From: a virus
IMG/VR virus record: IMGVR_UViG_2565956892_000004
DNA: 64,000 bases
Strand: one strand, 5' to 3'
Shown one piece after another: positions 1-64,000 of the stretch. The position numbers and the translations under genes are program-made. Positions within the stretch are counted from its first letter, which is position 1. Every line of letters begins with the position of its first letter. The notes under the pieces were generated by a model that was given only the letters and a program-made list of their open reading frames with translations, had not been told where the DNA came from and searched no databases.

Positions 1-2243
1 GCTTGGCCATTAACTTTTGTAGGAATAGAGTAGGTTGCTGGTGAACGGCTGCCAGTGGACGAAATAGCTACTACTTGAGCCACATATTCACCCTCGTAGA
101 CATTCTCAATCTCTACGCTTAATCCTTTTGTAATTGGAAGTGTGAACCAGTTACCTTCGGTTTTCTTATACTTAACTTCGTAAGAAACAGCGTTCGGCAC
201 TTGCTCCCAATTGATCGACATGTTTCGAACCGTAATACCCTGTTCGATACGTGCTTCTTCAATGATTTCAACATTCTTTGTCGCCTCAATGAGTGACGGC
301 GAAATGATTGTCACATTCGGACTATCAAGCTGAATGTTGCTTTCGATGAAGTCGAATTTGCTTGGGTTGTGAGCGATTGTAGTGATCGTGTAAGTTCCCG
401 GAGCATCCTCGCTGTCACCAATGGCAACTACACGCGCAAGTTGAGGCTCTAACTCTGGAGACTTAACAATCCAAACGGCGTTATCCGTTGGCAATGTAGA
501 AAGCGCAGTATCCCAGTTGATAACCGAGTTGCCTGTTGCTAAGTCAGTGCCAATGGTCTTGATGTTACGTTCGACAAAATCACCACTCGCCAAGCGCAAC
601 ATGATTGATGAGTTTTCGTTGAGAATAATTTCAGAATCGAGAGTTGCTGAAGTTGCAGTTGCGCCAATTAAACGACCGCCCATTCGTTTGCCTGAGCGAT
701 TAGGGTCTGCAATCTGTACAACGTCACCCGGAAGCACAAAGGAAGAATCAACACCAACTTTGAAGGAAATGGTGCGTGACTGGTTACGCTCTGTATAAAG
801 CAACCATTTACCGATACGATGCGCCTGACCGCGTGATGTACAGCCGAATGATGTAATTTCAGCTTTACGCACGCCGTAACGTTGAATGAGTTCAGGGTCT
901 TCAACATATTCAACGGCGCGTTGATAGTTGCGTTCAGGGTCGTTCCAAGTAATCAAAGCAACTGAATGCATGTCTTTTCGAGACGCGCCCGAATAAACAA
1001 ACTCACCATTAACAACGTTTGAGGCGTTGTAAAGCATGGTCGGCTGAGTTGGCATGTCGCACATGTAGCCAAATTGAGAGCCAGACCAGTAGGCCATGCC
1101 GTTGAATACGGAAGTGATGTCGCTAATTAATTGATAAGCATCTGAAATGCTATTGATTACGGTATTTAATGTGAAACGTGGTTCCTTTCCGCCAAAACCA
1201 TCATCGACCATTTCGTCACAATATTGACCAATCACATATAAGCGAGCAGGGTTTGCATATGCAGGGTCAACAAATTGACCTAAGCCATAACGCTCGTTGG
1301 TAATAACGTCGTAAAGAATCCATGCAGGGTTATCGCTTGGAGCGAGTTTGAAAGTGCCGTTCCAAGTACCTTCGTATTTACGCGTTTTGTAGTCATAGTT
1401 AGACGGAACGCGAATGAGTAAACCGTCAACTAAGTAAGAACGGGTTGGAATGCTTTGAAATTGTTCTGACGAAATACTCAATCCAAAAACGGCTGAGTTT
1501 GGATAAGACAAACGCGAACCGATAATTACCGAATAACTATCAAGGTAAATATCGTTTGAAGTTGATGATTCATTACTCTCAGGACTTACGCGCTCAATCT
1601 TGATCGTCCACATTGTTACGCGTGTGCCGTCTTCCGTTTGTTTTGGAAGCGCATACTCGTATTGACGCTGATAACGCGAGCGTGTCTTACCTGTGATTTT
1701 GCCTTTGCCGATCTCAACAAAATGACTGTTATTCAGCGAGATAGAGAATTTGTACTCGACTGATGAGCCAACAATGTCGCCACGACTGGTTGTACTGATC
1801 AAAGATGGTGTAGAGATAATTACACGCGCTCTATCTGCATTTGGGTCTGTAATTGAGAAAGTTGCAGGAGAATCGCGGGTAATAAGCTGCCCAACCGAAG
1901 TAGAAGACTCAACAGTGTCGAAACCTTCACCTAAAGATGGCTGGTCTTGGGTTCCTTTAAGCATGGCCCAAGTTACGTTTTGGAAGTTGTACTCCCCTGC
2001 CGCGTTCACCAAAGGCGTATCGTTAAGGAAGATTGACTTAGGGCTGTCATCTACCAAGCCACCAATTTGCCCCTCACCGAGCAAATCAATCAAAGACAGG
2101 AACGATTTCGATTCAAGATCGTCGTCTGATTCACTGCCCCCTTTGCCACCACCGCCACCGCCTGCGCCTGCGATGACTTTAGGGGCCTTATGTACATCTT
2201 TAATAGCTTGATTAATAGTTTGTAGGTTGGTTACTGCTTCCAT
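1..2243 (-). CDS. Central tail fibre / host-specificity protein, lambda gpJ-like, N-terminal about 747 codons (partial; continues past the window start)
   Basis: A minus-strand frame is open from the ATG at 2241-2243 to position 1. No other long minus ORF is listed here. The N-terminus (KSFLSLIDLLGEGQIGGLVDDSPKSIFLNDTPLVNAAGEYNF) resembles the lambda J N-terminus. It sits downstream of a gpI-like gene, as in lambda. Confidence 0.7.
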   Translation of the reverse strand, partial: MEAVTNLQTINQAIKDVHKAPKVIAGAGGGGGGKGGSESDDDLESKSFLSLIDLLGEGQIGGLVDDSPKSIFLNDTPLVNAAGEYNFQNVTWAMLKGTQDQPSLGEGFDTVESSTSVGQLITRDSPATFSITDPNADRARVIISTPSLISTTSRGDIVGSSVEYKFSISLNNSHFVEIGKGKITGKTRSRYQRQYEYALPKQTEDGTRVTMWTIKIERVSPESNESSTSNDIYLDSYSVIIGSRLSYPNSAVFGLSISSEQFQSIPTRSYLVDGLLIRVPSNYDYKTRKYEGTWNGTFKLAPSDNPAWILYDVITNERYGLGQFVDPAYANPARLYVIGQYCDEMVDDGFGGKEPRFTLNTVINSISDAYQLISDITSVFNGMAYWSGSQFGYMCDMPTQPTMLYNASNVVNGEFVYSGASRKDMHSVALITWNDPERNYQRAVEYVEDPELIQRYGVRKAEITSFGCTSRGQAHRIGKWLLYTERNQSRTISFKVGVDSSFVLPGDVVQIADPNRSGKRMGGRLIGATATSATLDSEIILNENSSIMLRLASGDFVERNIKTIGTDLATGNSVINWDTALSTLPTDNAVWIVKSPELEPQLARVVAIGDSEDAPGTYTITTIAHNPSKFDFIESNIQLDSPNVTIISPSLIEATKNVEIIEEARIEQGITVRNMSINWEQVPNAVSYEVKYKKTEGNWFTLPITKGLSVEIENVYEGEYVAQVVAISSTGSRSPATYSIPTKVNGQ

Positions 2244-2832
2244 GCAAAAACCCTTTTACTTGATTCGTTTGAGTGGTTGTAAAAGCTGACAATTCGTTGA
2301 CAGTCATGCGTACGGAAATAGGCGAAGCACCCGTTTTGATTCGTCCGTAAATCAAAGGAACGGGGTCGCCTTGCTGCACCGTATTGGTGGCGCCTTGAAA
2401 GTAATGAGAGGTTCTGGTTGAGCCAGTTTTGACCTTCGGAGCTAGAAGCTCACTTCCCCCGCTCATAACAAGCGCAAGTCCGGCTTGGAACGCCATTGGG
2501 CCAAGCCAGTAGGAAGCGACCATCAAAACCACACCGGCGATGATTTTTCCCCACTTACCTGAACCCGTAACGACAGGAGCGAAGTGAACGGATTGAATGT
2601 TGTTTGCCGAGAGCAAAGTGTCTTTCGTCAAAAATTCCTTTTTGCCGTTCTTGAAGATGCAAAACACTCGGTAGTTTTTGTACTTTTGAAGATTTGCTCG
2701 CATCCAATGAAACAAACGTCCTGTGTTTGCATCAATGAGAGCTAATGCTTCGCGTGGAGTTTTGATAGCTAGGTTCCATTCCTTGCCAAACTCCTTGCCC
2801 ATTGGGCCATGAAGATGAACGCTAACTAGCAT
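2212..2832 (-). CDS. Tail assembly protein, lambda gpI-like
   Basis: 206 aa. Position between gpK-like and gpJ-like genes. Hydrophobic central segment (GKIIAGVVLMVASYWLGPMAFQAGLALVMSGG), as in gpI family. Confidence 0.55.
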   Translation of the reverse strand: MLVSVHLHGPMGKEFGKEWNLAIKTPREALALIDANTGRLFHWMRANLQKYKNYRVFCIFKNGKKEFLTKDTLLSANNIQSVHFAPVVTGSGKWGKIIAGVVLMVASYWLGPMAFQAGLALVMSGGSELLAPKVKTGSTRTSHYFQGATNTVQQGDPVPLIYGRIKTGASPISVRMTVNELSAFTTTQTNQVKGFLHGSSNQPTNY

Positions 2833-3604
2833 TTACGTGTCTCAATCGTCTGATGGTGTGCTTTTCCCAATAGCCGCCGTAGGTATCAATGGTTGATAAG
2901 CGACCTTGAACGTGATGAAGAAATTGATTGTTTCCAATGTAGACGCCGACATGGTTTGCGTGACCGCTGGCGTCCGTTTGAAACATCAAAACATCGCCCT
3001 TTTGAAGCTCTCCTTCGATTTCGAAAAGACCTTCATTGGCGAAGTGGGTGTCGAAAAAATTTGTCTCATCCTTGAGCCAAAAGTTTTCAAGTCGTGGATA
3101 GTTGTTGCTGATCTCAATGTTTAATTCGCGTTTAAGGTAATCAACAACGAGTGACCAGCAATCAAACGTGCCGTACACATATGGACGACCAACGTAAGGT
3201 TGTTGGTATCCAGTCGGCTCAAAGTAAATAAGATCGGAAAATTCAAAGCAGTCTGAGCGCTTATAAATGCCCATCAAGAACCACGGCAATTCACTTTCTT
3301 CGCACGCAGCTAAATCTGCTGGTGTTGGTCGTGCCGGCTCTTCAACATGGGTATGCCAAACGCCTAAAAGCTCACCTTCTTGCTCCGCTTCAGCCCAAGC
3401 GCCGGGATTCATTAAGAAGTTAGTGCGTTTGTTGTGTGCTTCATTTTGCTTTTCGATAACGAGAGTCTTCTTGCCCACCCCCACAATGAAGCCGCAAGCT
3501 TCGTATGGGTAACGAAGCTCAGCAATTTCACGGATTCGGGCAGCAACAGACTGACGAGCTTTAGGATTAATCGTCGCCACGTTGAACCCCCGGCATTCCA
3601 CCAA
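2822..3604 (-). CDS. Tail tip assembly protein, lambda gpK-like (JAMM/MPN + NlpC/P60 domains)
   Basis: N-terminal JAMM-like motif (E..CGFIVG...WHTHVEEPARPTPAD = HxH..S/T..D). C-terminal NlpC/P60-like Cys/His (FDCWSLV ... HVGVYIG). Synteny. Confidence 0.7.
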   Translation of the reverse strand: MVECRGFNVATINPKARQSVAARIREIAELRYPYEACGFIVGVGKKTLVIEKQNEAHNKRTNFLMNPGAWAEAEQEGELLGVWHTHVEEPARPTPADLAACEESELPWFLMGIYKRSDCFEFSDLIYFEPTGYQQPYVGRPYVYGTFDCWSLVVDYLKRELNIEISNNYPRLENFWLKDETNFFDTHFANEGLFEIEGELQKGDVLMFQTDASGHANHVGVYIGNNQFLHHVQGRLSTIDTYGGYWEKHTIRRLRHVNAS

Positions 3605-4277
3605 ACGTCAAAACAACATCACTACCTTGTCGGGCTTTGCAGGACGTAAACCGCTTTGGGCAACAGTCCTTATTGATGTCGTTTGTAGGCTGGTCAAACT
3701 CGTCGTAATAGCCACCTGAGTAGCCACATTCAGGGCCTCGATACCGCCATGCGCATGAGTTCTTTAGAACTTGTCGATAAGGCAGTTTGATGCCGTCGAA
3801 ATCAAATGCTGAAGCCAGCTCCCATTCGATGACATCTTTGGTTTCGGTAGCTTTACGATCAACCAGCCACATTTCGTCTGGTAAATGTTGGTCGGGGTTC
3901 TCTTCTGGATTGCCGTTGCGGAAATTGACAGCATCAAGATAGCGAGCAAAAGTTCGTTTGCGAGTGATTCGAGCGCCCACCAGATCGTCCATTTGGATGA
4001 CCATAGCCGAGAACAAACCGCCCACATTGGCAATTTTTAGCTTAGGGCGTGGCAAAGTGCCTTGAGCTGTCTTGTCAAAACCGCTGCTTTCGATTGGCAT
4101 AGGCTTGTAATTCAAGCCTTGCCAAACGATGTCTTGATAGCCCTGCGCGATTCCTGAGTGGAAACGCATAATTGAGCCGTTTTCAAACATTGTGGTGTCG
4201 ATTACAAACAACTCCACCAAAGCTGACGGAGAAAGCGATTGAATCTCCGTCTGAATGTTTACAACTGGAATGTTCAC
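3567..4277 (-). CDS. Minor tail protein, lambda gpL-like
   Basis: C-terminal cysteine cluster (CAWRYRGPECGY ... CCPKRFTSC), typical of gpL Fe-S region. Position between M-like and K-like genes. Confidence 0.65.
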   Translation of the reverse strand: MNIPVVNIQTEIQSLSPSALVELFVIDTTMFENGSIMRFHSGIAQGYQDIVWQGLNYKPMPIESSGFDKTAQGTLPRPKLKIANVGGLFSAMVIQMDDLVGARITRKRTFARYLDAVNFRNGNPEENPDQHLPDEMWLVDRKATETKDVIEWELASAFDFDGIKLPYRQVLKNSCAWRYRGPECGYSGGYYDEFDQPTNDINKDCCPKRFTSCKARQGSDVVLTFGGMPGVQRGDD

Positions 4278-4285
4278 GAGTGTCC

Positions 4286-4615
4286 TTACTCAAATACCTG
4301 TTCGAATACCCCCGTTATCTGAAGTACTCCGAACCCGACTTGTTTACTTTTCCAAGACCGGCAGACGTATCGTCCTAATTCGCCTTCTGGATCAACCCAC
4401 TCAAACGCCTTAACTGCTCCATGCTGTTTAAGGAAAGCCCGAATTTTTCGGTACTCGTCTAAGTTCTTCGTGAACGTGACAGTCCATTTATTCGGTTGGG
4501 AGTTAATTCCTGTTGCCAGTCTTGCTTCATATCCATCGCCAAATTTCGTGACTGTAACGAGCGGGGTTTCATCCCGCTCACAGCCTAAATCTGGACTCCA
4601 TTCAAATTTTAGCAT
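4286..4615 (-). CDS. Minor tail protein, lambda gpM-like
   Basis: 109 aa ORF immediately downstream of tape measure. Synteny only. AGGA created by the centre of the palindromic element lies 10 nt upstream of the ATG. Confidence 0.5.
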   Translation of the reverse strand: MLKFEWSPDLGCERDETPLVTVTKFGDGYEARLATGINSQPNKWTVTFTKNLDEYRKIRAFLKQHGAVKAFEWVDPEGELGRYVCRSWKSKQVGFGVLQITGVFEQVFE

Positions 4616-4651
4616 AGTAAGTCAGTCCTGACTGATTTTTTTGATTGATTT

Positions 4652-7600
4652 TTACTGGTTTGTTGAACGCAACATACCGCCTGGTCGTTTTTGCTTCACG
4701 ATCTCTTCCTGAACTAATGACTTGACTCTGTTAGACAAGTCTTTCCAGTTGGATTCGTTGTCTCCGCCTTTTGAGCTTTCTGTTGTTGTATCTCCATTGT
4801 TGTTGACTTCAATGTTGATGCTTACAACCGTGCCCCCACCAACTGGCGCGCCTCCGTTTAGAGCAACCCCTAAACGTCCTGAAGAATCACGTTGCAATGG
4901 CATGACCGCTTCTGGCCCAGCTTCTCCCATTACGCCGTTTGCAAATCCGCCACCTTTGGCAAACTTGAAGTAGGTTGGTGAATCGTAAATCCCATTGGTA
5001 AATGCCCCGCCGTTAGCAAAAGCATGTGTACCAGCGCCAAAAGCGCCACCGTTAGCAAAGAAAGAGGAAGCGATAGATGCAGCCGCACCAATCCAGCCAC
5101 CAGCACCTCCCATACCTCCGCCAGCTCCACCGCCACCGCTAAACAAACCACTAATGGCACTTGCTAGGCTGCTAAAAATTCCACCACCGCCAGCGCCTCC
5201 ACCGAACAAGCTGCTAAATGCACTGCCGATAGAACTCATTAAGCCACTGCCGTTGCTGAATAAATTAGAGAAGCCCGACTTGATTGTTGAGAAGATGCCG
5301 CCACCCGCTCCCTGTCCGAAGATGTCCATGAAGCCAGATTTGATCTGCGCAAACAGACCACCAAGCACTCCACCTTCTGCGCCTTCTAGCGAACCCCCAA
5401 CGCTTTTATCCATCAATCCGCCGTTGAGGAAGCTAGGTAAGTTAGGGTCCATACCGGCACCACCTTCAAACCCGCCGGCTAGATGGTCAAGGAAGCCACC
5501 AGAACCATTGACATAATCAATAGCCCCAACATTTTCAGGCCCTAGTACTGCGCTTGCGAAGGTTGTTAGGTCTTCACCACCAACTGATGATGCAACACCA
5601 CCAATGACACTAGAAATGCTTTGGCCACGGAGTGCTGCTGTGAGGTTTTGAATTGCTGCGGTGTTGGCATTTACCGCGATTGTGTTAGAAGCCTCCGCCG
5701 AGTCTGCTGAAGAGTCACTTGACGCCACCCCAGTCAAACCACGGATTTTGTTTAGCCACTTTCCAACAAATCCACTTTCATCAACGGCCTCGCCTTTGAG
5801 TAAGGATTTGCCCATTGAGTAAAGGTCGGTATTAGCGCCATCACCAAGCGCGCGTTTAGACATGTCTTGCCACACGTAGCGGAAAGCGCCTTGTGAAATT
5901 TTAGATGCGCTCTCAGACAAGATGCCGCTTAGGGAGACGTCATCGCCTTTCAGGAACTTATTAAAAATGCCATCCGACATTTCAACGCCAAGATCTGAAA
6001 TGGTTTGACGATATGTGGTTTCGTAATCCCGCCATTTGATCATTGCCTGATCATAGGTGGACATTAGCTCACGGCGGCGCTTTTCCTCTTGAATGCGGTA
6101 AAACTCTGAAAACTCTTCTTCAAAGTCTTTGCGTGTCTGCAATAACTTCGCATACAAGTCCTCTTGTTCTTGAGTGCGTTGCTGTACGGCGTCTAAAGAG
6201 GCGATCTGCTCGTCAAGTTGAGATTGAATCAACTTGTATGGCTTGATCAGGTCGTCATACTTTTTATTTACCGCTTGTTGGTTTCGCGCGTATTCATTGT
6301 CGACAAATACAGATGAATCTTCGGAGTTTGAGTTTTTCGCCTTTTTCGCGTAACCCAAATAATCTGAAGCTGTTTGCATTGCGATAGATGCATTTTTATT
6401 TGAAACGTAATTAGGGTCGCCGTATGCGAACGGATTCTTCGCTTCAAATCGCGCAAATTCACGACGTAATGCAGCCAAAGCATCACTTTGATTGTCTATG
6501 TCATTTGTTGCATCTTCGAGTGAGTCTTTGAAGTTCTCATTTGCATTTGCTGATTTAGAAACCGCAAATTGAACCGACTTATGCATGTCTTCAAGCTGAC
6601 GAACTTGAGCCATGTTTTTGAGAATCTGCTCAACTGAAATACCTGTTTTTGGATCTACGGCGTTCCAGTCAATATCCTCTTGCTTCCATACGCGCCCTTT
6701 TTGGTAGCTGCGGTTAGCAAATGGGCGATTCTTAGGGTTTCTGCCATCGTCAAAGTTGCCTTGCATCCACTCTTTGATAAATGAAAGCTTGGCGAGTTTG
6801 TAGTAATCTGGCGCGCCTTTTTCCAAAACTGAATCATCAAGAACATTCAGCTCCGCAATTTTAGCTAACAGACCTTCATTAACCCCCATGACTTTGCTTT
6901 CAAAGTCACGAGTTGAACCACCAGAGCCTCGATCTTTTTTAGGCTTGGTAGCAAGCGTTGGAGAGCTAATATCGTGATTACCAGTTCCCGGCATGAAGCC
7001 AGCTGGGGTAGCTGAAGTGTGGTTGTCTTTGTCAGTAGTTGCAGATGTTTTCTTCTGTTCGTCCGAAGTTAAGCCATAGTTCTTTTTGACATGCCCCATC
7101 GCTTTGTCGTATTGAACCTTAACTTCATAAGGCATACGTGGGGCTTTGACGTCAGTATGGCCATAACGAGCCCCAGATTGGCTGTACTCGTAAGCGTTAG
7201 CCCAGTTCTTGACGCTATCGGTAACTTTAACTCCCTTAACCGTATCGCCAACTTTTGCACCTTTAAGCAAATTCGCGTAACGCTTGGTTACTTCGGTTGA
7301 GATGTTATTAACCTTTTCTTGCTTTTCGCCTTCCGTAACTACATGAAGACGCTCTTGCTGCTCCTTAATCTGACGGCGCGTTTCTTGAATTTCAGCGCGG
7401 GCCTGTAATTGCTCACCTGTAAAGAACTCTTTAAAGGATAGCCAAGCGCCTTTAAGAGAGTTGATCATCAAATCCCAATTGGACACGATGTCATTGACAA
7501 TATTTTGGATGTGGGTGTTAATTTCTGTTCCGCCCACTTTGAGCGAGCCGATCCACTTACCAATCGCCCAACCAAATTGCCCCGCCAAGATGAGCCAACC

Positions 7601-9166
7601 AGCCCAATTGACCACAGAACCCAATAGGCGAAGTGCGCCCCCAGCAAATACCTTAACTGAACCCAAGTGGCCAGATAGCTTGCCTGCAAATCCTTTTACG
7701 CCTGCATTGGCGCGTTCTGCGGATTTTTCAGCTGTTGTGCCGAAGGATGTAAATTCAGATGCGGCTTTTCCGACAGTATCTTTGGTTGCGTTGATTGAGG
7801 TTTTGGCCGCCCCTGATGCCGTCCCTAAGTTTTTCATTGAAGAAACAATGTTCCCCAAAGATTTAGGCATCAACCCCAACACACCCAATAACATTCGAAT
7901 AGGCGAGAGCGTTGCCATAATAGTAACTTTGAGCAGGCCAAACCCTACCGTCATCAAAGAAAGCGTGGCTAGAGTTGGATTGTCCTTACCAAATTCACTG
8001 AATGAGCGAATGATGCTTGCAAAGAACTTAGGAACTTCGGCTAACTTAGCAAGAAGAGGCTCAAAGGTGACAGCAAAATCAGCCAAAGAAGCTTTTAGAA
8101 TGTCCATGTTGGCATTCCAGTTCTCGGTTAGATTTTGCATCGCCTCAAGTTCGCCTTGAGATCCCATTGCTGTTTCAGCTGCGTGGTTTGAACGCTCCAC
8201 AAAACTGCGGTTCATGGTCAACAACATACCGTCAATGGTTTTGTTGGACATGCCCGACTGTGCAAAGAAACGCTTAAATGCTGCGTTTTCAATGTCATCT
8301 TGTGTGCGCTGATCTACCAGCTGACCATTTGCACCGATCATTCGCCCTTCGGCGTTGTAGCTATGCTTAGGCGTATTTGCACCAAAGAACTTCTTGAACT
8401 GTGCGTCTTGCATCATGTAATCGAGCAATTGACCACGCAATCCAGCAAAGAACTTGATAGGGTCCTTCGACATTTCCTTGACGTCTTTGAAGCCAGCTGT
8501 TTTCACAGCTTTCATCATTGCGCCTTGAATTTCTCGCGAGTTCTGGAATTGTTGCGACGTACCATCGGCGAATGCGTCGTTCATAACGTCCGCACCAAGC
8601 AAATTGAGAGCCGCCGTGTTGGTTATTGGCTTGCCTGATGCATAAAGGCTCATCATTTTAAAGATGGTACCAACTGAGGAAACGCCACCACCGCCACCGT
8701 TTCCGCCGCCAGCTGTCTTAAACTGCTCCATTACTGCGGCGAGTCTAATCCACCCTTCAGAAGACATGGTTTGGCGCAAATCACCAATATTACGGGCCAC
8801 CGTCTCAATGTCGGCCATCTTGATTTTGCCGCCTGAAGCAACGGCCATTCTGCGGGCAATATCAAATGACTTATTGACTTCGTTAGGGTCATCCATCACC
8901 TGCCTTGCTTCGGCAAAACCATATAGATTTTTTACGACGTCTGAATGTGTGCCGTTTTCATAACCCAAAGAACGCAAAAGATATGCATTTCGAGAAGCGC
9001 TCGATATGGTTTTGTCGATCGTTGGCTCTTTGTTGTAGCCAATTGCCGTCAGAGCATCGAGACGGGTTTGCATTGCTGCGGTTCTGGATAAGTATTTTTC
9101 AGTACTTGCCAAATCCCATGACTTCTCCTTGAAGCGATTAAACTCTTCAGGAGATAAGTTAAGCAT
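4652..9166 (-). CDS. Tail tape measure protein (C-terminal 1504 codons of a longer open frame)
   Basis: 1504 aa. Coiled-coil N-terminal half. C-terminal Gly/Phe-rich tandem repeats (GGIFS.., GGAF..). Sits between the G/T chaperones and gpM-like gene. No convincing RBS at the 9166 ATG. The frame is open upstream to a TAG at 9422-9424. Confidence 0.85.
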   Translation of the reverse strand: MLNLSPEEFNRFKEKSWDLASTEKYLSRTAAMQTRLDALTAIGYNKEPTIDKTISSASRNAYLLRSLGYENGTHSDVVKNLYGFAEARQVMDDPNEVNKSFDIARRMAVASGGKIKMADIETVARNIGDLRQTMSSEGWIRLAAVMEQFKTAGGGNGGGGGVSSVGTIFKMMSLYASGKPITNTAALNLLGADVMNDAFADGTSQQFQNSREIQGAMMKAVKTAGFKDVKEMSKDPIKFFAGLRGQLLDYMMQDAQFKKFFGANTPKHSYNAEGRMIGANGQLVDQRTQDDIENAAFKRFFAQSGMSNKTIDGMLLTMNRSFVERSNHAAETAMGSQGELEAMQNLTENWNANMDILKASLADFAVTFEPLLAKLAEVPKFFASIIRSFSEFGKDNPTLATLSLMTVGFGLLKVTIMATLSPIRMLLGVLGLMPKSLGNIVSSMKNLGTASGAAKTSINATKDTVGKAASEFTSFGTTAEKSAERANAGVKGFAGKLSGHLGSVKVFAGGALRLLGSVVNWAGWLILAGQFGWAIGKWIGSLKVGGTEINTHIQNIVNDIVSNWDLMINSLKGAWLSFKEFFTGEQLQARAEIQETRRQIKEQQERLHVVTEGEKQEKVNNISTEVTKRYANLLKGAKVGDTVKGVKVTDSVKNWANAYEYSQSGARYGHTDVKAPRMPYEVKVQYDKAMGHVKKNYGLTSDEQKKTSATTDKDNHTSATPAGFMPGTGNHDISSPTLATKPKKDRGSGGSTRDFESKVMGVNEGLLAKIAELNVLDDSVLEKGAPDYYKLAKLSFIKEWMQGNFDDGRNPKNRPFANRSYQKGRVWKQEDIDWNAVDPKTGISVEQILKNMAQVRQLEDMHKSVQFAVSKSANANENFKDSLEDATNDIDNQSDALAALRREFARFEAKNPFAYGDPNYVSNKNASIAMQTASDYLGYAKKAKNSNSEDSSVFVDNEYARNQQAVNKKYDDLIKPYKLIQSQLDEQIASLDAVQQRTQEQEDLYAKLLQTRKDFEEEFSEFYRIQEEKRRRELMSTYDQAMIKWRDYETTYRQTISDLGVEMSDGIFNKFLKGDDVSLSGILSESASKISQGAFRYVWQDMSKRALGDGANTDLYSMGKSLLKGEAVDESGFVGKWLNKIRGLTGVASSDSSADSAEASNTIAVNANTAAIQNLTAALRGQSISSVIGGVASSVGGEDLTTFASAVLGPENVGAIDYVNGSGGFLDHLAGGFEGGAGMDPNLPSFLNGGLMDKSVGGSLEGAEGGVLGGLFAQIKSGFMDIFGQGAGGGIFSTIKSGFSNLFSNGSGLMSSIGSAFSSLFGGGAGGGGIFSSLASAISGLFSGGGGAGGGMGGAGGWIGAAASIASSFFANGGAFGAGTHAFANGGAFTNGIYDSPTYFKFAKGGGFANGVMGEAGPEAVMPLQRDSSGRLGVALNGGAPVGGGTVVSINIEVNNNGDTTTESSKGGDNESNWKDLSNRVKSLVQEEIVKQKRPGGMLRSTNQ

Positions 9167-9421
9167 GCGAACGCGATCTTCGACATCTTGATAACTCGCC
9201 GCTTCATGTACACCCGCAACGGTTGCCGCGCCAGCTCCAACAGCAGTTACCGCTGCGGCCGCTTCGGCATTCGCGCGGTTGATTTCAGCAGCTTCGCGGC
9301 GTCGACGCGCTAGTTCCGCTTGGTGGTTACGCTCCTTTAAGCGTTCAAGCCGATTTAAATCGCGCTCTTCTGCTTTGATCTTTAATTCAGCCGCTCTTTG
9401 TTCCTGTTTGGAGTTGGCGAT

Positions 9422-10396
9422 CTATTGTTTTGATTCACGATCTTTAAGGGCGGCCAATCCACGTTCGGCCTTTTCGACGTCCTTAATAGCACGAATGCGT
9501 TCGCGCTCTGTATCATTGCGTTTTTTGGCTAAGTCATTTTGTTCTTTTAAAACATCACGCTCTTGGCGTTCCAGACGCAAGCCATCATCAGTGATTTTGA
9601 TTGCGTTTTTAAGCTCTTTGTTCCGCTCCCGCAACATGGAAACAGACTGTTCAATTGCGAGCTTGGTTTGGCGAAGGGTTGTTAATTGCTCTTCCGCAGC
9701 GTTTGCTTTGCCGGAATGGTTTTTATATGCCGCTAAACCGCGCTCAGTTGTCGCTGTGGCGAATTTATTAGCTTGGCTAGTGGCATTGCGCTTAACAGTC
9801 TCTAACTTGCGCTCTAGGGCTTCGTATTGCTTATAAAGCTGCTCGCGAGATTTTAAGGACTGTTGGTTTGCCTGCTCTTCCTCAGCGAGAATGCGGCGAC
9901 GCTCAAGCCAACGTGTTTTTTCCTTTTCCGCCCCTTCGCCAGCATGTTTGATGCGAGACTTGCCTAGTCGCTCTTCGGTTTTACGAACGCGATCAAGTAC
10001 GGGGTTTAGACCATCAATGGTATTGCCGTAATGGTCGGTGAGTTCTTTAAGGGAAGTGATGGCGCTTTTTTGCTGAGTAGCCGCACCTGTCAGCTTTTCA
10101 AGCTTGCGCGAAAGCAAGTCGACGTTCTTGGTAGTTTCGCCAACTTTCTTTTGAGCATCAGTAAATGTTTTGCTTGTGGTGCCTAGTGTTTTTTCAGCAT
10201 CGCTAAAACGACGATTAAGCTCGACCATCCCCTGCTTTGTATCAGCAAGTTTTGAATCGAGCTTAGTTGACTGTTTACCGAGGTTGTCTAATTCCTTCTC
10301 AAGCGCGATTGCCTTTTTGGTGGCTTGCTCAATTGCGGAATCAAATTGCGATGCATCTAACGTGAGGCTGTTTTTAACTTCGCCGCCGCCGATCAT
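9422..10396 (-). CDS. Coiled-coil protein, probable N-terminal segment of tape measure separated by an in-frame TAG
   Basis: Good SD (TAAGGATGG) and ATG at 10394-10396 directly after the gpT-like stop. 324 aa, charged coiled-coil. Same reading frame as 4652..9166 with one TAG between them. Confidence 0.55.
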   Translation of the reverse strand: MIGGGEVKNSLTLDASQFDSAIEQATKKAIALEKELDNLGKQSTKLDSKLADTKQGMVELNRRFSDAEKTLGTTSKTFTDAQKKVGETTKNVDLLSRKLEKLTGAATQQKSAITSLKELTDHYGNTIDGLNPVLDRVRKTEERLGKSRIKHAGEGAEKEKTRWLERRRILAEEEQANQQSLKSREQLYKQYEALERKLETVKRNATSQANKFATATTERGLAAYKNHSGKANAAEEQLTTLRQTKLAIEQSVSMLRERNKELKNAIKITDDGLRLERQERDVLKEQNDLAKKRNDTERERIRAIKDVEKAERGLAALKDRESKQ

Positions 10397-10412
10397 GTGT
10401 GTTTAACCATCC

Positions 10413-10757
10413 TTATGTCATATTTCGGAGCGCTTCGAATCCAGCTTCGTCTCTTTCGGTGTTTAAAATTGGGTTGTTATCTCCCTTGATTACTTCGCCA
10501 ACTTCCTTTCTAAGAGACTCCATTAGGTTCTCAATGCCCTCTTGAGTTGCGCCCATGCTTCCTGCCAGCGCAATTTTTAAGTGTCGGAGATCTCTTTGAG
10601 CCTCGATCCGTTCAACACTGTTGCTAAGCAACCAAAATGTTTTGATTGGCATAGCGAGTAGAGATTGATAGGTTTCTGAGTAAAAATGCATTACGCGACA
10701 AAACAGGAATCCAAAATCTAAAGATTCAAGCTTTGGCGCAGAGGCACTTACTTTCCC
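10413..10757 (-). CDS. gpT-like extension of tail assembly chaperone, reached by -1 frameshift from the gpG-like ORF (G-T fusion product 11071->10413)
   Basis: -1 frame is open from the GGGAAAG slip site (10751-10757) to the stop at 10413-10415. No independent start or RBS for the 92-aa ORF. Confidence 0.65.
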   Translation of the reverse strand, partial: GKVSASAPKLESLDFGFLFCRVMHFYSETYQSLLAMPIKTFWLLSNSVERIEAQRDLRHLKIALAGSMGATQEGIENLMESLRKEVGEVIKGDNNPILNTERDEAGFEALRNMT

Positions 10758-11071
10758 TCTTTGTCTGCCGCCTCATCAGCCTCTTCAGAGTCATTGTCTT
10801 GTCCGCTAACAAACGCAACAATTGCTTGAAGTTGAGGAAGTTGAAGCTTTTCGATTTCCTCAACAGGAACGTCTGGAAGGGCAGAGCTAACAACTTTGAT
10901 GGCAAATTCAAGTTCACGAAGAGGGTCACGCGAAGCTGCAATTTCACGAGCATCTTTGACGAATTGAGTAAATTCCCCAACGCTCATGATTTTGAGTTCA
11001 TGTTTTTTGCCAGCGATTTCGATAAATCGATCACTTTTAACTGAGATGTTTTCAATGTTTAATAATTTCAT
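10748..11071 (-). CDS. Tail assembly chaperone, lambda gpG-like
   Basis: 107 aa. Acidic C-terminus. Ends GAG GGA AAG TAA, i.e. lambda-type slippery heptamer just before the stop. Position between tube and tape measure. Confidence 0.7.
   Translation of the reverse strand: MKLLNIENISVKSDRFIEIAGKKHELKIMSVGEFTQFVKDAREIAASRDPLRELEFAIKVVSSALPDVPVEEIEKLQLPQLQAIVAFVSGQDNDSEEADEAADKEGK
10751..10757 (-). other. Programmed -1 ribosomal frameshift slippery heptamer G GGA AAG (X XXY YYZ)
   Basis: Read directly on the minus strand. It is the same heptamer as the lambda G/T site. The downstream -1 frame is open into the gpT-like ORF. Confidence 0.7.
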
Positions 11072-11159
11072 TTTTGCGCGTCTCGAATCTGAGAAAGCCC
11101 TGCGAATGACAGGGCTGTTAGGAGGTTGTTAAATCAGTCAGTAATGACTGATTTATAAA

Positions 11160-11687
11160 TTAAGCCTTACCAGCTGCCGGATCACCAATAGAGAACAGTT
11201 TGCCGTTCTCGTCTGGATACGCGTTGAACTCAGTGTTAAACAAACGCTCATCTTCCAGCTTGTAGCCGAAATCCAATGCGCCAGCAGTTGCCGCACGTTT
11301 AACAACAAAGTCGTCAGATTTGTCGGTATCAGGCTTGCCAATTGGGTGCAATACCAATTCTTTTGCGAAGTCGAGCAAGTTGATACCAACGCCAGTAGGA
11401 ACATCTACGCGTTTTTTAGCAGGGGTTTGAGCGTCAGTAACCAAAGTGGCACCAGGCATGATTTTTACCAAGTTTTCCAAAGTGGTTTCTGCGAGAGGGG
11501 CTTTTACAACTACGGTACGACCGAGAATGTATTCATTGATTGGTGTTTGGCCAAACTGGTCAACTTGAACCTTGTGGGTTTCAGTTGAGACAGTTACGTC
11601 AACGCCGCCTTTTGTAAAACCTAAGTCCACTCCATCGAACATGATTTTACAAACACCAAGCTTGACGTTTTTAACATCGCTTGCCAT
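11160..11687 (-). CDS. Major tail (tube) protein, lambda gpV-like
   Basis: Start placed at the ATG 6 nt after AAGGAG (11695-11700 complement); the ORF-track start at 11720 lies inside the palindromic element. Position immediately upstream of the G/T chaperones. Confidence 0.6.
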   Translation of the reverse strand: MASDVKNVKLGVCKIMFDGVDLGFTKGGVDVTVSTETHKVQVDQFGQTPINEYILGRTVVVKAPLAETTLENLVKIMPGATLVTDAQTPAKKRVDVPTGVGINLLDFAKELVLHPIGKPDTDKSDDFVVKRAATAGALDFGYKLEDERLFNTEFNAYPDENGKLFSIGDPAAGKA

Positions 11688-11756
11688 TGTCATCTCCTTT
11701 GCAAAGGCATATTCAGTCATCCATGACTGATTTTTGGCAATCTATCATAGAGGGGG

Positions 11757-12257
11757 TTATTTGTCCAGTTTCTTGATTTCTCTAAGAACTTGTGCGCGAA
11801 TATCCTTCTGAATCTCTTTGGCGTGGTACATGAGCGCTCTATCCATGAAGCGCCCGCCGGCATGAACTCCATTTGCTAATCCCGCCGCCACTGATCGTTC
11901 CGAAGGCATGATTGACATGCGCACATTTCCCCAGCCCATGTGTTCGTGTATTAACCAAGCATATTCCCCCACAAAAGCTTCTTTTTTACCGCCGCTTGTA
12001 GGTTGGGACATGTTGACATACACCTCCCATCTGGATTGCCCTCGACTAAATTGCCCCAATTTATTTGTACCACCGCCAATTCGACGCACCTTAATTGAAC
12101 GTCGAAGGTCGCCCTCGTCAATTGGTGTCATATTGATGGCGGTTTCTTTTACCTTGTAGGCACAGTCACGCAAGGTTGTTGCAGCTACTTTTTCGGGCAC
12201 TTCTGAAAGAGCTTCCAGTCTTGCTCGCAGTCTTCCAAAATTTCCCTTTTTGAACAT
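11757..12257 (-). CDS. Tail terminator/completion protein (gpU-like by position)
   Basis: 166 aa ORF immediately upstream of the tube gene. Synteny only. Confidence 0.4.
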   Translation of the reverse strand: MFKKGNFGRLRARLEALSEVPEKVAATTLRDCAYKVKETAINMTPIDEGDLRRSIKVRRIGGGTNKLGQFSRGQSRWEVYVNMSQPTSGGKKEAFVGEYAWLIHEHMGWGNVRMSIMPSERSVAAGLANGVHAGGRFMDRALMYHAKEIQKDIRAQVLREIKKLDK

Positions 12258-12677
12258 TTACTCTCCTTTAATTTCATAGCCACAAACGCTGTATTCTGCG
12301 GCGAGTTCAATTAAGTTCCCCGCAGACATTGGGTATGCGTTAGGTCGTGTTTTTGGTCGACAATAGTTGAAGTGGAAGTCTCCGACAGTTGTGTCATTGA
12401 GTGTGAGAACTTCACTCACCCTTTGCATCCTTTGCTCAGCCAGATCAAAGGAAGTATCTCGGACAATGACTACGAATCCTGTTTTGAAATATCCGGGAAG
12501 CTCGTAATCGATTTCCGTTCCGGGTAAATCATTTCTCAACAACACGCCTTTTGGGGCGGAAATTGGAATCATGTTGACAAAGATGGTCTGCCCCGTAATG
12601 CCAACCTGTTTAGTCTGAAGCAGCTTAGCTAGTGGTAGTAGATTCATTGTCGCTCCAATAACTGCAACCAACTTCAA
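12258..12677 (-). CDS. Head-tail joining/tail completion protein (by position)
   Basis: 139 aa ORF in the head-tail connector block. The real start may be the internal Met (overlaps the upstream gene by 53 nt). Confidence 0.35.
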   Translation of the reverse strand: MKLVAVIGATMNLLPLAKLLQTKQVGITGQTIFVNMIPISAPKGVLLRNDLPGTEIDYELPGYFKTGFVVIVRDTSFDLAEQRMQRVSEVLTLNDTTVGDFHFNYCRPKTRPNAYPMSAGNLIELAAEYSVCGYEIKGE

Positions 12678-12990
12678 AATGGTCTAGGCGACCACTGATT
12701 GCAAAACGTGGCTCTTTTGAAACAACGCGAAAATCATGGCTATGTAACTCAATTACACTGTCAATGTCCGCAGTTGTGTTGGGGCTCATCAAGAAGATTG
12801 CATCCGCTTGTTGCTCCCGTGCATTTCCTCGTGTTGCGGAAGAGTCGGCTCGCACAGAAGACTTTTCATTCTTGATGACGTAGCGAACGATTGCGCATTT
12901 TTCCCTTTTGCGCTTTCCCTCTTGTGGTTGGCCATAAACGCTGTAACCAGCAATCGAACGAACCACGCAAGTTTGATTAGGTCTGAACAT
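12625..12990 (-). CDS. Head-tail joining protein (by position)
   Basis: 121 aa ORF. Synteny only. Confidence 0.35.
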   Translation of the reverse strand: MFRPNQTCVVRSIAGYSVYGQPQEGKRKREKCAIVRYVIKNEKSSVRADSSATRGNAREQQADAIFLMSPNTTADIDSVIELHSHDFRVVSKEPRFAISGRLDHFEVGCSYWSDNESTTTS

Positions 12991-13453
12991 TTCCCTCCCC
13001 TGAAAAATGATGAGTCATGATTTCCTCAACTAGCCGAGATGGGTCGCTCCACCCACGCCCATGCTTGTCGATCACGCGCAAGTCCAGTTGGCGCATTTTT
13101 CGCTGAATTAATTGCCCCTGTGCGCCATGCACATTCGAACCAAGCAGCTGAGCCGCCTTGTTTGAGTAGCCACCTGCAATTGATGCGTTTGCTTGACGAA
13201 TTAATTGTGTGGTGACGTTGATAATTTTCGCCCGTGTCTCTTTGGACATAGGGTGTGAAGGATTAAGCAACTCCCCTACCGCACTAAGATATGTATATGA
13301 GGCGATCTGAACATTGATCTTCGCTCTTTCAATGTCTTGAGGGGTGGGCTTGGACTTATTGCCGCGAACAGTGAAGAAGGCGCCATTTAGCGCCATAACG
13401 AAAGTTTTGGTTAGCGCTCCTGCCTGAGCGATGTCAATGTCGTGTTTATTCAT
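12977..13453 (-). CDS. Head completion/connector protein (by position)
   Basis: 158 aa ORF with ATGA stop/start overlap with the upstream gene. Confidence 0.35.
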   Translation of the reverse strand: MNKHDIDIAQAGALTKTFVMALNGAFFTVRGNKSKPTPQDIERAKINVQIASYTYLSAVGELLNPSHPMSKETRAKIINVTTQLIRQANASIAGGYSNKAAQLLGSNVHGAQGQLIQRKMRQLDLRVIDKHGRGWSDPSRLVEEIMTHHFSGEGNVQT

Positions 13454-14226
13454 TAAGCCCGTCCAATTCGCTTATTTGTCGAAATGAACCCACTCAAATA
13501 ACGCATGGTCAATTTAGAGACTACTAAATCTAATGGCATGCCTTTTTGATAGGTTTCATGAGTTTCGCCAATTGTTTGTGAGAGCAATCCTTGCTTCCGG
13601 CTCATCAATGTGGACTCTCCACCGCCCAAGATTGCATCTGCTTCGGCTACTTGAGCCTTTTTGAGCGCATCGACAAATCGAGCGTCCAAAGCTGAAAAAT
13701 CTTTCGGGGAAAGAAGGTCGAGGTTATCAACTAAAGTAAAACCTAATTTACAAATGCGCTCGTAGGCCTCAATTAATGCGCTAATCTTCGAATCGAGACT
13801 CGCTTCATTCCATGCGCTCAATGCACTGATTGAAAGGGAGCTTAAAGTTGCCTGACTCATCGTTTGGAAGCTGTTAAGTCCGGCAATTAGAGGATCTCTC
13901 AATCGAATCGCATAAGCGAGGTTATGCGGTACGATGTTGCCGTCTTGTAGGGTTAGCTCAAATTCAACAACGCGCACTTCGCGAGTGCGAAAATTCAATT
14001 TGTTGTCAGTGGTGATGGCATTAATGTCCAGAGCGGCAATGGTGTTGATTTCTGAAGGGATTGTCAGCTCGCCAAGTGTTGTGTCGAATGACCGCATTTG
14101 AAGTAACTCTTTGGAGTCTTGGTCAACAACACGGTACTTTGCTTCGGTGACGGCGAGAGGGTTGCCGTCACTGTCGCTGAAATCAACATTTAGCTTAACT
14201 GGTGTGCCAACTAAGTAAATGTTCAT
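13453..14226 (-). CDS. Hypothetical structural protein (head-tail region)
   Basis: 257 aa ORF. ATGA overlap with both neighbours indicates a translationally coupled late operon. Confidence 0.4.
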   Translation of the reverse strand: MNIYLVGTPVKLNVDFSDSDGNPLAVTEAKYRVVDQDSKELLQMRSFDTTLGELTIPSEINTIAALDINAITTDNKLNFRTREVRVVEFELTLQDGNIVPHNLAYAIRLRDPLIAGLNSFQTMSQATLSSLSISALSAWNEASLDSKISALIEAYERICKLGFTLVDNLDLLSPKDFSALDARFVDALKKAQVAEADAILGGGESTLMSRKQGLLSQTIGETHETYQKGMPLDLVVSKLTMRYLSGFISTNKRIGRA

Positions 14227-14723
14227 TAGGCACCTGCAACTTCCAAGATGCGCTCAATCAACACCACAATCGAACCACCCTTTACGCCAACTTCGGTAGC
14301 TACAGCGCGAAGACCTGCTAACCCACCTTCTTCTGCAATGGCTTCAAGTTCTTCACGGGTGTATTTTTTGCTTTCAGGTGTAGGGAGTTTGGCATCGGGG
14401 TCAGTTGTAGCGACAATGCCAAGTTGTGCCACTTTATTTAGATGCTCTTCAGCTTTGATTGCATCATCAATTTGAGCCTCAACCATGCGTTGATCGTATT
14501 CAGAAGCTTCCTGTGAGTTTAATGCGCTCGTATTTGCGTTGGACACCAACAATTCAGCCGGGTTGGTGGATTGTCCATTTTCCCACTCGGCGCCAATTGT
14601 GCTGCCAATGCGTACCGCATGGACTGGCAATACATCCATAGCAGAAAGACCGTTTTCGAAATAAACGGCGCCCATATGCCCAGTGAAGTTTTCATAGCCC
14701 TTAGCTGTTAATCGTAGTTTCAT
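14226..14723 (-). CDS. Head-associated protein with C-terminal HeH/Rho-N-like motif (possible decoration protein)
   Basis: 165 aa. C-terminal GLAGLRAVATEVGVKGGS..LIERILE resembles SAP/HeH motifs common on phage head proteins. Follows the capsid gene and terminator. Confidence 0.4.
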   Translation of the reverse strand: MKLRLTAKGYENFTGHMGAVYFENGLSAMDVLPVHAVRIGSTIGAEWENGQSTNPAELLVSNANTSALNSQEASEYDQRMVEAQIDDAIKAEEHLNKVAQLGIVATTDPDAKLPTPESKKYTREELEAIAEEGGLAGLRAVATEVGVKGGSIVVLIERILEVAGA

Positions 14724-14788
14724 CTGACTTCCTTGTCTTAGTAGATTTTTGAATGATAAGTTATTGGTGATCTTGCATCAATTGAAAC

Positions 14789-14817
14789 ACAACAAAAAAG
14801 GGACTAAATAGTCCCTT
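14789..14817 (-). terminator. Intrinsic terminator after major capsid gene (AAGGGACTATTTAGTCCCTT + U7)
   Basis: 8-bp stem, 4-nt loop, followed by a U-tract on the minus-strand transcript. Directly 3' of the capsid stop and palindromic element. Confidence 0.7.
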
Positions 14818-14845
14818 TTATTGTAAGTCAGTAGTGACTGATTTA

Positions 14846-15748
14846 TTAGATGTTGGTAACACCTTTTAAACGCGCTAAAGACTTAGTTGATTTCAAGACT
14901 AAACCAACATACCACTTCAAACGGATACGGGTTGCGTCTTTGTTTTGTACAGTACCGATGTTTTCAACAACGATACCAGCAGGGCCACCGCCGTAGATGC
15001 CATGAAGGCCGTCTACTTCGTTTGCACGGATTGCGTAAATTGAACACGTTTTGGTATTAGTGCCCATCACTTCGTCAGCTGGTAAGAACTCGTTCATCAC
15101 AATTGGCACACCGTTGTGTGTCAACATTGGACGACCAAAGTTTTCAACCATCTGCATAACAGCGTCAGTACCCGATGTTACACGGAGTAAGTTACGGTAC
15201 GCGCGAATTGTACCGCGACGCATTACTAAACAGTCAGCTCCATGAGGAACCTTGTCGAGTAATTCATCTAACAACGCTAAAGTGATACCGCCACCATCTG
15301 GGCCGGCGCTAATTGTTTGCTCTTCAGTTACAAGTTTTGCGATACCGTCAAATTCTTTTGGATTAACAGAAGCATCACCAGTAGCTAAAGTTTTGTGGAA
15401 TTTACGACCTACACCCTTCGCCTTTTGCGTCACTTGGATCGCCATTTGGTTGTTGGTGTCATCCATAGTGGAATCAAGGAATTTGTCAATGTCGACGTCG
15501 CCAGCCAAAATACGTAACTTGGCAGTGACTTCTTCGAACGTTGATGCAGACTCTTTGATTTCTTCGTTTGGATCTAAGAAATCAGCGTCAGCTAACGTTT
15601 TTTCACGGTTATAGACGTATGCTTTCCCTTTCACGCCTACAAATGGAAGAAACGCAAACATTTCGTCCTTATCGATAATTTCCTCGACCACACCCGAAAC
15701 GAGTTGGTTATTACTAAGCTTCGCAGCTTCTTCACGTAATAGTGGCAT
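14846..15748 (-). CDS. Major capsid protein
   Basis: 300 aa. Position after the scaffold and before the strong terminator. Size and composition typical of HK97-fold major capsid proteins. No protease gene seen. Confidence 0.7.
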   Translation of the reverse strand: MPLLREEAAKLSNNQLVSGVVEEIIDKDEMFAFLPFVGVKGKAYVYNREKTLADADFLDPNEEIKESASTFEEVTAKLRILAGDVDIDKFLDSTMDDTNNQMAIQVTQKAKGVGRKFHKTLATGDASVNPKEFDGIAKLVTEEQTISAGPDGGGITLALLDELLDKVPHGADCLVMRRGTIRAYRNLLRVTSGTDAVMQMVENFGRPMLTHNGVPIVMNEFLPADEVMGTNTKTCSIYAIRANEVDGLHGIYGGGPAGIVVENIGTVQNKDATRIRLKWYVGLVLKSTKSLARLKGVTNI

Positions 15749-15918
15749 TTAACTACTCCATTAGTTAATTTGCTCAATGAGATTGTCGGATTTACTAACT
15801 CTCTCTAGCCACCGATTGATCGAGAATCCTACTACAAAGGATTCAAAAGATCAATCAGTAATGACTGATTATTTTTGCTGAAATGCCCGAACTGTAAGGT
15901 TCGGGCATCATTTATGGG

Positions 15919-16770
15919 TTACTGATTAGCAAACAGCTCACTCAAGCCATTTGAAATTTTGGCAGTTGAAGACAATTTAGCTTCTGGTTTAGGCGCGCCT
16001 TGTTTTGGATTTGGCTGTGAACCAGCTCCTTGTTTTGATTTGGCTTTGATCATGTAATTTGCATCAGGGTCCATTGATACAATTTTTTCTAAAGCTTTAT
16101 CAAAATTTACAGGGTTGCCATGACTATCGACGATCTTAGTTCGCTCTGCCGCGCCGCGAGGTTTGTCATAACCAACCACTTTGCCATCTTCAATTTCAAA
16201 GTGATTACCATATAACGCACGTAACTTAGTTGGCGTGTAAATTAAATCTTGTTTGATGTATTGAGATTGGTTGAATTGAGCGCCAACCGTCAGGTCATTG
16301 ATCATTTGAGACTTCGAAGCATTGGCACCTTCAAGCTCTGCGATTTTTGCTTTTAGGGCATTTACTTCTTTAGCATGCTCTTCGGCCATACGCGCTTTCA
16401 GACGTTCAAAATCACCCTTCGCTTCAAGCTCTTTGGTTTCTTTTTCCTTCTGTTCGTTAATTGCCTTGCGAGCGATTTCAGGGTCGATGTCGATATATCG
16501 CGCCTTCAGTTCTTCAAGCTCCTGCTTCACTTTTTGAGCTTCGGCTTTTTTCTTCATTACTTCTTTGAGTAATTCAGCTTCTTTGTCAGTCGGCTTGTTT
16601 TTACTTTCATCGTCGGCTTCTGAGTCTTTTTTAGTAGGTTCGGTAGGCTCTTTTTTCTCGTCACCTTCCCCGCCTTCGCCGCCTGAGCCGCCTCCTAAAT
16701 CAGAACCTTCACCATTGGCTTCTTGTCGAAGTAAGCCGCCATTCATTAAAAGTTGCATCCATAAAGGCAT
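15919..16770 (-). CDS. Scaffolding protein
   Basis: 283 aa. Highly charged Lys/Glu coiled-coil (KEAELLKEVMKKKAEAQKVKQELEELKARYIDID). Between the portal and capsid genes. Confidence 0.65.
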   Translation of the reverse strand: MPLWMQLLMNGGLLRQEANGEGSDLGGGSGGEGGEGDEKKEPTEPTKKDSEADDESKNKPTDKEAELLKEVMKKKAEAQKVKQELEELKARYIDIDPEIARKAINEQKEKETKELEAKGDFERLKARMAEEHAKEVNALKAKIAELEGANASKSQMINDLTVGAQFNQSQYIKQDLIYTPTKLRALYGNHFEIEDGKVVGYDKPRGAAERTKIVDSHGNPVNFDKALEKIVSMDPDANYMIKAKSKQGAGSQPNPKQGAPKPEAKLSSTAKISNGLSELFANQ

Positions 16771-16819
16771 ATCGATCTTCCTTGTGCTAGTCTCTTAGCT
16801 ACAGTCGTTCCCTTGACTG

Positions 16820-18520
16820 TTACTTTGTTTGTTCGGTCACTTGGCCTTGACGATTATTCTTTGTCGCTTTGGCCGCTTTGTTTCCTTGAGGGTTTTTTGC
16901 TTTAGCAGCGGTCTTATCTTCCGCTCCGTCATCATTCTTTTTGATGCTGGTGCGGTTTTTAAGTTGGCCCGTGCTGGTTCCGTCTGTGATTTGTGACGCC
17001 AATTCAAGTGGGTCAACCGGCCAATCCTTCAGCTCTTTAAGCATCTTCTCTTTGAGTTCCTTAGCTAACTGAGGGAACAACTTATCAATCACAGCTTCCA
17101 TTTGAGTACGTCTTACCGTGTCTGGCGCTTCGATCAACATTAGGCGTGCAGAAATATCAAATTCGTCATACAAGCCACGAGTATCGAAGTTGTCAGGGTA
17201 TGAGACGTATGAGTCTTTATCGTCGATTCTTTCGCCGTTCCATTTGGCAACGAGTCGAACGATCTTGTTTTCGATTGTTTCAAGTGAATCAGCTTTCGCT
17301 GTAAGCAAGGCGTTTACACGTTCAAAGTCATAAGCTTTCGCTACGCCCGAACTGTTGTCGATACCTACCGCATTGTCCTGTTTTGTGCGCTCTCCTGCTA
17401 AACCGACAGTGTGATAAATTTCTCCAATGATCTTATTGATAGTGGTCATCAAAAGATCAGCCTGCTTTACGTCTGGCGATAGATAGAAAGGTTGAGATCC
17501 ACCCTCTCCATCATAGAGGAACACTCGTTTAGTCCCCATTTCCAAGAGCTTGTCATGGCTCTCTTCACCCGGCATTAGGTTTTGGGCCGGCATCGCAAGT
17601 TGACTGAAGGTTTGGTCTTGAATGATTGCATCCAAGTTTGAAAGGTAATTGGCTGTAGCGCGGTCAAGATAAGCAATGTCATCAATAAGTGCCGGAGCTG
17701 AATATTGATCATCACCAATAATGTTATCCGCCAAAATAACAGGTACTTCGCCGAGATCATGATTGCTCGAATCAACCAAACTCACGGCAACTTTTTTACC
17801 TTTACCTTCTTTTACTTCATAAAGCGCCCAGTGCTGCTTCGTCCAAAGTCTGAAGCGATTTACCGGCTTTCCTGAAGAGTCAAATGGGTCTTCGTCGTCA
17901 CGCCCGATTTCATGAATTAAAATCCAATTTAATTCGCCGTTTTCATCAAATGAGTAATCCAAGAGTCGTTGCGGCTCAACAATGTAACTGTAAGTGTGTA
18001 AGTTGGCTTCAACCTCATCTTGGCGAGAAACAATTTCCATGTCGGCGCGGCTTCTATCGACAACGATACCCACTCGCCCAAACAAAGAAGTTTTCTTACT
18101 AACTTGACGAACAAAATCATTGATCGTTAAGTTTCCTTTGGTTGCTGACTTCCAAAAATCAATAACACATTGAGGCGCATCTTTATCATTACGAGTGATA
18201 GCCTGCTTGAACAGGTACTTGTTAATTAAATCAACAACTTCACGCGTGTGATTGAAGCGATAAGCACGCTCAATTCGATTTTTGAACTCCTTGTCACCCT
18301 CTTTGATGTAGCGAAAAATATTGGAACTAAACCATTTGCGCCCGCCGTTGTATGTTTCCTCCATGAAGTTCCAGTGAGCAACTAACGCTTCGTACTTTGG
18401 ATGCCGTCTCTCGATCAAAGTGCGTAAACGTGCTGGGTCACTGATAACGGAAGTGGCGTTTTGCTTCGCTTCTTCAGCTTGCAAATCAATTACTGCCGAT
18501 TCTCCGTGTTTAAGATTCAT
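16820..18520 (-). CDS. Portal protein
   Basis: 566 aa. Located directly downstream of the large terminase. Basic Lys-rich C-terminal tail. Synteny. Confidence 0.6.
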   Translation of the reverse strand: MNLKHGESAVIDLQAEEAKQNATSVISDPARLRTLIERRHPKYEALVAHWNFMEETYNGGRKWFSSNIFRYIKEGDKEFKNRIERAYRFNHTREVVDLINKYLFKQAITRNDKDAPQCVIDFWKSATKGNLTINDFVRQVSKKTSLFGRVGIVVDRSRADMEIVSRQDEVEANLHTYSYIVEPQRLLDYSFDENGELNWILIHEIGRDDEDPFDSSGKPVNRFRLWTKQHWALYEVKEGKGKKVAVSLVDSSNHDLGEVPVILADNIIGDDQYSAPALIDDIAYLDRATANYLSNLDAIIQDQTFSQLAMPAQNLMPGEESHDKLLEMGTKRVFLYDGEGGSQPFYLSPDVKQADLLMTTINKIIGEIYHTVGLAGERTKQDNAVGIDNSSGVAKAYDFERVNALLTAKADSLETIENKIVRLVAKWNGERIDDKDSYVSYPDNFDTRGLYDEFDISARLMLIEAPDTVRRTQMEAVIDKLFPQLAKELKEKMLKELKDWPVDPLELASQITDGTSTGQLKNRTSIKKNDDGAEDKTAAKAKNPQGNKAAKATKNNRQGQVTEQTK

Positions 18521-18559
18521 CCTTTCCTCTTTATCAGTCAGTAGTGACTGATTGTTACC

Positions 18560-19804
18560 TTAAATTGAAATCCCACCAAAGTCGATTTTGCGTACTGGAA
18601 ACTCAAGTTCGATTGCGTACCCTGCTGCGTCAGCACTATGTTCTACACCAGCCGACTTGTCGACGTCTCGAGAACCAGGCTTATAAATGGTTTGCTCGAA
18701 GGAGTTAATGAGATGTTTGCACTTCTCATCAATTCTCATTCGAATAGAGCCATCTGCTGACATTAGCATTCGGTTTACAGCGTTGACCCTATCAGCAATC
18801 ATTGGATGCTTTTTGCGATACTTGATATTCTTGAAACCCATTTCTCTTAGGATGTCCAAGTCTGTCTCGCCTCGCGCATGCTGCCTTTGTCCGCCAGCTG
18901 GGTCGGGGTAAATAACAATCCGCGATCTGTGCTTCCAAAGTTTTTCATCTAAAGCTCTACACATGTCTTCAGTGTTTGAGCCAAACTGAACAACTTCATC
19001 AACCGCCCAAAGCTCACCGTTTTCTTGAGGTTGAAACAAAACGGCGCTCATTGGGTCAATGTTGAAGTCCATCCCAACCCAAATCGGCAAATTAGGGTTA
19101 ATTTCGTATTTCCCTACATGCAGATTTCGGTCAAATGGATAGTAAACACGACCACTCATGGTTTCGAATGACGCTAAAAACTCCTGTTTGAAGGATTTTT
19201 CATCCATATCTGCTTTAGCGGCGGCTAATTCAGACAATGGAATGAATGGGGATGTAATCGTTGGAAACTGCCATGACTCCCATTGACCAGATCTAACTTT
19301 TTTAGGGTCTTGCCCTAATTTGTAGACGGTGTAGAGACAGTTGTAAGCTTTTGGCGTACCGATGAAGATGGCGTGACCGCCTGTATCTGCCAGCGTAGGA
19401 CGTAACACTTTTGTCCAAGTGTCTTCGTCCATGTCTTGAAACTCATCGAGAACTAGAAAGTTGATACCGACACCACGTAGGGAGTCGGCTTTGTCAGCAC
19501 CCTTCAGCTCAATTCGTGATTTATTAACCAATCGGATTGAAAGGTTTGACTCGTTGACCTTCGCAATCCAAGATTTAGGGATGGCGTCAAGCAGATCATT
19601 CCACATAATCTGCTTGGCCATCTTGTATGTTGGGGCAACATACCAGACCTTTTGCTTTGGAATGCGCGCTTTGGAAATCATCAAAATCTTTGAAAGTTGA
19701 CTCTTCCCCCAACGACGCCCCGCCACAACTACGCGGAAACGCGCCTTTGATTGGTACACCTGCATTTGTTTAGGATGCAGACTGAGTTTTTCTTTGATTC
19801 CCAT
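18560..19804 (-). CDS. terL: Terminase large subunit
   Basis: Walker A-like VVVAGRRWGKS. Walker B LVLDEFQDM. C-terminal nuclease-type motif IVIYPDPAGGQ. 414 aa. Follows the small terminase with a 2-nt gap. Confidence 0.85.
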   Translation of the reverse strand: MGIKEKLSLHPKQMQVYQSKARFRVVVAGRRWGKSQLSKILMISKARIPKQKVWYVAPTYKMAKQIMWNDLLDAIPKSWIAKVNESNLSIRLVNKSRIELKGADKADSLRGVGINFLVLDEFQDMDEDTWTKVLRPTLADTGGHAIFIGTPKAYNCLYTVYKLGQDPKKVRSGQWESWQFPTITSPFIPLSELAAAKADMDEKSFKQEFLASFETMSGRVYYPFDRNLHVGKYEINPNLPIWVGMDFNIDPMSAVLFQPQENGELWAVDEVVQFGSNTEDMCRALDEKLWKHRSRIVIYPDPAGGQRQHARGETDLDILREMGFKNIKYRKKHPMIADRVNAVNRMLMSADGSIRMRIDEKCKHLINSFEQTIYKPGSRDVDKSAGVEHSADAAGYAIELEFPVRKIDFGGISI

Positions 19805-19806
19805 TA

Positions 19807-20397
19807 CTAACTTGATTTAACTTCCACTGTCTCCTGTACTGGTTCCGTCCCTTCAATTTCGAACTCGTTAAAATTACGCTCACGTAATTCCTCGATTTCG
19901 TCAGCCGTCAGCTCGGTAATCTCCAACGTAGCAAGCTCGTTGGTATCTACGGCATCTGGTCGGTCAAGACCCAATACAGACCATCGTTCCATGCGGGCTT
20001 TGGCAAGCGCTGTGATAGCAATATCTAACGCTTTAAGATTTGGAGCTGCGGTTGCGAGCGGCTGGTTATTCTTCTTTGCTGTAAGAACTTCCTGCCAAAC
20101 CAGCTTTGCAATATTTTGAGATATTGCGTAATGCTCGTTCTTCGTCTCACGGATTCGCTGAGCATGTAACGACGCCTCTTCCGTTGCGGCTTGCTGAACT
20201 GCGTCGGCAATCTTTGCCCTGTGCTGCTCGGCATTTTGTCGGTACTTAACGCCTGCTTTTGCCATGTGCTGTTGAACGGCAGACTCCGATACGCCCAACT
20301 TCTTTGCAATTTCCTTGCGAGTCGCATCACCATTCGCCCAGAGTGCTTCTGCCTCCGCCCATTTCTTCAATGGAACGGATTTGCGTTGGTTGGTCAT
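19807..20397 (-). CDS. terS: Terminase small subunit
   Basis: 196 aa. N-terminal HTH-like segment (RKEIAKKLGVSESAVQQHMAKAG). Acidic C-terminus. Immediately upstream of terL. Confidence 0.6.
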   Translation of the reverse strand: MTNQRKSVPLKKWAEAEALWANGDATRKEIAKKLGVSESAVQQHMAKAGVKYRQNAEQHRAKIADAVQQAATEEASLHAQRIRETKNEHYAISQNIAKLVWQEVLTAKKNNQPLATAAPNLKALDIAITALAKARMERWSVLGLDRPDAVDTNELATLEITELTADEIEELRERNFNEFEIEGTEPVQETVEVKSS

Positions 20398-20516
20398 TCG
20401 CTTTCCAAGAAGTTGAAAAGGGGTGGCTCCTACTTCCTGTCTGAATCACCCCGTCGTTTTGGCTGAGGATACTTATAAATTTAAATTATGTCAATCAGTA
20501 GTGACTGAACTTTTAA

Positions 20517-20912
20517 TTAATAAAAATAAGAAAGTGCATACCATAGCACACACGCTAGGGCTTCATTCTCGCTGTCAAACGGTCTAGTTACGCATTGTTC
20601 ACCGCCAAAACAGAAGAGTGCAGCAAATTTATGTTCGATGTCTCTGGCTGGCTTGTGCGTCTTTTTAGCGCTATAAGGGACAGCTGGAACAATAAGGGGG
20701 TCGATTTTAAGTTTTTCTAGTTCAAGCTTTGTAATTTCAATATCTTCAGAGTATCTAGGGGCCTCAAAACATCCGGTGTCATCACATCGAATAGGCTTTC
20801 CATCAAAAAGCATTGTGTCGTGTCCGAGGAGCGAATCAATATCCGTATCTGTATCCGCTCCCGCCTCGTAATCGTAACCGATGATGAGGGCTTTGTGTTC
20901 ATCTAGGGTCAT
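20517..20912 (-). CDS. Hypothetical protein (Cys-containing, 131 aa)
   Basis: ORF flanked on both sides by the palindromic element. No recognisable motif. Confidence 0.4.
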   Translation of the reverse strand: MTLDEHKALIIGYDYEAGADTDTDIDSLLGHDTMLFDGKPIRCDDTGCFEAPRYSEDIEITKLELEKLKIDPLIVPAVPYSAKKTHKPARDIEHKFAALFCFGGEQCVTRPFDSENEALACVLWYALSYFY

Positions 20913-21014
20913 TGGGAATCCTATTCTTAACCGCTATCAATTATTACTTAGTCAGTAACTAATGACTGAATATATTAATATAATGATGAGCGTAGGAACA
21001 CCCAAGTCACCCAA

Positions 21015-21347
21015 TTAAATTGCGGTTGAGTCATCTTCGACCAGTGCGGTTTTTAATCCAGTAGAACCGCTCGGCTTAGGCATGTACTGTTGCGCCATAT
21101 ATTCACCTGTTGGTGTAGCAATGTATGTGACATGTCTACGGCCACGGCGTTTTTCACTGCCTTTGGTGATGTACTTATGGTTTTTGATGAGCGACCGTAT
21201 GGAAAACTGCAATGCCTGTTTCGTCGGCTTGTAGCTTAGCTCATTGAGAAGTTGATCTAGGTCTAAGTGAGTGCCGTCGGTATTCTTTTTAAATACCAGC
21301 AAGAGAATTTCAACTTGCTTCGGCGTCAAATTAACTGTCATAAGCAA
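21015..21347 (-). CDS. Winged-helix DNA-binding protein (possible transcription regulator)
   Basis: 110 aa. TPKQVEILLLVFK...LDQLLNEL pattern typical of wHTH regulators. Located just upstream of the packaging genes. Confidence 0.4.
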   Translation of the reverse strand: MLMTVNLTPKQVEILLLVFKKNTDGTHLDLDQLLNELSYKPTKQALQFSIRSLIKNHKYITKGSEKRRGRRHVTYIATPTGEYMAQQYMPKPSGSTGLKTALVEDDSTAI

Positions 21348-22281
21348 TGTCCTTTTCGCTTATTGCGTTGAGATTTAACGGCTCGTTAGGTAACTGGTTT
21401 TCAAACGCCATCAAAGGCAGACGGATTGGAAGTTTTGGTTTGGTTCCCGCTTCTTTTGCCGCTTTAACGTCGGGGTTTACGTACACGCCGTATAACGGCG
21501 AAGCAAACACTAGCTGTTGCGTGTTTTTTAAGAGCTTTTCAATCGAGAGTGAGTCGACTCGCTTCGTTCCATTCATGCGGTTGTCTCCTGATTTCTCCAT
21601 CGAACTAAAGGAATAGTAAAACTTACGCATTTCGGCCACGCATTTTTCCCGAACTGGCGCGGGCATTTTTTCGATTTCCTGCATTACGCCAACAAAATCA
21701 GTCGGAATCGACTCGAACCAACGACGGAAAAATTGTAATCCGCGTTCATAATTGGTGGCTCGTTTTGGTGGGGCGAACTGAATGCCGGCTTTAGCGGCAA
21801 ATGGGTTGAATTTTGACATCGAGCTTTGAAACTCAATTAACAAACAACCACTCATACGCATCATTAAATTTTGCGCACGATAAGCAATCCCAGCGCCGCG
21901 ATACATGGTGTCTAAAACCAGTCGCGAGTTTGTGCAGGCGTTGTTATTTAACCATAGGGCGCGGTGTCGATTGATCAAACGTGAATCTTTACCGTTGGTA
22001 TTGGGGCGCAAATGTTCAAACAGTTCATTTCTGCCTGATAGCAGCATTTTTGGAACCGTCATAACGCCGACGCCGATAGTTTGGCCATGCAAAACAACAC
22101 GCCAATAACGCGGCCCGATGCCTAAAGTGTCCGCCTTGTAGTGGAGTTCATGCAGAAGCTCCCAATCCTCCTTTGTACCAGGCTCAATGTAGATTTCATT
22201 AAGCAGTGAAAGAAGGTGGTTAGTTGGAATCGGTTTTCGAACAATGAGGGCATCCTGATTGTCCATCAGAATTTCTTGCAT
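21331..22281 (-). CDS. Hypothetical protein, possible GNAT-like acetyltransferase domain
   Basis: 316 aa. Weak GNAT motif-A-like RGAGIAYRAQNLM. Low confidence. Confidence 0.3.
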   Translation of the reverse strand: MQEILMDNQDALIVRKPIPTNHLLSLLNEIYIEPGTKEDWELLHELHYKADTLGIGPRYWRVVLHGQTIGVGVMTVPKMLLSGRNELFEHLRPNTNGKDSRLINRHRALWLNNNACTNSRLVLDTMYRGAGIAYRAQNLMMRMSGCLLIEFQSSMSKFNPFAAKAGIQFAPPKRATNYERGLQFFRRWFESIPTDFVGVMQEIEKMPAPVREKCVAEMRKFYYSFSSMEKSGDNRMNGTKRVDSLSIEKLLKNTQQLVFASPLYGVYVNPDVKAAKEAGTKPKLPIRLPLMAFENQLPNEPLNLNAISEKDIAYDS

Positions 22282-22289
22282 ATTTCATC

Positions 22290-22326
22290 CCTGAAAAGAA
22301 AGTGGCCCGTCTGGGCCACCGTTTTT
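22290..22326. terminator. Bidirectional intrinsic terminator (GTGGCCC-GTCT-GGGCCAC, flanked by A-run and T-run)
   Basis: 7-bp GC stem with U-tracts on both strands, between the thioredoxin-like gene and the 316-aa gene. Confidence 0.55.
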
Positions 22327-22714
22327 AGAAGCCCCAGCTGTCCATTTGGGGAATGATGTTTGCTGGAGCGCCCATCAATCGCGACACTTCCTTGTCGGCT
22401 TCAAAAACAATCGTGACCGGCACCTGTCGAATACCCAATTCCATGAACTGGTCTTTGGTTTCATCTGACAGTTCCACCTGAATCACTTCAACGCCGCGCT
22501 TCTCTGCCTCTTCTAACAAGAGCGGCTTGTATCGTTTACACGGCCCGCCTGTTGGGCTTGTGAAAACTTTGATGTAGCGTTTAGGCGCTGTTGTTTCTGC
22601 AGCTTCGGCAGTGTCTTGAACTTGAATTTGTTCTTCAGTTGTCACAGCCGTTGCTGTTTTAGTTGTGCGTGGTGGCATCGATTTCTCCTTAAATCGTTGA
22701 TTTGTATTCATCAT
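22325..22714 (-). CDS. Thioredoxin-fold protein with a single-Cys GGPC motif
   Basis: FTSPTGGPCKRYKPLL aligns to thioredoxin WCGPCK region with the first Cys replaced. VPVTIVFEADKEV matches the Trx beta-strand. Confidence 0.5.
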   Translation of the reverse strand: MMNTNQRFKEKSMPPRTTKTATAVTTEEQIQVQDTAEAAETTAPKRYIKVFTSPTGGPCKRYKPLLLEEAEKRGVEVIQVELSDETKDQFMELGIRQVPVTIVFEADKEVSRLMGAPANIIPQMDSWGF

Positions 22715-23345
22715 TTCGGTGGATTACGACCTTTTCACGGTATTTTTTGACGATCGTGACATTCGGCGCTAGGTCTTCCACCATATCGTCGTGAGTAGTC
22801 GCCACTAAAACGGTGGCCCCGACTTTTCGAGCGATTTTCTGAAGGTTGTAAGCGATAACTTTTGCTGTAGTTCGGTCGAGAACAGCTAAAAATTCATCTG
22901 CAACCCATACTTTGGCTTTGGATTCAATGAGTTTGGCTAAGCAAAAACGGTATCTTTGACCGTCAGACAGCTCATTTGGTTTGCGGATAAACAAATAGGC
23001 GTCGTTTAACCCGGCAATTGATAGAAGATTTAATGCCTCGTTCAGATCCTTACCGATCTGGTCAATCAAAGGCTTATCTTCAAACTCAATAGCATTAATA
23101 TCTGACACAGAAAGGCCGTCAGCTGACATAGCTTTTGATAGTTCGCGTAAAATAGTGGACTTGCCACTACCTGATTGACCTGTAATGTAAACAATGTCGC
23201 CTTGATCAATTGGCAGATCCAAATTATCAAAGACAACAAAGGTTTTATCATCAAGGCCAAGACCAAACGCTTCAGCGACTTCCAGAACGCGTTCACTTCG
23301 ATTCACTTCCGTGTCAAATTTTTTGTCTATTCTGTATACGGTCAC
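22689..23345 (-). CDS. Soluble ABC-type ATPase
   Basis: Walker A GQSGSGKST. Signature LSDGQRYR. Walker B VWVADEF. D-loop LAVLD. H-loop ATTHD. No membrane domain. Confidence 0.65.
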   Translation of the reverse strand: MTVYRIDKKFDTEVNRSERVLEVAEAFGLGLDDKTFVVFDNLDLPIDQGDIVYITGQSGSGKSTILRELSKAMSADGLSVSDINAIEFEDKPLIDQIGKDLNEALNLLSIAGLNDAYLFIRKPNELSDGQRYRFCLAKLIESKAKVWVADEFLAVLDRTTAKVIAYNLQKIARKVGATVLVATTHDDMVEDLAPNVTIVKKYREKVVIHRNDEYKSTI

Positions 23346-24028
23346 TGTGCCACCTGATTTTTGATGTACTCAATGAATGCATCCGCCCCTTCTAGGCCTG
23401 TTTCGCCTTCTGCCACAGCCATAAACTGAGCGACAAATCGTTCATCCTTGCCTTTGATCTCTTTGAAGCCCAAAGCCTTATCGATCCGAACAGCTCGCGC
23501 GTCCGTTTCTTCGATCTTTTTGATGGTTTCTTCTGTTTGTTTGGCGATTTCACTGTCGAGATCCAAAACAATTGAATCCACATTCATTCCCGACAGGTCG
23601 GCAACTACGAAGTTGAGTTCCTTTTTGTCGAAAATGCCTTCCAAATCAAAGTTAAGGGTCTGAAGTTCTTTTTGGAGAAGGTCAGTGTCGATGTCACCAA
23701 TGGCAACGCGGTTGTCGGCCAAGCGTGCCGCGCGAACTTGATGTTCATCAAGGTCAGATCGAACTAGAACTGGAACAACTTTCAAGCCAAGAAGCAAAGC
23801 CGCCTCGCGACGACCATGCCCCTTGATAATTACGCCTTCCTTGTCCACGACAATAGGTTGATCCCAACCAAATTCTTTAATTGACTGAGCGATTCGTTCA
23901 ACTTGTGCTTTGTCGTGGATTTTTGCATTCAGTTCGTATGGCTTAACTTCATCAACATTCCATTGTTGAATAATTAATTCCATAGAGTGCTTATTCCTCT
24001 TCTTCGTCGGACTTGGTGTGAATGGCAA
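23342..24028 (-). CDS. ParB-like nuclease-domain protein
   Basis: ParB N-terminal-domain-like GHGRREAALLLG motif. 228 aa. ATGA overlap with the ABC ATPase gene. Confidence 0.55.
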   Translation of the reverse strand: MPFTPSPTKKRNKHSMELIIQQWNVDEVKPYELNAKIHDKAQVERIAQSIKEFGWDQPIVVDKEGVIIKGHGRREAALLLGLKVVPVLVRSDLDEHQVRAARLADNRVAIGDIDTDLLQKELQTLNFDLEGIFDKKELNFVVADLSGMNVDSIVLDLDSEIAKQTEETIKKIEETDARAVRIDKALGFKEIKGKDERFVAQFMAVAEGETGLEGADAFIEYIKNQVAQ

Positions 24029-24512
24029 TGCGCGTTTCGAGGATGTCTACGTAATCTGCCAGTACATCAAGTTGGTCTGCCATTTGGAACCACTCAACTT
24101 CAGTCACATCATCAGGCTTACCTTTCAACATAAAGGCGTGAAGTTTATCGCGACGCTCTACTTGTTGAGCTAATTCTTCATAAAGGCGATCCAAGAATGT
24201 TTTGCCGTCCTCTAAAGCTTGTTCATAGAGTTTTTGGCAAAGTAAGTAACCTTCTAACTTCCAAATTTGACGGCGGGCATTTTCAAAAGCCGCCTGTTCG
24301 CCTAATTCTTGGACGAAATTATCTGGATGCGCACACGCAGACTCACCAACGATTTCAAAGCCATTTTTTAGCGTCAAAACACAAATTGTTAGCTTGCCCC
24401 CTAATACATGAAAGGCTTTTTTAACAATCTTTTCGTCGATTTGCTCTGGTGATAGGCGCGGCGCGGTACGTTGCAACTCCTGCAAACGCTGTTCAATTTC
24501 TTGTTCGTTCAT
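23991..24512 (-). CDS. Hypothetical protein (173 aa, acidic C-terminus)
   Basis: ORF between two ParB-like genes. No motif recognised. Confidence 0.4.
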   Translation of the reverse strand: MNEQEIEQRLQELQRTAPRLSPEQIDEKIVKKAFHVLGGKLTICVLTLKNGFEIVGESACAHPDNFVQELGEQAAFENARRQIWKLEGYLLCQKLYEQALEDGKTFLDRLYEELAQQVERRDKLHAFMLKGKPDDVTEVEWFQMADQLDVLADYVDILETRIAIHTKSDEEEE

Positions 24513-24523
24513 TCTCAGTGTCC

Positions 24524-25204
24524 TTACTTGAGTACGATGTGGGCTAAAGCGTCCCCTGCGTTAATCATTGGGTCGTCATCGTCATATCCTTGTGACTTAA
24601 TAACGGCCTGAATGCGATCAACTACTTTGTCCACTTGCTCCACAGGGACTTTGAAACGCATGATTTGGTGTGTTTGAACCGCCTTTCCTGAAGGCAATTC
24701 AATGTCTTCTTCTGGCAAATTGAGATCAGCTAGAGCATCTAGGGCTATAGTTGAATTAGAGAAAATCGTGTCGATGTCAGAAGAAGTGAAAGGCATGAAC
24801 GTAGCGAGGTCTTCGGGAGTACCAATGTCCGCAAAGATTTCTGCCAATTTTAGTGCGTCGTCAGAACCGTACCGCCCGTTATCGAGCAGTCCAATTTCTT
24901 TTGCTTCAACGTCGCTGATTTTTCCAAGATTGAAAGCGGGCACCTTGTCCACTTTCATTTGTTTTGCGACTAGAGCGCGATGTTCCCCTCCGATAATTTG
25001 GAGAGTGCCATTGTCGAGTTGACGCACAACAATTGGCTTGAACATCCCACGACGCTCGATGGATGCCTTTAACTTAGCTTCATTTTCTGGCGACACGATG
25101 TTTGAGTTCCACGGGTTAGGCTGCAACTGTGCAGGGTCAACCCATATGAGTTCGTGTGTCATAATTACTAGAAGATCAGTCAGTACTGACTTATACTTTG
25201 CCAT
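24524..25204 (-). CDS. ParB-like nuclease-domain protein
   Basis: IIGGEHRALVAKQM ParB-box-like motif. 226 aa. Confidence 0.5.
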   Translation of the reverse strand: MAKYKSVLTDLLVIMTHELIWVDPAQLQPNPWNSNIVSPENEAKLKASIERRGMFKPIVVRQLDNGTLQIIGGEHRALVAKQMKVDKVPAFNLGKISDVEAKEIGLLDNGRYGSDDALKLAEIFADIGTPEDLATFMPFTSSDIDTIFSNSTIALDALADLNLPEEDIELPSGKAVQTHQIMRFKVPVEQVDKVVDRIQAVIKSQGYDDDDPMINAGDALAHIVLK

Positions 25205-25234
25205 AAATATAAGTCTTTTGCAAAAGGAATAAAT

Positions 25235-26950
25235 ATGTCAGAGGTAGTTACGATTGCCGCCGACGCGGTAAATGCCGTGCTGAGTCAGCCCAGCACAAAA
25301 GTAAAACTAATCGTTCAAAAGGCGCTTTCGTACCAAGTTGACGGCGCTGAAACAATGGCTGTTTTTAAACAGCATAAGTGGGATGGCCGTTCGTCCTTCT
25401 TTGTGTATAAAAATTGCTCCTTCCCTGCCGGCTTTCTTCATTTCGTCGCTGCCAATCTTCGCCGTGAGGGGTACAAGGTCAATATTGTTCGCAAGCCCTT
25501 CCCTGCCCCTTTAGGCCCTGAGCGCCCACAGGTAGACGCTTTTGGTTATGACTCTAAATATGATTACCAACCAGAGGTTATGGACAGGTTGGTAAAACAT
25601 GGCCAAATCATTGCTCAGATTGCTACAGGTGGCGGTAAGTCACGTATTGCCCGTCTTTGTTTCGCTCGTATTGCTCGCCCTACCCTCTTTCTCACCACGC
25701 GCTCAATCCTGATGTATCAAATGAAGGATGCGTTTGAGAAAGATATGGGCATTCCATGTTCTGTCTTTGGTGATGGGCAATTTGGCAACGTGAACGCTCA
25801 AGGTCAGACGACTATCAAAATGATGTCGGTTGGCACAGTACAGACATTCATGAGCAAGTTGGAAGTCACCACAATTCAGGAAGAGTTCAATGTTCTGTTC
25901 AATGCCGTGCAGGAGAAGTTCAAAAAAGAAATTGTGGCATTGAAGGGCAAGTTAGCGAAAGCCAAGAAAAGTACAGCTGAAATTACAGCTGCTACAAATG
26001 ATCTGATTTCTAAACAGCAGGCATGGTTGAAGGCCAACAATCAAGACATGGCCAATAAGGCCAAAGCCAAATTTGACGAAAAGAATATCGAGCGTCAAAA
26101 AACCATCAAGCTTCTTTCCATGTTCGAGTTCGTAATTTTGGAAGAGGCGCATGAAGCTTCAGGTAATTCTTACTACGAAATCTTGCGCTATTGTAAGAAT
26201 GCTCATTACCGCTTGGCATTAACCGGTACGCCGTTTATGCGTGAGAGCGAAGAGTCGAACATGCGTCTAATGGCATGCTCTGGCCCGATCGCAATCAAAG
26301 TCACTGAGGAAATGCTAATTCAGCGCGGTGTACTTGCTAAGCCTTACTTCAAATATATTGAGCTTCGCAAAAAGCCAGATCACCTTCTCCGCACTACTGG
26401 TTGGCAATCGGCATATAGATTGGGTGTCACAGAAAATGAAGAACGCAATTTAGCTATTGTGAGTGAGATTATTCGAGCCAAAGCTTACGGTTTGACGTCG
26501 ATGATTCTTGTGCAACATACATCGCATGGCGAGCATTTAAACGAGCTTTTAACGCAATATGGTTTACGTGCTGAGTTCATTAAGGGTGAAAACAATCAAG
26601 CTGAGCGCAAACTAGCGTTGAACAAGCTTGCCAGTGGTTCGGTTGATGCGCTAATTGGTACAACCATTTTGGATGTGGGAGTAGACGTTCCAGCTGTGGG
26701 TATGATTATTCTTGCGGGCGGCGGTAAGGCTGAAATTGCATTGCGTCAACGTATTGGTCGCGGTTTGCGTGCGAAGAAGATTGGTCCAAATGTGGCGTTC
26801 ATTGTCGACTTTACAGACCATTGGAATACACATACCAAAAAACATGCTACGCAGCGACGCGAGATTGTTTTGCATACTAAAGGTTTCGGAGAGAACATTG
26901 TTAATGATTTCAATTTTGAACAATTAGGCTTCACCAGATTGTCTGCATAA
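25235..26950 (+). CDS. Superfamily-2 DNA helicase (DEAD/DEAH-like, ResIII-type)
   Basis: Walker A ATGGGKS. DEAH-like VILEEAHE. LTGTP motif. C-terminal helicase motif VI QRIGRGLR. One of few plus-strand genes. Confidence 0.75.
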   Translation: MSEVVTIAADAVNAVLSQPSTKVKLIVQKALSYQVDGAETMAVFKQHKWDGRSSFFVYKNCSFPAGFLHFVAANLRREGYKVNIVRKPFPAPLGPERPQVDAFGYDSKYDYQPEVMDRLVKHGQIIAQIATGGGKSRIARLCFARIARPTLFLTTRSILMYQMKDAFEKDMGIPCSVFGDGQFGNVNAQGQTTIKMMSVGTVQTFMSKLEVTTIQEEFNVLFNAVQEKFKKEIVALKGKLAKAKKSTAEITAATNDLISKQQAWLKANNQDMANKAKAKFDEKNIERQKTIKLLSMFEFVILEEAHEASGNSYYEILRYCKNAHYRLALTGTPFMRESEESNMRLMACSGPIAIKVTEEMLIQRGVLAKPYFKYIELRKKPDHLLRTTGWQSAYRLGVTENEERNLAIVSEIIRAKAYGLTSMILVQHTSHGEHLNELLTQYGLRAEFIKGENNQAERKLALNKLASGSVDALIGTTILDVGVDVPAVGMIILAGGGKAEIALRQRIGRGLRAKKIGPNVAFIVDFTDHWNTHTKKHATQRREIVLHTKGFGENIVNDFNFEQLGFTRLSA

Positions 26951-26956
26951 GAAAGG

Positions 26957-26986
26957 TTGCCACTTTAATGAGTGGCAATTCTTTTT
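26957..26986 (+). terminator. Intrinsic terminator after helicase (TTGCCACT-loop-AGTGGCAA + TTCTTTTT)
   Basis: 8-bp stem and T-tract 7 nt after the helicase stop. Confidence 0.65.
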
Positions 26987-27042
26987 GTGACAAAGGTTTA
27001 TGTATATAATTACTTGCGACAAGACAGTTTTTAGAGAAAGTT

Positions 27043-27321
27043 ATGCCATCGTTTGATTCAAAGAAGTTCTATGACGAAAAGGGTTTGGTACGTAAGCCAT
27101 TCACTGTGACGCAAGAAGCCTCAGAGATTATTGCTCGTTTCGCTGAGAAGTACCCTACCCTTACGCAAGGCGATATTGTCTCGGTTTTGGCAGGTTTTCT
27201 TGAAGATGATCGCATGAGCTATGTAGTTGAAGAGGCTTGTGCTAAATTCGCTGAAGCCAAACCACCAAAAATTCATGCGAGAGCTGGTGGGCGGCCAAAA
27301 AAGAAAACAGAAGATTCTTAA
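27043..27321 (+). CDS. Hypothetical protein (92 aa, C-terminal GGRPKKK basic tail)
   Basis: Plus-strand ORF after the helicase terminator. AT-hook-like GRP motif. Confidence 0.4.
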   Translation: MPSFDSKKFYDEKGLVRKPFTVTQEASEIIARFAEKYPTLTQGDIVSVLAGFLEDDRMSYVVEEACAKFAEAKPPKIHARAGGRPKKKTEDS

Positions 27322-27557
27322 TACTTTATAAGGTAAAAAATATGATGGTGTGGACTCCTACAATTGAAGCGCGTAAAAATTCTGAATAACGATATTGAGT
27401 ATGCGGGAATCAGGCTTTCCGACAAGGATGTGGAAGTATAAGGACTCATTCTCCGGCAGCCAGTCCTGAAAATATAAGGACGTTATAGGAGGTCGGAGAT
27501 TTAGGAAGGCTATGCATCCGGGGTTGAGCGAAATCTCTAGGACTTCGCTACTCTCTG

Positions 27558-27755
27558 TCAATTTAAAACTATGCGCTTGTTTGTATGTTCGATATATGTG
27601 CATAAGAGCGCGAGACACACATAAAATATAAACGTCATAGCAAAATACAGCTTTGCAAAACTCAATGACACTTCACCGCTAACTGTATAAAACACCATTA
27701 CAGCAAGCATGATTAAAACGAACACATTTATGATAATAATTATTAATGTTTTCAT
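27558..27755 (-). CDS. Small membrane protein (65 aa, two predicted TM helices)
   Basis: Strongly hydrophobic. AAGGTG SD 8 nt upstream. Palindromic element about 35 nt upstream. Confidence 0.5.
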   Translation of the reverse strand: MKTLIIIIINVFVLIMLAVMVFYTVSGEVSLSFAKLYFAMTFIFYVCLALLCTYIEHTNKRIVLN

Positions 27756-27814
27756 AGCATCGCACCTTACAAGCTACTGACCGCTTATGCAGTCAGTAGT
27801 GACTGACTTTTAAA

Positions 27815-28516
27815 TTAGCGTTTTTTCTCGATAGTGAATGTTTTAAACATTTCGACTATTAACGCGGTCACGTCTTCACTTGTAAAGCTGACCATACCGT
27901 GTTTTTCACCTTTCACAAGGTCGCATATATTGAACATTTGTAACATTGCTTTAGTTGAACATGTTTGAGTCGGTGCGGTATTCATGCCCGTACTATGATA
28001 CTGTCTAACGCGTTTAACGTTCTCTAACCCGTCTTTGTTCTCTATAGCAGCACACAAGCAACGTTCAAGCTCAAAATGACGTAATTGTTTAAACTCGATT
28101 AAATTACGCAAAATAGAACGTGTGTACGGGTCAATCTTCATGCAGTTGTTTTGTGCAATTGCTTGCATGAGCTTGCGACACTTAACAATTGCTTTGCTTG
28201 CTAAATAACCGTCTTTACCTTTTATATCTTCACTGTAATTACCGATAATGTCAGCGAATGCTTTTAGCTCGATACCTTTAATTAAACATTGCTCTATAGT
28301 TGCTAAACCTGCATCAGTAGAGAAAAAGTTAATTTCACTTACTATGTCGCGTGATAACGGTTGATGCACCTTGCGTATCTCAAGGTTCGCAAGAATAGTC
28401 TTTTGTATGTTCTTAGCGCGTGCTTTGAAGTTTGTTTTAACTTCTTTTTTAGCAGTAGCAGCGTTTTCTATAGTTGTTTCAGCAGCTAAAAGATCAAGGT
28501 TTGCTTTAGTATTCAT
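27815..28516 (-). CDS. Hypothetical early protein (about 233 aa)
   Basis: Start moved to the internal ATG at 28514-28516 (MNTKANLDLL). The 23-bp palindromic operator lies just upstream. Confidence 0.45.
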   Translation of the reverse strand: MNTKANLDLLAAETTIENAATAKKEVKTNFKARAKNIQKTILANLEIRKVHQPLSRDIVSEINFFSTDAGLATIEQCLIKGIELKAFADIIGNYSEDIKGKDGYLASKAIVKCRKLMQAIAQNNCMKIDPYTRSILRNLIEFKQLRHFELERCLCAAIENKDGLENVKRVRQYHSTGMNTAPTQTCSTKAMLQMFNICDLVKGEKHGMVSFTSEDVTALIVEMFKTFTIEKKR

Positions 28517-28605
28517 AGTAAAAATCTCACATCGGTTAAGTTGTTTTAGATACCGTCTAACTTTTTCGAGTAAGTTGTTTCGGTATGAGTACATATTAGC
28601 ACAAA

Positions 28606-28628
28606 ATTGACTTGTTACAAGTCAATTA
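28606..28628. promoter_or_regulatory. Palindromic operator AATTGACTTG-TTA-CAAGTCAATT upstream of the 27815..28516 gene
   Basis: Perfect 10-bp inverted arms with a 3-nt spacer. Second near-identical copy at 29165-29187. Confidence 0.5.
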
Positions 28629-28750
28629 TTAAAAATAATTTGTTTATTTGTTTAAATTTTGATCAAACAAATAAACATGCTTTAAAATGCAATAAAACGC
28701 CCTTTTTAGAGCGTTTTATTCAAAATGGTATGATCTATCGACTATAGTGC

Positions 28751-29077
28751 TTAAATCACTGTTAAGCGTATGTTATGCACGTTTAACGCAATGCTACGGT
28801 ACTGCATAAAGTTAAGCATGTATCTATTAATAAAATCATTCATAAATGCGCTTTTAGATACCTTTAAAACTTTTTTGTGCTTAGTGATAGCTGTTAAGTA
28901 TTCAATGCGCTTGTTTTGTCTCTCTATGCACTTATCAGCGTGAACTATTGCGCGTTGCTGTATTAAATGCATGTATGCGCGTTTACCTTCTAATACACTA
29001 TTAAGCAATTCACTATCATTGTTTAATTCATTAGCAAGTTTAGCTATAGCATTTTTACGCATAATTTGAGTTGTCAT
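28751..29077 (-). CDS. Hypothetical early protein (108 aa)
   Basis: ORF preceded by the second copy of the AATTGACTTGT-N-ACAAGTCAATT operator. Confidence 0.45.
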   Translation of the reverse strand: MTTQIMRKNAIAKLANELNNDSELLNSVLEGKRAYMHLIQQRAIVHADKCIERQNKRIEYLTAITKHKKVLKVSKSAFMNDFINRYMLNFMQYRSIALNVHNIRLTVI

Positions 29078-29164
29078 GATAAAACCTTCTATTTAGTTAA
29101 GTTGTGTTTGTCGGTTTGTTTCGAGCTAACCGACTGAGTGAATAATTGCACCTAAATTGACTTG

Positions 29165-29187
29165 TTGCAAGTTAATTTTGAACGCAA
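29165..29187. promoter_or_regulatory. Second copy of the AATTGACTTG-N3-CAAGT(C/T)AATT operator, upstream of the 108-aa gene
   Basis: One arm mismatch. Same position relative to a minus-strand gene start. Confidence 0.5.
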
Positions 29188-29232
29188 AATAATCACTCGT
29201 TAAAAATAAAAACGAAATTAGAGTCAAAATCA

Positions 29233-29496
29233 ATGAAAACCTTATGGCACAAGGGTTGGCGCGATTTTTGGGTGATCACGTCCGAGGCAATTCCTATCAA
29301 AAATTGGATTGCCGTGTGGCTCTTCCACGGCGGCACTGAGGCGAGTGGCAGCTCCTTATGCGAGCGTGCGGGGGTTTTAGGAAAATTCTATAGTTCAGCC
29401 GAGGCAACGCCGTTTTTCACTCTTGGATGGGGCGTGGATCTGCTTTGGATTGTCCTAGGCATGTTGCGTACGATAATAAAAAACCGCTCAAGTTAG
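29233..29496 (+). CDS. Hypothetical Trp-rich hydrophobic protein (87 aa); possible moron in a GC-richer island
   Basis: Plus-strand ORF divergent from the 108-aa gene. Local GC content visibly higher than the flanks. Weak RBS. Confidence 0.3.
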   Translation: MKTLWHKGWRDFWVITSEAIPIKNWIAVWLFHGGTEASGSSLCERAGVLGKFYSSAEATPFFTLGWGVDLLWIVLGMLRTIIKNRSS

Positions 29497-29599
29497 AGCG
29501 GTGCAGTCATGTCCATGTTGAGTGAGCATCAGCGCTGTTCTACACAGCATGAAGGCGGTCAATTAAGCTCAACCGCGTTCACTTAATCAATGTGTCAGC

Positions 29600-30097
29600 T
29601 TAATTGTGCAAGTCGTCGTATGTTGCTTTGCTTCCATCAGAAAATTCTATTACACAATTTTCTAGGTCCACTATCATGCTATCAGTGCGCTTTAGCTCAC
29701 TTCGATAATGTTGGATTTCTTCGTCATCTTCTTCATCTATGAGGTCAATTACATGTGCGCAGTAGTCTGTAATGTCGTTAATCTCTGCAACTGCTGCATA
29801 TAGCGCTTTGTGTTGTTCGTGATTAAGATGTGATAAATCCATTGTGCTGAAGTATTCGTAGAAGTCCTTAATTGTCAAACCGTCGACATACGTATAGTTT
29901 TTAGCTGATAGGTTTTTATTATCCGCATCTTCTTTAGAGTGAGAGCTATAGCGAAAAACACCCTCGTCATTCTTGTGACTTGGACCGCACAGAGGAGATA
30001 CGTTGTGTAGATATAAAGATATTATGCACGGTCGATCGAATCCTATAATTACTGCGTCATATCCTGATCTCGCTATACGGTGTGCTGTAACTTTCAT
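29600..30097 (-). CDS. Hypothetical early protein (165 aa, acidic)
   Basis: ORF preceded by the conserved leader CTCTATCGAAACA...ATAGAGTTAAAAAATG. Confidence 0.5.
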   Translation of the reverse strand: MKVTAHRIARSGYDAVIIGFDRPCIISLYLHNVSPLCGPSHKNDEGVFRYSSHSKEDADNKNLSAKNYTYVDGLTIKDFYEYFSTMDLSHLNHEQHKALYAAVAEINDITDYCAHVIDLIDEEDDEEIQHYRSELKRTDSMIVDLENCVIEFSDGSKATYDDLHN

Positions 30098-30294
30098 TTT
30101 TTAACTCTATGTTGCTTGTTTCGATAGAGCTATTTTCTCAATGCGTTTGTGGATATATAACACATGGCTTAGGCGTTGTGTGCATGTTGCCTATGGGGGG
30201 TGGCCGCGCCGTGGATGTGCCGAGGATTGGCCTCATGAAAAATGCCTAGGCCTGTGCCTAAGTGAAAATTGGATTGGCCTAGGAAACAATATGA

Positions 30295-30323
30295 TCAAAA
30301 GAAAACCGCTCATACAGAGCGGT
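30295..30323 (-). terminator. Intrinsic terminator (AACCGCTC-loop-GAGCGGTT + U-tract)
   Basis: 8-bp stem followed by UUUUCUUUUG on the minus transcript, 3' of the 141-aa gene. Confidence 0.65.
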
Positions 30324-30331
30324 TCAGAGTG

Positions 30332-30757
30332 TTAGCGTTTAAAGTTTAAGTGTGTCAATTCTTGCATTTGCTCACACATAAATTGTTGAGCTTCGATATA
30401 AGTCGTAAATATTACTTGTCGAGTTATCTTTGAGACTTCATACACAAAGTCATCGGTCTGTGAAAGGTTATACGCTTCAAGTTTTTCATGCTTATCTGCG
30501 TCCACTTTGCAAACGTTTACTAAATAATGAATCTCTTCTTCATTTTCATGCACAGACAAATGAAGCGCATAAGCATCAATTCCAGAGTTCAACAAGATGA
30601 TTTGACCGTAATGTACGTTTAACACATCTAAATCAGCTATATGCGAAAAGGTCCAGTCGCTTTTCTTTACTTCATCGTTGCTGTCATAAGTTTTCATAGC
30701 TCTATCTCTATGTTGTTTCGATAGAGCTATTTTCACAAGCTGATTTTGGACAAACAA
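30332..30757 (-). CDS. Hypothetical early protein (141 aa)
   Basis: ORF with the conserved leader cassette upstream and a terminator downstream. Confidence 0.5.
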   Translation of the reverse strand: MFVQNQLVKIALSKQHRDRAMKTYDSNDEVKKSDWTFSHIADLDVLNVHYGQIILLNSGIDAYALHLSVHENEEEIHYLVNVCKVDADKHEKLEAYNLSQTDDFVYEVSKITRQVIFTTYIEAQQFMCEQMQELTHLNFKR

Positions 30758-30790
30758 TTTAAGGACTTGGAGACGTTAAGTCTTTTTTGC

Positions 30791-31084
30791 TCATATCTTC
30801 AACTCCGCTGTGTCGGTTTGTTTTGGATAACAATTGCAGCCTATCGACAATTCCTCACTGACACCGCCCCACTCTGCCACTATATCTAGGTCGCTGTGAT
30901 TGTAGGCTTGATTGTGACCGCAAGGTTTCCATGTATTTAAACCGCGTGGGCGTAGCTTACCTCTAAACATCTTCCAAACAGAGCCTTTTATAGCGAATGT
31001 GCCATCACCGTTTACTTCGTGAACTGTAACTCGGCTACCGTTGCGTGTGCGGTAGTCGCCTGCTTTAGTTATTAGTTGAGTCAT
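30791..31084 (-). CDS. Hypothetical early protein (about 97 aa, Cys/His-containing)
   Basis: Start moved to the internal ATG at 31082-31084; the ORF-track extension contains the TCGAAAC leader motif. Confidence 0.4.
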   Translation of the reverse strand: MTQLITKAGDYRTRNGSRVTVHEVNGDGTFAIKGSVWKMFRGKLRPRGLNTWKPCGHNQAYNHSDLDIVAEWGGVSEELSIGCNCYPKQTDTAELKI

Positions 31085-32742
31085 GATTAAACCCGTTGTT
31101 CGTTTCGATATGTATTGTGATATTTCATAGCTGGATATGCACCGCATGGCATAGGCAATATTCATCAATCGCCTATTCCGATTAACCGCATGTTTGTGCC
31201 GAGGACATGCCAGTTTTTGCGTGGAACATTCCGAGGATTCGCCGTGATATTTTGAATTGGCAGCTGTGAGGAATAGCCTCGGCGCGAAAATTTTTGTTCC
31301 ACTTGCCTGTGTGTATGTGTGATTTTTTAGGAAATATTTAGTTCAGGAAATTTGTTGGGATTTTTCATTTTCTCTATAAAGATTTTAAGTCATGACCATT
31401 CCGATGTGAAAACGCTAGAAGAAGTGAAAATGCCCCCCCTTCCCCCCCATAGCCTAAAAAGACATTTACATGAGAAGGAAGGGAGAAGGCATCTACTTCA
31501 TCCGCGCCACATCGGAATGCGAACATTCCGTAGTTGGTAAACGCCGACCCTAAGCAAAACGCACCCCTATCGAAAAGCAAGATGGGTCCACTGCCAGCAG
31601 TGAAAACTATCTTGGGTGCAATTGTAGTCAGTGCTTACTGATTTTTCAAGTGTAAGAAGTTTGGCTGAAACAATTTTTTAACAACAGAATCCACCGCTCC
31701 CTTCGGTCGCTCCATGCACATTGCACAACTCCTCTCTCTATGTGTTATTACTCTATAACCGCCTATACACATACTTCCTATTGTTCTTACTCTCCGTGTA
31801 TGATGAATTGTCCTTCTAGCTATACTTAGTGAAATCCTTATTGTGTATAGTGTTCAGTATGTACTTATCATTATCCGTGTAGTTGTTAGAGTTTTTGTCT
31901 GTATTGATTGATTGTTTTTAAGATCGTTTGCAATTGTTCTATTGTTTATCAGTTTGATTATTTAGATAGCATTATGAAAATATGCTGTTTGAGTTAAATT
32001 TGCTGTTCTATGGCTTAGTTGTAGATTAGTTGGATTGTTTGTCAGTAAGTTATCTATTCTTTAGTACGTTTTGGAATTTAGTTGTCTGGTGTTTGAATAG
32101 TAAGTCCGTATTATCATATTACCGTGTGTATGTATGGTCGTATGGTAATACGGTAATATGATATTTCAGCCTAGAGATAAATTGCCTCATTCTGTGCCTG
32201 ATAATTTGTTATAGCGTTCAGGTAAAAAATACAGCCTTAAAGTAAATTTGCTATTTGCGCATAGAATCGTTTTAGAGAGCGTTTTGCTTGTGTTTAGTAT
32301 GATTCATCATCTTAGTGATAAAAGCGTCTCTAACGCGCGTTTATAAGCGATTATAAGCGGTTTAAGTGAGAGTGTTTGCTTATCTGGTTTTAGCATGGTT
32401 CGGCGGGTAAGTAATGAATTAGTTACAAGTCAGTTTATTTGTATAAAAATACTTATAAATCAATGATGTATAATAATATCTCTATAACTGTCTGTTTTTG
32501 CTTATTTTAGATAAAAAAGAGCCAGCTCTAAAGAGGGGCGTAGAGCTGGCAAAAAGGTGACTTGTGAGACTTTTTTCTCTATCAATACACTCGAATATTC
32601 TATCTAAAGAGCTTCGTTGTCTTGATGTGAGTATTGTATAAATACCGAGTAGGATTGAGAAGGGGAGGCGTTTATATCGCCTGTCGTGTTTCCTATTAAA
32701 CTCATTATAATGATTGCATGTAACGTGAATTGAGTACGGCGT

Positions 32743-32811
32743 ATGTTGACCGCATTAATTGTTCTTGGAGCGATAGGGCTCATTTATTTGATGCTCAAAG
32801 CCATGAAGTGA
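32743..32811 (+). CDS. Possible 22-aa hydrophobic peptide (MLTALIVLGAIGLIYLMLKAMK)
   Basis: Small plus-strand ORF inside the ORF-free region, followed by a strong hairpin plus T-tract. Weak RBS. Confidence 0.2.
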   Translation: MLTALIVLGAIGLIYLMLKAMK

Positions 32812-32821
32812 TTAGACAAAA

Positions 32822-32848
32822 AGCCCTGAGCATTCAGGGCTATTATTT
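32822..32848 (+). terminator. Intrinsic terminator (AGCCCTGA-GCAT-TCAGGGCT + ATTATTT)
   Basis: 8-bp GC-rich stem and T-rich tail on the plus strand. Confidence 0.55.
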
Positions 32849-32930
32849 AGTTATTTTCTAATTGCGCAAATATCTGCTCAAAAATGATCGATTTCATAAA
32901 AAAAGTGCAAATATTTGCTCAATATTGGTC

Positions 32931-33473
32931 TTAATAGTTTCGGTAAACCTTTCCTTCAGCTACAAGATAATCACTAATTAAAGCGTCGCGCCCGTAACGT
33001 TCATAGTCGAAATAACCTTGAATGTCCTCTGGTATTTCCAAAGCAGAACATTCATCAATTAAATAGCGTCCAAAATCATCGTCATTTTCGTAGTCACACA
33101 CGTAACGATCTTCGTGCCACTCTTTAACGTTTGACCAATCAGCATAGTTGCCTTCAACTAATGCAGCGTATGTGCCAACTTCTTTAACTTCATCAAGATC
33201 AAGGCTTACTAAAAACTCAATTAAAGTTTCAAGCATTTTGAATGATGAGACTTTTATCTCTTCGTTGGCCCAAGTGTCTTCTAGCTGCCAAAACTCTATC
33301 TCTACATCGCCTAACTCATCTATGAAGTCGTCGTATTCATCAAAGTAAAGGTTAAAACCGTGTTGATGCGTAAAGCTGAAGCCTTCTAAGCGAAAACGTT
33401 TCTTGTTATCAGGGTTAGAAAACTTCGCTAAAAACTGCTCTATAGTCACTTGATCGTTAGTTTCGTAAGTCAT
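32931..33473 (-). CDS. Hypothetical early protein (180 aa, acidic)
   Basis: ORF with the conserved TTGAGA...TCGAAACA leader upstream. Confidence 0.5.
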   Translation of the reverse strand: MTYETNDQVTIEQFLAKFSNPDNKKRFRLEGFSFTHQHGFNLYFDEYDDFIDELGDVEIEFWQLEDTWANEEIKVSSFKMLETLIEFLVSLDLDEVKEVGTYAALVEGNYADWSNVKEWHEDRYVCDYENDDDFGRYLIDECSALEIPEDIQGYFDYERYGRDALISDYLVAEGKVYRNY

Positions 33474-33561
33474 TTTAAAAATCTCTTTGCTTGTTTCGAT
33501 GAAGTAATTCTCTCAATCGGTTTTTGGACAAACAATTTGTGGCTTAGGCGTTGTTATCTAT

Positions 33562-33590
33562 AAAGAAAAACCGCTCACGATGGAGCGGTT
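33562..33590 (-). terminator. Intrinsic terminator (AACCGCTC-loop-GAGCGGTT + U-tract), near-duplicate of the one at 30295-30323
   Basis: Same stem sequence as the 30.3 kb terminator. 3' of the 125-aa gene. Confidence 0.65.
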
Positions 33591-33608
33591 AAATTAGTGG
33601 ACTTTAAT

Positions 33609-33986
33609 TTAAAGACCATGATCTGTGGTCGTAAAATCACTGTAATAAAGAGCGTTAGTGGCGGTGTCTAAATGTATTTTGGAAGTCATTTCAAAATATT
33701 CTTCACTCTCTTCGCAAACTAATTGATTATATTCGGAGTAACCGTCGGCAATAAGAGCAACCGCCTTTATTACAGCATCTATGAACTCTTGCTTGTATTC
33801 ATCTAGGCGCATAGTGGTTTGTAGCTTTAAACCCGTTTCTGCACTTGTGTAGGTGTTCATGTGCTTATCTGGTTCGCCAATGTATATCTCAGCGAGATAA
33901 GGTTGATCTGCGGATATTATTGCGGTCTGAGCCTTATTAGAGAAAAGCTCGTTTACTGCGCGGTATATGGTGACGATTGGTTGCAT
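33609..33986 (-). CDS. Hypothetical early protein (125 aa)
   Basis: Start moved to the internal ATG (MQPIVTIY); the ORF-track extension covers the conserved leader. Confidence 0.45.
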   Translation of the reverse strand: MQPIVTIYRAVNELFSNKAQTAIISADQPYLAEIYIGEPDKHMNTYTSAETGLKLQTTMRLDEYKQEFIDAVIKAVALIADGYSEYNQLVCEESEEYFEMTSKIHLDTATNALYYSDFTTTDHGL

Positions 33987-34180
33987 TATGTTTAACTCTA
34001 TTTGTTTCGATAGAGTAATTTTCACAATTGAAAATAGGGGAGACAAAGGCAACATACGTTGCCTTGTGTGTTAGCCATACTGCATGCATTGCATGCAAAC
34101 GCTGATATTTACATTGGTGCTGATTGAGTTTGCTGTGCATCCAAGTAATGCAACGCACGCCAAGATTATTACTAATGGCT

Positions 34181-34399
34181 TCATGCCTTCTTGCCTCTTC
34201 CCACAAACCAATCAACCGCCTTACAGAGCATTTCGTCTTTGTGCCAATCTTCAATCACACGAGTTTCATCTCGGTCATGTGAGAAGAGCGGGCCACAGTA
34301 GTTGTTCCATGTCATGTATACATATCGCCCATCAAGTAAGCGCAATCTAAAAGTTGGAACCAGGCACACGAAACCGCCGGGCATTCTTCTGCAAGTCAT
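34181..34399 (-). CDS. Hypothetical small protein (72 aa)
   Basis: ATGA overlap with the upstream GcrA-like gene suggests coupling. Otherwise unsupported. Confidence 0.3.
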   Translation of the reverse strand: MTCRRMPGGFVCLVPTFRLRLLDGRYVYMTWNNYCGPLFSHDRDETRVIEDWHKDEMLCKAVDWFVGRGKKA

Positions 34400-34737
34400 G
34401 CTGCTTTCTGCTCCGCTTTTTGAATCAATGTGCGGAGGCGCCAGATATACGTTTGCGAATAGCCATTGTCCGTCTTGATCGGTATTGTTTTGAATCCGCG
34501 TGCCTCAGCTTGCGCAACTAGCTTTTTAGCTCTCTCTAAGCTGCCAATATGCTCTAACGCTGTCTTTGGCTGTGGTAACTTGCCACTCTTGCGTAGCCTT
34601 GCAATGTTTGAGTTGATCGTTCCTACAGTTCTGTTCAGCTCCTTTGCTATTTCAGCAATTGGAGTGTTATTAGAATGTAAGGTGATTAGCTTATTAATTT
34701 CACCTGTTGTCCAATAGCGAACCTTTGCAATGCTCAT
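34396..34737 (-). CDS. GcrA-like / HTH DNA-binding protein (113 aa)
   Basis: N-terminal W..EI.KLI.L...N.PIAEIAKELNRTVGTINSNIARL resembles the GcrA N-terminal DNA-binding domain and sigma region-4-like HTH. Confidence 0.45.
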   Translation of the reverse strand: MSIAKVRYWTTGEINKLITLHSNNTPIAEIAKELNRTVGTINSNIARLRKSGKLPQPKTALEHIGSLERAKKLVAQAEARGFKTIPIKTDNGYSQTYIWRLRTLIQKAEQKAA

Positions 34738-34767
34738 GGCTTGCCCTCCAATGCATCAAAGCGAACT

Positions 34768-35403
34768 CTAATCTTCATTAATGACCTCCTGAGATTTGCC
34801 AGCCGTTTTAACCACAATGGAATACACAGGCTCAAAATACTCTCGCGTTCCCTCTTCATCTCCCCATTTGTACCCACCGTAATGCAAAGCTTCCACTGTT
34901 GATTGCGGCATTTTCTTAGGAATTGCGACATACCCATCTGGAATTTGTTTTGCATTATTAATCTGTGCATACAAATCTTGTCTTTCATCAAGCAATTCAG
35001 TGATTCGATCTTGAAGTTGTCCAACTTTAAAATCTTTTGATCTGTTTAATCTTTTTTCTTCAGCCAGTTCATCTAACAAGGAATCAATTTGTCGATAAAG
35101 GTTTTTCCAGTATTTATTAGGGTTTTCGTCATGATCTTTAAGAACCTCCCTAATTAATTGTTCTATATCTTCATCTGACATAAACTCCTTGTCACCGTTC
35201 GCTTTTTGCTCTGTAAGCTGTCTGTTAATCTCAGCGTCCAGCAAATCACGGGTTGATGGGTGGCCAACCTTCTCACCTACCAGATACCGCAAGCGTTCAT
35301 TTTCAGCCTGCAACTCAATCAACTCGCACGGCGTACCATGTCGACCGTCATGAAAGCCTGCTTTGTACGCTGCCTCTTTTATTTCTATTTGTTCATTCAT
35401 CAC
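34768..35403 (-). CDS. Hypothetical coiled-coil protein (211 aa)
   Basis: Long ORF in a tightly packed operon. Confidence 0.45.
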   Translation of the reverse strand: MMNEQIEIKEAAYKAGFHDGRHGTPCELIELQAENERLRYLVGEKVGHPSTRDLLDAEINRQLTEQKANGDKEFMSDEDIEQLIREVLKDHDENPNKYWKNLYRQIDSLLDELAEEKRLNRSKDFKVGQLQDRITELLDERQDLYAQINNAKQIPDGYVAIPKKMPQSTVEALHYGGYKWGDEEGTREYFEPVYSIVVKTAGKSQEVINED

Positions 35404-35777
35404 ATTAAGCCTTCTACAAAATCTCTAACTTCTTCAAAAACGTCAGTTCTAATGGAGTGTTCTATGCTTACGTTTTCTTCATACAGCCTTTGCTCTTCAT
35501 TGAAGCCGTCTCTGCAAAACTTGAGAACCTTCTCTAGTGCCGACATCGCTGAACTAGGAATGGGTTGAGCGTCTATACTTTCCACGTCAACAACAATGAT
35601 GTTTTGCACGTCGTAATCTCTTAGTACTTCATCCAGAAGCGATACAGTCAAATCACTTGAACCTGCAAGTATGCTAGAAAAAATCTCTATACGATCTTCA
35701 TTGGATAGCGTGTTAAGCTTCTCTTCATCGCGAAAGAACGCCATGAAGTCATCACGATTAAATGTGTCAGTCTGCAT
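35400..35777 (-). CDS. Hypothetical protein (about 125 aa)
   Basis: Start moved to the ATG preceded by CAAGAGTTAAACAAATG, which resembles the early-gene leader. Confidence 0.4.
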   Translation of the reverse strand: MQTDTFNRDDFMAFFRDEEKLNTLSNEDRIEIFSSILAGSSDLTVSLLDEVLRDYDVQNIIVVDVESIDAQPIPSSAMSALEKVLKFCRDGFNEEQRLYEENVSIEHSIRTDVFEEVRDFVEGLM

Positions 35778-35876
35778 TTGTTTAACTCTTGAAAACTTTC
35801 TTAAATTAATGATATTGAAAGTTTTTTGGATATTGCGCATTGGGGGTTAAGTTGCCAATGCGCAAAGCTTTATGCC

Positions 35877-36503
35877 TTAACCTGTGTACGGCTCAAGTTG
35901 CACATCGAAAACTTTCATTTCGAAATCCAACTCATCTGGAGTAAAGAAGTGTTCACTGTAAAGCCGGGCAGCTTCCGCCTGTGTTTCAGCCTTAATTTGA
36001 ACTATCGCTGACGCTTTAAATTGCCACGTTGGTATTTTTGGCTCTTCAAGCGTAACGGGTCTGTTTGCAAACAATTTCATGTCATGCGATGCGTTCGAGT
36101 CATCCAAAAACTTAACTACAGTTCGGTCTTCGCTGAGTTCGACAGTTTGGAATTGATCTACTATTGCCCAGTTATGCCCATCGCCATCAATGAGTTGAAT
36201 AAGCCTAATTTCAGTTTCAGGACTAGGGCCTAGCAAATTTTTACTCCACTTGATCGTCTCTGAGCCAACGGTGCCATAATCTGCCTGTTTTAATGCCTGC
36301 CAAAGTTTCATTATTGGTCCAACCTTTGTAATGCTCACTTCATCGTATATGCCTGAGTAAAAACCTTCCTCAAGAACAATCTTAATCGGTCCTTCCGCGT
36401 AGGTTTCATCTTCCAAATACTCACGCGCCTGTTGAAGCGTGTCGACGGTCTTTTCGCCACAACGTTGTGTGTCTTTTTCAATCCATTTAACTAAATATGG
36501 CAT
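35877..36503 (-). CDS. Hypothetical protein (208 aa)
   Basis: ORF. TGTTGCTTGTTTC leader variant upstream. Confidence 0.45.
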   Translation of the reverse strand: MPYLVKWIEKDTQRCGEKTVDTLQQAREYLEDETYAEGPIKIVLEEGFYSGIYDEVSITKVGPIMKLWQALKQADYGTVGSETIKWSKNLLGPSPETEIRLIQLIDGDGHNWAIVDQFQTVELSEDRTVVKFLDDSNASHDMKLFANRPVTLEEPKIPTWQFKASAIVQIKAETQAEAARLYSEHFFTPDELDFEMKVFDVQLEPYTG

Positions 36504-36579
36504 TTATCCTTCCACCTCTATCGCTTCAGGATCTATCGTCCCGTCTAAATTTGTGTTGCTTGTTTCTGTGCCTAAATCA

Positions 36580-37071
36580 TTAATCTGCTTCATTGCTCAT
36601 TACCTTTTCTGCAATGCTTTTCTTCAATACCTTGCGGGCTTGTCTCATTGCGTATTTAGCTCTACTGTCACAATGATGGTTCGCTAAATAGCGGTTATCG
36701 GTTAATTTCGTATGACCTTTAACGTGTCGACATCTGAGCTTTAGTTCATACATTTTGGCGGTGTCTAATATGTGATTTAGAACAACTGCAATGTCAGGAC
36801 GAACCTTGCACTTACCGCTAAGGCAGAAGAGAACACCCTCGTTGTCTACTTGAATTAAAACCTCATCACCTTTTGAGATAAGCCCGGCATTGATAGACGC
36901 CTGCAAAGAGTTAGCTACGCCTTTAAATTCCGCCTCGTAGCTGTCTTTAACAACGCCTTTAATAATGTTCCCACCCGCACGTTTGCCTCTGTCTGACGCG
37001 CACCAGTATCCAAACCCAGCGGCGCCAGTTTTGTGACAAAGCGAGGCATCAGTCATTAATGTCACTAGCAT
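36580..37071 (-). CDS. Ribonuclease H-like protein
   Basis: RNase HI-like order of motifs: MTDAS (beta1 Asp), SYEAEF (Glu), IQVDNEGV (Asp), HVKGHTKLTDNRYLANHHCDSRAK (His...Asp). Start approximate. Confidence 0.6.
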   Translation of the reverse strand: MLVTLMTDASLCHKTGAAGFGYWCASDRGKRAGGNIIKGVVKDSYEAEFKGVANSLQASINAGLISKGDEVLIQVDNEGVLFCLSGKCKVRPDIAVVLNHILDTAKMYELKLRCRHVKGHTKLTDNRYLANHHCDSRAKYAMRQARKVLKKSIAEKVMSNEAD

Positions 37072-37585
37072 AAGAGTGGTCCAACTCTTCAAAAACAAGG
37101 TCGTCTAACTGCTCTTCTTTGAATCCAAAGTTATTAACAAGGCATTGACGAGCGGTTGCTTCATTTTTGAATATGCAAATTTGCTTTGAATCATCCAAAA
37201 TGTATTCAAGACCGTTAATTGATACGCCTTCAATATGTCGACCAACACGAACAGGTGGCGCAACTTTAAATAATGGATCTGCGCCAATGAATACTTCATC
37301 AGGAATGTTGTTCCAGTTACGACGAAGAATGTCGAACTCACCTTCGTTCCAATAGTTCAAAAATTCCATTGCGTCATCGGTGCCATCCACATTGTCACTT
37401 AATATGTATTGGATAACAGCAAGAGCCGGGTCGTTAGTGCGCTCTTTTATTTCGACGATTAGATTTTCTTTGGCGGACTTAAACTCTTCCTCAATGATTG
37501 CGTGATCTTCGAGTGGTTGACTGCCAATGTTTTCATGTGCGCGAGTGGCTGATTCAAACGCATATACAAGGTCAATTAGGCTCAT
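37049..37585 (-). CDS. Hypothetical protein (178 aa)
   Basis: ORF with ATGA overlap to the upstream gene. Confidence 0.45.
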   Translation of the reverse strand: MSLIDLVYAFESATRAHENIGSQPLEDHAIIEEEFKSAKENLIVEIKERTNDPALAVIQYILSDNVDGTDDAMEFLNYWNEGEFDILRRNWNNIPDEVFIGADPLFKVAPPVRVGRHIEGVSINGLEYILDDSKQICIFKNEATARQCLVNNFGFKEEQLDDLVFEELDHSYASDIND

Positions 37586-38178
37586 ACCGCTTCCTCCTCG
37601 CGTTTTTCAGCTATGCATTCTTCTAAGTGTTGAATTGCACTTACTTTTGAATCAAAAGGCCCTTGCCAACAATCATTGAAATGAATGTCCCATTCGACCA
37701 CGCCATGTTCTACAAATCTTTGAAGCTGAACCCGACCGTAAAATGGCACATCATGCGCCCACCAAATTTCGTTATCGTCGGTGCCAAATTCGATCTTAGA
37801 GTTTTGCGCCACTGCTTCAGCTTTATAGACGCCTTCAGCGTGTTTAATTAGATTTATTACAGGAGTTCCTTTTGGAAACCACGTTTGCCCAATCATGCAA
37901 TCGTTTTCCAGCGTTAAAGCCTCCACGATTGGAACTGGGCCAGCTTTCAATCGCATTATTACGTCAATAACATTTTGCGAATCTTCGTCAAACTCAATCC
38001 ACCCTTTGTCGTAAACTCCAAAATGGTATTGTTCGTTTTTTAAATCATTTGCCACTTGCGAATTAACAACTTCAAATCCTGTTTTTGATTTGACAAACTC
38101 TAAAAAACTTACTGTCGTGTCGTTATGTAATTTTTTTAGAGATGAAAGCACGCTATATAGCTGATAAGAATGTGACAT
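37582..38178 (-). CDS. Hypothetical protein (198 aa)
   Basis: ORF. TGTTTCGATATGG leader motif upstream. Confidence 0.45.
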   Translation of the reverse strand: MSHSYQLYSVLSSLKKLHNDTTVSFLEFVKSKTGFEVVNSQVANDLKNEQYHFGVYDKGWIEFDEDSQNVIDVIMRLKAGPVPIVEALTLENDCMIGQTWFPKGTPVINLIKHAEGVYKAEAVAQNSKIEFGTDDNEIWWAHDVPFYGRVQLQRFVEHGVVEWDIHFNDCWQGPFDSKVSAIQHLEECIAEKREEEAV

Positions 38179-38248
38179 TTTTCGTTATCCAGTAGTTAAG
38201 TTAGGAGACGGGCTGTACATAAGCACAGCCTGTATGTTTCGATATGGA

Positions 38249-39451
38249 TTAGAAATTAACTACACGTTCGTCTTTGTTAAGGTAGCTGAAGGTCGGACTT
38301 GCCTGAACGGTCACAACCACGTCATGCTCCTTGTCAGTCAAGGTAAAGACACGCGTTTTAGGGTCAAACTCACACTTGACGTCATTTGGTTTAACAATGC
38401 GGTGATATGGCTCAAGCTCAATAAATTTATCTTCAGCCATAAAGCCGATGCACTGTTTAGCATCGCCGTTTTCGTCTTCCCAAAGTTTGCCATCGTCGGT
38501 TTTTCGGAAACCATTAGGTCGAATCATTAAACGGAACTCAAATGTATCGTCTGTCATCATTCGTTCGATGTAGTCCGCATCAAAGTAAGTGAAGTCAAAT
38601 GAATCCGAAACGTCATAACCTTTGTAGGTTGCTTCTTTTTGAAGGCGAATATCATCATAAGAAATGGTAGGTTTAATATTTAAAAACTTGCCTAGATCGC
38701 GGACTGAAATGTTTTGACCTTCTGATTTATTAATTTCCTTAATTAAGATGGTCAACATATCCATGTTGAACATTGAGAAACGCCCTACGTATTCAAGAAT
38801 TTCGTCGATGCGATCTTTGTTTATTAGTACGTCGTTTGCATATTCGCGAATGGTTGACTCGCTGATGCTGCCAAAGTGTATGTTGTAATAAACACGACCC
38901 GGACGGTTATGGAAGTACTCATAGCGCGAGCTGCGAGAATCCGCATTCATAGTGAGAATGAAAAGTGTGTGCATTGGGTACATGCCATCAAGAAGTGTTA
39001 GCATGTCATTAACTTGTTCTGGCTTGGTGTAAACCTTGTCGAACTCATCAATGAAAACAATTTTTTGTTGGTTAATTTTTTGAAGGAAGCCTTTGTAGTC
39101 ATCACCGACATAGGCTTCACTTTGTAAAATGCAAATACCGCCACTTTTCACAAAATCAACGCATAGCTTTTTAGCTAATAGAGTTTTACCTGTACCCTTA
39201 AAACCTTCAAGCATGATAGTTGTGGGTATTTCTGTGCGCTCATTGAAGGTTTCCATGATGCGGTCTTGATGTTGGTAGGCGTTACCATACGCTTTCGGAA
39301 TTAATGTAAGCGGGTTGGTGATTTGAAGGTAGAAACCGAGCTTGTCATGAAAACATAAGCGGTAAAAACCAGCAGGCAAGCTATCAATAGCGACGCCACT
39401 TACATCTGGAGCTAAGTGATAAGTGTCGTTTTGGCGAAGATATTGTGTCAT
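38249..39451 (-). CDS. AAA+ family ATPase (400 aa)
   Basis: Walker A GFKGTGKTLLAKKL. Walker B IVFIDEFDKV. Additional C-terminal domain of unknown function. Confidence 0.6.
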   Translation of the reverse strand: MTQYLRQNDTYHLAPDVSGVAIDSLPAGFYRLCFHDKLGFYLQITNPLTLIPKAYGNAYQHQDRIMETFNERTEIPTTIMLEGFKGTGKTLLAKKLCVDFVKSGGICILQSEAYVGDDYKGFLQKINQQKIVFIDEFDKVYTKPEQVNDMLTLLDGMYPMHTLFILTMNADSRSSRYEYFHNRPGRVYYNIHFGSISESTIREYANDVLINKDRIDEILEYVGRFSMFNMDMLTILIKEINKSEGQNISVRDLGKFLNIKPTISYDDIRLQKEATYKGYDVSDSFDFTYFDADYIERMMTDDTFEFRLMIRPNGFRKTDDGKLWEDENGDAKQCIGFMAEDKFIELEPYHRIVKPNDVKCEFDPKTRVFTLTDKEHDVVVTVQASPTFSYLNKDERVVNF

Positions 39452-39517
39452 GGTTGCGACTCTCTGTTAAGTTAAATGTATGATAGATAAATAATTTTGG
39501 GGTTAAATGCTGGCGTC

Positions 39518-39925
39518 TCACTTTGCCAGCTTTAATTCCTCGACCACATGTTTGATTTGCTCGCATGCATATTCGCTTTGACCTTCAACCGCATGACGTA
39601 GGTGAGTGAATGCTTCCATTACTTCAGCCATTCGTTTGCGGTTTTCTCCGCGCAAGTGTCCTTGCAGTGCAAAAAGCTCTTCTGAAAGACGTTTCAAATC
39701 GCTCGAATCGATTAAATTTCCTTTGATTTCGCCTAAGTAGCCTTCAATCGCGTCTTTATCGATTACTTCGTCTTCTAAGTCTTCAACCCGCTCAATAAGC
39801 TTTTGTTGAGTTGCGAGGCATAAGCATCCGTTAAGACGAAACTCTTCACGCGGAGTCATTGCAGAATAAATAATATGAGAGTCATTAAAATCACTAAATA
39901 GTGACTGATCTATACATATGTTCAT
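39518..39925 (-). CDS. Hypothetical protein (135 aa)
   Basis: ORF. Palindromic element within 10 nt upstream of the start. Confidence 0.4.
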   Translation of the reverse strand: MNICIDQSLFSDFNDSHIIYSAMTPREEFRLNGCLCLATQQKLIERVEDLEDEVIDKDAIEGYLGEIKGNLIDSSDLKRLSEELFALQGHLRGENRKRMAEVMEAFTHLRHAVEGQSEYACEQIKHVVEELKLAK

Positions 39926-40109
39926 GCGCTTATCTCTTAATACGGTGAGATAAATATATAAAATACATCGCGGATTATAAACAGTCAGTACTGACTGATC
40001 AATTGGAATTGTGATTATTTATAAAAAAATGCGTTTTAAGCGCTTTTAGATAAAAAGGGTGTAATTTATTAACCGTGACGAACAAACGCGATATACGAGA
40101 AAATACGCG

Positions 40110-40139
40110 CATTAAAAAGGGCAATTTAATTGCCCTTTA
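40110..40139 (-). terminator. Intrinsic terminator (AAGGGCAAT-TTA-ATTGCCCTT + UUUUUAAU)
   Basis: 9-bp stem overlapping the stop of the 129-aa gene. Confidence 0.6.
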
Positions 40140-40526
40140 CCATGCATTCTTTGTGTTTGTGACCATTTTCTTTGGCGCTTCGACTTTAGAGGTTGTTATA
40201 GGGTTCTTTCTTTGAACGCCCTCTACATTTAAAAAGTCAAAACTTACGCGCCACTCAAGACCCGGATTGGCACTATCGCTCGTTTCAACTACCGTTGCTG
40301 TTTTGGTGTTTATTTTGGTGATGCGAACTCGTCGATTGACGCCCTTTCGGGAATCAACAAAAGTTGCATATCGCCCAACTTCAATACTGTAATCTATACG
40401 AGATTCTATTTCTTGCTTTACCCCTTCTTGAAGTTGGAAAAGGGCCTCTGTAGATAATTTCTTCAAAACACTTAAATTCATAATTGGCACCCGAATTTGA
40501 GGAAGGCGAACCCTCCTAATCATCAC
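40137..40526 (-). CDS. Hypothetical basic protein (129 aa)
   Basis: ORF. Stop/start 4-nt gap to the upstream gene. Confidence 0.45.
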   Translation of the reverse strand: MMIRRVRLPQIRVPIMNLSVLKKLSTEALFQLQEGVKQEIESRIDYSIEVGRYATFVDSRKGVNRRVRITKINTKTATVVETSDSANPGLEWRVSFDFLNVEGVQRKNPITTSKVEAPKKMVTNTKNAW

Positions 40527-40529
40527 TGA

Positions 40530-41468
40530 TTAAAGCTCTGGAAATAATTCGCTTTTGATCTTCATCAAAAGAAGAGAGTTTGGATTAGGCACTAAGCGAC
40601 CCTGTTCATCTTTCAAGGCAATTTTGAGCATCGGTAACATTTGCATCATCTGACCGCTCTGTGCGCTTGCAGTACCAGGAGAGTAAGGCTTTGCAAGAAG
40701 ATTTGAATACAAGTTACCCGTTTTCTTTGTTGTGATATAACCGTCTTTCAACAAAACGCCAAAAGTACGATGCATAACAACATTTAATTCACCGCCATTC
40801 TTCAACCATGTGAAGAGTTGAACGATTTTTTCAGCAACCTTCTTTTGAGTCGTAATAGACGAACCTGAACCCGGACGCGCATTAAGAATGTTTAACAATT
40901 CTTGCTGTCTAGCTTTTAAAGCTTCTGGATCTTTTTCAAGTAATTCAGCATCTTCAACTTCAAGTAGAAGGTGGTCATAAGCATCGTCGCCTAATCGAGA
41001 CAACAAAACAGCCGATACTTTGCTATTTTGATATGTTGTTCGATAAGTAGACGGTGAAGCTTCGCGCTGATTCTCTTGATTTTTAGCGGCTTCAGTCTCT
41101 TTTTTAGTCTTTTTAGACTTCTTTTCGACCTTCTTCTCTTCAGTGGAAACTTCTGTAACCGCTAAAGATAAGTCGAGTGCGGATGCATCAAAATCAGTAT
41201 CTTCAATCAGACCTTCGAGAGTATCTTGTGGTTCAGTCGCTACTTGTTCAGTTTTAACTTCTGTTTGTGTGGCAACCTCTTCAACTAAAGATGCATCTAA
41301 TTGAAGATCTTCAATGGATAAAGCAGCGTCGTCTATGCTTGCTTCGGTCGCTTGAGCTGTAGAACCTTGACCATCAAGAACATTGATTAAATCAGTTAAA
41401 TCAGTTGTTTCATCAAAAAGCTGTTCAAGAAAAACTTCATCTTGTTGAATGTTTGCTTGAGCTGTCAT
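40530..41468 (-). CDS. Hypothetical protein with highly acidic N-terminal half (about 312 aa)
   Basis: Start set at the ATG preceded by GAGGT. The ORF-track first ATG lies 15 nt upstream. Confidence 0.45.
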   Translation of the reverse strand: MTAQANIQQDEVFLEQLFDETTDLTDLINVLDGQGSTAQATEASIDDAALSIEDLQLDASLVEEVATQTEVKTEQVATEPQDTLEGLIEDTDFDASALDLSLAVTEVSTEEKKVEKKSKKTKKETEAAKNQENQREASPSTYRTTYQNSKVSAVLLSRLGDDAYDHLLLEVEDAELLEKDPEALKARQQELLNILNARPGSGSSITTQKKVAEKIVQLFTWLKNGGELNVVMHRTFGVLLKDGYITTKKTGNLYSNLLAKPYSPGTASAQSGQMMQMLPMLKIALKDEQGRLVPNPNSLLLMKIKSELFPEL

Positions 41469-41586
41469 GTTTACCTCATTCATTGCGTTGTTTCGATGAA
41501 TGAATTATGACTAACCGCCGTTGGACAAAAAATAGATTTTGATGGCGAGCTGCAAAGGTCGCCTTGAGCAAGATTTGGTCAACTTA

Positions 41587-42297
41587 CTAAGCGCAATTCA
41601 ACTCTTCGTTTTTAAGTGGAGCATCATATGAAACGGGCTTAAACGTATTACAGCATTCGTAAATGCTTGTTGAGCCTACTGGATCTGAGATCACTAGCGT
41701 TCCATCTTGACGTTGCATGAAATTACCCGTGTGGAGGTCGGGAAATGCATCGGAATTTTGCTTCAAAAATTTAGCCATTGTTAAAAAACTCATGCTAAGC
41801 GATGGGTGATCTTTTAAATGGTCATCAAACGCCAAATCCATTAAGCAAGTGATATTTCGCTCATGGCGGTCATCAATAAAGCTACAACCATTTAGAATGC
41901 GTAATTTTTTACAAATACGATTCACCAATGAGCGATTAGGCCCCTTAACAGGTAGCTTATGAAGTCGTTCAACCTCATACAAGTACATCGGTACAGGCAT
42001 GGTTTTGGGTTGAGTAATAGCAGTCTTGCTAATGTTTTTGCCAACAATAAATTCACCCACTTTGCCAAAGTCCCGGATAGGCCGAGTGAAATGATTACTC
42101 TCGCGAGATAGAGAGTAGGGGCCAAACAATGACTCATAACCCATAGCGTCAATACTTAGTTTTAAAACCGTATCTGAATTACCGCTTTCGTAGACACCTG
42201 AGAACTGTCCACGCGCAATCAATTTTTTCCCTTTGAGTGCGCTATGAGTGTTTCTAACCGTCTTCACGCTTTGATCGTTTAAAATAAAAATGTTCAT
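41587..42297 (-). CDS. Protein-kinase-like fold phosphotransferase (HipA/APH-type catalytic motif)
   Basis: Gly-rich loop ARGQFSGVYE. Lys in DTVLKLS. Brenner-type catalytic loop PDLHTGNFM (D.H.GN). Metal-binding LVISDPVGST (compare HipA YDLVST). Confidence 0.55.
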   Translation of the reverse strand: MNIFILNDQSVKTVRNTHSALKGKKLIARGQFSGVYESGNSDTVLKLSIDAMGYESLFGPYSLSRESNHFTRPIRDFGKVGEFIVGKNISKTAITQPKTMPVPMYLYEVERLHKLPVKGPNRSLVNRICKKLRILNGCSFIDDRHERNITCLMDLAFDDHLKDHPSLSMSFLTMAKFLKQNSDAFPDLHTGNFMQRQDGTLVISDPVGSTSIYECCNTFKPVSYDAPLKNEELNCA

Positions 42298-42385
42298 ATT
42301 CTCTTAGACTTAACAAATTCAATCTATTAGATACTTTTTTAGTTGGAGACTAAACGCGAGGGGGTTATTTGCCAGTCTGGAAATT

Positions 42386-42643
42386 TCAAAATTGATGATC
42401 TAAATAATCTGCATATGCAACTGATTTTCTACTCTTTTCCATTAATAGCAGAATTATTTTACTACGCAAACTTATTGGAATAGGGCGTTCTTCCGCCATC
42501 CATTGTCTTACTCTGCTTGAGTCCACATCAATCGCGCGAGCCAATTCTGTTTGCCATTGAGTGCCGTAAAGTATCTCACCTGCCTGTTTTAACTCTTCGG
42601 GCGACATGCGAGAGGCTTCAGAATCAAGGTTATCCATGTTCAA
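42386..42643 (-). CDS. Xre/Cro-family HTH protein (85 aa)
   Basis: GTQWQTELARAIDVDSSRVRQWMAEERPIP is a typical Cro/CI-type HTH. AGGA SD 7 nt upstream. Confidence 0.6.
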   Translation of the reverse strand: MNMDNLDSEASRMSPEELKQAGEILYGTQWQTELARAIDVDSSRVRQWMAEERPIPISLRSKIILLLMEKSRKSVAYADYLDHQF

Positions 42644-42825
42644 TCCTATGATTTGTCAGCCGATAAAGAAAAAGCAATTAGATTTTTCCAATTGCCTTTC
42701 CCCCAACTTAACTAAGTTATCTCATCGTTTTCCTATCTTTCGATAGGCTCGAAACAAACAAACAAGATAAAGAGAGTTTTACAACTCATTGGATAAATAT
42801 AACCGCATGAATCGCTAGGGTCAAG

Positions 42826-43101
42826 TTACAATTGGTCAATCAAATATTTGTATCGTTCAAAATTCTCAGTAGAACTTTCAAGGTCTTCGGTTAGGAAAAA
42901 CCAAACTTCGTTAAATATATCCAGCTTCTTTTGAACTTCAGCCTTTATCATATGAGTAGCCATGCCGATTACAAGCAAAACCACCGCGCCTATCCAGAAA
43001 GGCGGGAAAAACAAACAAAGAAACCCAATAATCAAACATCCGTATGAAATGCGCTTAGTGTTTCTAAAGCTCTTTGTTTCGATTGATATGTTTTCTTGCA
43101 C
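42826..43101 (-). CDS. Small membrane protein (91 aa, two TM helices)
   Basis: Hydrophobic segments ISYGCLIIGFLCLFFPPFWIGAVVLLVIGMATHMI. Confidence 0.4.
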   Translation of the reverse strand: MQENISIETKSFRNTKRISYGCLIIGFLCLFFPPFWIGAVVLLVIGMATHMIKAEVQKKLDIFNEVWFFLTEDLESSTENFERYKYLIDQL

Positions 43102-43255
43102 TTCTGATAAGAGGCTTTTAAATTCTTCTTCGCCTACAAGGTGTTTAAATATAATCTTTAAGCGTCATAATCACAGGTTAAATTTCAAGGACTTGGACAT
43201 ATATTACAATGATTCCTTCGTGACTTGAAATTTAACTTGTGGCTATTGGGCCAGA

Positions 43256-43789
43256 TCACACAATCTTATAAAAACCGCGATCTAAGCCTGCAAAGAAACA
43301 CTGCATCATTACATCGACGTCATAGTCGGCTGCGTGAGCTGCATTGGGGTCATAATCAATATTGAGCGCAAAACAAAGTTCGCCCAATTTCGGTGATTTT
43401 CCATCAAAAGTAGCCCATCGACCATTTTCCATCGTACAGAACTGACGAACAGGCGGTAATAAGGATCCAACGCGTCTAAGCTCTGCTTGCGTAAAGGGCA
43501 TATCAAAGTCAATGTTATGAGCAATTACTACGTCAGCTGTGCTTAAAAGGTGATGCACAGTTGGCGCAACTTGTTCCCATTTAGGGCAACCTAAAAGCTG
43601 GCTATAATCAATTCCGTGAACAGCCTGAGCTTTGGGGTCGATCGGTCGTTCTGGATCGATGCGTTGTACGTATTTATCAACGAGCTGTCTTGTGTCTGAG
43701 TCATAAGACAAAATTGCAACTTCAATAATGCGATGACCGTCGGCTTGCTCTAAACCTGTAGTCTCGGTATCAAAACCACGTAAAATCAT
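43256..43789 (-). CDS. DEDDh 3'-5' exonuclease (DnaQ/epsilon-like)
   Basis: Exo I FDTETTGL. Exo II AHNIDFDMPF. Exo III HAADYDVDV. Confidence 0.8.
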   Translation of the reverse strand: MILRGFDTETTGLEQADGHRIIEVAILSYDSDTRQLVDKYVQRIDPERPIDPKAQAVHGIDYSQLLGCPKWEQVAPTVHHLLSTADVVIAHNIDFDMPFTQAELRRVGSLLPPVRQFCTMENGRWATFDGKSPKLGELCFALNIDYDPNAAHAADYDVDVMMQCFFAGLDRGFYKIV

Positions 43790-44061
43790 TCTGAAACGCC
43801 TTCCTCAGTAATCGTATTTTTAGTTGAATAAGGGAAAGTAAACTGCAAAGTGTTGATAACTGCCTTGATAGTGTTTTGAGCTATTCGAATTTCATCTGGA
43901 TTATCAAGCAAAATCTTCTCTTTGCCGGTGTTGAGAATAATATGCTTTGGCTCTTGACCTTCTTCGCTTTGAACAATGCCAGTTAAGCGATTTAAAGTGT
44001 CTTCAAACCAAACTTCGGTTTCCTGAAGCATTTCTAAGTGACTTCTTGCTATATTTTTCAT
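43786..44061 (-). CDS. Hypothetical protein (91 aa)
   Basis: ORF with ATGA overlap to the exonuclease gene. Confidence 0.4.
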   Translation of the reverse strand: MKNIARSHLEMLQETEVWFEDTLNRLTGIVQSEEGQEPKHIILNTGKEKILLDNPDEIRIAQNTIKAVINTLQFTFPYSTKNTITEEGVSE

Positions 44062-44156
44062 TGCATAACCGCCTATTGCTTAATGGTTTATTGATTCAGT
44101 CAGTGATGACTGATCTCTGACTGAATTGTAAAACATCAATACTGGCTTATCAGCTA

Positions 44157-44978
44157 TTACTTAACGTTTACGAGTGGAGTTGCGCTATTTGAAGGGAGTA
44201 AAACAGTGTGAGTGCCTTGTTGAGCAAAGGCTTGTTGTGCTTCAATTTCCATCTTTTTGATTAGCATTGGCGTGAGTGACGCACCAACAATACGGTTGGC
44301 TTCAGCTTCAGCACGAGCTTTGGTTAAAGTAACTTGGGCTTGAGCATCTGCAAGGTGTTGCTCTTCTTTTTTACGTGATATATCAAATTCAATTTGAGCG
44401 GCACGAGTAATTGCTTGTTCCAATTTTTCGTCAGTAACAAGAGCGCGGACAGAAGCACCAGCAATGGTAAATGTATTGGGCATTTCTTTATCTAAAGACT
44501 TCTGTAATGAAGCTACAACATCAGCCGCGATTTCATCACGCTTTAGATGAATTTCGCTGGAATCATATTTTGCCGTTGCTTTGAAAACCGCTTCAAGTGC
44601 ATGGCGTTTAACAAAGCGTTCGCCCACCACTGTGTCGCCGTCTTTATTTGCCCCCAAGTCACCAGCTAGTTTAGAAAGTGTGTCAGCGACTTTATTTGGC
44701 TGAATCATGTAACGAATGTCCATATCGACTTCTTGCATCGATACATTATCTTTCGTCTTCGGGTGAATGTTTTCAAGTGGAACGGTAGTTTCACGGACGC
44801 TAATTACCTTTAGGTCACGAGTGATGGTTTGATACACACCCGGAGCCAATTCGTCCATTTTCATTTTGCCGAAAACCGATTCAACACCTACGTGACCAGT
44901 TTCAACCTTTGAACAACCAGTAAAAGCCATTGTCATGCCGACAGTGAGAGCTATAAGGATTGAGCTTTTTAACTTCAT
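44157..44978 (-). CDS. SPFH/Band-7 (prohibitin-like) lipoprotein
   Basis: Signal peptide with lipobox AFTGC. SPFH-like core with a C-terminal coiled-coil (EEQHLADAQAQVTLTKARAEAEANRI). Confidence 0.6.
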   Translation of the reverse strand: MKLKSSILIALTVGMTMAFTGCSKVETGHVGVESVFGKMKMDELAPGVYQTITRDLKVISVRETTVPLENIHPKTKDNVSMQEVDMDIRYMIQPNKVADTLSKLAGDLGANKDGDTVVGERFVKRHALEAVFKATAKYDSSEIHLKRDEIAADVVASLQKSLDKEMPNTFTIAGASVRALVTDEKLEQAITRAAQIEFDISRKKEEQHLADAQAQVTLTKARAEAEANRIVGASLTPMLIKKMEIEAQQAFAQQGTHTVLLPSNSATPLVNVK

Positions 44979-44979
44979 G

Positions 44980-45162
44980 TTAAGTTCCTATAGTCGCATA
45001 AACGTAAATAGCCAAAAGTACAGTGATAACGACTAAGATTTGCCATCTGTACTTGTTCAAGTGACTAAACGCCAATTTGCGAATTTTTGTGTTAAATGCC
45101 GCTGTCACAAACGCAACAACGACAAGGATGATTAAAAGTGTTTTGAAGAGAATTGAGATCAT
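44980..45162 (-). CDS. Small two-TM membrane protein (60 aa), SPFH partner candidate
   Basis: Hydrophobic. 1-nt gap to the SPFH gene. Confidence 0.4.
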   Translation of the reverse strand: MISILFKTLLIILVVVAFVTAAFNTKIRKLAFSHLNKYRWQILVVITVLLAIYVYATIGT

Positions 45163-45392
45163 TTCTTCTTAGGCTGAGCTTTGCGTTTAACTTTGGATTT
45201 GAGGATGATCTTTTCGATTTCATTCTTGTTAGCAAGAATGAACGATTTAACATCCACATCATCAATGAAAGCAGGCAATTCAGACTCGACATACGCATGG
45301 TTAATACGGAGAGCTTCTTCATGCTTTACATATTCATCGTAAGTGCGGTGAAGTGTGCCGTCAGATGCTTGATGTACCGTAATACGTGGCAT
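45159..45392 (-). CDS. Hypothetical protein (77 aa, Lys-rich C-terminus)
   Basis: ORF in an overlapping operon. Confidence 0.4.
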   Translation of the reverse strand: MPRITVHQASDGTLHRTYDEYVKHEEALRINHAYVESELPAFIDDVDVKSFILANKNEIEKIILKSKVKRKAQPKKK

Positions 45393-45394
45393 TT

Positions 45395-46111
45395 TTAAGC
45401 TCCTGCCTTCAGATCAGTGCCGAAACCACGTTCTTTAAGAAAGTTGGTCACTTCATCACGAAGGGTTTGGGTGCCCATGTCTTCAAAAGTTTGAGTGATT
45501 TGCTTAACAACATCTTCCAAAGCAACACCGCGTTCCTGAAGGGCCATGAAATTCAGAGCGGTCAACTTAATTAACTCTTTGATATATTCAGCTTCCGAGT
45601 ATTTGTTTTCGTCGCCGTTGTTTAAAGCTACGCTTAAACCGCTCAAAACGCCCACGCTTTGTTGCGTGCGAAGTAATAACTCATCAAGATTTGGCACTAC
45701 AAAGCGATGCATTTTTTCGCTCGCTGTATATGCTTGATCTAACGTATTGATGTTTACCGCTTGGATTTTGTTACCACCTGAAGCCACAAAATTTGCATGT
45801 TTTGGAAGTGCTTGATTTGCTCCCGCTGTACTAATTTTGCCTTCAGCTTTTGTTGCTTTGCCTAGAAGACCTAAACTTGAAATTACCCCACTATCTGTAA
45901 TTTGCACTCCAGCTCCACCCACAGGGCCAGCAGCGAGGTTAGCATTCGAAACAAAAAATTGATTTGCAGCTGCTTTAGTTTCAGTTGTCGCGGCTTTATC
46001 AGTAGAAGGATTGAGTTCAGCTGGTCGTAAACCATCTTTGGTCATTTCTAAAACTACCACTTGGCCCATTCCAGATTTTTCAATTTCCTTTGCAAAACAG
46101 TGAAGGCACAT
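45395..46111 (-). CDS. Hypothetical protein (238 aa, Ala/Gly-rich)
   Basis: ORF. Complex bidirectional hairpin plus T-tract and palindromic element upstream. Confidence 0.45.
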   Translation of the reverse strand: MCLHCFAKEIEKSGMGQVVVLEMTKDGLRPAELNPSTDKAATTETKAAANQFFVSNANLAAGPVGGAGVQITDSGVISSLGLLGKATKAEGKISTAGANQALPKHANFVASGGNKIQAVNINTLDQAYTASEKMHRFVVPNLDELLLRTQQSVGVLSGLSVALNNGDENKYSEAEYIKELIKLTALNFMALQERGVALEDVVKQITQTFEDMGTQTLRDEVTNFLKERGFGTDLKAGA

Positions 46112-46195
46112 CTTTTGTATTCCTAAAATTAATTTTGAACTTCATAAAAGCACCGCTAAACGGTTGTAGCGTTCCCTTGTGTGCTTTTATGGCGA

Positions 46196-46218
46196 AAAGT
46201 ATAGTCAGTACTGACTGA
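46196..46218. promoter_or_regulatory. Copy of the conserved intergenic palindromic element (AAGTATAGTCAGTACTGACTGAT)
   Basis: Identical 23-mer also at 53901-53923 and 59347-59369. Core AGTCAGTACTGACT is a perfect 14-bp palindrome. Confidence 0.6.
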
Positions 46219-46263
46219 TTTAATGGCAAATATTTTTCACAAAAACAATTAACCAAACATTAT

Positions 46264-46602
46264 TTAATCAGTTGCGATCGTAATCATCCGCAGAGCAATG
46301 CGCTCAACCTCTCTAAGAGGAAGTGCTTCGGGATTCTCGTGTATGACATTGGTGTTTGACGAAAGGAAAACCCAATCGCCGTCCGTCAAACACTTTGTTT
46401 TACCCGCAAACTCAAGCATCCAAAGATCATTTTGAGCATCGTAATAGAACCCATCGCGAAATTCGCGAAAGTAAAACTTAGCATCATCACTGTTAAAGCT
46501 ATGTTCTGTTAAATATTTAATCGCTTGAGACGCAACTAAACGACTAATTTTTTCTTTTGGTTGGGTCCAATACCAATCAAGCTTCATTGCGGTAGTGTGC
46601 AT
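46264..46602 (-). CDS. Hypothetical protein (112 aa)
   Basis: ORF. Confidence 0.4.
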   Translation of the reverse strand: MHTTAMKLDWYWTQPKEKISRLVASQAIKYLTEHSFNSDDAKFYFREFRDGFYYDAQNDLWMLEFAGKTKCLTDGDWVFLSSNTNVIHENPEALPLREVERIALRMITIATD

Positions 46603-46607
46603 ATTAT

Positions 46608-47090
46608 CTACCAGCTGCTATCCGAAGATGATGAACTGCTACTGTCATACGATGAGCCGCCGTCTGAGCTGTACGATGAAGAACTCCAACTGTCGCTAGA
46701 CGACGAAGAGGAAGAACCACCACTATAATCATGGCTACTATGGCTATGAGAGTGCGTATATGACGGCTCTATGCGGGTAGGGGTGTCTTCACATTGATTA
46801 CGGCGAATATGACTGTCATCGCTTGATTTGCACTCTTTCGAGCTGTCAGAGCTTTCTAGGGCCATGAGTGTTTGATTTAACTGCATAGCGTTTTGCTGTG
46901 CATACAAGGCTTCAGGAGACAGGCCGTTGCTTGTATGGCGTGTTGATGACGCAGGAGCAGTATGCAGACGTTGCGAACGTTTACTTCCGTCACAGTTTGA
47001 ACAAGTCATGTTGCGTTTGAAAAAGAAGGTTTTTGAGCAACCAGCATTAGGGCACTTATGCAGCATTGTCCTCTCCTTCAATAAGAACAA
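46608..47090 (-). CDS. Zn-ribbon protein with poly-Ser/Asp low-complexity C-terminal tail
   Basis: CPNAGC...CSNCDG cysteine pairs. C-terminal SSSSSSDSWSSSSYSSDGGSSYDSSSSSSSDSSW. Confidence 0.45.
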   Translation of the reverse strand: MFLLKERTMLHKCPNAGCSKTFFFKRNMTCSNCDGSKRSQRLHTAPASSTRHTSNGLSPEALYAQQNAMQLNQTLMALESSDSSKECKSSDDSHIRRNQCEDTPTRIEPSYTHSHSHSSHDYSGGSSSSSSSDSWSSSSYSSDGGSSYDSSSSSSSDSSW

Positions 47091-47547
47091 GTTTACCTGT
47101 TGCTTCGTCCATTTTTGCTAAACGGGCAGTGTGCATCCATTCAGACTCTTCGTCATCTAAATCAACATCCCAGCAAACCCACTGTCCATTAAGCTCGATT
47201 GCACGCGTTGTTACATCAAGTTCAGGCGATGTATTTACCGTCGGTATGTAATCGTGTAAATCGCCACATGTACGAATAATTTCGCGAGCAGTTTCAGCCC
47301 GCTCTATTGCGTCTTCATCCTCTCCGCCTTCAATCTCTGCGTAAATGGTGTCATAGATTGAATCTACGTTTGAGGAATTTATTAATGCCAAAATTTCATC
47401 TGGCTCAGCATCTTCTGGCAAGGGAGTGTCTGTGGCGTTTGCTTCATTCAGAAGACGGATTGAAGCTTCGTGAAATTCGTCATAGAGCTGAATCGCTTCT
47501 TCTAAAATTAAAAACTTCACTATTTGTTGTGCTGTATATGCAGTCAT
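47056..47547 (-). CDS. Hypothetical acidic protein (163 aa)
   Basis: ORF. Confidence 0.4.
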   Translation of the reverse strand: MTAYTAQQIVKFLILEEAIQLYDEFHEASIRLLNEANATDTPLPEDAEPDEILALINSSNVDSIYDTIYAEIEGGEDEDAIERAETAREIIRTCGDLHDYIPTVNTSPELDVTTRAIELNGQWVCWDVDLDDEESEWMHTARLAKMDEATGKLVLIEGEDNAA

Positions 47548-47629
47548 ATTTATTCCTTAAATAATCAGTCACTACCGATAAAATAAGTCAGTAGTGACTG
47601 ATTATAAGCATAAATTAAAAATTATGAAA

Positions 47630-48496
47630 TTAAATTTGAGAAGACCCCAATAATGATTCCAACTCTTCTAATGAGTATTCGTCCACATCTTTTTCAAAAC
47701 ATGTGCCATTACCCACCGCACGAACTAAGCGTTTGCCGGTATCGTCATTATCACCAATAGCGTATAGCTCAAAAGGCAATGAACGGAGCCAATTCAGCAT
47801 GTCTATTGAAGGAGAGCCAGTTAAAAGGGCCACCGCATTATGTCCAAGCATGTGAAGGGCAGAGGCTTTAAAAATACCTTCAACTATGTATAAACGCTTT
47901 CGGCTGTAGTCCAATGTTTCCAAGCCCCAAACCGCAATATTACCAGGAGTCTTGTAAGTGAAGTAACGAGCCAATTTTGGGTTATTGGTTCGCTTATCAT
48001 TGCAGTCTGGGCGGTATTGTTGATAGCCAACTAATTTACCGTTTAAGCAATGCAAATACACCGTCAGGACGATTTCTTCGTGATTTAAAACGATGTTCTC
48101 GTATAAATCAGGGTCAAAGTTACGCTCAAGCAAATGAAGGTTAAGTTTTCTAACCAGTCTAAATGGCTCAGGTGTGTATTGAATAGATTTTGAAGACACC
48201 TTGTTATAGAGCGCATAAGCTACTGCAATTTTATTAAGCAAAAACTTGGTGCGTCTTGTTAAATCCTCAAAAGTGTCACTATTGCCCGCCACGTAAGAGA
48301 AGTACAAAAATGTCATATCAGTTGGGTTAATGCCATCCACAAAGAAGGCGTGTTGCTTAATGTCGCCTACTTCTTCTTGCCAAATTACATTGACCTGTCT
48401 GACGTTTGGCATGAACGCTACAATTACCGCTCTTCGCAAAAGCTTCAGGCGATCTTTAATTGATAGTCGTAGTTTTTTCACCACTTCTTTCCTCAA
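47630..48496 (-). CDS. Toprim-domain protein (DnaG-type primase-like)
   Basis: C-terminal Toprim signature LYIVEGIFKASAL ... YAIGDNDDTGKRL (E...DxD). No zinc finger in this ORF. Confidence 0.5.
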   Translation of the reverse strand: MRKEVVKKLRLSIKDRLKLLRRAVIVAFMPNVRQVNVIWQEEVGDIKQHAFFVDGINPTDMTFLYFSYVAGNSDTFEDLTRRTKFLLNKIAVAYALYNKVSSKSIQYTPEPFRLVRKLNLHLLERNFDPDLYENIVLNHEEIVLTVYLHCLNGKLVGYQQYRPDCNDKRTNNPKLARYFTYKTPGNIAVWGLETLDYSRKRLYIVEGIFKASALHMLGHNAVALLTGSPSIDMLNWLRSLPFELYAIGDNDDTGKRLVRAVGNGTCFEKDVDEYSLEELESLLGSSQI

Positions 48497-48821
48497 ACCA
48501 TTTATTTAACTCTAAAGCGTCAGAATAGGAGAGTTTAGCGTTGGCAAATTTCTTCCTAACTTCGCCAATGAAGTGCTGCTGTCGTACATGCTCTTCGTAA
48601 TCAGCCTTGCTTTTCCATACGATGTAATAAAGTCCCGTATAGTCTTTTTCAGTACAAAGAGTGCCATCTGTCAAAATTATTTTGTGATGGTTATGAGAAG
48701 TGTAGGCGTACTTTCTAGCAATCTTTGTCACTTCAACTTCGATGGGGGTTAAACTTCTGCCAATATAAAAACTTGGCACCAAACATACCGTTTGTCCGAC
48801 TTTTAATTCAGATTTGAGCAT
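48456..48821 (-). CDS. Hypothetical protein (121 aa)
   Basis: ORF. Confidence 0.35.
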   Translation of the reverse strand: MLKSELKVGQTVCLVPSFYIGRSLTPIEVEVTKIARKYAYTSHNHHKIILTDGTLCTEKDYTGLYYIVWKSKADYEEHVRQQHFIGEVRKKFANAKLSYSDALELNKWFEERSGEKTTTIN

Positions 48822-48830
48822 TTATTTGTC

Positions 48831-49106
48831 CTAAAATTTGCATGGGTACTCTGATTTTTCGCCAGTGTCGTTGTACCAACCCACTAACTTTTCAACCTTC
48901 GCCTGAGCTTCCTGATAATCAAGCTCGGTTTCTGAAACTATGTTTGCCTCGCGCCACACTAGCCCCTGTCTATAACGCATCACGTAACAGTGTTGCGAAG
49001 GGTTGAAATCTTGGGTTTGTGGCACTATAGACTCGTTGAACGCCGTGTTAGAAACCTCACAAGCGCTTAACTGAACAGCCAGAAAAAGTATTAATGCGTT
49101 TCTCAT
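48831..49106 (-). CDS. Putative lipoprotein (91 aa)
   Basis: Signal peptide plus lipobox LSAC. Confidence 0.45.
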   Translation of the reverse strand: MRNALILFLAVQLSACEVSNTAFNESIVPQTQDFNPSQHCYVMRYRQGLVWREANIVSETELDYQEAQAKVEKLVGWYNDTGEKSEYPCKF

Positions 49107-49197
49107 TTATTAAAAAAATCCCACATCAATGCCGTTCAATTTAAGAGTCGTAATGCATATGACTACAACTATCATAAAGATCCAAAACCAGCCGTCG

Positions 49198-49644
49198 TTA
49201 TGTATCATTGCGTTTCTCTCCTCTCAAAATTGCAATAACGTCATCAAACTGCTTAAAAAACATGGATTGACCAATACAAGTCATGTCAGCCCTTGCAAGC
49301 GCCGAATTAATACGATTTTGAAGTTCGTCCACTTTTAATTGTTGTTCCTGCCAAGCCTCCCATTGCAAACCAATTGCTAAAGGAACTGATCTTCCTTGTC
49401 GGCTTGGTATATACAATTTTCCATTATGAAAAAATGCCGTTGTTCTATGCTTCTGAATATGGCGAATAAAACGCAATTCATGATCTTGAGTTGCGCCATA
49501 ATCTTTCAGTTTTTCATAATAAATACGTTCGCCATCCACAACATACGAGGCGCACGACAAGCATTGATCAGTCTGCTCTCGGCAAACGGGGCATGATTGG
49601 AAATTTTTAAACTCACTCATGGCTGGCTCCTTTAAATGCCCCAA
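49198..49644 (-). CDS. Hypothetical Zn-binding protein (148 aa)
   Basis: CPVCREQTDQCLSC cysteine cluster. Confidence 0.4.
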   Translation of the reverse strand: MGHLKEPAMSEFKNFQSCPVCREQTDQCLSCASYVVDGERIYYEKLKDYGATQDHELRFIRHIQKHRTTAFFHNGKLYIPSRQGRSVPLAIGLQWEAWQEQQLKVDELQNRINSALARADMTCIGQSMFFKQFDDVIAILRGEKRNDT

Positions 49645-49816
49645 TCATCGCCTTGTACATCTCTCTGCGCTTTCTATTTGTTTCAGGATGCACATCACTT
49701 CCTTTAACTGGGTTCATGTAGCAGTGAGCAGCATTAAGCATTTTTTGTGTAGGCTCTTTAGGCACTAGAACATAGTCACCGCTTTCAAGCATTTTGATTT
49801 GCTCATCAACAAGCAT
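49613..49816 (-). CDS. Hypothetical protein (67 aa)
   Basis: ORF in a tightly overlapping small-gene operon. Confidence 0.35.
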   Translation of the reverse strand: MLVDEQIKMLESGDYVLVPKEPTQKMLNAAHCYMNPVKGSDVHPETNRKRREMYKAMIGAFKGASHE

Positions 49817-50042
49817 GGTCTTTATCCTCCAAAATGCCTTTGAGGACCCTGTAGAAGCCTAATAGCTCATCATCAGAATATTCACGTAGATCACCACACG
49901 CATAGATGGCTTCACTAAGCTTTAAGAGCTTTAGTTCATTTGCATCAATCTCAGCCTGTCGACTTTGTTTTCCCGCTTCAAATGCATCTACACCTGTGTA
50001 ATTCAAATTCTTTTTTGCCCAATTCAAAAATTCTTGATTCAT
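49806..50042 (-). CDS. Hypothetical protein (78 aa)
   Basis: ORF. Confidence 0.35.
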   Translation of the reverse strand: MNQEFLNWAKKNLNYTGVDAFEAGKQSRQAEIDANELKLLKLSEAIYACGDLREYSDDELLGFYRVLKGILEDKDHAC

Positions 50043-50347
50043 TCCCCGCCTCCGTATATTGATTCGTGGACAGCCACGTCTTGCTGCAATTCCTTGATCT
50101 CGTCTTTGCTTACTCCAGCAAACTCAGAACCGAACGAAATCAAATAAGCCAAGTGATCTTTTGCTTTCGACAATCCGCCAAGCTGCGCTATACGATCCAA
50201 AGACTCCACTAGACGCTTGAGGTCTTTCAAATTAATGAGTCCGTCCGCTTGCTTATAGATGACATGAGTAGAACCATCTATTGCGGCTTCAATAACCTCT
50301 CTCGCCTTCTTAAGTCCAAAATCCTGAATAAATTTAACAGCATTCAT
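50039..50347 (-). CDS. Hypothetical protein (102 aa)
   Basis: ORF. Confidence 0.35.
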   Translation of the reverse strand: MNAVKFIQDFGLKKAREVIEAAIDGSTHVIYKQADGLINLKDLKRLVESLDRIAQLGGLSKAKDHLAYLISFGSEFAGVSKDEIKELQQDVAVHESIYGGGE

Positions 50348-50541
50348 CTTTCACGCTCCTTGCCGGTGCCTTCACAGCTACCGCATGGGATTGAGTCACC
50401 ATTAGGTCGGCACGAGTCATACCAACCTGAACCATTGCAGGCTGTACAAGGTACTAATTTGTTTCGATACACATGCTTGAAGTAATGCTCAGTACGAGCG
50501 GCTTTTCTGGTTTTAAAATCATGCTTTGCCATTTTCGTCAC
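50344..50541 (-). CDS. DnaJ-type zinc-finger protein (65 aa)
   Basis: Two CxxCxGxG repeats: CTACNGSG and CGSCEGTG. Confidence 0.5.
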   Translation of the reverse strand: MTKMAKHDFKTRKAARTEHYFKHVYRNKLVPCTACNGSGWYDSCRPNGDSIPCGSCEGTGKERER

Positions 50542-50914
50542 CCTTTATGATGACCAATCCTTTAATGGTCTGTTTGAGGGTTTGATTTTCAGCCTCAATC
50601 TCGCGAGTTTTTGCGTACTGCTTGTCAAATGCATCTTTCCAATACTGCAAGTCGTCTCTAACGTTTTTAAGCCCTTCGGCTTTTCCGCGTGCGTAACCTT
50701 TATTACGCTCACGACGAACCAATTTGTGCCAGCTGAGATCTTCATTAACCCACATGCGAAGGAAGTCAAATAAACGACCTTCTTTTGTATGAATGACCTC
50801 TACAAAAGGAATGCGTATTAAAAGAAGGTCTTGCGGCTTTTTTCTATCACCCAAAGTCCAGCCTTTCTTTATCCCCAAAGGCGATTGGTGATTTGTAAAT
50901 CTAATAACGATCAT
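50519..50914 (-). CDS. Hypothetical protein (131 aa)
   Basis: ORF. Confidence 0.35.
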   Translation of the reverse strand: MIVIRFTNHQSPLGIKKGWTLGDRKKPQDLLLIRIPFVEVIHTKEGRLFDFLRMWVNEDLSWHKLVRRERNKGYARGKAEGLKNVRDDLQYWKDAFDKQYAKTREIEAENQTLKQTIKGLVIIKGDENGKA

Positions 50915-51150
50915 TTCTTTTCCTCTTCAAGTTTCTCGACCGCGATGCACTTAAACACCTTCTTACCTACAAAGAACCCGCCTAGACGTTCACATTCAGA
51001 GGCGATCATTGAGTGTGTGTAGTTGTGACACATGAACCACGCAACAATGAATCCCAATAAAAACCAAGCCATCTTGCTCATCCAAAAACTCGAATCAAAA
51101 TTGCGATGCACATAATCACCGCGCCAATAACAGCTAAACCGACCAACCAC
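50911..51150 (-). CDS. Small membrane protein (79 aa)
   Basis: Hydrophobic segment MAWFLLGFIVAWFM. Confidence 0.35.
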   Translation of the reverse strand: MVGRFSCYWRGDYVHRNFDSSFWMSKMAWFLLGFIVAWFMCHNYTHSMIASECERLGGFFVGKKVFKCIAVEKLEEEKK

Positions 51151-51248
51151 AAAGAGGGGAGGGTATTGATATTCATAGAAACCCCGTTATATAAATTGAT
51201 AAAAATGGCAGCTTACGCTGCCACTTCCTTGTTAATTACTTACGCTTG

Positions 51249-51455
51249 TTAGCCACCAAGACGCGTTACACGATTCGATAAGCTATAAACCGAGGTGCTT
51301 AAAGAACTAATAGCGGACGCATTCGCGTCAGCACTTTGTTTAAGCTGCTTGATTTCTTCACCCTGCGCCGTAACAGTGTTTGTGAGCGCTGTCACTTTTG
51401 CAGTAAGGTCGGTTACTTGCGCTTGTAATTGTTGGACCGCTGCGTCACTCATCAT
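51249..51455 (-). CDS. Small coiled-coil protein (68 aa)
   Basis: Heptad-like AAVQQLQAQVTDLTAKVTALTNTV. Confidence 0.35.
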   Translation of the reverse strand: MMSDAAVQQLQAQVTDLTAKVTALTNTVTAQGEEIKQLKQSADANASAISSLSTSVYSLSNRVTRLGG

Positions 51456-51544
51456 TAACTCCTTTTGATTCTGAGTGTTTGCGCTTCAACTTCTTTATTG
51501 AAGCTCTGTTAAATTGGGGTCTCAATGACCTCAGATTGATTCGC

Positions 51545-52228
51545 CTACTGGCGTGTTTCAGTGGCAAACTCAATCCCATTCATGGAATCAGGCTTGCTTG
51601 AAACTGTTTCCTTTGCATCCAATTTGGCAATTAGCGAAATCCGTGCTTTGTGCCAGCATGAATGACAAAGAGAAATACGTTTATTAAGATCAAGGACGTC
51701 GCGTTTGAGATACCAATGCGGCACTCGTAAACGACCATCCATAAACAGGCCCAAAACAATCGTGTTTAGCTTTTCAATGAAAGCTTTACAGCACTTGGCT
51801 GAGCCTTCTTTTTTGACCAAAGGAATACCCGGCTGAACAAGCATTACCCCCGTGAAATATTTGTTTTGGACTTCAAAGCATTTGTTCAAATACGCTTCCA
51901 AGCGCTGAGACTGTTCATCGCTTAAACCGTCTGTCACGGCAGCGAGGGTGTACATCATCAGGTCAATAGGCGTGCGATCTGTAATGACTGGTTCGAGTTT
52001 GCTCTCGCCCATGAAGTGTTCAACGTATAAATCCTCAAGGCGGGCAATCATATGCTCTTGGATCTTCATTCGATCATCGAATGAGTAGGTCTGATTCGAT
52101 GAATCAAACCCAATCTCACGTTGCCATCCTGTGATGTCACTTTTCAGAAAAATAGCACCGTGCTTTTCCGCGTATGCTTGAGCAAGCGCTGTCTTACCAG
52201 TACGGTGACTTCCACAAAGACCAAACAT
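51545..52228 (-). CDS. P-loop nucleotide kinase (possible dNMP kinase)
   Basis: Walker A LCGSHRTGKT at the extreme N-terminus. Context with dut/thyX/nrdAB. Start overlaps the dut stop. Confidence 0.4.
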   Translation of the reverse strand: MFGLCGSHRTGKTALAQAYAEKHGAIFLKSDITGWQREIGFDSSNQTYSFDDRMKIQEHMIARLEDLYVEHFMGESKLEPVITDRTPIDLMMYTLAAVTDGLSDEQSQRLEAYLNKCFEVQNKYFTGVMLVQPGIPLVKKEGSAKCCKAFIEKLNTIVLGLFMDGRLRVPHWYLKRDVLDLNKRISLCHSCWHKARISLIAKLDAKETVSSKPDSMNGIEFATETRQ

Positions 52229-52686
52229 TATTCTGTACCTGTGCTTCCGAAGCCGCCTTCACCGCGTTCAGTTGATGAATCAAATTCATCTACAACAGTC
52301 ATCGCTAGTTGGAATGTTGGCAAAACAACATATTGAGCAATGCGTTCACCCGGCTTTAATACAAATGGCTTGTCGCCGTTGTTGCGGAGACACGCTTTAA
52401 TTTCACCTTGATAGTCGCTATCAATAACGCCAGTGCCATTCGCTAAAACAATTCCATGTTTAACGCCTAGCCCTGAACGTGGGTACAGCATGCCCACCAA
52501 GTTTTTGTTTTTTAGGTGAATGGCGATGCCAGTTGATACGAGTAATTGTTCTCCCGGATTCAACGTTACTTCAGCGTCAAGGCATGCACGTAGATCCAAA
52601 CCCGCAGAGCCTTGAGTGGCATATACAGGCGCACCAAACTCACTTAATAAGCGGTCATCTAAAATTTTTACTTCCACTGGAACCAT
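52228..52686 (-). CDS. dut: dUTP diphosphatase
   Basis: GSAGLDLRA motif and overall trimeric-dUTPase motif order. 152 aa. Confidence 0.8.
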   Translation of the reverse strand: MVPVEVKILDDRLLSEFGAPVYATQGSAGLDLRACLDAEVTLNPGEQLLVSTGIAIHLKNKNLVGMLYPRSGLGVKHGIVLANGTGVIDSDYQGEIKACLRNNGDKPFVLKPGERIAQYVVLPTFQLAMTVVDEFDSSTERGEGGFGSTGTE

Positions 52687-52979
52687 CAGTTAATTTCCTT
52701 CTTTACATCTTCAATGGTTAAATTTTGAGGCGCTGTGATTAGCTTGCTTAAAGCTGCGCCAACAGTACGAGCGCGAGCAGCTTCGGCATTTGCTTCATCT
52801 TGTTTGAATAAGATTTTTGCTGCTTCTTCGCCGTGATTGTTTGCTTCGCGAAGTTTTTGTTCTTCCAAAGCGCTTAGTTCTTCAACTTGCTTGGTGATAT
52901 TTCCAATAATCAAGTCGACCGATTTCTGTGGCTGTGGGCTTGACTCATTTGAGCCGAATAACCATTTCCAAAAGCTCAT
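52686..52979 (-). CDS. Hypothetical protein (97 aa)
   Basis: ORF between dut and thyX with overlapping stop/start codons. Confidence 0.4.
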   Translation of the reverse strand: MSFWKWLFGSNESSPQPQKSVDLIIGNITKQVEELSALEEQKLREANNHGEEAAKILFKQDEANAEAARARTVGAALSKLITAPQNLTIEDVKKEIN

Positions 52980-53836
52980 GCTGCTTCCTTAAATTGAAGT
53001 TCGATTAATTTTCGATGCTGTACAAAGCCATCGAAATTCCCATGTAGATGTTTGTTTTGCCATTCGCCTTTGAACAACTTCACTAACCACGGATTGCGAA
53101 TATCTGGTGTGGCTTGGTGTTCAAATGGAGAGGCATGTAGCGGCTCAGAACCCACTAGCTTTTCGCAAAGGCGAATATCCTTTTGGATGTCTGGCGCTTT
53201 ACCGTCATGCCGCAAGTAGGACACACGACAACAACGAGCCGCCGACACTTGCAACAAAATGTCGGTTGGATACTTTTCGCGTTCTTCATCCAGAATGTAC
53301 GGAAGGTGCCACTCATTAGGGGCCAATAAGACAGGTATTGATTTTTCTAGCGCAGCCTTCATTAATGCAGTTAAGGCAAAAATGGTTGGGTCCGCATCTT
53401 CGTGATGGCGTAGCTCAAAAAAGTTATCGAAGCTTGTCGCTGTTAAAACCACTTCAATAAATTGGAAAGGTTCTAAAATGCGATTAACAACTTGTTTGTG
53501 CAGACCAAGATCGTCAGCCATGAAACGTGCGGTATTTACTGCATTTTTAGCAGCTTCCAACCATGCTTCACGCGCAAGCTCCTTTTTGTACTCATTCACC
53601 TCTTCCCAAGCTTGCATACCAGCTTGGTTTTTACCCCAATGAACAGGCATTGCCGGATTTGCTTCAACTTGGTTAATCAACTTGATAACAGGGATGGCAC
53701 GCGAGCTTGAAGCATTGCGACTAAATACGCGGTGGGTCATCACTTCACTGTGAATAAAGCGCGGATAACGCAGCTGAAAGGTAGTAATTCGCTTACCTTC
53801 ATGGCTGCAAGAATCCGCAATAATTTTGACTTGCAT
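52976..53836 (-). CDS. thyX: Flavin-dependent thymidylate synthase
   Basis: ThyX signature THRVFSRNASSSR (RHR-x7-S-like). 286 aa. Confidence 0.7.
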   Translation of the reverse strand: MQVKIIADSCSHEGKRITTFQLRYPRFIHSEVMTHRVFSRNASSSRAIPVIKLINQVEANPAMPVHWGKNQAGMQAWEEVNEYKKELAREAWLEAAKNAVNTARFMADDLGLHKQVVNRILEPFQFIEVVLTATSFDNFFELRHHEDADPTIFALTALMKAALEKSIPVLLAPNEWHLPYILDEEREKYPTDILLQVSAARCCRVSYLRHDGKAPDIQKDIRLCEKLVGSEPLHASPFEHQATPDIRNPWLVKLFKGEWQNKHLHGNFDGFVQHRKLIELQFKEAA

Positions 53837-53900
53837 TGTTGGGTAACACTCACTTTTTAAAAAGAGGTGACTAATGCCACCCCTCGTTCTCTGAGCGTTA

Positions 53901-53923
53901 AAGTATAGTCAGTACTGACTGAT
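53901..53923. promoter_or_regulatory. Copy of the conserved intergenic palindromic element, upstream of thyX
   Basis: Identical 23-mer AAGTATAGTCAGTACTGACTGAT. Followed on the minus strand by a GGGGTG hairpin plus U-tract, then the thyX RBS. Confidence 0.6.
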
Positions 53924-54066
53924 CTTTTGGAGTTTATTTTCAGCAAAATAGGCTTATTTTTAGCCAGTTGTTTTATGTTTACGAATAAACAGTTAAAATG
54001 AACCATGACATTCGATCGACGCAATGAATTGACATTGGATCGACGTTTGTTAAAGAGGTTAATTAC

Positions 54067-54429
54067 ATGAAAAGATTTAGCGAGTTTTTAGCTGAGCGTA
54101 AAAACAAATCTAAAAGCGAAAGAATTTTAGAGCTTCAAAGAGTTTTTAAATCAACTCCTGAAGTTAGCGAAGAAGAGAAGGAACGCTTAGTTAAAAGATA
54201 TTTGTCACAACACGCCAGCATTAAAGAGGCGGTTGAAGTTATGACGTCTTTAAAGCTTTCTCAGGAGTATGCGAAGGTTATGGATGAAATTCATAACGAT
54301 GTGTTGGCTCGCGCGGCTGTAGCAATGGAGTTAAATGCATCTCCTGCTTCTGAGCGTTTGGTGCGCGGAGTTGCTCGCAGTGTTATTCGTGATCATCACG
54401 AGGAACTCGAACGTCTGGCTTATAAGTAA
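54067..54429 (+). CDS. Hypothetical protein upstream of the Doc-like gene; candidate antitoxin-like partner (120 aa)
   Basis: Stop overlaps the Doc-like start by 1 nt. No similarity to Phd noticed. Upstream region has GATCGACG direct repeats flanking a TTGACA. Confidence 0.45.
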   Translation: MKRFSEFLAERKNKSKSERILELQRVFKSTPEVSEEEKERLVKRYLSQHASIKEAVEVMTSLKLSQEYAKVMDEIHNDVLARAAVAMELNASPASERLVRGVARSVIRDHHEELERLAYK

Positions 54430-54848
54430 TGTATGATCCAGCGCCATTAATTAACGCAACGCTTGTTGAAGCGATTCATAGCGAGATTTTAGACAGCGTA
54501 GAAGGAGGCATGAGAGGTCCAACTAATTATGGTCTTCTCGAAAGTGCTTTAAATAGAGTTCAGCAGTATGTTTATTATGACGGTTTGAATGACATTTATG
54601 AGATTGCGGCATGGTATGGGATTTCTATTTCCACTCAACATGCATTCTCAGACGGCAATAAGCGAACTGGATTAACCGTAATGTTGACTTACCTTCGTAT
54701 GCAAGGCGTCTATATCGAGCCTAATCAAGATCTTGATGACATGATGGTTGATATTGTGCAAAGCGCACAATCAACAGAAGATGGAAATCATAAAGAGATT
54801 GCTGAGGCTTTAGCTGAGTATCTCTATCAGTATGTTCATCAGTTATAG
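54429..54848 (+). CDS. Doc/Fic-family protein (Doc toxin-like)
   Basis: Doc-type Fic motif QHAFSDGNKRTGL (HxFx(D/N)GNKR). N-terminal GG.RG...GLLESALNRVQ segment typical of Fic/Doc. Confidence 0.7.
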   Translation: MYDPAPLINATLVEAIHSEILDSVEGGMRGPTNYGLLESALNRVQQYVYYDGLNDIYEIAAWYGISISTQHAFSDGNKRTGLTVMLTYLRMQGVYIEPNQDLDDMMVDIVQSAQSTEDGNHKEIAEALAEYLYQYVHQL

Positions 54849-54871
54849 AAAAGGCGCATTAAGCGCCTTTT
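54849..54871. terminator. Bidirectional intrinsic terminator (AAAAGGCGC-ATTA-GCGCCTTTT)
   Basis: Perfect 9-bp stem flanked by A-tract and T-tract, between the convergent Doc-like and nrdB genes. Confidence 0.7.
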
Positions 54872-54874
54872 CTT

Positions 54875-55867
54875 TTACCATGCTAACGCACCGCCAGTTT
54901 TGTAGTCTGTTACGCGTGTTTCAAAGAAATTCTTTTCGGCTGTATTAGGCTTAGAGAACTCTTCTACCCACGGAAACGGATTTACCACACCAGGATAAGG
55001 CACAAATGGCGCTCGAATTTGAGCGGCGCGTTTATTAGCTAAATATTTAATATACAGTTCAATCGCTTCTGGATTGGTAACGCCTTGATGAATATATTGA
55101 CCCCAACTAATTTCCATTTTGGTAGATTCATCAATGATTTTAGCCGCATCTTCCCAAAATGAAGAAGTAAACACTTCAGGATTTTCAATACGCAATGTTT
55201 CAATCATGTTCAAGAACAGATCAAGATGCGTTCCTTCTTCATCACGTTGAATATAGCGAATCATATCCGCAGAACCCAACATCTTACCTTTGAAAGCAAG
55301 TAGATAAAATCCTAAGAATCCTGAGAAGAAATACTCGCCCTCAAGCATGACGTTAGAAATGCAAGCAAGGGCAAAACCACGCGCTGAGAACTGATCTCCC
55401 AAGATGCGTGATTGACGCAAAATAAACTCGTTTTTCTTCGCCAAAATACCATCGCGTTCAAATGTCATATAGACACTCATTGGGTCCGCTGAGACCGTTT
55501 CGATGAGTTTGGCATAAGACTCTACATGGTTGGCTTCCTCCCAAGCTTGACGGGACAAACATATGGCAACTTCCGGTGAGGTCACATGTTTTGCAATATT
55601 TTGGTTGATATTGTGAAATTGAATGCCGTCAAGGTTCGATAAAAACGCAAGGCTCTTGTCATACAATCGACGTTCCGCTTCGGTAAGCTTGTCTCGATAG
55701 CAAATGCCTTCATTACTCAAGTCGACCACTTCGGGGAACCAATTGTTATCCTTCATGCGTTGATGAATGTCTCTGGCCCATGTGTGTTTCATCGGGCTGA
55801 TCGCCATAAGGTCATCCTTTGGCCCTAAAATTAAGCGTCGATCATTAATTCGGTTTGCGTATGTCAT
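54875..55867 (-). CDS. nrdB: Ribonucleotide reductase class I small (beta) subunit
   Basis: Di-iron ligand motifs EEANHVESY, LEGEYFFSGF and RDEEGTHLD. FLSNLDG tyrosyl-radical region. Confidence 0.8.
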   Translation of the reverse strand: MTYANRINDRRLILGPKDDLMAISPMKHTWARDIHQRMKDNNWFPEVVDLSNEGICYRDKLTEAERRLYDKSLAFLSNLDGIQFHNINQNIAKHVTSPEVAICLSRQAWEEANHVESYAKLIETVSADPMSVYMTFERDGILAKKNEFILRQSRILGDQFSARGFALACISNVMLEGEYFFSGFLGFYLLAFKGKMLGSADMIRYIQRDEEGTHLDLFLNMIETLRIENPEVFTSSFWEDAAKIIDESTKMEISWGQYIHQGVTNPEAIELYIKYLANKRAAQIRAPFVPYPGVVNPFPWVEEFSKPNTAEKNFFETRVTDYKTGGALAW

Positions 55868-55946
55868 TTCTTTATTCCATGAAAGAGGGGCGTTAAAAAC
55901 ACCCCTGCATAATAAGTCAGTAGTGACTGACTATATTAACCTAAAA

Positions 55947-58337
55947 TTATTGGCAACTTTCGCAATCAGGCTCGAAAATCGAACACAATTTGGCTTGTTG
56001 GTGAGCTTCTGCATCACTCAATGTCGCCCCTTGAGCCACTGCTGATTTCAATGCTTCAATGACGTCATCTTTTGCCGATGCTGAATCTTTGGTAGCTGAT
56101 TGGCCACGTAGGTAGTAAGTGGTCTTCAAACCCTTGCGGTGAGCTTCGGTGTAAATGAGGTCTAAGTCTCTACCAGTTGTTCCTTGCTTAGCGAACAAGT
56201 TAGTTGATTGAGACTGACAGATCCATTTTTGTCGAACAGCTGCGGCTTTAATAATCCATAGCTGATCAACATAGAACGCCTCTTTAAGTAAGTGATAGTT
56301 TGTTCCAACATGACGCACCGATGGGTCAATCACTTTGTACACGCCACCTAAGTTCGTTTTATAGAACTGAAGCAGGAATGGCACTTCTGTGCATTGGGTT
56401 GTACCGGCAATGTTTGAGATCGTTGCCGTTGGTGCAATTGCCATGATGTTTGAGTTGCGCATGCCTTTCTTGACTTTCTCGCGCAAGGCTTCCCAATCGA
56501 AACGACGTGGGCGATCAAAGAAAGGCTTGCCATCTTCCATCTTCTTAGCAGTGTCAATTGGCAAGATGCCTTGTGACCACTTAGAACCTTCAAATGAAGG
56601 ATATGACCCAAGCTCTTGCGCTAGATCTGCTGAGGCTTCAATTGCAAAGTAAGAAATTGCCTCAAACAATGCGTCTGCTTGTTCAAGATGTTGATCACTT
56701 TCAAAATCTACACCTTGTTTTACTAGCCACTCGTAATAACCCATTACACCTAAACCAATTGGGCGGTGACGAAGGTTAGAGAGTTTGGCGCGTTCTGATG
56801 GGTAGTAGTTTACGTCAATCACCGAGTCGAGATTTCGGATGGCCAAACGAACTGCTGTACGCAATTTTTCTAATGGATTATCGCCCGACATTACAACGGC
56901 TAGGTTGATTGAGCCAAGATTACAAACAGCTGTTTCTTCTTTAGATGTATTTAGCGTGATTTCGGTACACAAGTTACTGTGGTGAATTACCCCCACATGC
57001 GACTGAGGGTTACGGCGGTTACTCTCGTCTTTGAATGTAATCCACGGGTGGCCCGTTTCAAACAAGTTAGAAAGAATATGACGCCACACTTTAATTGCAG
57101 GCAATTGGAACTCAAATTCACCAAGCGCTTCAAGCTCTTCATAACGGGCTTCAAATTCTTCGCCATACAACTCATGAAGCTCAGGGAATTTATGCGGAGA
57201 GAAGAACGACCACATTGCTTCCGGGTCTTCTTTGCGTTTCATTAACAAATCAGGAACCCAAGCGGCAGGGAATACATCATGCGCACGAAGTCGGTCATCA
57301 CCAGCTTCCTTCTTGAGTTCACAGAAGGACATGAAATCAGGATGCCAAGATTCAAGATAAGGCGCCACAGAACCTTTACGTTTACCGCCTTGATTTACCG
57401 CGACAGCTGTATTGTTTTGAACTTTGATGTAAGGCACAACACCGCTAGAGATACCATTTGTACCAATGATGATTTCATTTTCACCACGCACAGGTGTCCA
57501 ATCTGTGCCGATACCACCAGCAAACTTAGACAATAAAGCTGTTTCTTCAATGGCTCCAAAGATTGAAGCATAACGACTGTCACCAAGTTCGGCTGTGATC
57601 GTGTCTGATACTTGGTTTAAGTAACAGCTAGACAACTGAGGGCGTAATGTACCGGCATTGAAAAGCGTTGGTGTTGAAGAGATATAGTTCAAAGTTGAAT
57701 ACATTTCATAGTATTCAAGAGCGCGCGCCGTGCGGTTTTCAGGCTTTTCTTTAATTGCGACACCCATTGCTACACGCATCCAGAAATGTTGCGGCAATTC
57801 GATAATTTCACCTGAAGTTTTACCAGTCGCTTTTTCGTACTTAACATCGCGATTTTTGCGAATAAAGTAACGGTCTTTTAGAGTATCTAGTCCTAAATAA
57901 CCAAACAGCAAATCACGCTCTGGCTTGATTGCGGCATTAATTCTATCTAGGTCGTAGCTTTGCAATAAAGCAGGGTCGAGAAGGTTGCAAGAAACACCCC
58001 CCTGAATGTAATCCTTAATGTGAGGATATTTAAAACCACCACCATCGACCTTTCCTTGCTCGCCGCATACAAGTTTGTATAAATCTAAGAGCAATAAGCG
58101 AGCCGCTACAAATGAAGCATCTGTCATGGTTGCAGAAGTTAGTTTAGATGCTGCGCTAATTAAAGCTTCTTGAATGTCGCTTGTTTTAATACCGTCATAG
58201 ATAAGCATAATTGCATTATCAATAACTAATTGAGGTGGCACGTTTGTGTTTTTTGTGGCCCAAATTACCGCTTTCTCAATTTTTTCTTGAGAAAAAGGCT
58301 CCGTAGAGCCGTTGCGTTTGGTTACACGGTTGGTCAT
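55947..58337 (-). CDS. nrdA: Ribonucleotide reductase class Ia large (alpha) subunit
   Basis: N-terminal ATP-cone (VTKRNGSTEPFSQEKI). Active-site AVCNLGSINL and SNLCTEI. C-terminal CESCQ redox pair. 796 aa. Confidence 0.85.
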   Translation of the reverse strand: MTNRVTKRNGSTEPFSQEKIEKAVIWATKNTNVPPQLVIDNAIMLIYDGIKTSDIQEALISAASKLTSATMTDASFVAARLLLLDLYKLVCGEQGKVDGGGFKYPHIKDYIQGGVSCNLLDPALLQSYDLDRINAAIKPERDLLFGYLGLDTLKDRYFIRKNRDVKYEKATGKTSGEIIELPQHFWMRVAMGVAIKEKPENRTARALEYYEMYSTLNYISSTPTLFNAGTLRPQLSSCYLNQVSDTITAELGDSRYASIFGAIEETALLSKFAGGIGTDWTPVRGENEIIIGTNGISSGVVPYIKVQNNTAVAVNQGGKRKGSVAPYLESWHPDFMSFCELKKEAGDDRLRAHDVFPAAWVPDLLMKRKEDPEAMWSFFSPHKFPELHELYGEEFEARYEELEALGEFEFQLPAIKVWRHILSNLFETGHPWITFKDESNRRNPQSHVGVIHHSNLCTEITLNTSKEETAVCNLGSINLAVVMSGDNPLEKLRTAVRLAIRNLDSVIDVNYYPSERAKLSNLRHRPIGLGVMGYYEWLVKQGVDFESDQHLEQADALFEAISYFAIEASADLAQELGSYPSFEGSKWSQGILPIDTAKKMEDGKPFFDRPRRFDWEALREKVKKGMRNSNIMAIAPTATISNIAGTTQCTEVPFLLQFYKTNLGGVYKVIDPSVRHVGTNYHLLKEAFYVDQLWIIKAAAVRQKWICQSQSTNLFAKQGTTGRDLDLIYTEAHRKGLKTTYYLRGQSATKDSASAKDDVIEALKSAVAQGATLSDAEAHQQAKLCSIFEPDCESCQ

Positions 58338-58382
58338 TTTGTTTCCTTGTTGCGTTACGTTGTGTGGCTTTCGCCACGAGAA

Positions 58383-58703
58383 TTACCAAACAAATGCTTT
58401 TGTTCGGGGTTTATCTGAAGCAAGCGGAGCAGCCTTTTCAGGTTCGATTTCGTCGACGCCGATCACCACTGCTGCTTTTCCGTCTTTGACAATGTTTGAG
58501 AACAGTGATTTCGCCCAAGCATTCGCCATAGGGTCTATAGAGTCCCATTCATCCATGTAAATCGCCTTTGATGACGGCTTGGCGGGTGTAGAGGTCACCC
58601 ATACGTCTTTACCTTGTCTTGCTAAGTCCTTTGTGAGCTGATCTATAAGCTTTTGATTGAAGGCAAACCTTCCCATGCTGCGAGGTCTGTGAAGAATCAC
58701 CAT
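58383..58703 (-). CDS. Hypothetical protein (106 aa)
   Basis: ORF downstream of nrdA. No CxxC, so not a glutaredoxin. Confidence 0.35.
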   Translation of the reverse strand: MVILHRPRSMGRFAFNQKLIDQLTKDLARQGKDVWVTSTPAKPSSKAIYMDEWDSIDPMANAWAKSLFSNIVKDGKAAVVIGVDEIEPEKAAPLASDKPRTKAFVW

Positions 58704-59302
58704 GCCACCCCACCAGTTCGAGGGGTATCTTTTGTGATGCCCACTGATTCATCTGAGGCTTCTTCAAGCTCTTTTTCTAGCTCTTCAGGTGTTTTCTTTG
58801 GCGTTATGGGTGGAACGATAATTGAGTCACGTTCAAAATAGCCATCCCATGATTCAGCTTTTTTATTCCGCAACGAGTCATAATCAACTCGACTTACCAA
58901 CGAAGAAATTGCACTTGCGCTTGCTTTGACTGAAAGGTCTGCCGCACTTACTCTCGATGTGAGATTTGATAAGCTGTTTGTTAGCTCGTTTGCGCCTAAT
59001 GGAGCAGGGCAGATAACTGGTCGAAAAATCGTTTGCGAATCACATCTTATCGTTACTCTTAGCTCATCCTCCCAGCTCTTGCGAGTGCGAACAACTTCGC
59101 TTTGAACCTTAAAGCAATGACAATTCAGGCATTGAGAGGAAATGAAGCCTTCGTTTACCGCTATTTTCATAGCCTTACTTTTGGAGTAACTAAGTGCGGC
59201 TTCAATATCTCTTTCGAGGGGGTCTAACCGAACGGTAACACGAGCGGGATTTCCTTCTGCAAAGAGTTTTAGTTTGTCATTGCTCATCTGTTGGTGATCC
59301 AA
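58697..59302 (-). CDS. Hypothetical protein (201 aa, CLNCHC Cys/His cluster)
   Basis: ORF. Confidence 0.4.
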   Translation of the reverse strand: MDHQQMSNDKLKLFAEGNPARVTVRLDPLERDIEAALSYSKSKAMKIAVNEGFISSQCLNCHCFKVQSEVVRTRKSWEDELRVTIRCDSQTIFRPVICPAPLGANELTNSLSNLTSRVSAADLSVKASASAISSLVSRVDYDSLRNKKAESWDGYFERDSIIVPPITPKKTPEELEKELEEASDESVGITKDTPRTGGVAW

Positions 59303-59346
59303 AAACCTAATAAATAAAATATTAAGGCGACAAATCGCCGCCTTAA

Positions 59347-59369
59347 TAGTATAGTCAGTACTGACTGAT
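59347..59369. promoter_or_regulatory. Copy of the conserved intergenic palindromic element, upstream of RuvC-like gene
   Basis: Identical 23-mer AAGTATAGTCAGTACTGACTGAT. Confidence 0.6.
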
Positions 59370-59384
59370 CTAGTGCCTAATTTT

Positions 59385-59978
59385 TTAATTTAGTTGGGCA
59401 TTTTTTAACTGCTTGAGCATCTGAATTGCAGATTTAAACTCGTCGGTGTCCAAACCTGCCTTAATCGCGAAAGTAGCATCTGCCAAATGTTCGTTACTAC
59501 TTAATGGCTCTAGTACGCCTTTGATTTTTCGCATTGGCCATTTAGCTTCAGGATGAGCATTCATTGCAGCTTCGATCATTTCGCCCTTTGTTGCGGTTTT
59601 AATGCCGGTTCCAGCTAATTTTACTTCGGTCGGTGTGACTTGAATTAAAGGAAGCGGACAACTAGACAAAACCCCAATGCAAATACCGTAAGAAACCATT
59701 GCTCGCGCTGACTGAGAGCCAACAGGAACTTCGCAAATAGCAAATGAAGCACCCTTACAAGCTTCTTTTAAACCATCATGAAGCGATTTTGCCCGGCGTA
59801 AGTCATCACTGTTTTTGCGAACAACTTTTTTAGTTGCCTTGTTCTCTTCAGATTTAATTAAGTTCATGCTCACAACAGAGAATGAAAGATCTGGATCATC
59901 CAAATTCACATCGGCAACTACGATTCCGAAATTCTTTAATGATGGGTCAATCCCGATTACGCGTACTGTATTACTCAT
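59385..59978 (-). CDS. RuvC-like Holliday junction resolvase
   Basis: N-terminal VIGIDPSLKNFGIVVADV (RuvC motif I with catalytic Asp). Downstream ICEV acidic motif. 197 aa. Confidence 0.55.
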   Translation of the reverse strand: MSNTVRVIGIDPSLKNFGIVVADVNLDDPDLSFSVVSMNLIKSEENKATKKVVRKNSDDLRRAKSLHDGLKEACKGASFAICEVPVGSQSARAMVSYGICIGVLSSCPLPLIQVTPTEVKLAGTGIKTATKGEMIEAAMNAHPEAKWPMRKIKGVLEPLSSNEHLADATFAIKAGLDTDEFKSAIQMLKQLKNAQLN

Positions 59979-59981
59979 TTT

Positions 59982-60614
59982 TTACCACACTGCCACATTG
60001 TTTTTTAAACTTTGAATCTTTTGCTCGCGCACACAGCGGAGCTTCTTGATTTCCGCTTTTGCCTCTTGGATTGATTTGATCGCTGGTCTAAATGACAAGC
60101 TGTCGAAAACTTCCGTCAGCGTTTCATGCAATCCGTTAAAAAGCTGACGGCCACGATTTATATCAACCATGATTTCTGCAAAATCGGCAGCAAAAGCGGG
60201 TCTGAAGCGGAGGTGAATTAAATCAAGGATGTCCTCTTGAACTTTCCAAAAGTCCATTTGCTCAATGAGGCTTTCATTTATGCCAGCCTTAAACAAAAGG
60301 AATGATTCTCCACCCAAAAACTCTCGCTGCGTCCAAGAGTCCGTACCGCTTTTATAGATTTTTCGAACCTGAATATTCCCACCCTGAGCCAACATAAACT
60401 CGTTAGCAAATGACAGAGGGGAAAATTCAGAGTCGTTAGCATTCATATCAAGTTCAGCATTCATTTGATGCACAACGCCAGAAAGGATTTCCTTCACTTT
60501 TGAAGCGAGTTTTGCATCCTCATTTGCGCACAAATTCAAATGCTGCTGAATTAAACTGTCCTCCTTTTCTAGCTGAGCGAGGACTTCATCCTCAATAGCT
60601 TCATAGATGTTCAC
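59982..60614 (-). CDS. Hypothetical protein (210 aa)
   Basis: ORF between the SbcC-like and RuvC-like genes. Confidence 0.4.
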   Translation of the reverse strand: MNIYEAIEDEVLAQLEKEDSLIQQHLNLCANEDAKLASKVKEILSGVVHQMNAELDMNANDSEFSPLSFANEFMLAQGGNIQVRKIYKSGTDSWTQREFLGGESFLLFKAGINESLIEQMDFWKVQEDILDLIHLRFRPAFAADFAEIMVDINRGRQLFNGLHETLTEVFDSLSFRPAIKSIQEAKAEIKKLRCVREQKIQSLKNNVAVW

Positions 60615-60714
60615 AAATGCTCTCCTTGCAATTAATGTGTGAATTTGTATGCCCTTAACGAAAAACGCGCTAATACGCGCAATCTGTGCGTATTAGCGGT
60701 ATGTTTAGACGGGA

Positions 60715-62667
60715 TTAAACGAGATTTGCACCGCTCACAGTTGAGTAACCATTTTCCTTAGTGACTACCACAACATCGTCAATCCAATCTCGCAGCTCTG
60801 AATGCGACACAACGATCACGGTGCCTCGTTCTCGTGCTTTTCGCTCAAGCACACCCATAAGACGTTCAAGACCTGATTTATCCAATGCATCATCAATTTC
60901 GTCACCGATGAACAAACTAATCGGCTTGGTTGCGCGACTAGCAACCAGATCTTGCAGTGCTAAAGCGGTAGCTAAACGAACCTTACGTTTTTCACCGCCG
61001 CTCAAACCTTTAAATGACTCTCCGCCCGTATTGTCACGGACATCGATTGTGAATTTTTCTTTAAGCTCTTTTTTGCTGTTAAGCGTCAAGGTCGACCAAA
61101 CCGCATGAGTGTTGCCGTCAGTAAGTGCGCCGAGATAGTCTTCGGTTCGCTCATTCAAGAACGGCGTAACTGTATCGAGAATATGAGCGCGCACACCTGA
61201 TGGGCCATAAATCAAAACCGCATGTTCATGTAATTCAACTAACGCTTGCAATTCCTGCACTTCCTGATCAATTGCAGAGTTCTTTGCGATGTAATCCGCA
61301 ATTTTTGCTTGTTGGTCAGCTTCCATTGCTGAGAATGGATTCGCCTCATTCATTACATCTTTTGCGCGCTTTTTGATTCTTTCAATGTCCTTGAGATTGC
61401 GGTCAATCTCAGAGCTTGACGAAGTAAATGCAGCAATTGCGCCTTCAACAGCAGCCTTGTCAGCATAGAGCTTGCGAACGTCCAGCGAATTGTTTTGAAG
61501 GAAGTCATTGAGGTTCTTCTCAGCCGCTTCAAATTCAGCTTTCACCTGTTCCATTTCGGCTTTGGCTTTCAGCGCATCTTGTTTTGCAACTTGGGCTTGA
61601 TTCATTTGAACCGACCGCGCTTGCTGTAAATCACTAGCGCAATATTCTTTACCGCACTGTGTGCAAGGCGTACCAACTAAACCGTCAATGCCTCGAATTT
61701 TGGTCGCTAAATTATTTAAATTAGTTTTAAGAGAAGAATAATTATTATTAGTGATGCGGTACTTGATACCCAAGTCATCACGGATCTGAGTTAATTTCTT
61801 TGCCTCATTAACTAAATCTTCCGCTTTACTAATCGCGGTTTCAATACTTTGTTTCTCGGCATTGAGAGCGTTAATGTCGGTATTGCCCATTTGGACTTTG
61901 ATGTCTTCAATAGCCTTCTTCAGCGGTAACGCTTCGCTCAACACAGCTCTAGCGCGTGACTCTTTTGTGTCGTCAAACTGCTTTAATTTCGCTTGTGTCT
62001 CAGCCAGTTGACTCTGCATGGTCGCAAGTACCGTCGCAAAATTATCGCGTATTGTGAGCTTATTTGAGAGCTTCGCTTTAACTTCGGCTAACTTACGTTT
62101 TGCAATGGTGTGCGCTTGCTCTAAAACCTGAATGCCAGCCGCCTCTTCAATTAAGACTTTCAGGTTTTTATCCGTAAGGGCGGGGAGGTTTGGCATCATT
62201 TCCTGACCCGCATATACGGATGACATAAAGACATCTAGCGTAGAACCAACAATATCAACTACAAGCTCCTGAGTTTCTTTATCAGTGCCTTTCGTGATGT
62301 TGCCATTAGGTAACTCATTGCCGTAAATATCGGTTTTTAAGACAATCAGCGCGTTTTTGTGTGTCGCATGTTTGCGGTGACGAGCGATTTTGTAACACTG
62401 TCCATTGTCATGAATCGTGAGTTCGACCGCACAATCCTTTTTGGCCGTCTTATTAATGACTAAATCTCCTGTAACGTCTCTTGCGGTAGTTCCGTAGAGG
62501 CACCAACATAAAGCGTCAACAATGGATGACTTACCTGAACCATTTGAGTCTGCGGATGAGTTGTCTTTGTTTTCACCTTGCACCAACAATAATCCACGAT
62601 TAGCTAAATCAAGACGGGCTTCGCCAATCGTTAAGAAGTTATTAATCTTGAGTGTTAAAAATTCCAT
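60715..62667 (-). CDS. SbcC/Rad50-like recombination ATPase
   Basis: N-terminal Walker A GSGKSS. Central coiled-coil with CPxC-type zinc hook GTPCTQCGKEY. C-terminal signature LSGGEKRKV and Walker B LFIGDEIDDALD. Confidence 0.8.
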   Translation of the reverse strand: MEFLTLKINNFLTIGEARLDLANRGLLLVQGENKDNSSADSNGSGKSSIVDALCWCLYGTTARDVTGDLVINKTAKKDCAVELTIHDNGQCYKIARHRKHATHKNALIVLKTDIYGNELPNGNITKGTDKETQELVVDIVGSTLDVFMSSVYAGQEMMPNLPALTDKNLKVLIEEAAGIQVLEQAHTIAKRKLAEVKAKLSNKLTIRDNFATVLATMQSQLAETQAKLKQFDDTKESRARAVLSEALPLKKAIEDIKVQMGNTDINALNAEKQSIETAISKAEDLVNEAKKLTQIRDDLGIKYRITNNNYSSLKTNLNNLATKIRGIDGLVGTPCTQCGKEYCASDLQQARSVQMNQAQVAKQDALKAKAEMEQVKAEFEAAEKNLNDFLQNNSLDVRKLYADKAAVEGAIAAFTSSSSEIDRNLKDIERIKKRAKDVMNEANPFSAMEADQQAKIADYIAKNSAIDQEVQELQALVELHEHAVLIYGPSGVRAHILDTVTPFLNERTEDYLGALTDGNTHAVWSTLTLNSKKELKEKFTIDVRDNTGGESFKGLSGGEKRKVRLATALALQDLVASRATKPISLFIGDEIDDALDKSGLERLMGVLERKARERGTVIVVSHSELRDWIDDVVVVTKENGYSTVSGANLV

Positions 62668-63725
62668 TACTCAGCAACCTCCATGCGCGCTTCTGTCAAA
62701 ATTGATTGGCACAGCGCATCAAGTTGAGGGCTGTTTAACGGCGAGTTAGTAATAAATTGAGTTACGGACGACTCAATTGACGCGCCAGCTTTTACCGCTG
62801 CGTTTGCACGTTGAACGTCTGCAACTGGTTTGGACGCAATGATCGTCACACCTTGAGCGCCAATATCTGTAAGGTATTTGCGGAACTGCTCAATTTCGAT
62901 TTGTTTAACGATCTTGATTTTTGCGCGGACATAGTTACCAGGCACAACAGCTTGAATGTCTAATTCATCCATTGAGCCATCAATTTCAACAAAGGCAGGT
63001 AAATGGGATTTGTACCAACGCACATCGGTGTTATTTACAACTAAGAATCCTGCTTTATGGCCAACGTCAGACCATGTGTAGTGAGCCAATGCACCTACCG
63101 AATAAACAGTTTCGCTAAGTTGTTTGTGATGATGGTAGTGACCGCTAAATACGAGCTTAAATCCATATTGCTCAAGATCACTTGCGGTAAGTCCATGCTC
63201 AGGTAATCCCGCAATAACGCCGTCTACAGGCGCATGAATCATTAACGTCCAATCACTTATGCTTTCCATAGAGCGCAAAGGCGGAGGGGATGGCATTGAT
63301 TCGATGTGCTTTTTAGCCTTTTCTATCTCGTCTTTAAGCCCTTTTACGCTTTCAATCCACGGTATCATCACAACACGATCATCATTGAAGAAAGTAGGCT
63401 TATTAACGATTTGACAACCGATACCTTCTAATGCTGTTACTGCAGAGCCGGTGCGTGTGACATGACGATCTTCAAGATCATGGTTGCCAGCTAATATACG
63501 AATGATAAAACCTTCTTCAATCAATTGGCGGTAAACATCAAGCGTAGGGTTTAGTACTGAGGGCGCAATCTGCCCGCGCACATGAAATAAATCACCTGTG
63601 TGATAAATAGTGTTGCCGCCTGCGCTTTTAACTTCTGCTGCAAGACGGCGAACTTCGTTTAAACGTAAGCATCCGGCTAACACAGCCTTACCAAGCGGTC
63701 CTATAAGCCTTAATTTAGTTCCCAC
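62667..63725 (-). CDS. SbcD/Mre11-like nuclease (motif I apparently degenerate; GTG start)
   Basis: Phosphoesterase motifs GDLFH, GNHD and GHYHH present. N-terminal LRLIGPLGK lacks the Asp/His of motif I. Frame opens directly after a TAG adjacent to the IS-type gene. Confidence 0.65.
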   Translation of the reverse strand: MGTKLRLIGPLGKAVLAGCLRLNEVRRLAAEVKSAGGNTIYHTGDLFHVRGQIAPSVLNPTLDVYRQLIEEGFIIRILAGNHDLEDRHVTRTGSAVTALEGIGCQIVNKPTFFNDDRVVMIPWIESVKGLKDEIEKAKKHIESMPSPPPLRSMESISDWTLMIHAPVDGVIAGLPEHGLTASDLEQYGFKLVFSGHYHHHKQLSETVYSVGALAHYTWSDVGHKAGFLVVNNTDVRWYKSHLPAFVEIDGSMDELDIQAVVPGNYVRAKIKIVKQIEIEQFRKYLTDIGAQGVTIIASKPVADVQRANAAVKAGASIESSVTQFITNSPLNSPQLDALCQSILTEARMEVAE

Positions 63726-63750
63726 CTAAAAACAAGTGGGGACTTAATCC

Positions 63751-64000
63751 ATGAACATGGATATATATTCAGCAACACCTCCTGTTGCTAAAAAACGCAG
63801 AACATACAGCAAAGAATTCAAACTCAGTATTGTCAATGCCTGTAAAAATCCTAATACCTCGATCGCTTCGGTCGCACTGCAACATAGTATTAATGCCAAC
63901 CTTGTCAGTCGTTGGATCAGGATCTTCAGCCATCATGAGGGTGCCGTGCAGGATCCTACTCATGTGAATCCAGCATTTATTGCTTTGCCTTACACTGCTG
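63751..64000 (+). mobile_element. IS transposase HTH protein (IS3/IS66-type OrfA, Transposase_8-like), 5' part; element continues past the window end
   Basis: Open frame from the ATG at 63751 to the window end. RRTYSKEFKLSIVNACKNPNTSIASVALQHSINANLVSRWIR matches the conserved OrfA HTH pattern (R.Y..EFK...V......S...VA..L.I....L..W). Confidence 0.5.

Follow-up and report, generated by a model that had tools for sequence, protein, structure and literature searches.

The window, a stretch of 64,000 nt, is part of an Acinetobacter baumannii phage-plasmid of about 107 kb belonging to the 'AB group' (NZ_CP155722.1). A megablast search of the window against GenBank phages gave no match, and its relatives were found among plasmids. 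A short near-palindrome recurs along the window, as had been noticed in an earlier sequence-only reading, and the analysis confirms that this recurrence is real. Using the core AGTCA-N4-TGACT with no more than one mismatch, 18 sites were counted in the window, while 2.0 were expected and the maximum in Markov-1 simulations was 6. The heptamer TCAGTCA occurs 31 times (8.4 +/- 2.8 expected); 24 of these heptamers are part of palindromic sites, and the other seven, approximately the chance number, are isolated and lie inside crude ORF calls. The longer form TCAGTCA-N4-TGACT, with up to two mismatches and both strands counted, gave 48 matches against 5.1 expected. About 30 copies are present plasmid-wide. 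The copies in the window, regarded below as putative operators, are as follows.

4620..4633, minus strand: copy, gene-strand AGTCAGGACTGACT, then TACTAT; between a tail-gene stop (4652) and the next gene
11136..11149, minus strand: copy, TCAGTCATTACTGACTGA; hairpin about 25 nt downstream
11715..11728, minus strand: copy, TCAGTCATGGATGACTGA, then GAATAT; 27 nt ahead of an annotated start
14826..14839, minus strand: copy, 6 nt past the major-capsid stop; then TACAAT, then an intrinsic terminator (14819-14796)
15853..15866, minus strand: copy with right arm TGATT, upstream of the major-capsid gene; TTGATC-17-TAGGAT overlaps its right end
18536..18549, minus strand: copy between the terminase and portal genes
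20493..20506, minus strand: copy upstream of the small-terminase gene; its right end enters a TTGACA -35 box
20954..20967, minus strand: hybrid copy upstream of a gene for a 131-aa protein
25178..25191, plus strand: copy, TCAGTCAGTACTGACT, then TATACT; 43 nt ahead of a plus-strand helicase gene (25235)
27791..27804, minus strand: copy, 10 nt past a gene stop
31626..31639, minus strand: copy, gene-strand AGTAAGCACTGACT, one mismatch; in the spacer of TTGAAA-17-TACAAT (10/12)
39893..39906, minus strand: degenerate copy of doubtful function, two mismatches to TCAGTCA-N4-TGACT; first codons of gene 39518..39925
39983..39996, minus strand: copy in the spacer of TTGATC-17-TATAAT (10/12)
44098..44111, minus strand: copy just downstream of CTGATA-17-TACAAT; extra half-site ahead (44118-44124)
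46203..46216, minus strand: copy within an identical 23-mer, then TATACT; predicted transcription start near 46191
47586..47599, minus strand: copy beginning 1 nt past the -10 of TTCATA-16-TATAAT (10/12)
53907..53920, minus strand: copy within the second identical 23-mer, then TATACT; upstream of the thymidylate-synthase gene
55915..55928, minus strand: copy between the ribonucleotide-reductase alpha and beta genes; then TATTAT, then a hairpin
59353..59366, minus strand: copy, then TATACT, then an intrinsic terminator (59348-59320)

All 17 cores of the earlier list exist, and the copy at 31626-31639 had been missed. The first copy had been placed at 4631-4645, a span that corresponds to one arm and a T-run. 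The copy listed at 20950-20969 is present, but as a hybrid site that can be read as AGTCA TTAG TTACT or as AGTCA-N8-TGACT with an 8-nt centre, and the supposed intergenic half site near 39900 is the degenerate copy lying inside a gene. Only two 23-mers are identical (46197-46219 and 53901-53923, AAGTATAGTCAGTACTGACTGAT); the third one claimed, 59347-59369, matches at 22 of 23 positions. A degenerate inverted half-site is located at 47565-47571, near the 47586..47599 copy.

As for placement, 17 of the 18 core sites lie outside annotated CDS (binomial p = 7e-13). Of these 18, the exception to the statement that every copy is intergenic is 25178-25191, which overlaps the beginning of a ParB-like gene on the minus strand (its first codons) and is directed towards the helicase gene on the plus strand. 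The measured distances to annotated start codons, from 4 to about 104 nt, agree with the range given before. In the whole plasmid the element has the form (A-rich)TC-AGTCA-N4-TGACT, with variable flanks farther out. At 29 of 30 sites the asymmetric flank, first A-rich and then TC, lies upstream, and the orientation tracks that of the genes, so that the suspected orientation bias was borne out; two sites in the plasmid are plus-oriented, each ahead of plus-strand genes, and 25178..25191 is the sole such copy in the window. Since the left TC is conserved (29/30) and the right flank is not, the protein footprint would not be simply symmetric. Copies precede structural, packaging, lysis, replication and nucleotide-metabolism genes of the full plasmid, in accordance with the occurrence in both structural and replication/nucleotide modules noted earlier. 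The motif is absent at the repB, parA and integrase genes.

Comparison with a relative of 85% nucleotide identity showed identical arms (80/80 positions), while the centres agreed at 27 of 32 positions and the flanks at 357 of 480; by this contrast, selection acts on the arms only. The expected persistence in relatives was also found: the motif is kept at syntenic positions in relatives from IMG/VR that share 57-94% identity with the window in their large terminase (TerL), and the arm sequence is constant across hosts of 42-67% GC with the centre free. No copies were found in Pseudomonas phage hairong, a virulent relative in which no rep, par, integrase or XRE gene is annotated; this phage keeps TTGCAC-17-TACCAT after the terminase gene without the palindrome. 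A de novo palindrome census detected nothing comparable in hairong or in L055, L058-L065, L071 and L079. SSU5 contains about eight looser copies, and an XRE homologue was not detectable in it. Neither the motif strings nor SSU5 promoter repeats turned up in literature searches.

According to consensus matching, on which all promoter assignments here are based, the copies appear to sit on host sigma-70-type promoter elements. At the terminase-portal junction of about 18 relatives, TTGnnn was found 2-4 nt upstream of the palindrome and TAnnnT directly after it, giving the order TTGACA, palindrome, TAnnAT. At least 8 of 12 consensus positions are matched at 30% of sites, compared with 2.5% of random positions, and three of the six best minus-strand promoter-like matches in the window touch a copy. 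Comparing forward with reverse promoter scores in relatives gave little information, since the extended palindrome has TA at either end. The palindrome takes three kinds of register relative to the putative boxes: in the spacer, over the -35 box and just after the -10 box. The copy at 20493..20506 is associated with TTGACA-17-TATCCT (10/12), its centre being near -41.5; the copy at 47586..47599 covers the predicted start site, and that at 44098..44111, together with its extra half-site, covers the predicted start region. Such a variable register fits a repressor, which tolerates it, and does not fit a positioned activator. The spacers measure 16-18 bp, not the 19-20 bp of MerR promoters, and an activator of the MerR type acting on the spacer was ruled out on this ground.

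The half-sites are of two types, AGTCA or AGTAA, with one type per genome. The second A. baumannii lineage, represented by pA1296_1, contains about 27 AGTAA-GCGC-TTACT copies (AGTAAGCGCTTACT) and none of the AGTCA type. The best candidate for the cognate regulator is the XRE-family HTH protein WP_001107553.1, encoded outside the window at 84453..84917 of NZ_CP155722.1, which consists of a single XRE HTH and a helical C-terminal part. Four copies of the element lie in about 0.85 kb just upstream of its gene, one of them in the gene's own promoter. In the AlphaFold model, the N-terminal domain superposes on 434 Cro, P22 c2 and DdrO (target-normalised TM about 0.8), and structure searches returned generic XRE matches only, with weak E-values.

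Base 4 of the half-site was compared with position 36, the start of helix 3 (the recognition helix), in 20 syntenic XRE regulators. Lys or Arg at this position (15 regulators) goes with 161 AGTCA and 9 AGTAA half-sites, Asn or Gln (two regulators) with 0 and 39, and Ser or Thr (three regulators) with a mixture of 14 and 14, in a set that includes few independent changes (two to the A-type, three to mixed) and small half-site counts at several loci. The two Asn/Gln regulators are only 30% identical to each other, and Asn/Gln goes with AGTAA in two independent lineages; one of the two is 48% identical to a C-type regulator. Lys/Arg usually contacts guanine and Asn/Gln adenine, and the covariation fits these contacts. 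In the search for homologues, single queries with the regulator or its CobT-like neighbour gave only close relatives, and conservation along the full regulator alignment was too low throughout for searching, whereas a sub-alignment worked. A word-based search found four homologues only, which wrongly pointed to a lineage-specific protein; a profile of distant members found 17.

Taken together, these data suggest that the near-palindrome probably represents the operators of a phage-encoded master repressor, acting as a dimer, by which early and late lytic promoters are silenced together and immunity groups are defined; binding, the dimer state and repression as opposed to activation are what we infer. 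Among the earlier proposals, that of operators for a phage regulator is therefore the one favoured by the sequence comparisons. Three features of a dispersed-operator regulon were found computationally, with predicted promoters: more than ten copies, marked lytic promoters with unmarked maintenance genes, and a matching phage regulator with a copy at its own gene. Each copy would be a double-stranded DNA operator of inverted 5-bp half-sites, AGTCA and TGACT, with four unconstrained bp between them, occupied by a dimer of WP_001107553.1. As the palindrome fills the spacer, overlaps the -35 box or covers the start site, the dimer bound at these positions would keep host RNA polymerase off. Some 30 promoters would in this way be silenced by one protein during plasmid replication, with immunity to superinfection, and early and late genes would open together on loss of the repressor. 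Where a copy has a stop codon on one side and a terminator on the other, it might serve as a roadblock as well.

Several observations count against this reading. Most sites of the plasmid score only 6-8 of 12 sigma-70 positions and lack a recognisable -35 box, which is also how activator-dependent promoters look. Only about 8 nt separate the -10-like box at 18536 from the ribosome-binding site, leaving almost no leader. At 14826, 59353 and 55915 an intrinsic terminator lies within a few nt of the -10-like box, which is odd for a productive promoter. In addition, the XRE gene of two relatives has the same direction as the lytic operon, and the looser copies of SSU5, which has no detectable XRE homologue, and the asymmetric flank conservation also speak against it.

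It is unlikely, in our estimation, that the palindrome instead docks a phage protein which stands in for the missing -35 contact and turns lytic promoters on. In P1 late promoters that depend on Lpa, an inverted repeat near -22 stands with the -10 box in place of a -35 box. The palindrome centre here is close to this position (near -19.5), the A-rich flank without a -35 box precedes most copies of the plasmid, and the TAnnnT box has a fixed register at approximately 10 of 18 sites, starting at position 13 or 14 of the palindrome. Nevertheless, this register is kept neither within the family nor within the window (20493, 47586, 44098), near-consensus TTGACA stands beside the palindrome in relatives, and the lytic relative retains its promoter without the palindrome. 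A copy in the regulator's own promoter also argues against activation. Whereas Lpa serves P1 late genes only, as an activator with fixed register, copies here precede early replication genes and late genes alike, in varying register, and good -35 boxes are present in relatives. Lpa is the late-promoter activator of P1 (PMC8198154).

The gene of the winged-helix protein (21015..21347, PHROG 900) is located just upstream of the packaging genes. There is little probability that this protein, one of three binders proposed from the sequence, or a host factor recognises the element and that the XRE covariation follows from shared ancestry. All motif-bearing relatives examined have the winged-helix gene, and so does SSU5, which carries copies without an XRE homologue; between the two A. 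baumannii lineages the winged-helix protein has diverged about as far (36%) as the XRE protein has (30%). In its alignment, however, no column separates AGTCA from AGTAA lineages; the AGTAA lineage L019 shares the recognition helix with AGTCA lineages, and homologues occur in hairong and at locus L055, where no copies were found. A host factor is made unlikely by two exclusive operator types within one host species. The other two proposed binders fared no better: the product of 34396..34737 is a sigma-r4-like protein absent from the sister lineage, and the Cro-like protein (42386..42643) shows 72% conservation across lineages whose operators differ.

An element acting at the RNA level, that is, a transcribed hairpin serving as a processing site, 3'-end stabiliser or boxB-like antitermination signal in long polycistronic transcripts, seems very improbable, and these earlier suggestions have lost ground. 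The copies do lie between genes, often a few nt past a stop codon and just upstream of intrinsic terminators, the change from AGTCA to AGTAA hits both arms together with pairing preserved, and the plasmid encodes an Hfq-like protein. The hairpins are weak, with 5-bp stems and energies of -3.6 to -9.5 kcal/mol, and two of six folded palindromes were no better than shuffles (z as poor as -0.9). A fixed stem sequence with a free loop is the opposite of boxB-type recognition; no Rfam family matched, and an RNA element leaves both the overlap with -35/-10 boxes and the covariation with a DNA-binding helix unexplained. T7-like promoters for a phage-encoded RNA polymerase, the leading idea of the sequence-only reading, suggested themselves by many near-identical copies ahead of genes in one orientation and by the two identical 23-mers, but can hardly be upheld, as no such polymerase is annotated in the window or elsewhere in the 107 kb plasmid or was detected in the scanned window proteins, what is conserved is a palindrome of 14-18 bp whose centre is free and not a 23-bp asymmetric block, and host-type -35/-10 boxes flank it in relatives at varying positions.

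The operator reading has parallels in several known systems. P1 C1 binds as a monomer to asymmetric operators of 17 bp, and to our knowledge C1 is not an XRE-type protein. The present element is, unlike these, a symmetric 5+4+5 palindrome with an XRE HTH candidate; the likeness lies in one repressor with dispersed operators. Operators of phiC31, the CIRs, are reportedly conserved inverted repeats in many intergenic regions that are bound by the c repressor, and are said to include that repressor's own promoter and sites close to terminators. They differ in host phylum (Streptomyces), in their 17-bp sequence, in repressor family and in promoters that are not of the sigma-70 type. Restriction-modification C-boxes contain the same GACT/AGTC tetranucleotides, as GACT-N3-AGTC pairs ahead of one operon, and C proteins are small XRE-type HTH dimers; the HTH domain of the regulator model superposes on C.AhdI and C.BclI. 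The order here is instead AGTCA-N4-TGACT, repeated about 30 times, and the resemblance may be due to chance.

P1 is a phage living as a plasmid; its one main repressor binds operators scattered over a genome of about 90-110 kb and shuts down the promoters close to them (PMC8198154). In Cluster A mycobacteriophages (L5 gp71, Bxb1, TipsytheTRex), dozens of stoperators occupy short intergenic gaps of early and late operons, and immunity groups arise as the immunity repressor and its stoperators evolve together (PMC9283540, PMC6550527). A stoperator is an asymmetric site of 13 bp that a two-domain monomer recognises, and it stops elongation in one orientation (PMC9283540). Intergenic placement (17/18) and one orientation relative to transcription (29/30) are shared, whereas the symmetric core mostly overlaps putative promoter boxes here and the candidate has a single HTH and a helical C-terminal part. 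A roadblock role is only a possibility here. The order of operator, -10-like box and terminator after the capsid gene (14826..14839) is kept in distant relatives.

A broader combined reading is tentative and rather doubtful as a whole. It would place the AB/SSU5-related family on a single-protein switch, with an operator inside the spacer of nearly every lytic promoter and immunity groups set by a one-residue code (Lys/Arg for AGTCA, Asn/Gln for AGTAA, Ser/Thr for both). The conserved order after the capsid gene may then mean a stoperator-like roadblock combined with starts inside the terminator stem after derepression, by which transcripts would escape the terminator. The design of one repressor with many operators is familiar, but has not been described for this widespread plasmid family.

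From the A. baumannii 'AB group' no phage was ever recovered (PMC7969092), and pABTJ2 was described as not inducible and lacking a phage repressor (PMC4411360). Phage-plasmids of this kind are known carriers of resistance genes (PMC9600943). With a candidate repressor named and about 30 putative operators mapped, there is a handle on whether such elements are live phages. The map also predicts mutually excluding lineages, and the repressor/operator pair is compact, with a specificity that may switch by one residue. PLSDB contains more than 1,000 plasmid records with relatives of the large terminase, their clinical hosts being Acinetobacter, Klebsiella, Escherichia, Yersinia and Salmonella.

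The near-palindrome singled out in the sequence-only reading is clearly enriched in the window. The heptamer TCAGTCA was counted 31 times, with 8.4 expected, the 16-mer TCAGTCA-N4-TGACT (up to two mismatches) 48 times against 5.1, and the core AGTCA-N4-TGACT (up to one mismatch) at 18 sites against 2.0 in simulations. Seventeen of the 18 core sites lie outside annotated genes (p = 7e-13), so the claim that every copy is intergenic holds with one exception; seven isolated TCAGTCA heptamers lie inside crude ORF calls, which is the chance number. Some details required correction: the copy placed at 4631-4645 is located at 4620-4633, a copy at 31626-31639 had been left out, and two of the three 23-mers reported as identical are so, the third matching at 22 of 23 positions. 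The copy at 20954-20967 combines a left half AGTCA with a right half TTACT, the half-site used by the sister lineage; it can alternatively be read as AGTCA-N8-TGACT.

The window encodes, almost entirely on the minus strand, a siphovirus-type structural module and packaging, replication and nucleotide-metabolism genes. Megablast found no close relative among GenBank phages, and the large terminase shares ~60% identity with its counterparts in Salmonella phage SSU5, Pseudomonas phage hairong and Rhizobium phage RHEph10. Twenty-seven Acinetobacter baumannii plasmids of ~105-114 kb match window positions 14000-24000 with at least 99% identity (100% in most). These plasmids represent the "AB group" of phage-plasmids. 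It comprises two subgroups, no phage is known for it, and promoters or operators are not analysed in the paper that describes it (PMC7969092). Positions 3635..67634 of the plasmid NZ_CP155722.1 correspond to window 1..64000 with 273 mismatches, 265 of them within the last 2 kb (62001-64000). A further copy at plasmid position 67441 is absent from the window and, together with the clustered differences, indicates that the window is a variant diverging after ~63.7 kb.

The whole plasmid contains ~30 copies with the gene-strand consensus A-rich - TC - AGTCA - (G/C)TAC - TGACT - (G/T/A)A. The left TC is kept in 29 of 30 copies, and the variable right flank usually opens a TAnnnT box (TATACT, TACAAT, TATTAT, TACTAT). 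Two copies are plus-oriented, upstream of the two copy-bearing plus-strand genes (helicase and an XRE-family regulator). Lytic genes of all classes have copies; repB, parA and the integrase gene do not. Comparison with a relative of 85% nucleotide identity showed identical arms (80/80), a diverged centre (27/32) and diverged flanks (357/480), indicating that selection acts on the two half-sites but spares the centre.

In relatives (80 IMG/VR loci surrounding terminase homologues; 57-94% identity, GC 42-67%), the same core recurs at the same junctions (before the small terminase, past the large terminase, on either side of the capsid gene, etc.). At the terminase-portal junction of ~18 GC-richer loci, a TTGACA-like box is followed after 2-4 nt by the palindrome and then by TAnnAT; here the palindrome occupies the 16-18 bp spacer of a sigma-70-type promoter. 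Elsewhere, the last T of the palindrome opens a TTGACA box, so that the centre lies close to -41.5; alternatively, a second copy begins 1-2 nt past the -10 box. All three registers are present in the window:

31626, 39983, 14826, 46203 and others: copies in the spacer
20493: copy overlapping the -35 box, TTGACA-17-TATCCT
47586: copy just past the -10 box
44098: copy just past the -10 box, with an extra half-site

A score of at least 8/12 against the sigma-70 consensus was reached by 30% of sites versus 2.5% of random positions. Such a variable register is the pattern of repressor operators, which supports the earlier suggestion of operators for a phage regulator; promoters read by a specific polymerase, like positioned activators, need a fixed register, which speaks against the T7-like promoters also suggested. 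Activation keeps some weight because most copies in the AT-rich plasmid have no clear -35 box. Phage hairong (Nickievirus) shares gene order with the window, its annotation includes no replication initiator, partition ATPase, integrase or repressor, and its genome contains no motif copies. Downstream of its terminase gene it has TTGCAC-17-TACCAT with a spacer unrelated to the palindrome; thus, the promoter does not depend on the palindrome, and the latter is a control element added to it. One decayed look-alike in this lytic relative (33545-33613 of the compared locus), TAAGTCAAGCCTGAGCT then GTATCAT, may be the remnant of an operator.

Each related genome uses AGTCA-N4-TGACT or AGTAA-N4-TTACT, and a few have both. 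In the commoner A. baumannii lineage (pA1296_1/pABTJ2-like), whose terminase is 75% identical, ~27 AGTAA-GCGC-TTACT copies occupy similar places and AGTCA-type copies are absent. Two related elements with different site specificity in one host species fit the pattern of heteroimmune phages, and the difference argues against a host factor.

A candidate regulator is the XRE-family HTH protein WP_001107553.1 (NZ_CP155722.1 84453..84917, plus strand, outside the window), encoded between the integrase/parA block and a leftward CobT-MoxR-DnaE operon. Four copies lie within ~0.85 kb directly upstream of its gene, one of them in its own predicted promoter. The syntenic regulator of pA1296_1 is 30% identical and has a different recognition helix. 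Profile searches identified 20 syntenic regulators, all adjoining the same operon, in which the residue at position 36, where helix 3 starts (G33-F-K-R36-P-N38), tracks operator type. Genomes with Lys/Arg36 (15 regulators) contain 161 AGTCA and 9 AGTAA half-sites, those with Asn/Gln36 (two) 0 and 39, and those with Ser/Thr36 (three) 14 and 14. Lys/Arg usually contacts guanine and Asn/Gln adenine. The two AGTAA-type regulators are mutually only 30% identical, and one of them shares 48% identity with an AGTCA-type regulator, which indicates that the change arose twice. In the AlphaFold model (pLDDT 79), the N-terminal HTH domain is confident and superposes on 434 Cro, P22 c2, DdrO and restriction-modification controller proteins. 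No S24 peptidase domain was found in the protein, consistent with the description of pABTJ2 as not inducible by mitomycin C or UV (PMC4411360). SSU5 has ~8 copies of a looser form, and no XRE homologue was detected in it.

An RNA-level role, also proposed earlier, could still apply to read-through transcripts. However, folding of the palindromes as RNA yields only -3.6 to -9.5 kcal/mol, in two of six no better than shuffles; only the stem, and not the loop, has a fixed sequence, Rfam gave no match, and such a role leaves both the promoter overlap and the covariation with the protein unexplained. The HTH proteins proposed as binders in the sequence-only reading failed in the comparison of conservation with operator class: the family-conserved winged-helix protein (21015..21347, PHROG 900) has no alignment column separating the classes, shares its helix between one AGTAA lineage and AGTCA lineages, and has homologues in hairong and in locus L055, both without copies; the sister lineage lacks the sigma-r4-like protein (34396..34737); and conservation of the Cro-like protein (42386..42643) is 72% across lineages whose operators differ.

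The motif is thus a real, strongly selected operator family, and we infer its mechanism with fair confidence. It is most likely bound by a dimeric XRE protein. The apparent design, one repressor with many operators across a plasmid-prophage genome, is of an already known type. The conserved inverted repeats of phiC31 reportedly follow it. It is also that of P1 C1 with its dispersed operators (PMC8198154) and of Cluster A mycobacteriophage stoperators (PMC9283540, PMC6550527); unlike both, the sites here are symmetric palindromes and are predicted to lie mostly inside promoters. No description of this motif was found in the searchable literature.

Several copies are followed within a few nt by an intrinsic terminator: 14826 (terminator 14819-14796), 59353 (59348-59320), 55915, 53907, 46203 and 11136. 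The order operator, -10-like box, terminator occurs at three window stretches, and after the major-capsid gene (14796-14839) it is kept in distant relatives:

window 14796-14839, 59320-59366, 55880-55928: operator, -10-like box, terminator
L004, L014, L021, L041, L069, L074 (related loci), near position 14900-15100: same order

The start predicted from the -10 box would fall within the 5' arm of the terminator stem; either such starts would let transcripts escape the terminator, or these copies would be roadblocks rather than promoters.

Several additional features were observed. The tail (tape-measure-like) gene (4652-10396, minus strand, 1914 aa) has an in-frame stop at codon 325 (~9422-9424), absent from NZ_CP155722.1, so this copy may not support tail assembly. 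Over ~27900-39900, GC is lower (37-40%); this 12-kb block contains an ArdA anti-restriction gene and a single operator copy (31626), and could be a separately controlled accessory or establishment region; window 20-40 kb contains 41 terminator-like hairpins versus 19 expected. A Doc-type toxin-antitoxin pair (54067-54848, plus strand) lies on the opposite strand amid nucleotide-metabolism genes without its own copy, and a HicA toxin gene lies just beyond the window end in NZ_CP155722.1. This plasmid also encodes, outside the window, a 179-aa Hfq-like protein (95881-96420; 45881-46420 of the L110 stretch) adjoining a DnaB-like helicase gene, with a faint Hfq match at the same place in relative L250. 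RHEph10, which encodes a ParA-like protein, has a third, looser variant, A(A/G)TCA-N4-TGA(C/T)T (L238, 47650-47680 and other sites), again within the spacer of TTGACG-17-TACCAT after the terminase gene.

Follow-up and report, generated by a model that had tools for sequence, protein, structure and literature searches.

In the 64,000-nt stretch of viral DNA analyzed here (the window), a gene for a Doc-type toxin follows a small gene whose product does not resemble the antitoxin Phd, which raises the question of whether the two form a plasmid-style addiction module or serve the phage in some other way. The upstream gene, ORF120 (54067-54429, plus strand), encodes a 120-aa protein annotated as a 'hypothetical protein' (WP_000819780.1), which we designate a predicted antitoxin, and the downstream gene (54429-54848, plus strand) encodes the 139-aa Doc-family protein (WP_000272207.1). 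They meet at a TAATG junction with a 1-nt overlap, exactly as in the original prediction, and the overlap is either 1 or 4 nt in all relatives. The pair lies between thyX and nrdB, with nrdB convergent with doc, and is the sole plus-strand unit inside a long minus-strand block; it had been described as the only such island in 20 kb, and PGAP annotation of an identical plasmid places the other genes on the opposite strand over more than 40 kb. A minus-strand 55-aa ORF at 53857-54024 was dismissed because a 1-nt indel among relatives destroys its frame. There was no Rfam match at or above threshold, either at the locus or in the whole window, and no tRNAs were found.

The assignment of the downstream protein to the Doc family was based on profile searches and on its catalytic motif. 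Both the Fic profile PF02661 (E = 2.8e-14; 54.2 bits versus a cut-off of 24) and TIGR01550 DOC_P1 (66 bits versus 38.65) were matched above cut-off, there were further matches to phrog_577 'Doc-like toxin' (E = 1.8e-38) and, in the PDB, to chains 3k33 and 3dd7 of Doc (E about 1e-13 to 2e-13), and the protein is 37% identical to P1 Doc over 82 residues with the catalytic motif aligned. The two features from which a Doc-type Fic gene had originally been recognized are both present: the N-terminal segment GGMRGPTNYGLLESAL and the motif HAFSDGNKRT at residues 71-80 (54639..54668, plus strand), which aligns with HIFNDANKRT of P1 Doc. The motif is of the kinase type, HxFx(D/N)(A/G)NKR, in which Lys replaces the second Gly of the Fic AMPylases, and H71, F73, G76, N77, K78 and R79 do not vary among 35 homologues. 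The 139-aa Docs form a distinct clade, 47-50% identical to 128-aa Docs; the protein is very acidic (pI 4.3) and its gene has a dN/dS of 0.03-0.09. By homology to P1 Doc, it would phosphorylate EF-Tu and thereby halt translation.

The locus is 100% identical in 27 circular Acinetobacter baumannii plasmids of 105-114 kb, for which the annotation lists RepB, two ParB genes, terminase, portal, capsid, tail and holin, and which also bear genes for partition and for a HicA-family toxin, alongside which Doc would be one candidate contributor to stability. The source of the window is a phage-plasmid of ~107 kb from A. baumannii and not a lytic phage, and the element corresponds to the AB-group phage-plasmids, an assignment made from the description of that group (PMC7969092). 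Given that the replicon is a phage-plasmid with RepB and ParB, plasmid-style addiction would be a natural role for a toxin cassette carried on it. The element has been deposited under plasmids rather than phages. Searches of the phage collection by megablast and tblastn returned no close relatives, ORF120 being unmatched and Doc matched at no more than 44% identity, and literature searches did not find a description of this cassette.

The pair was present at the identical site in four diverged phage-plasmid relatives. It was also found alone, as a 1.26-kb fragment amid housekeeping genes, in chromosomes of A. oleivorans and A. lactucae, where both ORFs are intact and phage genes are absent around the pair. 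Conversely, the larger AB subgroup, the pABTJ2-type plasmids, has nrdB without the cassette, which marks the cassette as an insertion; a copy of ORF120 was not detected at any other place in them either. Its presence in diverged phage-plasmids, its absence from a sister subgroup and its occurrence alone in chromosomes are those of a cassette that moves, or is inherited, as a unit independent of its neighbors.

The sequences flanking the two genes are consistent with a self-contained unit inserted between thyX and nrdB, one that would comprise a dedicated promoter region, a pair of operator-like repeats, the coupled genes and a terminator. The left boundary of the fragment captured in chromosomes (homology starts at 53905) is a palindromic motif, TATAGTCAGTACTGACTGA (53904..53922), that is part of the divergent thyX-side control region and occurs in 7 copies in the window versus 0.01 expected, the best four lying 45-90 nt ahead of the starts of minus-strand genes. 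A non-coding stretch that is near-identical across 7 loci, the chromosomal copies included (53930..54005, plus strand), probably holds the cassette's own promoter, judging from its sequence; the best candidate, TTTATG-16 nt-TAAAAT (-10 at 53994-53999), was not called by a consensus promoter scan. Two 16-nt direct repeats of the form TGACATT(C/G)GATCGACG (54006..54045, plus strand), 24 nt apart, are located directly upstream of the ribosome-binding site of ORF120, AAAGAGG (54052..54058, plus strand), which is 8 nt 5' of the ATG at 54067 and is kept in the alignment. The repeats read TGACATTCGATCGACG and TGACATTGGATCGACG, and the motif is confined to this spot in the window.

A divergent promoter region had previously been proposed here, in which two copies of GATCGACG flank a perfect TTGACA. 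The two copies (54014-54021 and 54038-54045) do surround TTGACA (54029-54034) but belong to longer repeats than were noted, and a role of TTGACA as a -35 box was not upheld: no acceptable -10 is available (the best is TAAAGA), a start from it would eliminate the Shine-Dalgarno sequence at 54052-54058, and the promoter scan was blank here. TTGACA is probably part of the repeat, a possible operator. The repeat halves TGACA and TCGACG are kept in all phage-plasmid relatives and in one chromosomal copy, as judged by alignment, and in locus L013 precisely one repeat unit is deleted. We speculate that the repeats are a candidate operator for autoregulation, a proposal made speculative by the fact that ORF120 has no recognizable DNA-binding fold and that no shared operator motif was found upstream of the 59-aa-type cassettes when one was sought, nor one in common with the present cassette. 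At the other end, a bidirectional intrinsic terminator (54847..54873; an 11-bp stem between an A-run and a T-run) separates the cassette from the convergent nrdB; this element had also been predicted, and its hairpin is strong (-19.7 kcal/mol, z = -5.96 versus shuffles) and present in the chromosomal copies as well.

ORF120 was always accompanied by Doc in the loci found. The earlier view that it is not Phd-like was supported by the lack of a match to PF02604 (Phd/YefM) at E <= 1 with the same library that detects Phd in other Doc partners, and by an hhalign probability of 0.1% against P1 Phd. Its description as an unrelated partner, however, held only insofar as it is not a Phd/YefM protein, as its C-terminal tail belongs to a Doc-linked small-protein family and is similar to the tails found in MazE- and Phd-type partners. 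Searches of Pfam, NCBIfam, PADLOC and PDB sequences gave nothing significant for ORF120, its profile, the 59-aa partner, P0129, P0007 or P0008, and the sole PHROGs match was phrog_8906 (function unknown). When 1.84 billion representatives were searched exhaustively with the profile, 4 proteins were recovered, and the long form of ORF120 comprises only 8 sequence clusters, all from Acinetobacter. The protein is basic (pI 8.9) and was modeled by AF2 as all-helical with low confidence (pLDDT 71.7, pTM 0.39); Foldseek comparison of this low-confidence model with the PDB gave nothing with E <2, and no DNA-binding domain was detectable by Pfam, in the AF2 model or by Foldseek. Its middle region (residues ~13-88; 54103..54330, plus strand), predicted to be helical, is fast-evolving, with 22-28-aa deletions in relatives and the deepest identity valley within 7 kb (14-65% nt). 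The dN/dS of 0.23-0.42 for the head indicates relaxed constraint and not positive selection.

The tail of ORF120, LNASPASERLVRGVARSVIRDHHEELERLAYK (residues 89-120; 54331..54426, plus strand), is the predicted Doc-neutralizing helix. Residues 92-101 and most of residues 103-120 are invariant in all homologues, and the dN/dS of 0-0.055 (dS 0.3-0.6) reflects very strong purifying selection. Alignment of the ORF120 family with a 59-aa Doc-partner family by hhalign gave a probability of 96% (E = 4.2e-9) over 39 residues, and on this profile evidence the tail is a homologue of a small Doc-linked 'LAYK-tail' family, comprising 43-78-aa 'hypothetical proteins' for which there is no Pfam or NCBIfam model. 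At 33 of 48 loci of the small family, Doc is the next gene, with a 4-nt overlap, and one more locus has a truncated Doc. The remaining loci include orphan small genes where sister strains retain Doc, and some members adjoin GmrSD, or a 268-aa protein and a HEPN-like protein. The members beside non-Doc genes imply that the conserved helix may have a role other than, or additional to, the binding of Doc.

Among 80 diverse viral Doc genes, the partners were MazE-type, Phd-type or tiny, and nearly all end in ...LA(K/E/YK). A profile of these tails matched, in register, both ORF120 (E = 3.3e-4) and the 59-aa family (E = 3.5e-5), and ranked ORF120 first of 646 ORF segments in the window. The similarity between the ORF120 tail and those of the Phd-C type is weak (38-72% probability by hhalign; HMM E = 0.053), and P1 Phd matched neither tail profile. 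AF2 predicted a kinked helix at the C-terminus of ORF120 and one long helix for the small family (66 sequences). A ribbon-helix-helix domain was considered for the tail and dismissed, given that the 66-sequence AF2 model has no beta-alpha-alpha unit and that an RHH Pfam match is absent. The tail of ORF120 is basic, unlike the acidic tail of Phd, and the mode of binding may therefore differ. It has been demonstrated experimentally that Doc-neutralizing C-terminal helices are portable between antitoxin scaffolds (PMC10440598).

Taken at the level of sequence, the cassette is an ordinary Doc-type type II toxin-antitoxin (TA) module whose putative antitoxin is a new modular variant. We consider it likely that ORF120 and Doc constitute a Doc-class type II TA operon in which ORF120 acts as the antitoxin via its C-terminal helix and which stabilizes the replicon. 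The amphipathic C-terminal helix of ~30-40 residues would bind Doc and block its active site, akin to the 'Phd-C' of Phd, and the helical N-terminal ~80 residues would be an accessory part, possibly for dimerization, DNA binding at the repeats or sensing. During lysogeny in the plasmid state both proteins would be made and their complex would be inert; upon loss of the replicon, a labile ORF120 would decay and Doc would arrest growth. Addiction of this kind would stabilize a low-copy, non-mobilizable plasmid-prophage of 107 kb. On balance, we favor addiction as the main role of the cassette, the main alternative being defense against other phages, with which it is compatible.

In an anti-phage abortive infection system, an incoming infection would displace ORF120 or cause its loss, the head of ORF120 would be the sensor, and the freed Doc would stop translation, so that the plasmid-prophage shields its host from other phages. 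Doc matches candidate defense families of PADLOC (PDC-M59B at E = 1.5e-7, PDC-S23 and SoFic), although these matches are to generic Fic domains in candidate systems. Relatives of the small partner occur in prophages, beside GmrSD, HicB, Arc and anti-repressor genes. A sensor function has already been put forward for an accessory antitoxin domain (PMC10440598), and the middle of ORF120 is, with its replacement and deletions, the most divergent stretch in 7 kb; its dN/dS is nevertheless that of relaxed constraint, as noted above. A low-copy plasmid-prophage is, moreover, the classic setting for addiction, and the two roles are not exclusive. We regard abortive infection as an unlikely, though credible, main role.

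The original prediction had preferred host shut-off or anti-defense 'rather than plasmid-style addiction'. On this reading Doc would be a weapon of lytic growth or against host defenses, and ORF120 would be a regulator or chaperone and no antitoxin. The preference was not sustained, given that RepB and ParB are encoded on the replicon, a plasmid-prophage as in the case of P1, and that the cassette has a phd-doc-like build, and we judge it very improbable. The cassette does lie amid nucleotide-metabolism and replication genes that are probably expressed early in lytic growth, and ORF120 is without a known antitoxin domain, but the lytic operons run on the other strand, the pair has a control region and a terminator to itself, and translation of the toxin is coupled to that of its partner in the manner of TA operons. 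In addition, the pair is intact and under purifying selection in chromosomes without surrounding phage genes, related small genes join Doc in many non-lytic contexts with orphans persisting after Doc loss, and the pABTJ2-type subgroup has no cassette at this site. Still fainter is the prospect of a passively carried pair that has decayed or become inert, in which Doc is catalytically dead or ORF120 non-functional. The middle region of ORF120 does tolerate large deletions and replacement, but the residues of the catalytic motif are all intact and invariant, both genes have dN/dS far <1 despite dS of 0.3-1.6, and alignment of the relatives showed that the overlap, the ribosome-binding site and the terminator are kept in every copy of the cassette.

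A further, rather doubtful proposal is that the basic 'LAYK' helix of ~40 residues is a stand-alone, portable Doc-neutralizing module unlike that of Phd, and that the fast-evolving extension N-terminal to it in ORF120 serves as a domain for sensing or specificity. Such a domain would account for the repeated replacement and deletion of the ORF120 head in otherwise near-identical cassettes, and the Doc module would then be responsive to a trigger, e.g., competing phages or related plasmids. With regard to the preferred reading, a TA operon that stabilizes its replicon, phage-plasmids of ~107 kb are in circulation among clinical A. baumannii; if functional, the Doc module would be an evident determinant of their stability and possibly of phage exclusion. 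If ORF120 and its 43-78-aa relatives were recognized as a family of Doc antitoxins, TA modules would be better annotated in Acinetobacter, in Neisseria and in the phages of both. As an antitoxin, ORF120 would add a natural example of antitoxin evolution by a 'portable neutralizing tail plus exchangeable accessory domain' in what is otherwise a conventional TA module and no new kind of system.

The phd-doc operon of P1 is the classic addiction pair, and cells that lose the element stop growing. The cassette described here resembles it in its toxin family (the HxFxDxNKR motif and the match to TIGR01550 DOC_P1), in having a small upstream partner whose stop codon overlaps the start of the toxin gene by 1 nt, in the repeated sites of its promoter region, and in its carrier, a temperate phage kept as a low-copy plasmid. 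It differs in that ORF120 has no Phd/YefM domain, is predicted to be all-helical and is a basic protein of 120 aa (pI 8.9) where Phd is acidic and has 73 aa (pI 5.1), in that the repeats are direct and not palindromic, and in its 139-aa, very acidic Doc (pI 4.3). Class I FicT-FicA and YhfG-Fic pairs likewise consist of a Fic-fold toxin preceded by a small helical partner, but the toxin here has the Doc kinase motif, with K for the second G, and is not an AMPylase. A resemblance of S92-P-A-S-E96 in ORF120 to the FicA-type (S/T)xxxE(G/N) motif was dismissed, as R follows E96 and the pattern is absent from the 59-aa partners (DDATKR).

TasA-TasB, a MazE-Doc composite, reportedly has a proposed Doc-neutralizing C-terminal element on a separate N-terminal part. 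Similarly, in PanA_Phd-C:Doc of Corynebacterium doosanense, a short C-terminal helix is proposed to neutralize Doc on an unrelated N-terminal part (PMC10440598). As in such modular Phd-C-tail antitoxins, the tail of ORF120 is in register with MazE- and Phd-type tails (...ΦΦxxxxxxΦxxLA...), a similarity that is statistically weak; in contrast to them, it ends in an invariant LAYK and the N-terminal part of ORF120 is neither Panacea, MazE/AbrB nor Phd. With respect to the 43-78-aa family, encoded in Acinetobacter, Neisseria and Wohlfahrtiimonas prophages with Docs of 121-130 aa, ORF120 has a ~60-residue variable helical insertion between conserved ends, and its Doc is of the 139-aa clade described above. 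These proteins are nonetheless homologous to ORF120 over the C-terminal 39 residues (E = 4e-9), have a similar N-terminus (MKRLKDF versus MKRFSEF) and, like ORF120, are encoded directly upstream of Doc, their stop codon overlapping its start codon.

Sequence comparisons indicate that the two plus-strand genes between thyX and nrdB are best explained as a conventional Doc-class type II toxin–antitoxin (TA) cassette serving a plasmid-prophage. As originally predicted, the pair consists of a 120-aa ORF (54067-54429, hereafter ORF120, the predicted antitoxin) and a 139-aa ORF (54429-54848; WP_000272207.1), joined at TAATG with a 1-nt overlap in both the ORF list and the sequence, and the longer ORF carries GGMRGPTNYGLLESAL and the Fic motif HAFSDGNKRT (residues 71-80, 54639-54668). 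The identification of this longer ORF as a Doc-like toxin with a non-Phd partner was correct, based on profile matches and on alignment with P1 Doc: it matched PF02661 (Pfam Fic/DOC) with E = 2.8e-14 and 54 bits against a cut-off of 24, passed NCBIfam TIGR01550 DOC_P1 (66 bits, cut-off 38.65) and matched phrog_577, "Doc-like toxin", at E = 1.8e-38. Among solved structures the P1 Doc chains 3k33, 3dd7 and 3kh2 come closest (E about 1e-13); an 82-residue alignment with P1 Doc shows 37% identity and pairs HIFNDANKRT with HAFSDGNKRT. Among 35 aligned Doc homologues H71, F73, G76, N77, K78 and R79 are invariant; a Lys where the Fic motif has its second Gly is described as a mark of the kinase-type Doc branch (Castro-Roa et al. 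2013, as cited in PMC10440598). The PGAP name of the 139-aa product is "type II toxin-antitoxin system death-on-curing family toxin". In the PGAP annotation of an identical plasmid the two genes are the sole ones on this strand across >40 kb. The predicted bidirectional terminator was likewise found, as an 11-bp GC-rich hairpin (54847-54873) with A and T runs on either side and a folding energy of -19.7 kcal/mol versus -7.2 ± 2.1 for shuffles (z = -5.96), and it can terminate the cassette and the convergent nrdB alike.

The two copies of GATCGACG reported upstream of ORF120 are present, each within a longer 16-nt direct repeat (TGACATTCGATCGACG, 54006-54021; TGACATTGGATCGACG, 54030-54045). With two mismatches allowed, this motif is confined to that spot in the 64-kb window, bar one poor match inside nrdB. 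The TTGACA at 54029-34, in contrast to its earlier reading as a promoter element, has no usable -10 (the best being TAAAGA) and was not called by the promoter scan, and a transcript from there would miss the Shine-Dalgarno sequence AAAGAGG (54052-58). The best candidate for the TA promoter is TTTATG-16 nt-TAAAAT, with its -10 at 53994-99. A transcript from this promoter would carry both repeats among its first 40 bases, where an operator could plausibly lie. In all phage-plasmid copies both repeats keep their TGACA and TCGACG halves, and exactly one repeat unit is deleted in A. lactucae. Autoregulation through the repeats is a hypothesis: ORF120 has no detectable DNA-binding domain, and the motif is not shared by the cassettes of the 59-aa family of Doc partners described below.

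The 170 bp 5' of the repeats is nearly invariant in the alignment of all copies, chromosomal ones included, and its left part contains the perfect palindrome TATAGTCAGTACTGACTGA, with the core AGTCAGTACTGACT. This palindrome occurs seven times in the window against 0.01 expected (25176-25194 on the minus strand, 27788-27806, 31623-31641, 39980-39998, 46200-46218, 53904-53922 and 59350-59368); minus-strand genes start 45-90 nt downstream of its best copies and, read on the minus strand, the motif coincides in part with a -10-like TATACT. The pattern suggests a dispersed operator/promoter element of the phage-plasmid's early or replication operons, outside the TA unit, resembling the scattered C1 operators of P1. 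One degenerate copy falls in a stretch of about 1.7 kb (31170-32930) that has no ORF of at least 90 aa or annotated CDS in the plasmid record and in which searches for tRNAs and Rfam families found nothing. About 20 nt before the thyX start at 53836, and downstream of the palindrome and a putative promoter, the thyX leader contains a terminator-like hairpin (53856-53885, minus strand; GAGGGGUGGC-AUUA-GUCACCUC followed by UUUUU). It matches no Rfam family, is conserved with loop changes in the phage-plasmid relatives, and might act on the thyX-dut operon as an attenuator or as a target of antitermination.

ORF120 had no significant match in Pfam, NCBIfam, PADLOC or PDB sequences, its only match being phrog_8906, of unknown function. 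A word-indexed search of 5.8 billion proteins returned eight clusters, all from Acinetobacter, and an exhaustive profile search of 1.84 billion representatives returned four proteins. In the family alignment the C-terminal tail (residues 92-120, SPASERLVRGVARSVIRDHHEELERLAYK) shows essentially no variation, and the N-terminal ~12 residues are conserved, whereas residues ~13-88 have diverged beyond recognition, with 22-28 residues missing in two members. By sliding window this middle is the deepest divergence valley in 7 kb, with 14-65% nucleotide identity versus 75-97% for the backbone. The relative L012 illustrates this: its Doc DNA is 94-100% identical to that of the window, while the middle of its antitoxin gene (54080-54330 versus L012 6040-6190) is 14-48% identical and 26 codons shorter, which indicates a recombinational replacement limited to that segment. 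Nei-Gojobori dN/dS was 0-0.055 for the tail (dS 0.3-0.6), 0.23-0.42 for the head of ORF120 and 0.03-0.09 for Doc, the last also between the two chromosomal copies. Given these low values, selection acts on the proteins of both genes, and within ORF120 the critical part is the tail. The AF2 model of ORF120 is all-helical at low confidence (pLDDT 71.7, pTM 0.39), and Foldseek found no match to it.

The tail led to a wider family of small Doc partners. An A. baumannii prophage Doc (128 aa, 47% identical) is preceded by a 59-aa partner whose end reads KRVIRQHKDEIQELAYK. Searching with a profile of four tails brought up 67 clusters of "hypothetical" proteins, 57-78 aa long and free of Pfam domains, here called the LAYK family. 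In profile-profile comparison the ORF120 and 59-aa families matched over the last 39 residues (probability 96%, E = 4.2e-9), and their N-termini are alike (MKRFSEF and MKRLKDF, respectively); ORF120 thus looks like a 59-aa protein with a ~60-residue variable insertion. The AF2 model from 66 small-protein sequences (pLDDT 83.5) has an extended N-terminal half and a long C-terminal helix at residues 32-58 (pLDDT 90-95). We then counted neighbors at 48 small-gene loci from many Acinetobacter species, Neisseria, Wohlfahrtiimonas and four viral contigs: Doc lies directly downstream with a 4-nt overlap at 33 of the 48, a truncated Doc adjoins the small gene at one, and a contig end cuts another. In seven Neisseria loci the small gene stands alone between ABC-permease genes, whereas at the same chromosomal site sister strains have it together with Doc (L049, L050, L052, L058, L061-L063 versus L051, L053-L056), the pattern of an orphan antitoxin after toxin loss; such orphans agree with an antitoxin role. 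The non-Doc neighbors of other small genes are a caveat to that reading. Some members of 70-72 aa directly follow a GmrSD-type restriction gene and have either no Doc or a truncated one beside them, and one member precedes a 268-aa protein of unknown function and a HEPN-like 129-aa protein (L024 418-2680, L017 956-3213, L030 and L015 3001-4405 for the two arrangements together). Because of these neighbors, the conserved LAYK helix may serve partners besides Doc.

The original prediction preferred host shut-off or anti-defence over addiction. That preference assumed an ordinary phage and is not supported; the replicon is a plasmid-prophage. The phage collection searched contained no close relative; the plasmid collection yielded 27 circular A. 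baumannii plasmids of 104.6-113.7 kb, 99.9-100% identical across the locus and all typed as non-mobilisable. One of them, NZ_CP027608.1, encodes a RepB-family initiator and two ParB proteins together with terminase, portal, major capsid, tail and holin genes, as well as ArdA, DnaE, NrdAB, ThyX and Dut. With RepB/ParB and phage genes on circular plasmids, the element is therefore a temperate phage held as a low-copy plasmid, a lifestyle as in P1. It matches the published description of the Acinetobacter phage-plasmids of about 110 kb, the "AB group" of Pfeifer et al. (PMC7969092). About 220 nt past the right end of the window, NZ_CP027608.1 also carries a HicA-family toxin gene (29172-29384) adjoining a cell-wall hydrolase gene. 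The PLSDB table lists no neighboring HicB, and the HicA gene may represent another TA-like element of this replicon.

Related phages do carry the pair at this locus: four diverged elements of 99-110 kb (one IMG/VR contig and three assembly contigs) have the order thyX, pair, nrdB. A further group of about 115 Acinetobacter plasmids, pABTJ2-type and about 110 kb in size, has an nrdB of only 72% nucleotide identity, directly followed by another minus-strand gene, and no cassette; the cassette is therefore an insertion specific to one subgroup. A. oleivorans, A. lactucae and one metagenome contig have the pair by itself at a single chromosomal site, flanked by an Mpo1-like gene and thiE (L007 9841-11090, L013 5864-7106 and L009 4380-5629). 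The captured homologous segment is 1.26 kb (window 53905-55163) and runs from the palindromic motif to about 290 nt of dead nrdB 3' end, and its sole intact content is the TA cassette, with promoter region, both ORFs and terminator. Such survival of the two-gene unit alone out of a phage-plasmid fragment is how a selfish TA module that is hard to lose should behave. Toxicity, neutralisation and antitoxin lability are predictions for this pair, which may act in addiction, in phage defence or in both.

The cassette is not described in the literature found by our searches. Its novelty is modest: ORF120 and its small relatives constitute a family so far without annotation, marked by a strongly conserved helix ending in LAYK, and ORF120 is a lineage-specific, fast-evolving expansion of this family. 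In a reverse census, the upstream partners of 80 diverse Doc genes from viral contigs were MazE/AbrB-type (PF04014), Phd/YefM-type (PF02604) or tiny 43-63-aa proteins, almost all with a similar terminal helix, ...ΦΦxxxxxxΦxxLA(K/E/YK). Candidates of 43-44 aa (e.g., MKKQNTQPVKIELNGEAGKRVALSAAKRIIKTHNKEIKALAYK) precede Docs of 121-126 aa in L077, L078, L080, L085, L086 and L090 (IMG/VR); they consist of little more than the tail and may represent minimal Doc antitoxins of a single element. A profile of 24 tails from MazE- and Phd-like partners, including no LAYK member, aligned in register both with the ORF120 C-terminus (E = 3.3e-4, probability 38%) and with the 59-aa family (E = 3.5e-5, probability 72%), and the tail HMM placed ORF120 top of the 646 stop-to-stop segments in the window, though only at E = 0.053. 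In published experiments two C-terminal helices ("Phd-C") neutralise Doc, also after transfer onto another scaffold (PMC10440598). Most likely ORF120 would neutralise its Doc via its tail, whose homology to Phd-C is suggested but not established. That the partner is not Phd-like has held, ORF120 lying outside the Phd/YefM family and P1 Phd matching neither profile. Phd is acidic, whereas the LAYK tails are basic (pI 8.9 for ORF120 and 10.1 for the 59-aa protein), and the Doc of ORF120 is very acidic (pI 4.3). P1 phd-doc is the prototype addiction module; its layout is the same as that of the cassette, 1-nt overlap included, and the pair would serve its plasmid-prophage as phd-doc does P1.
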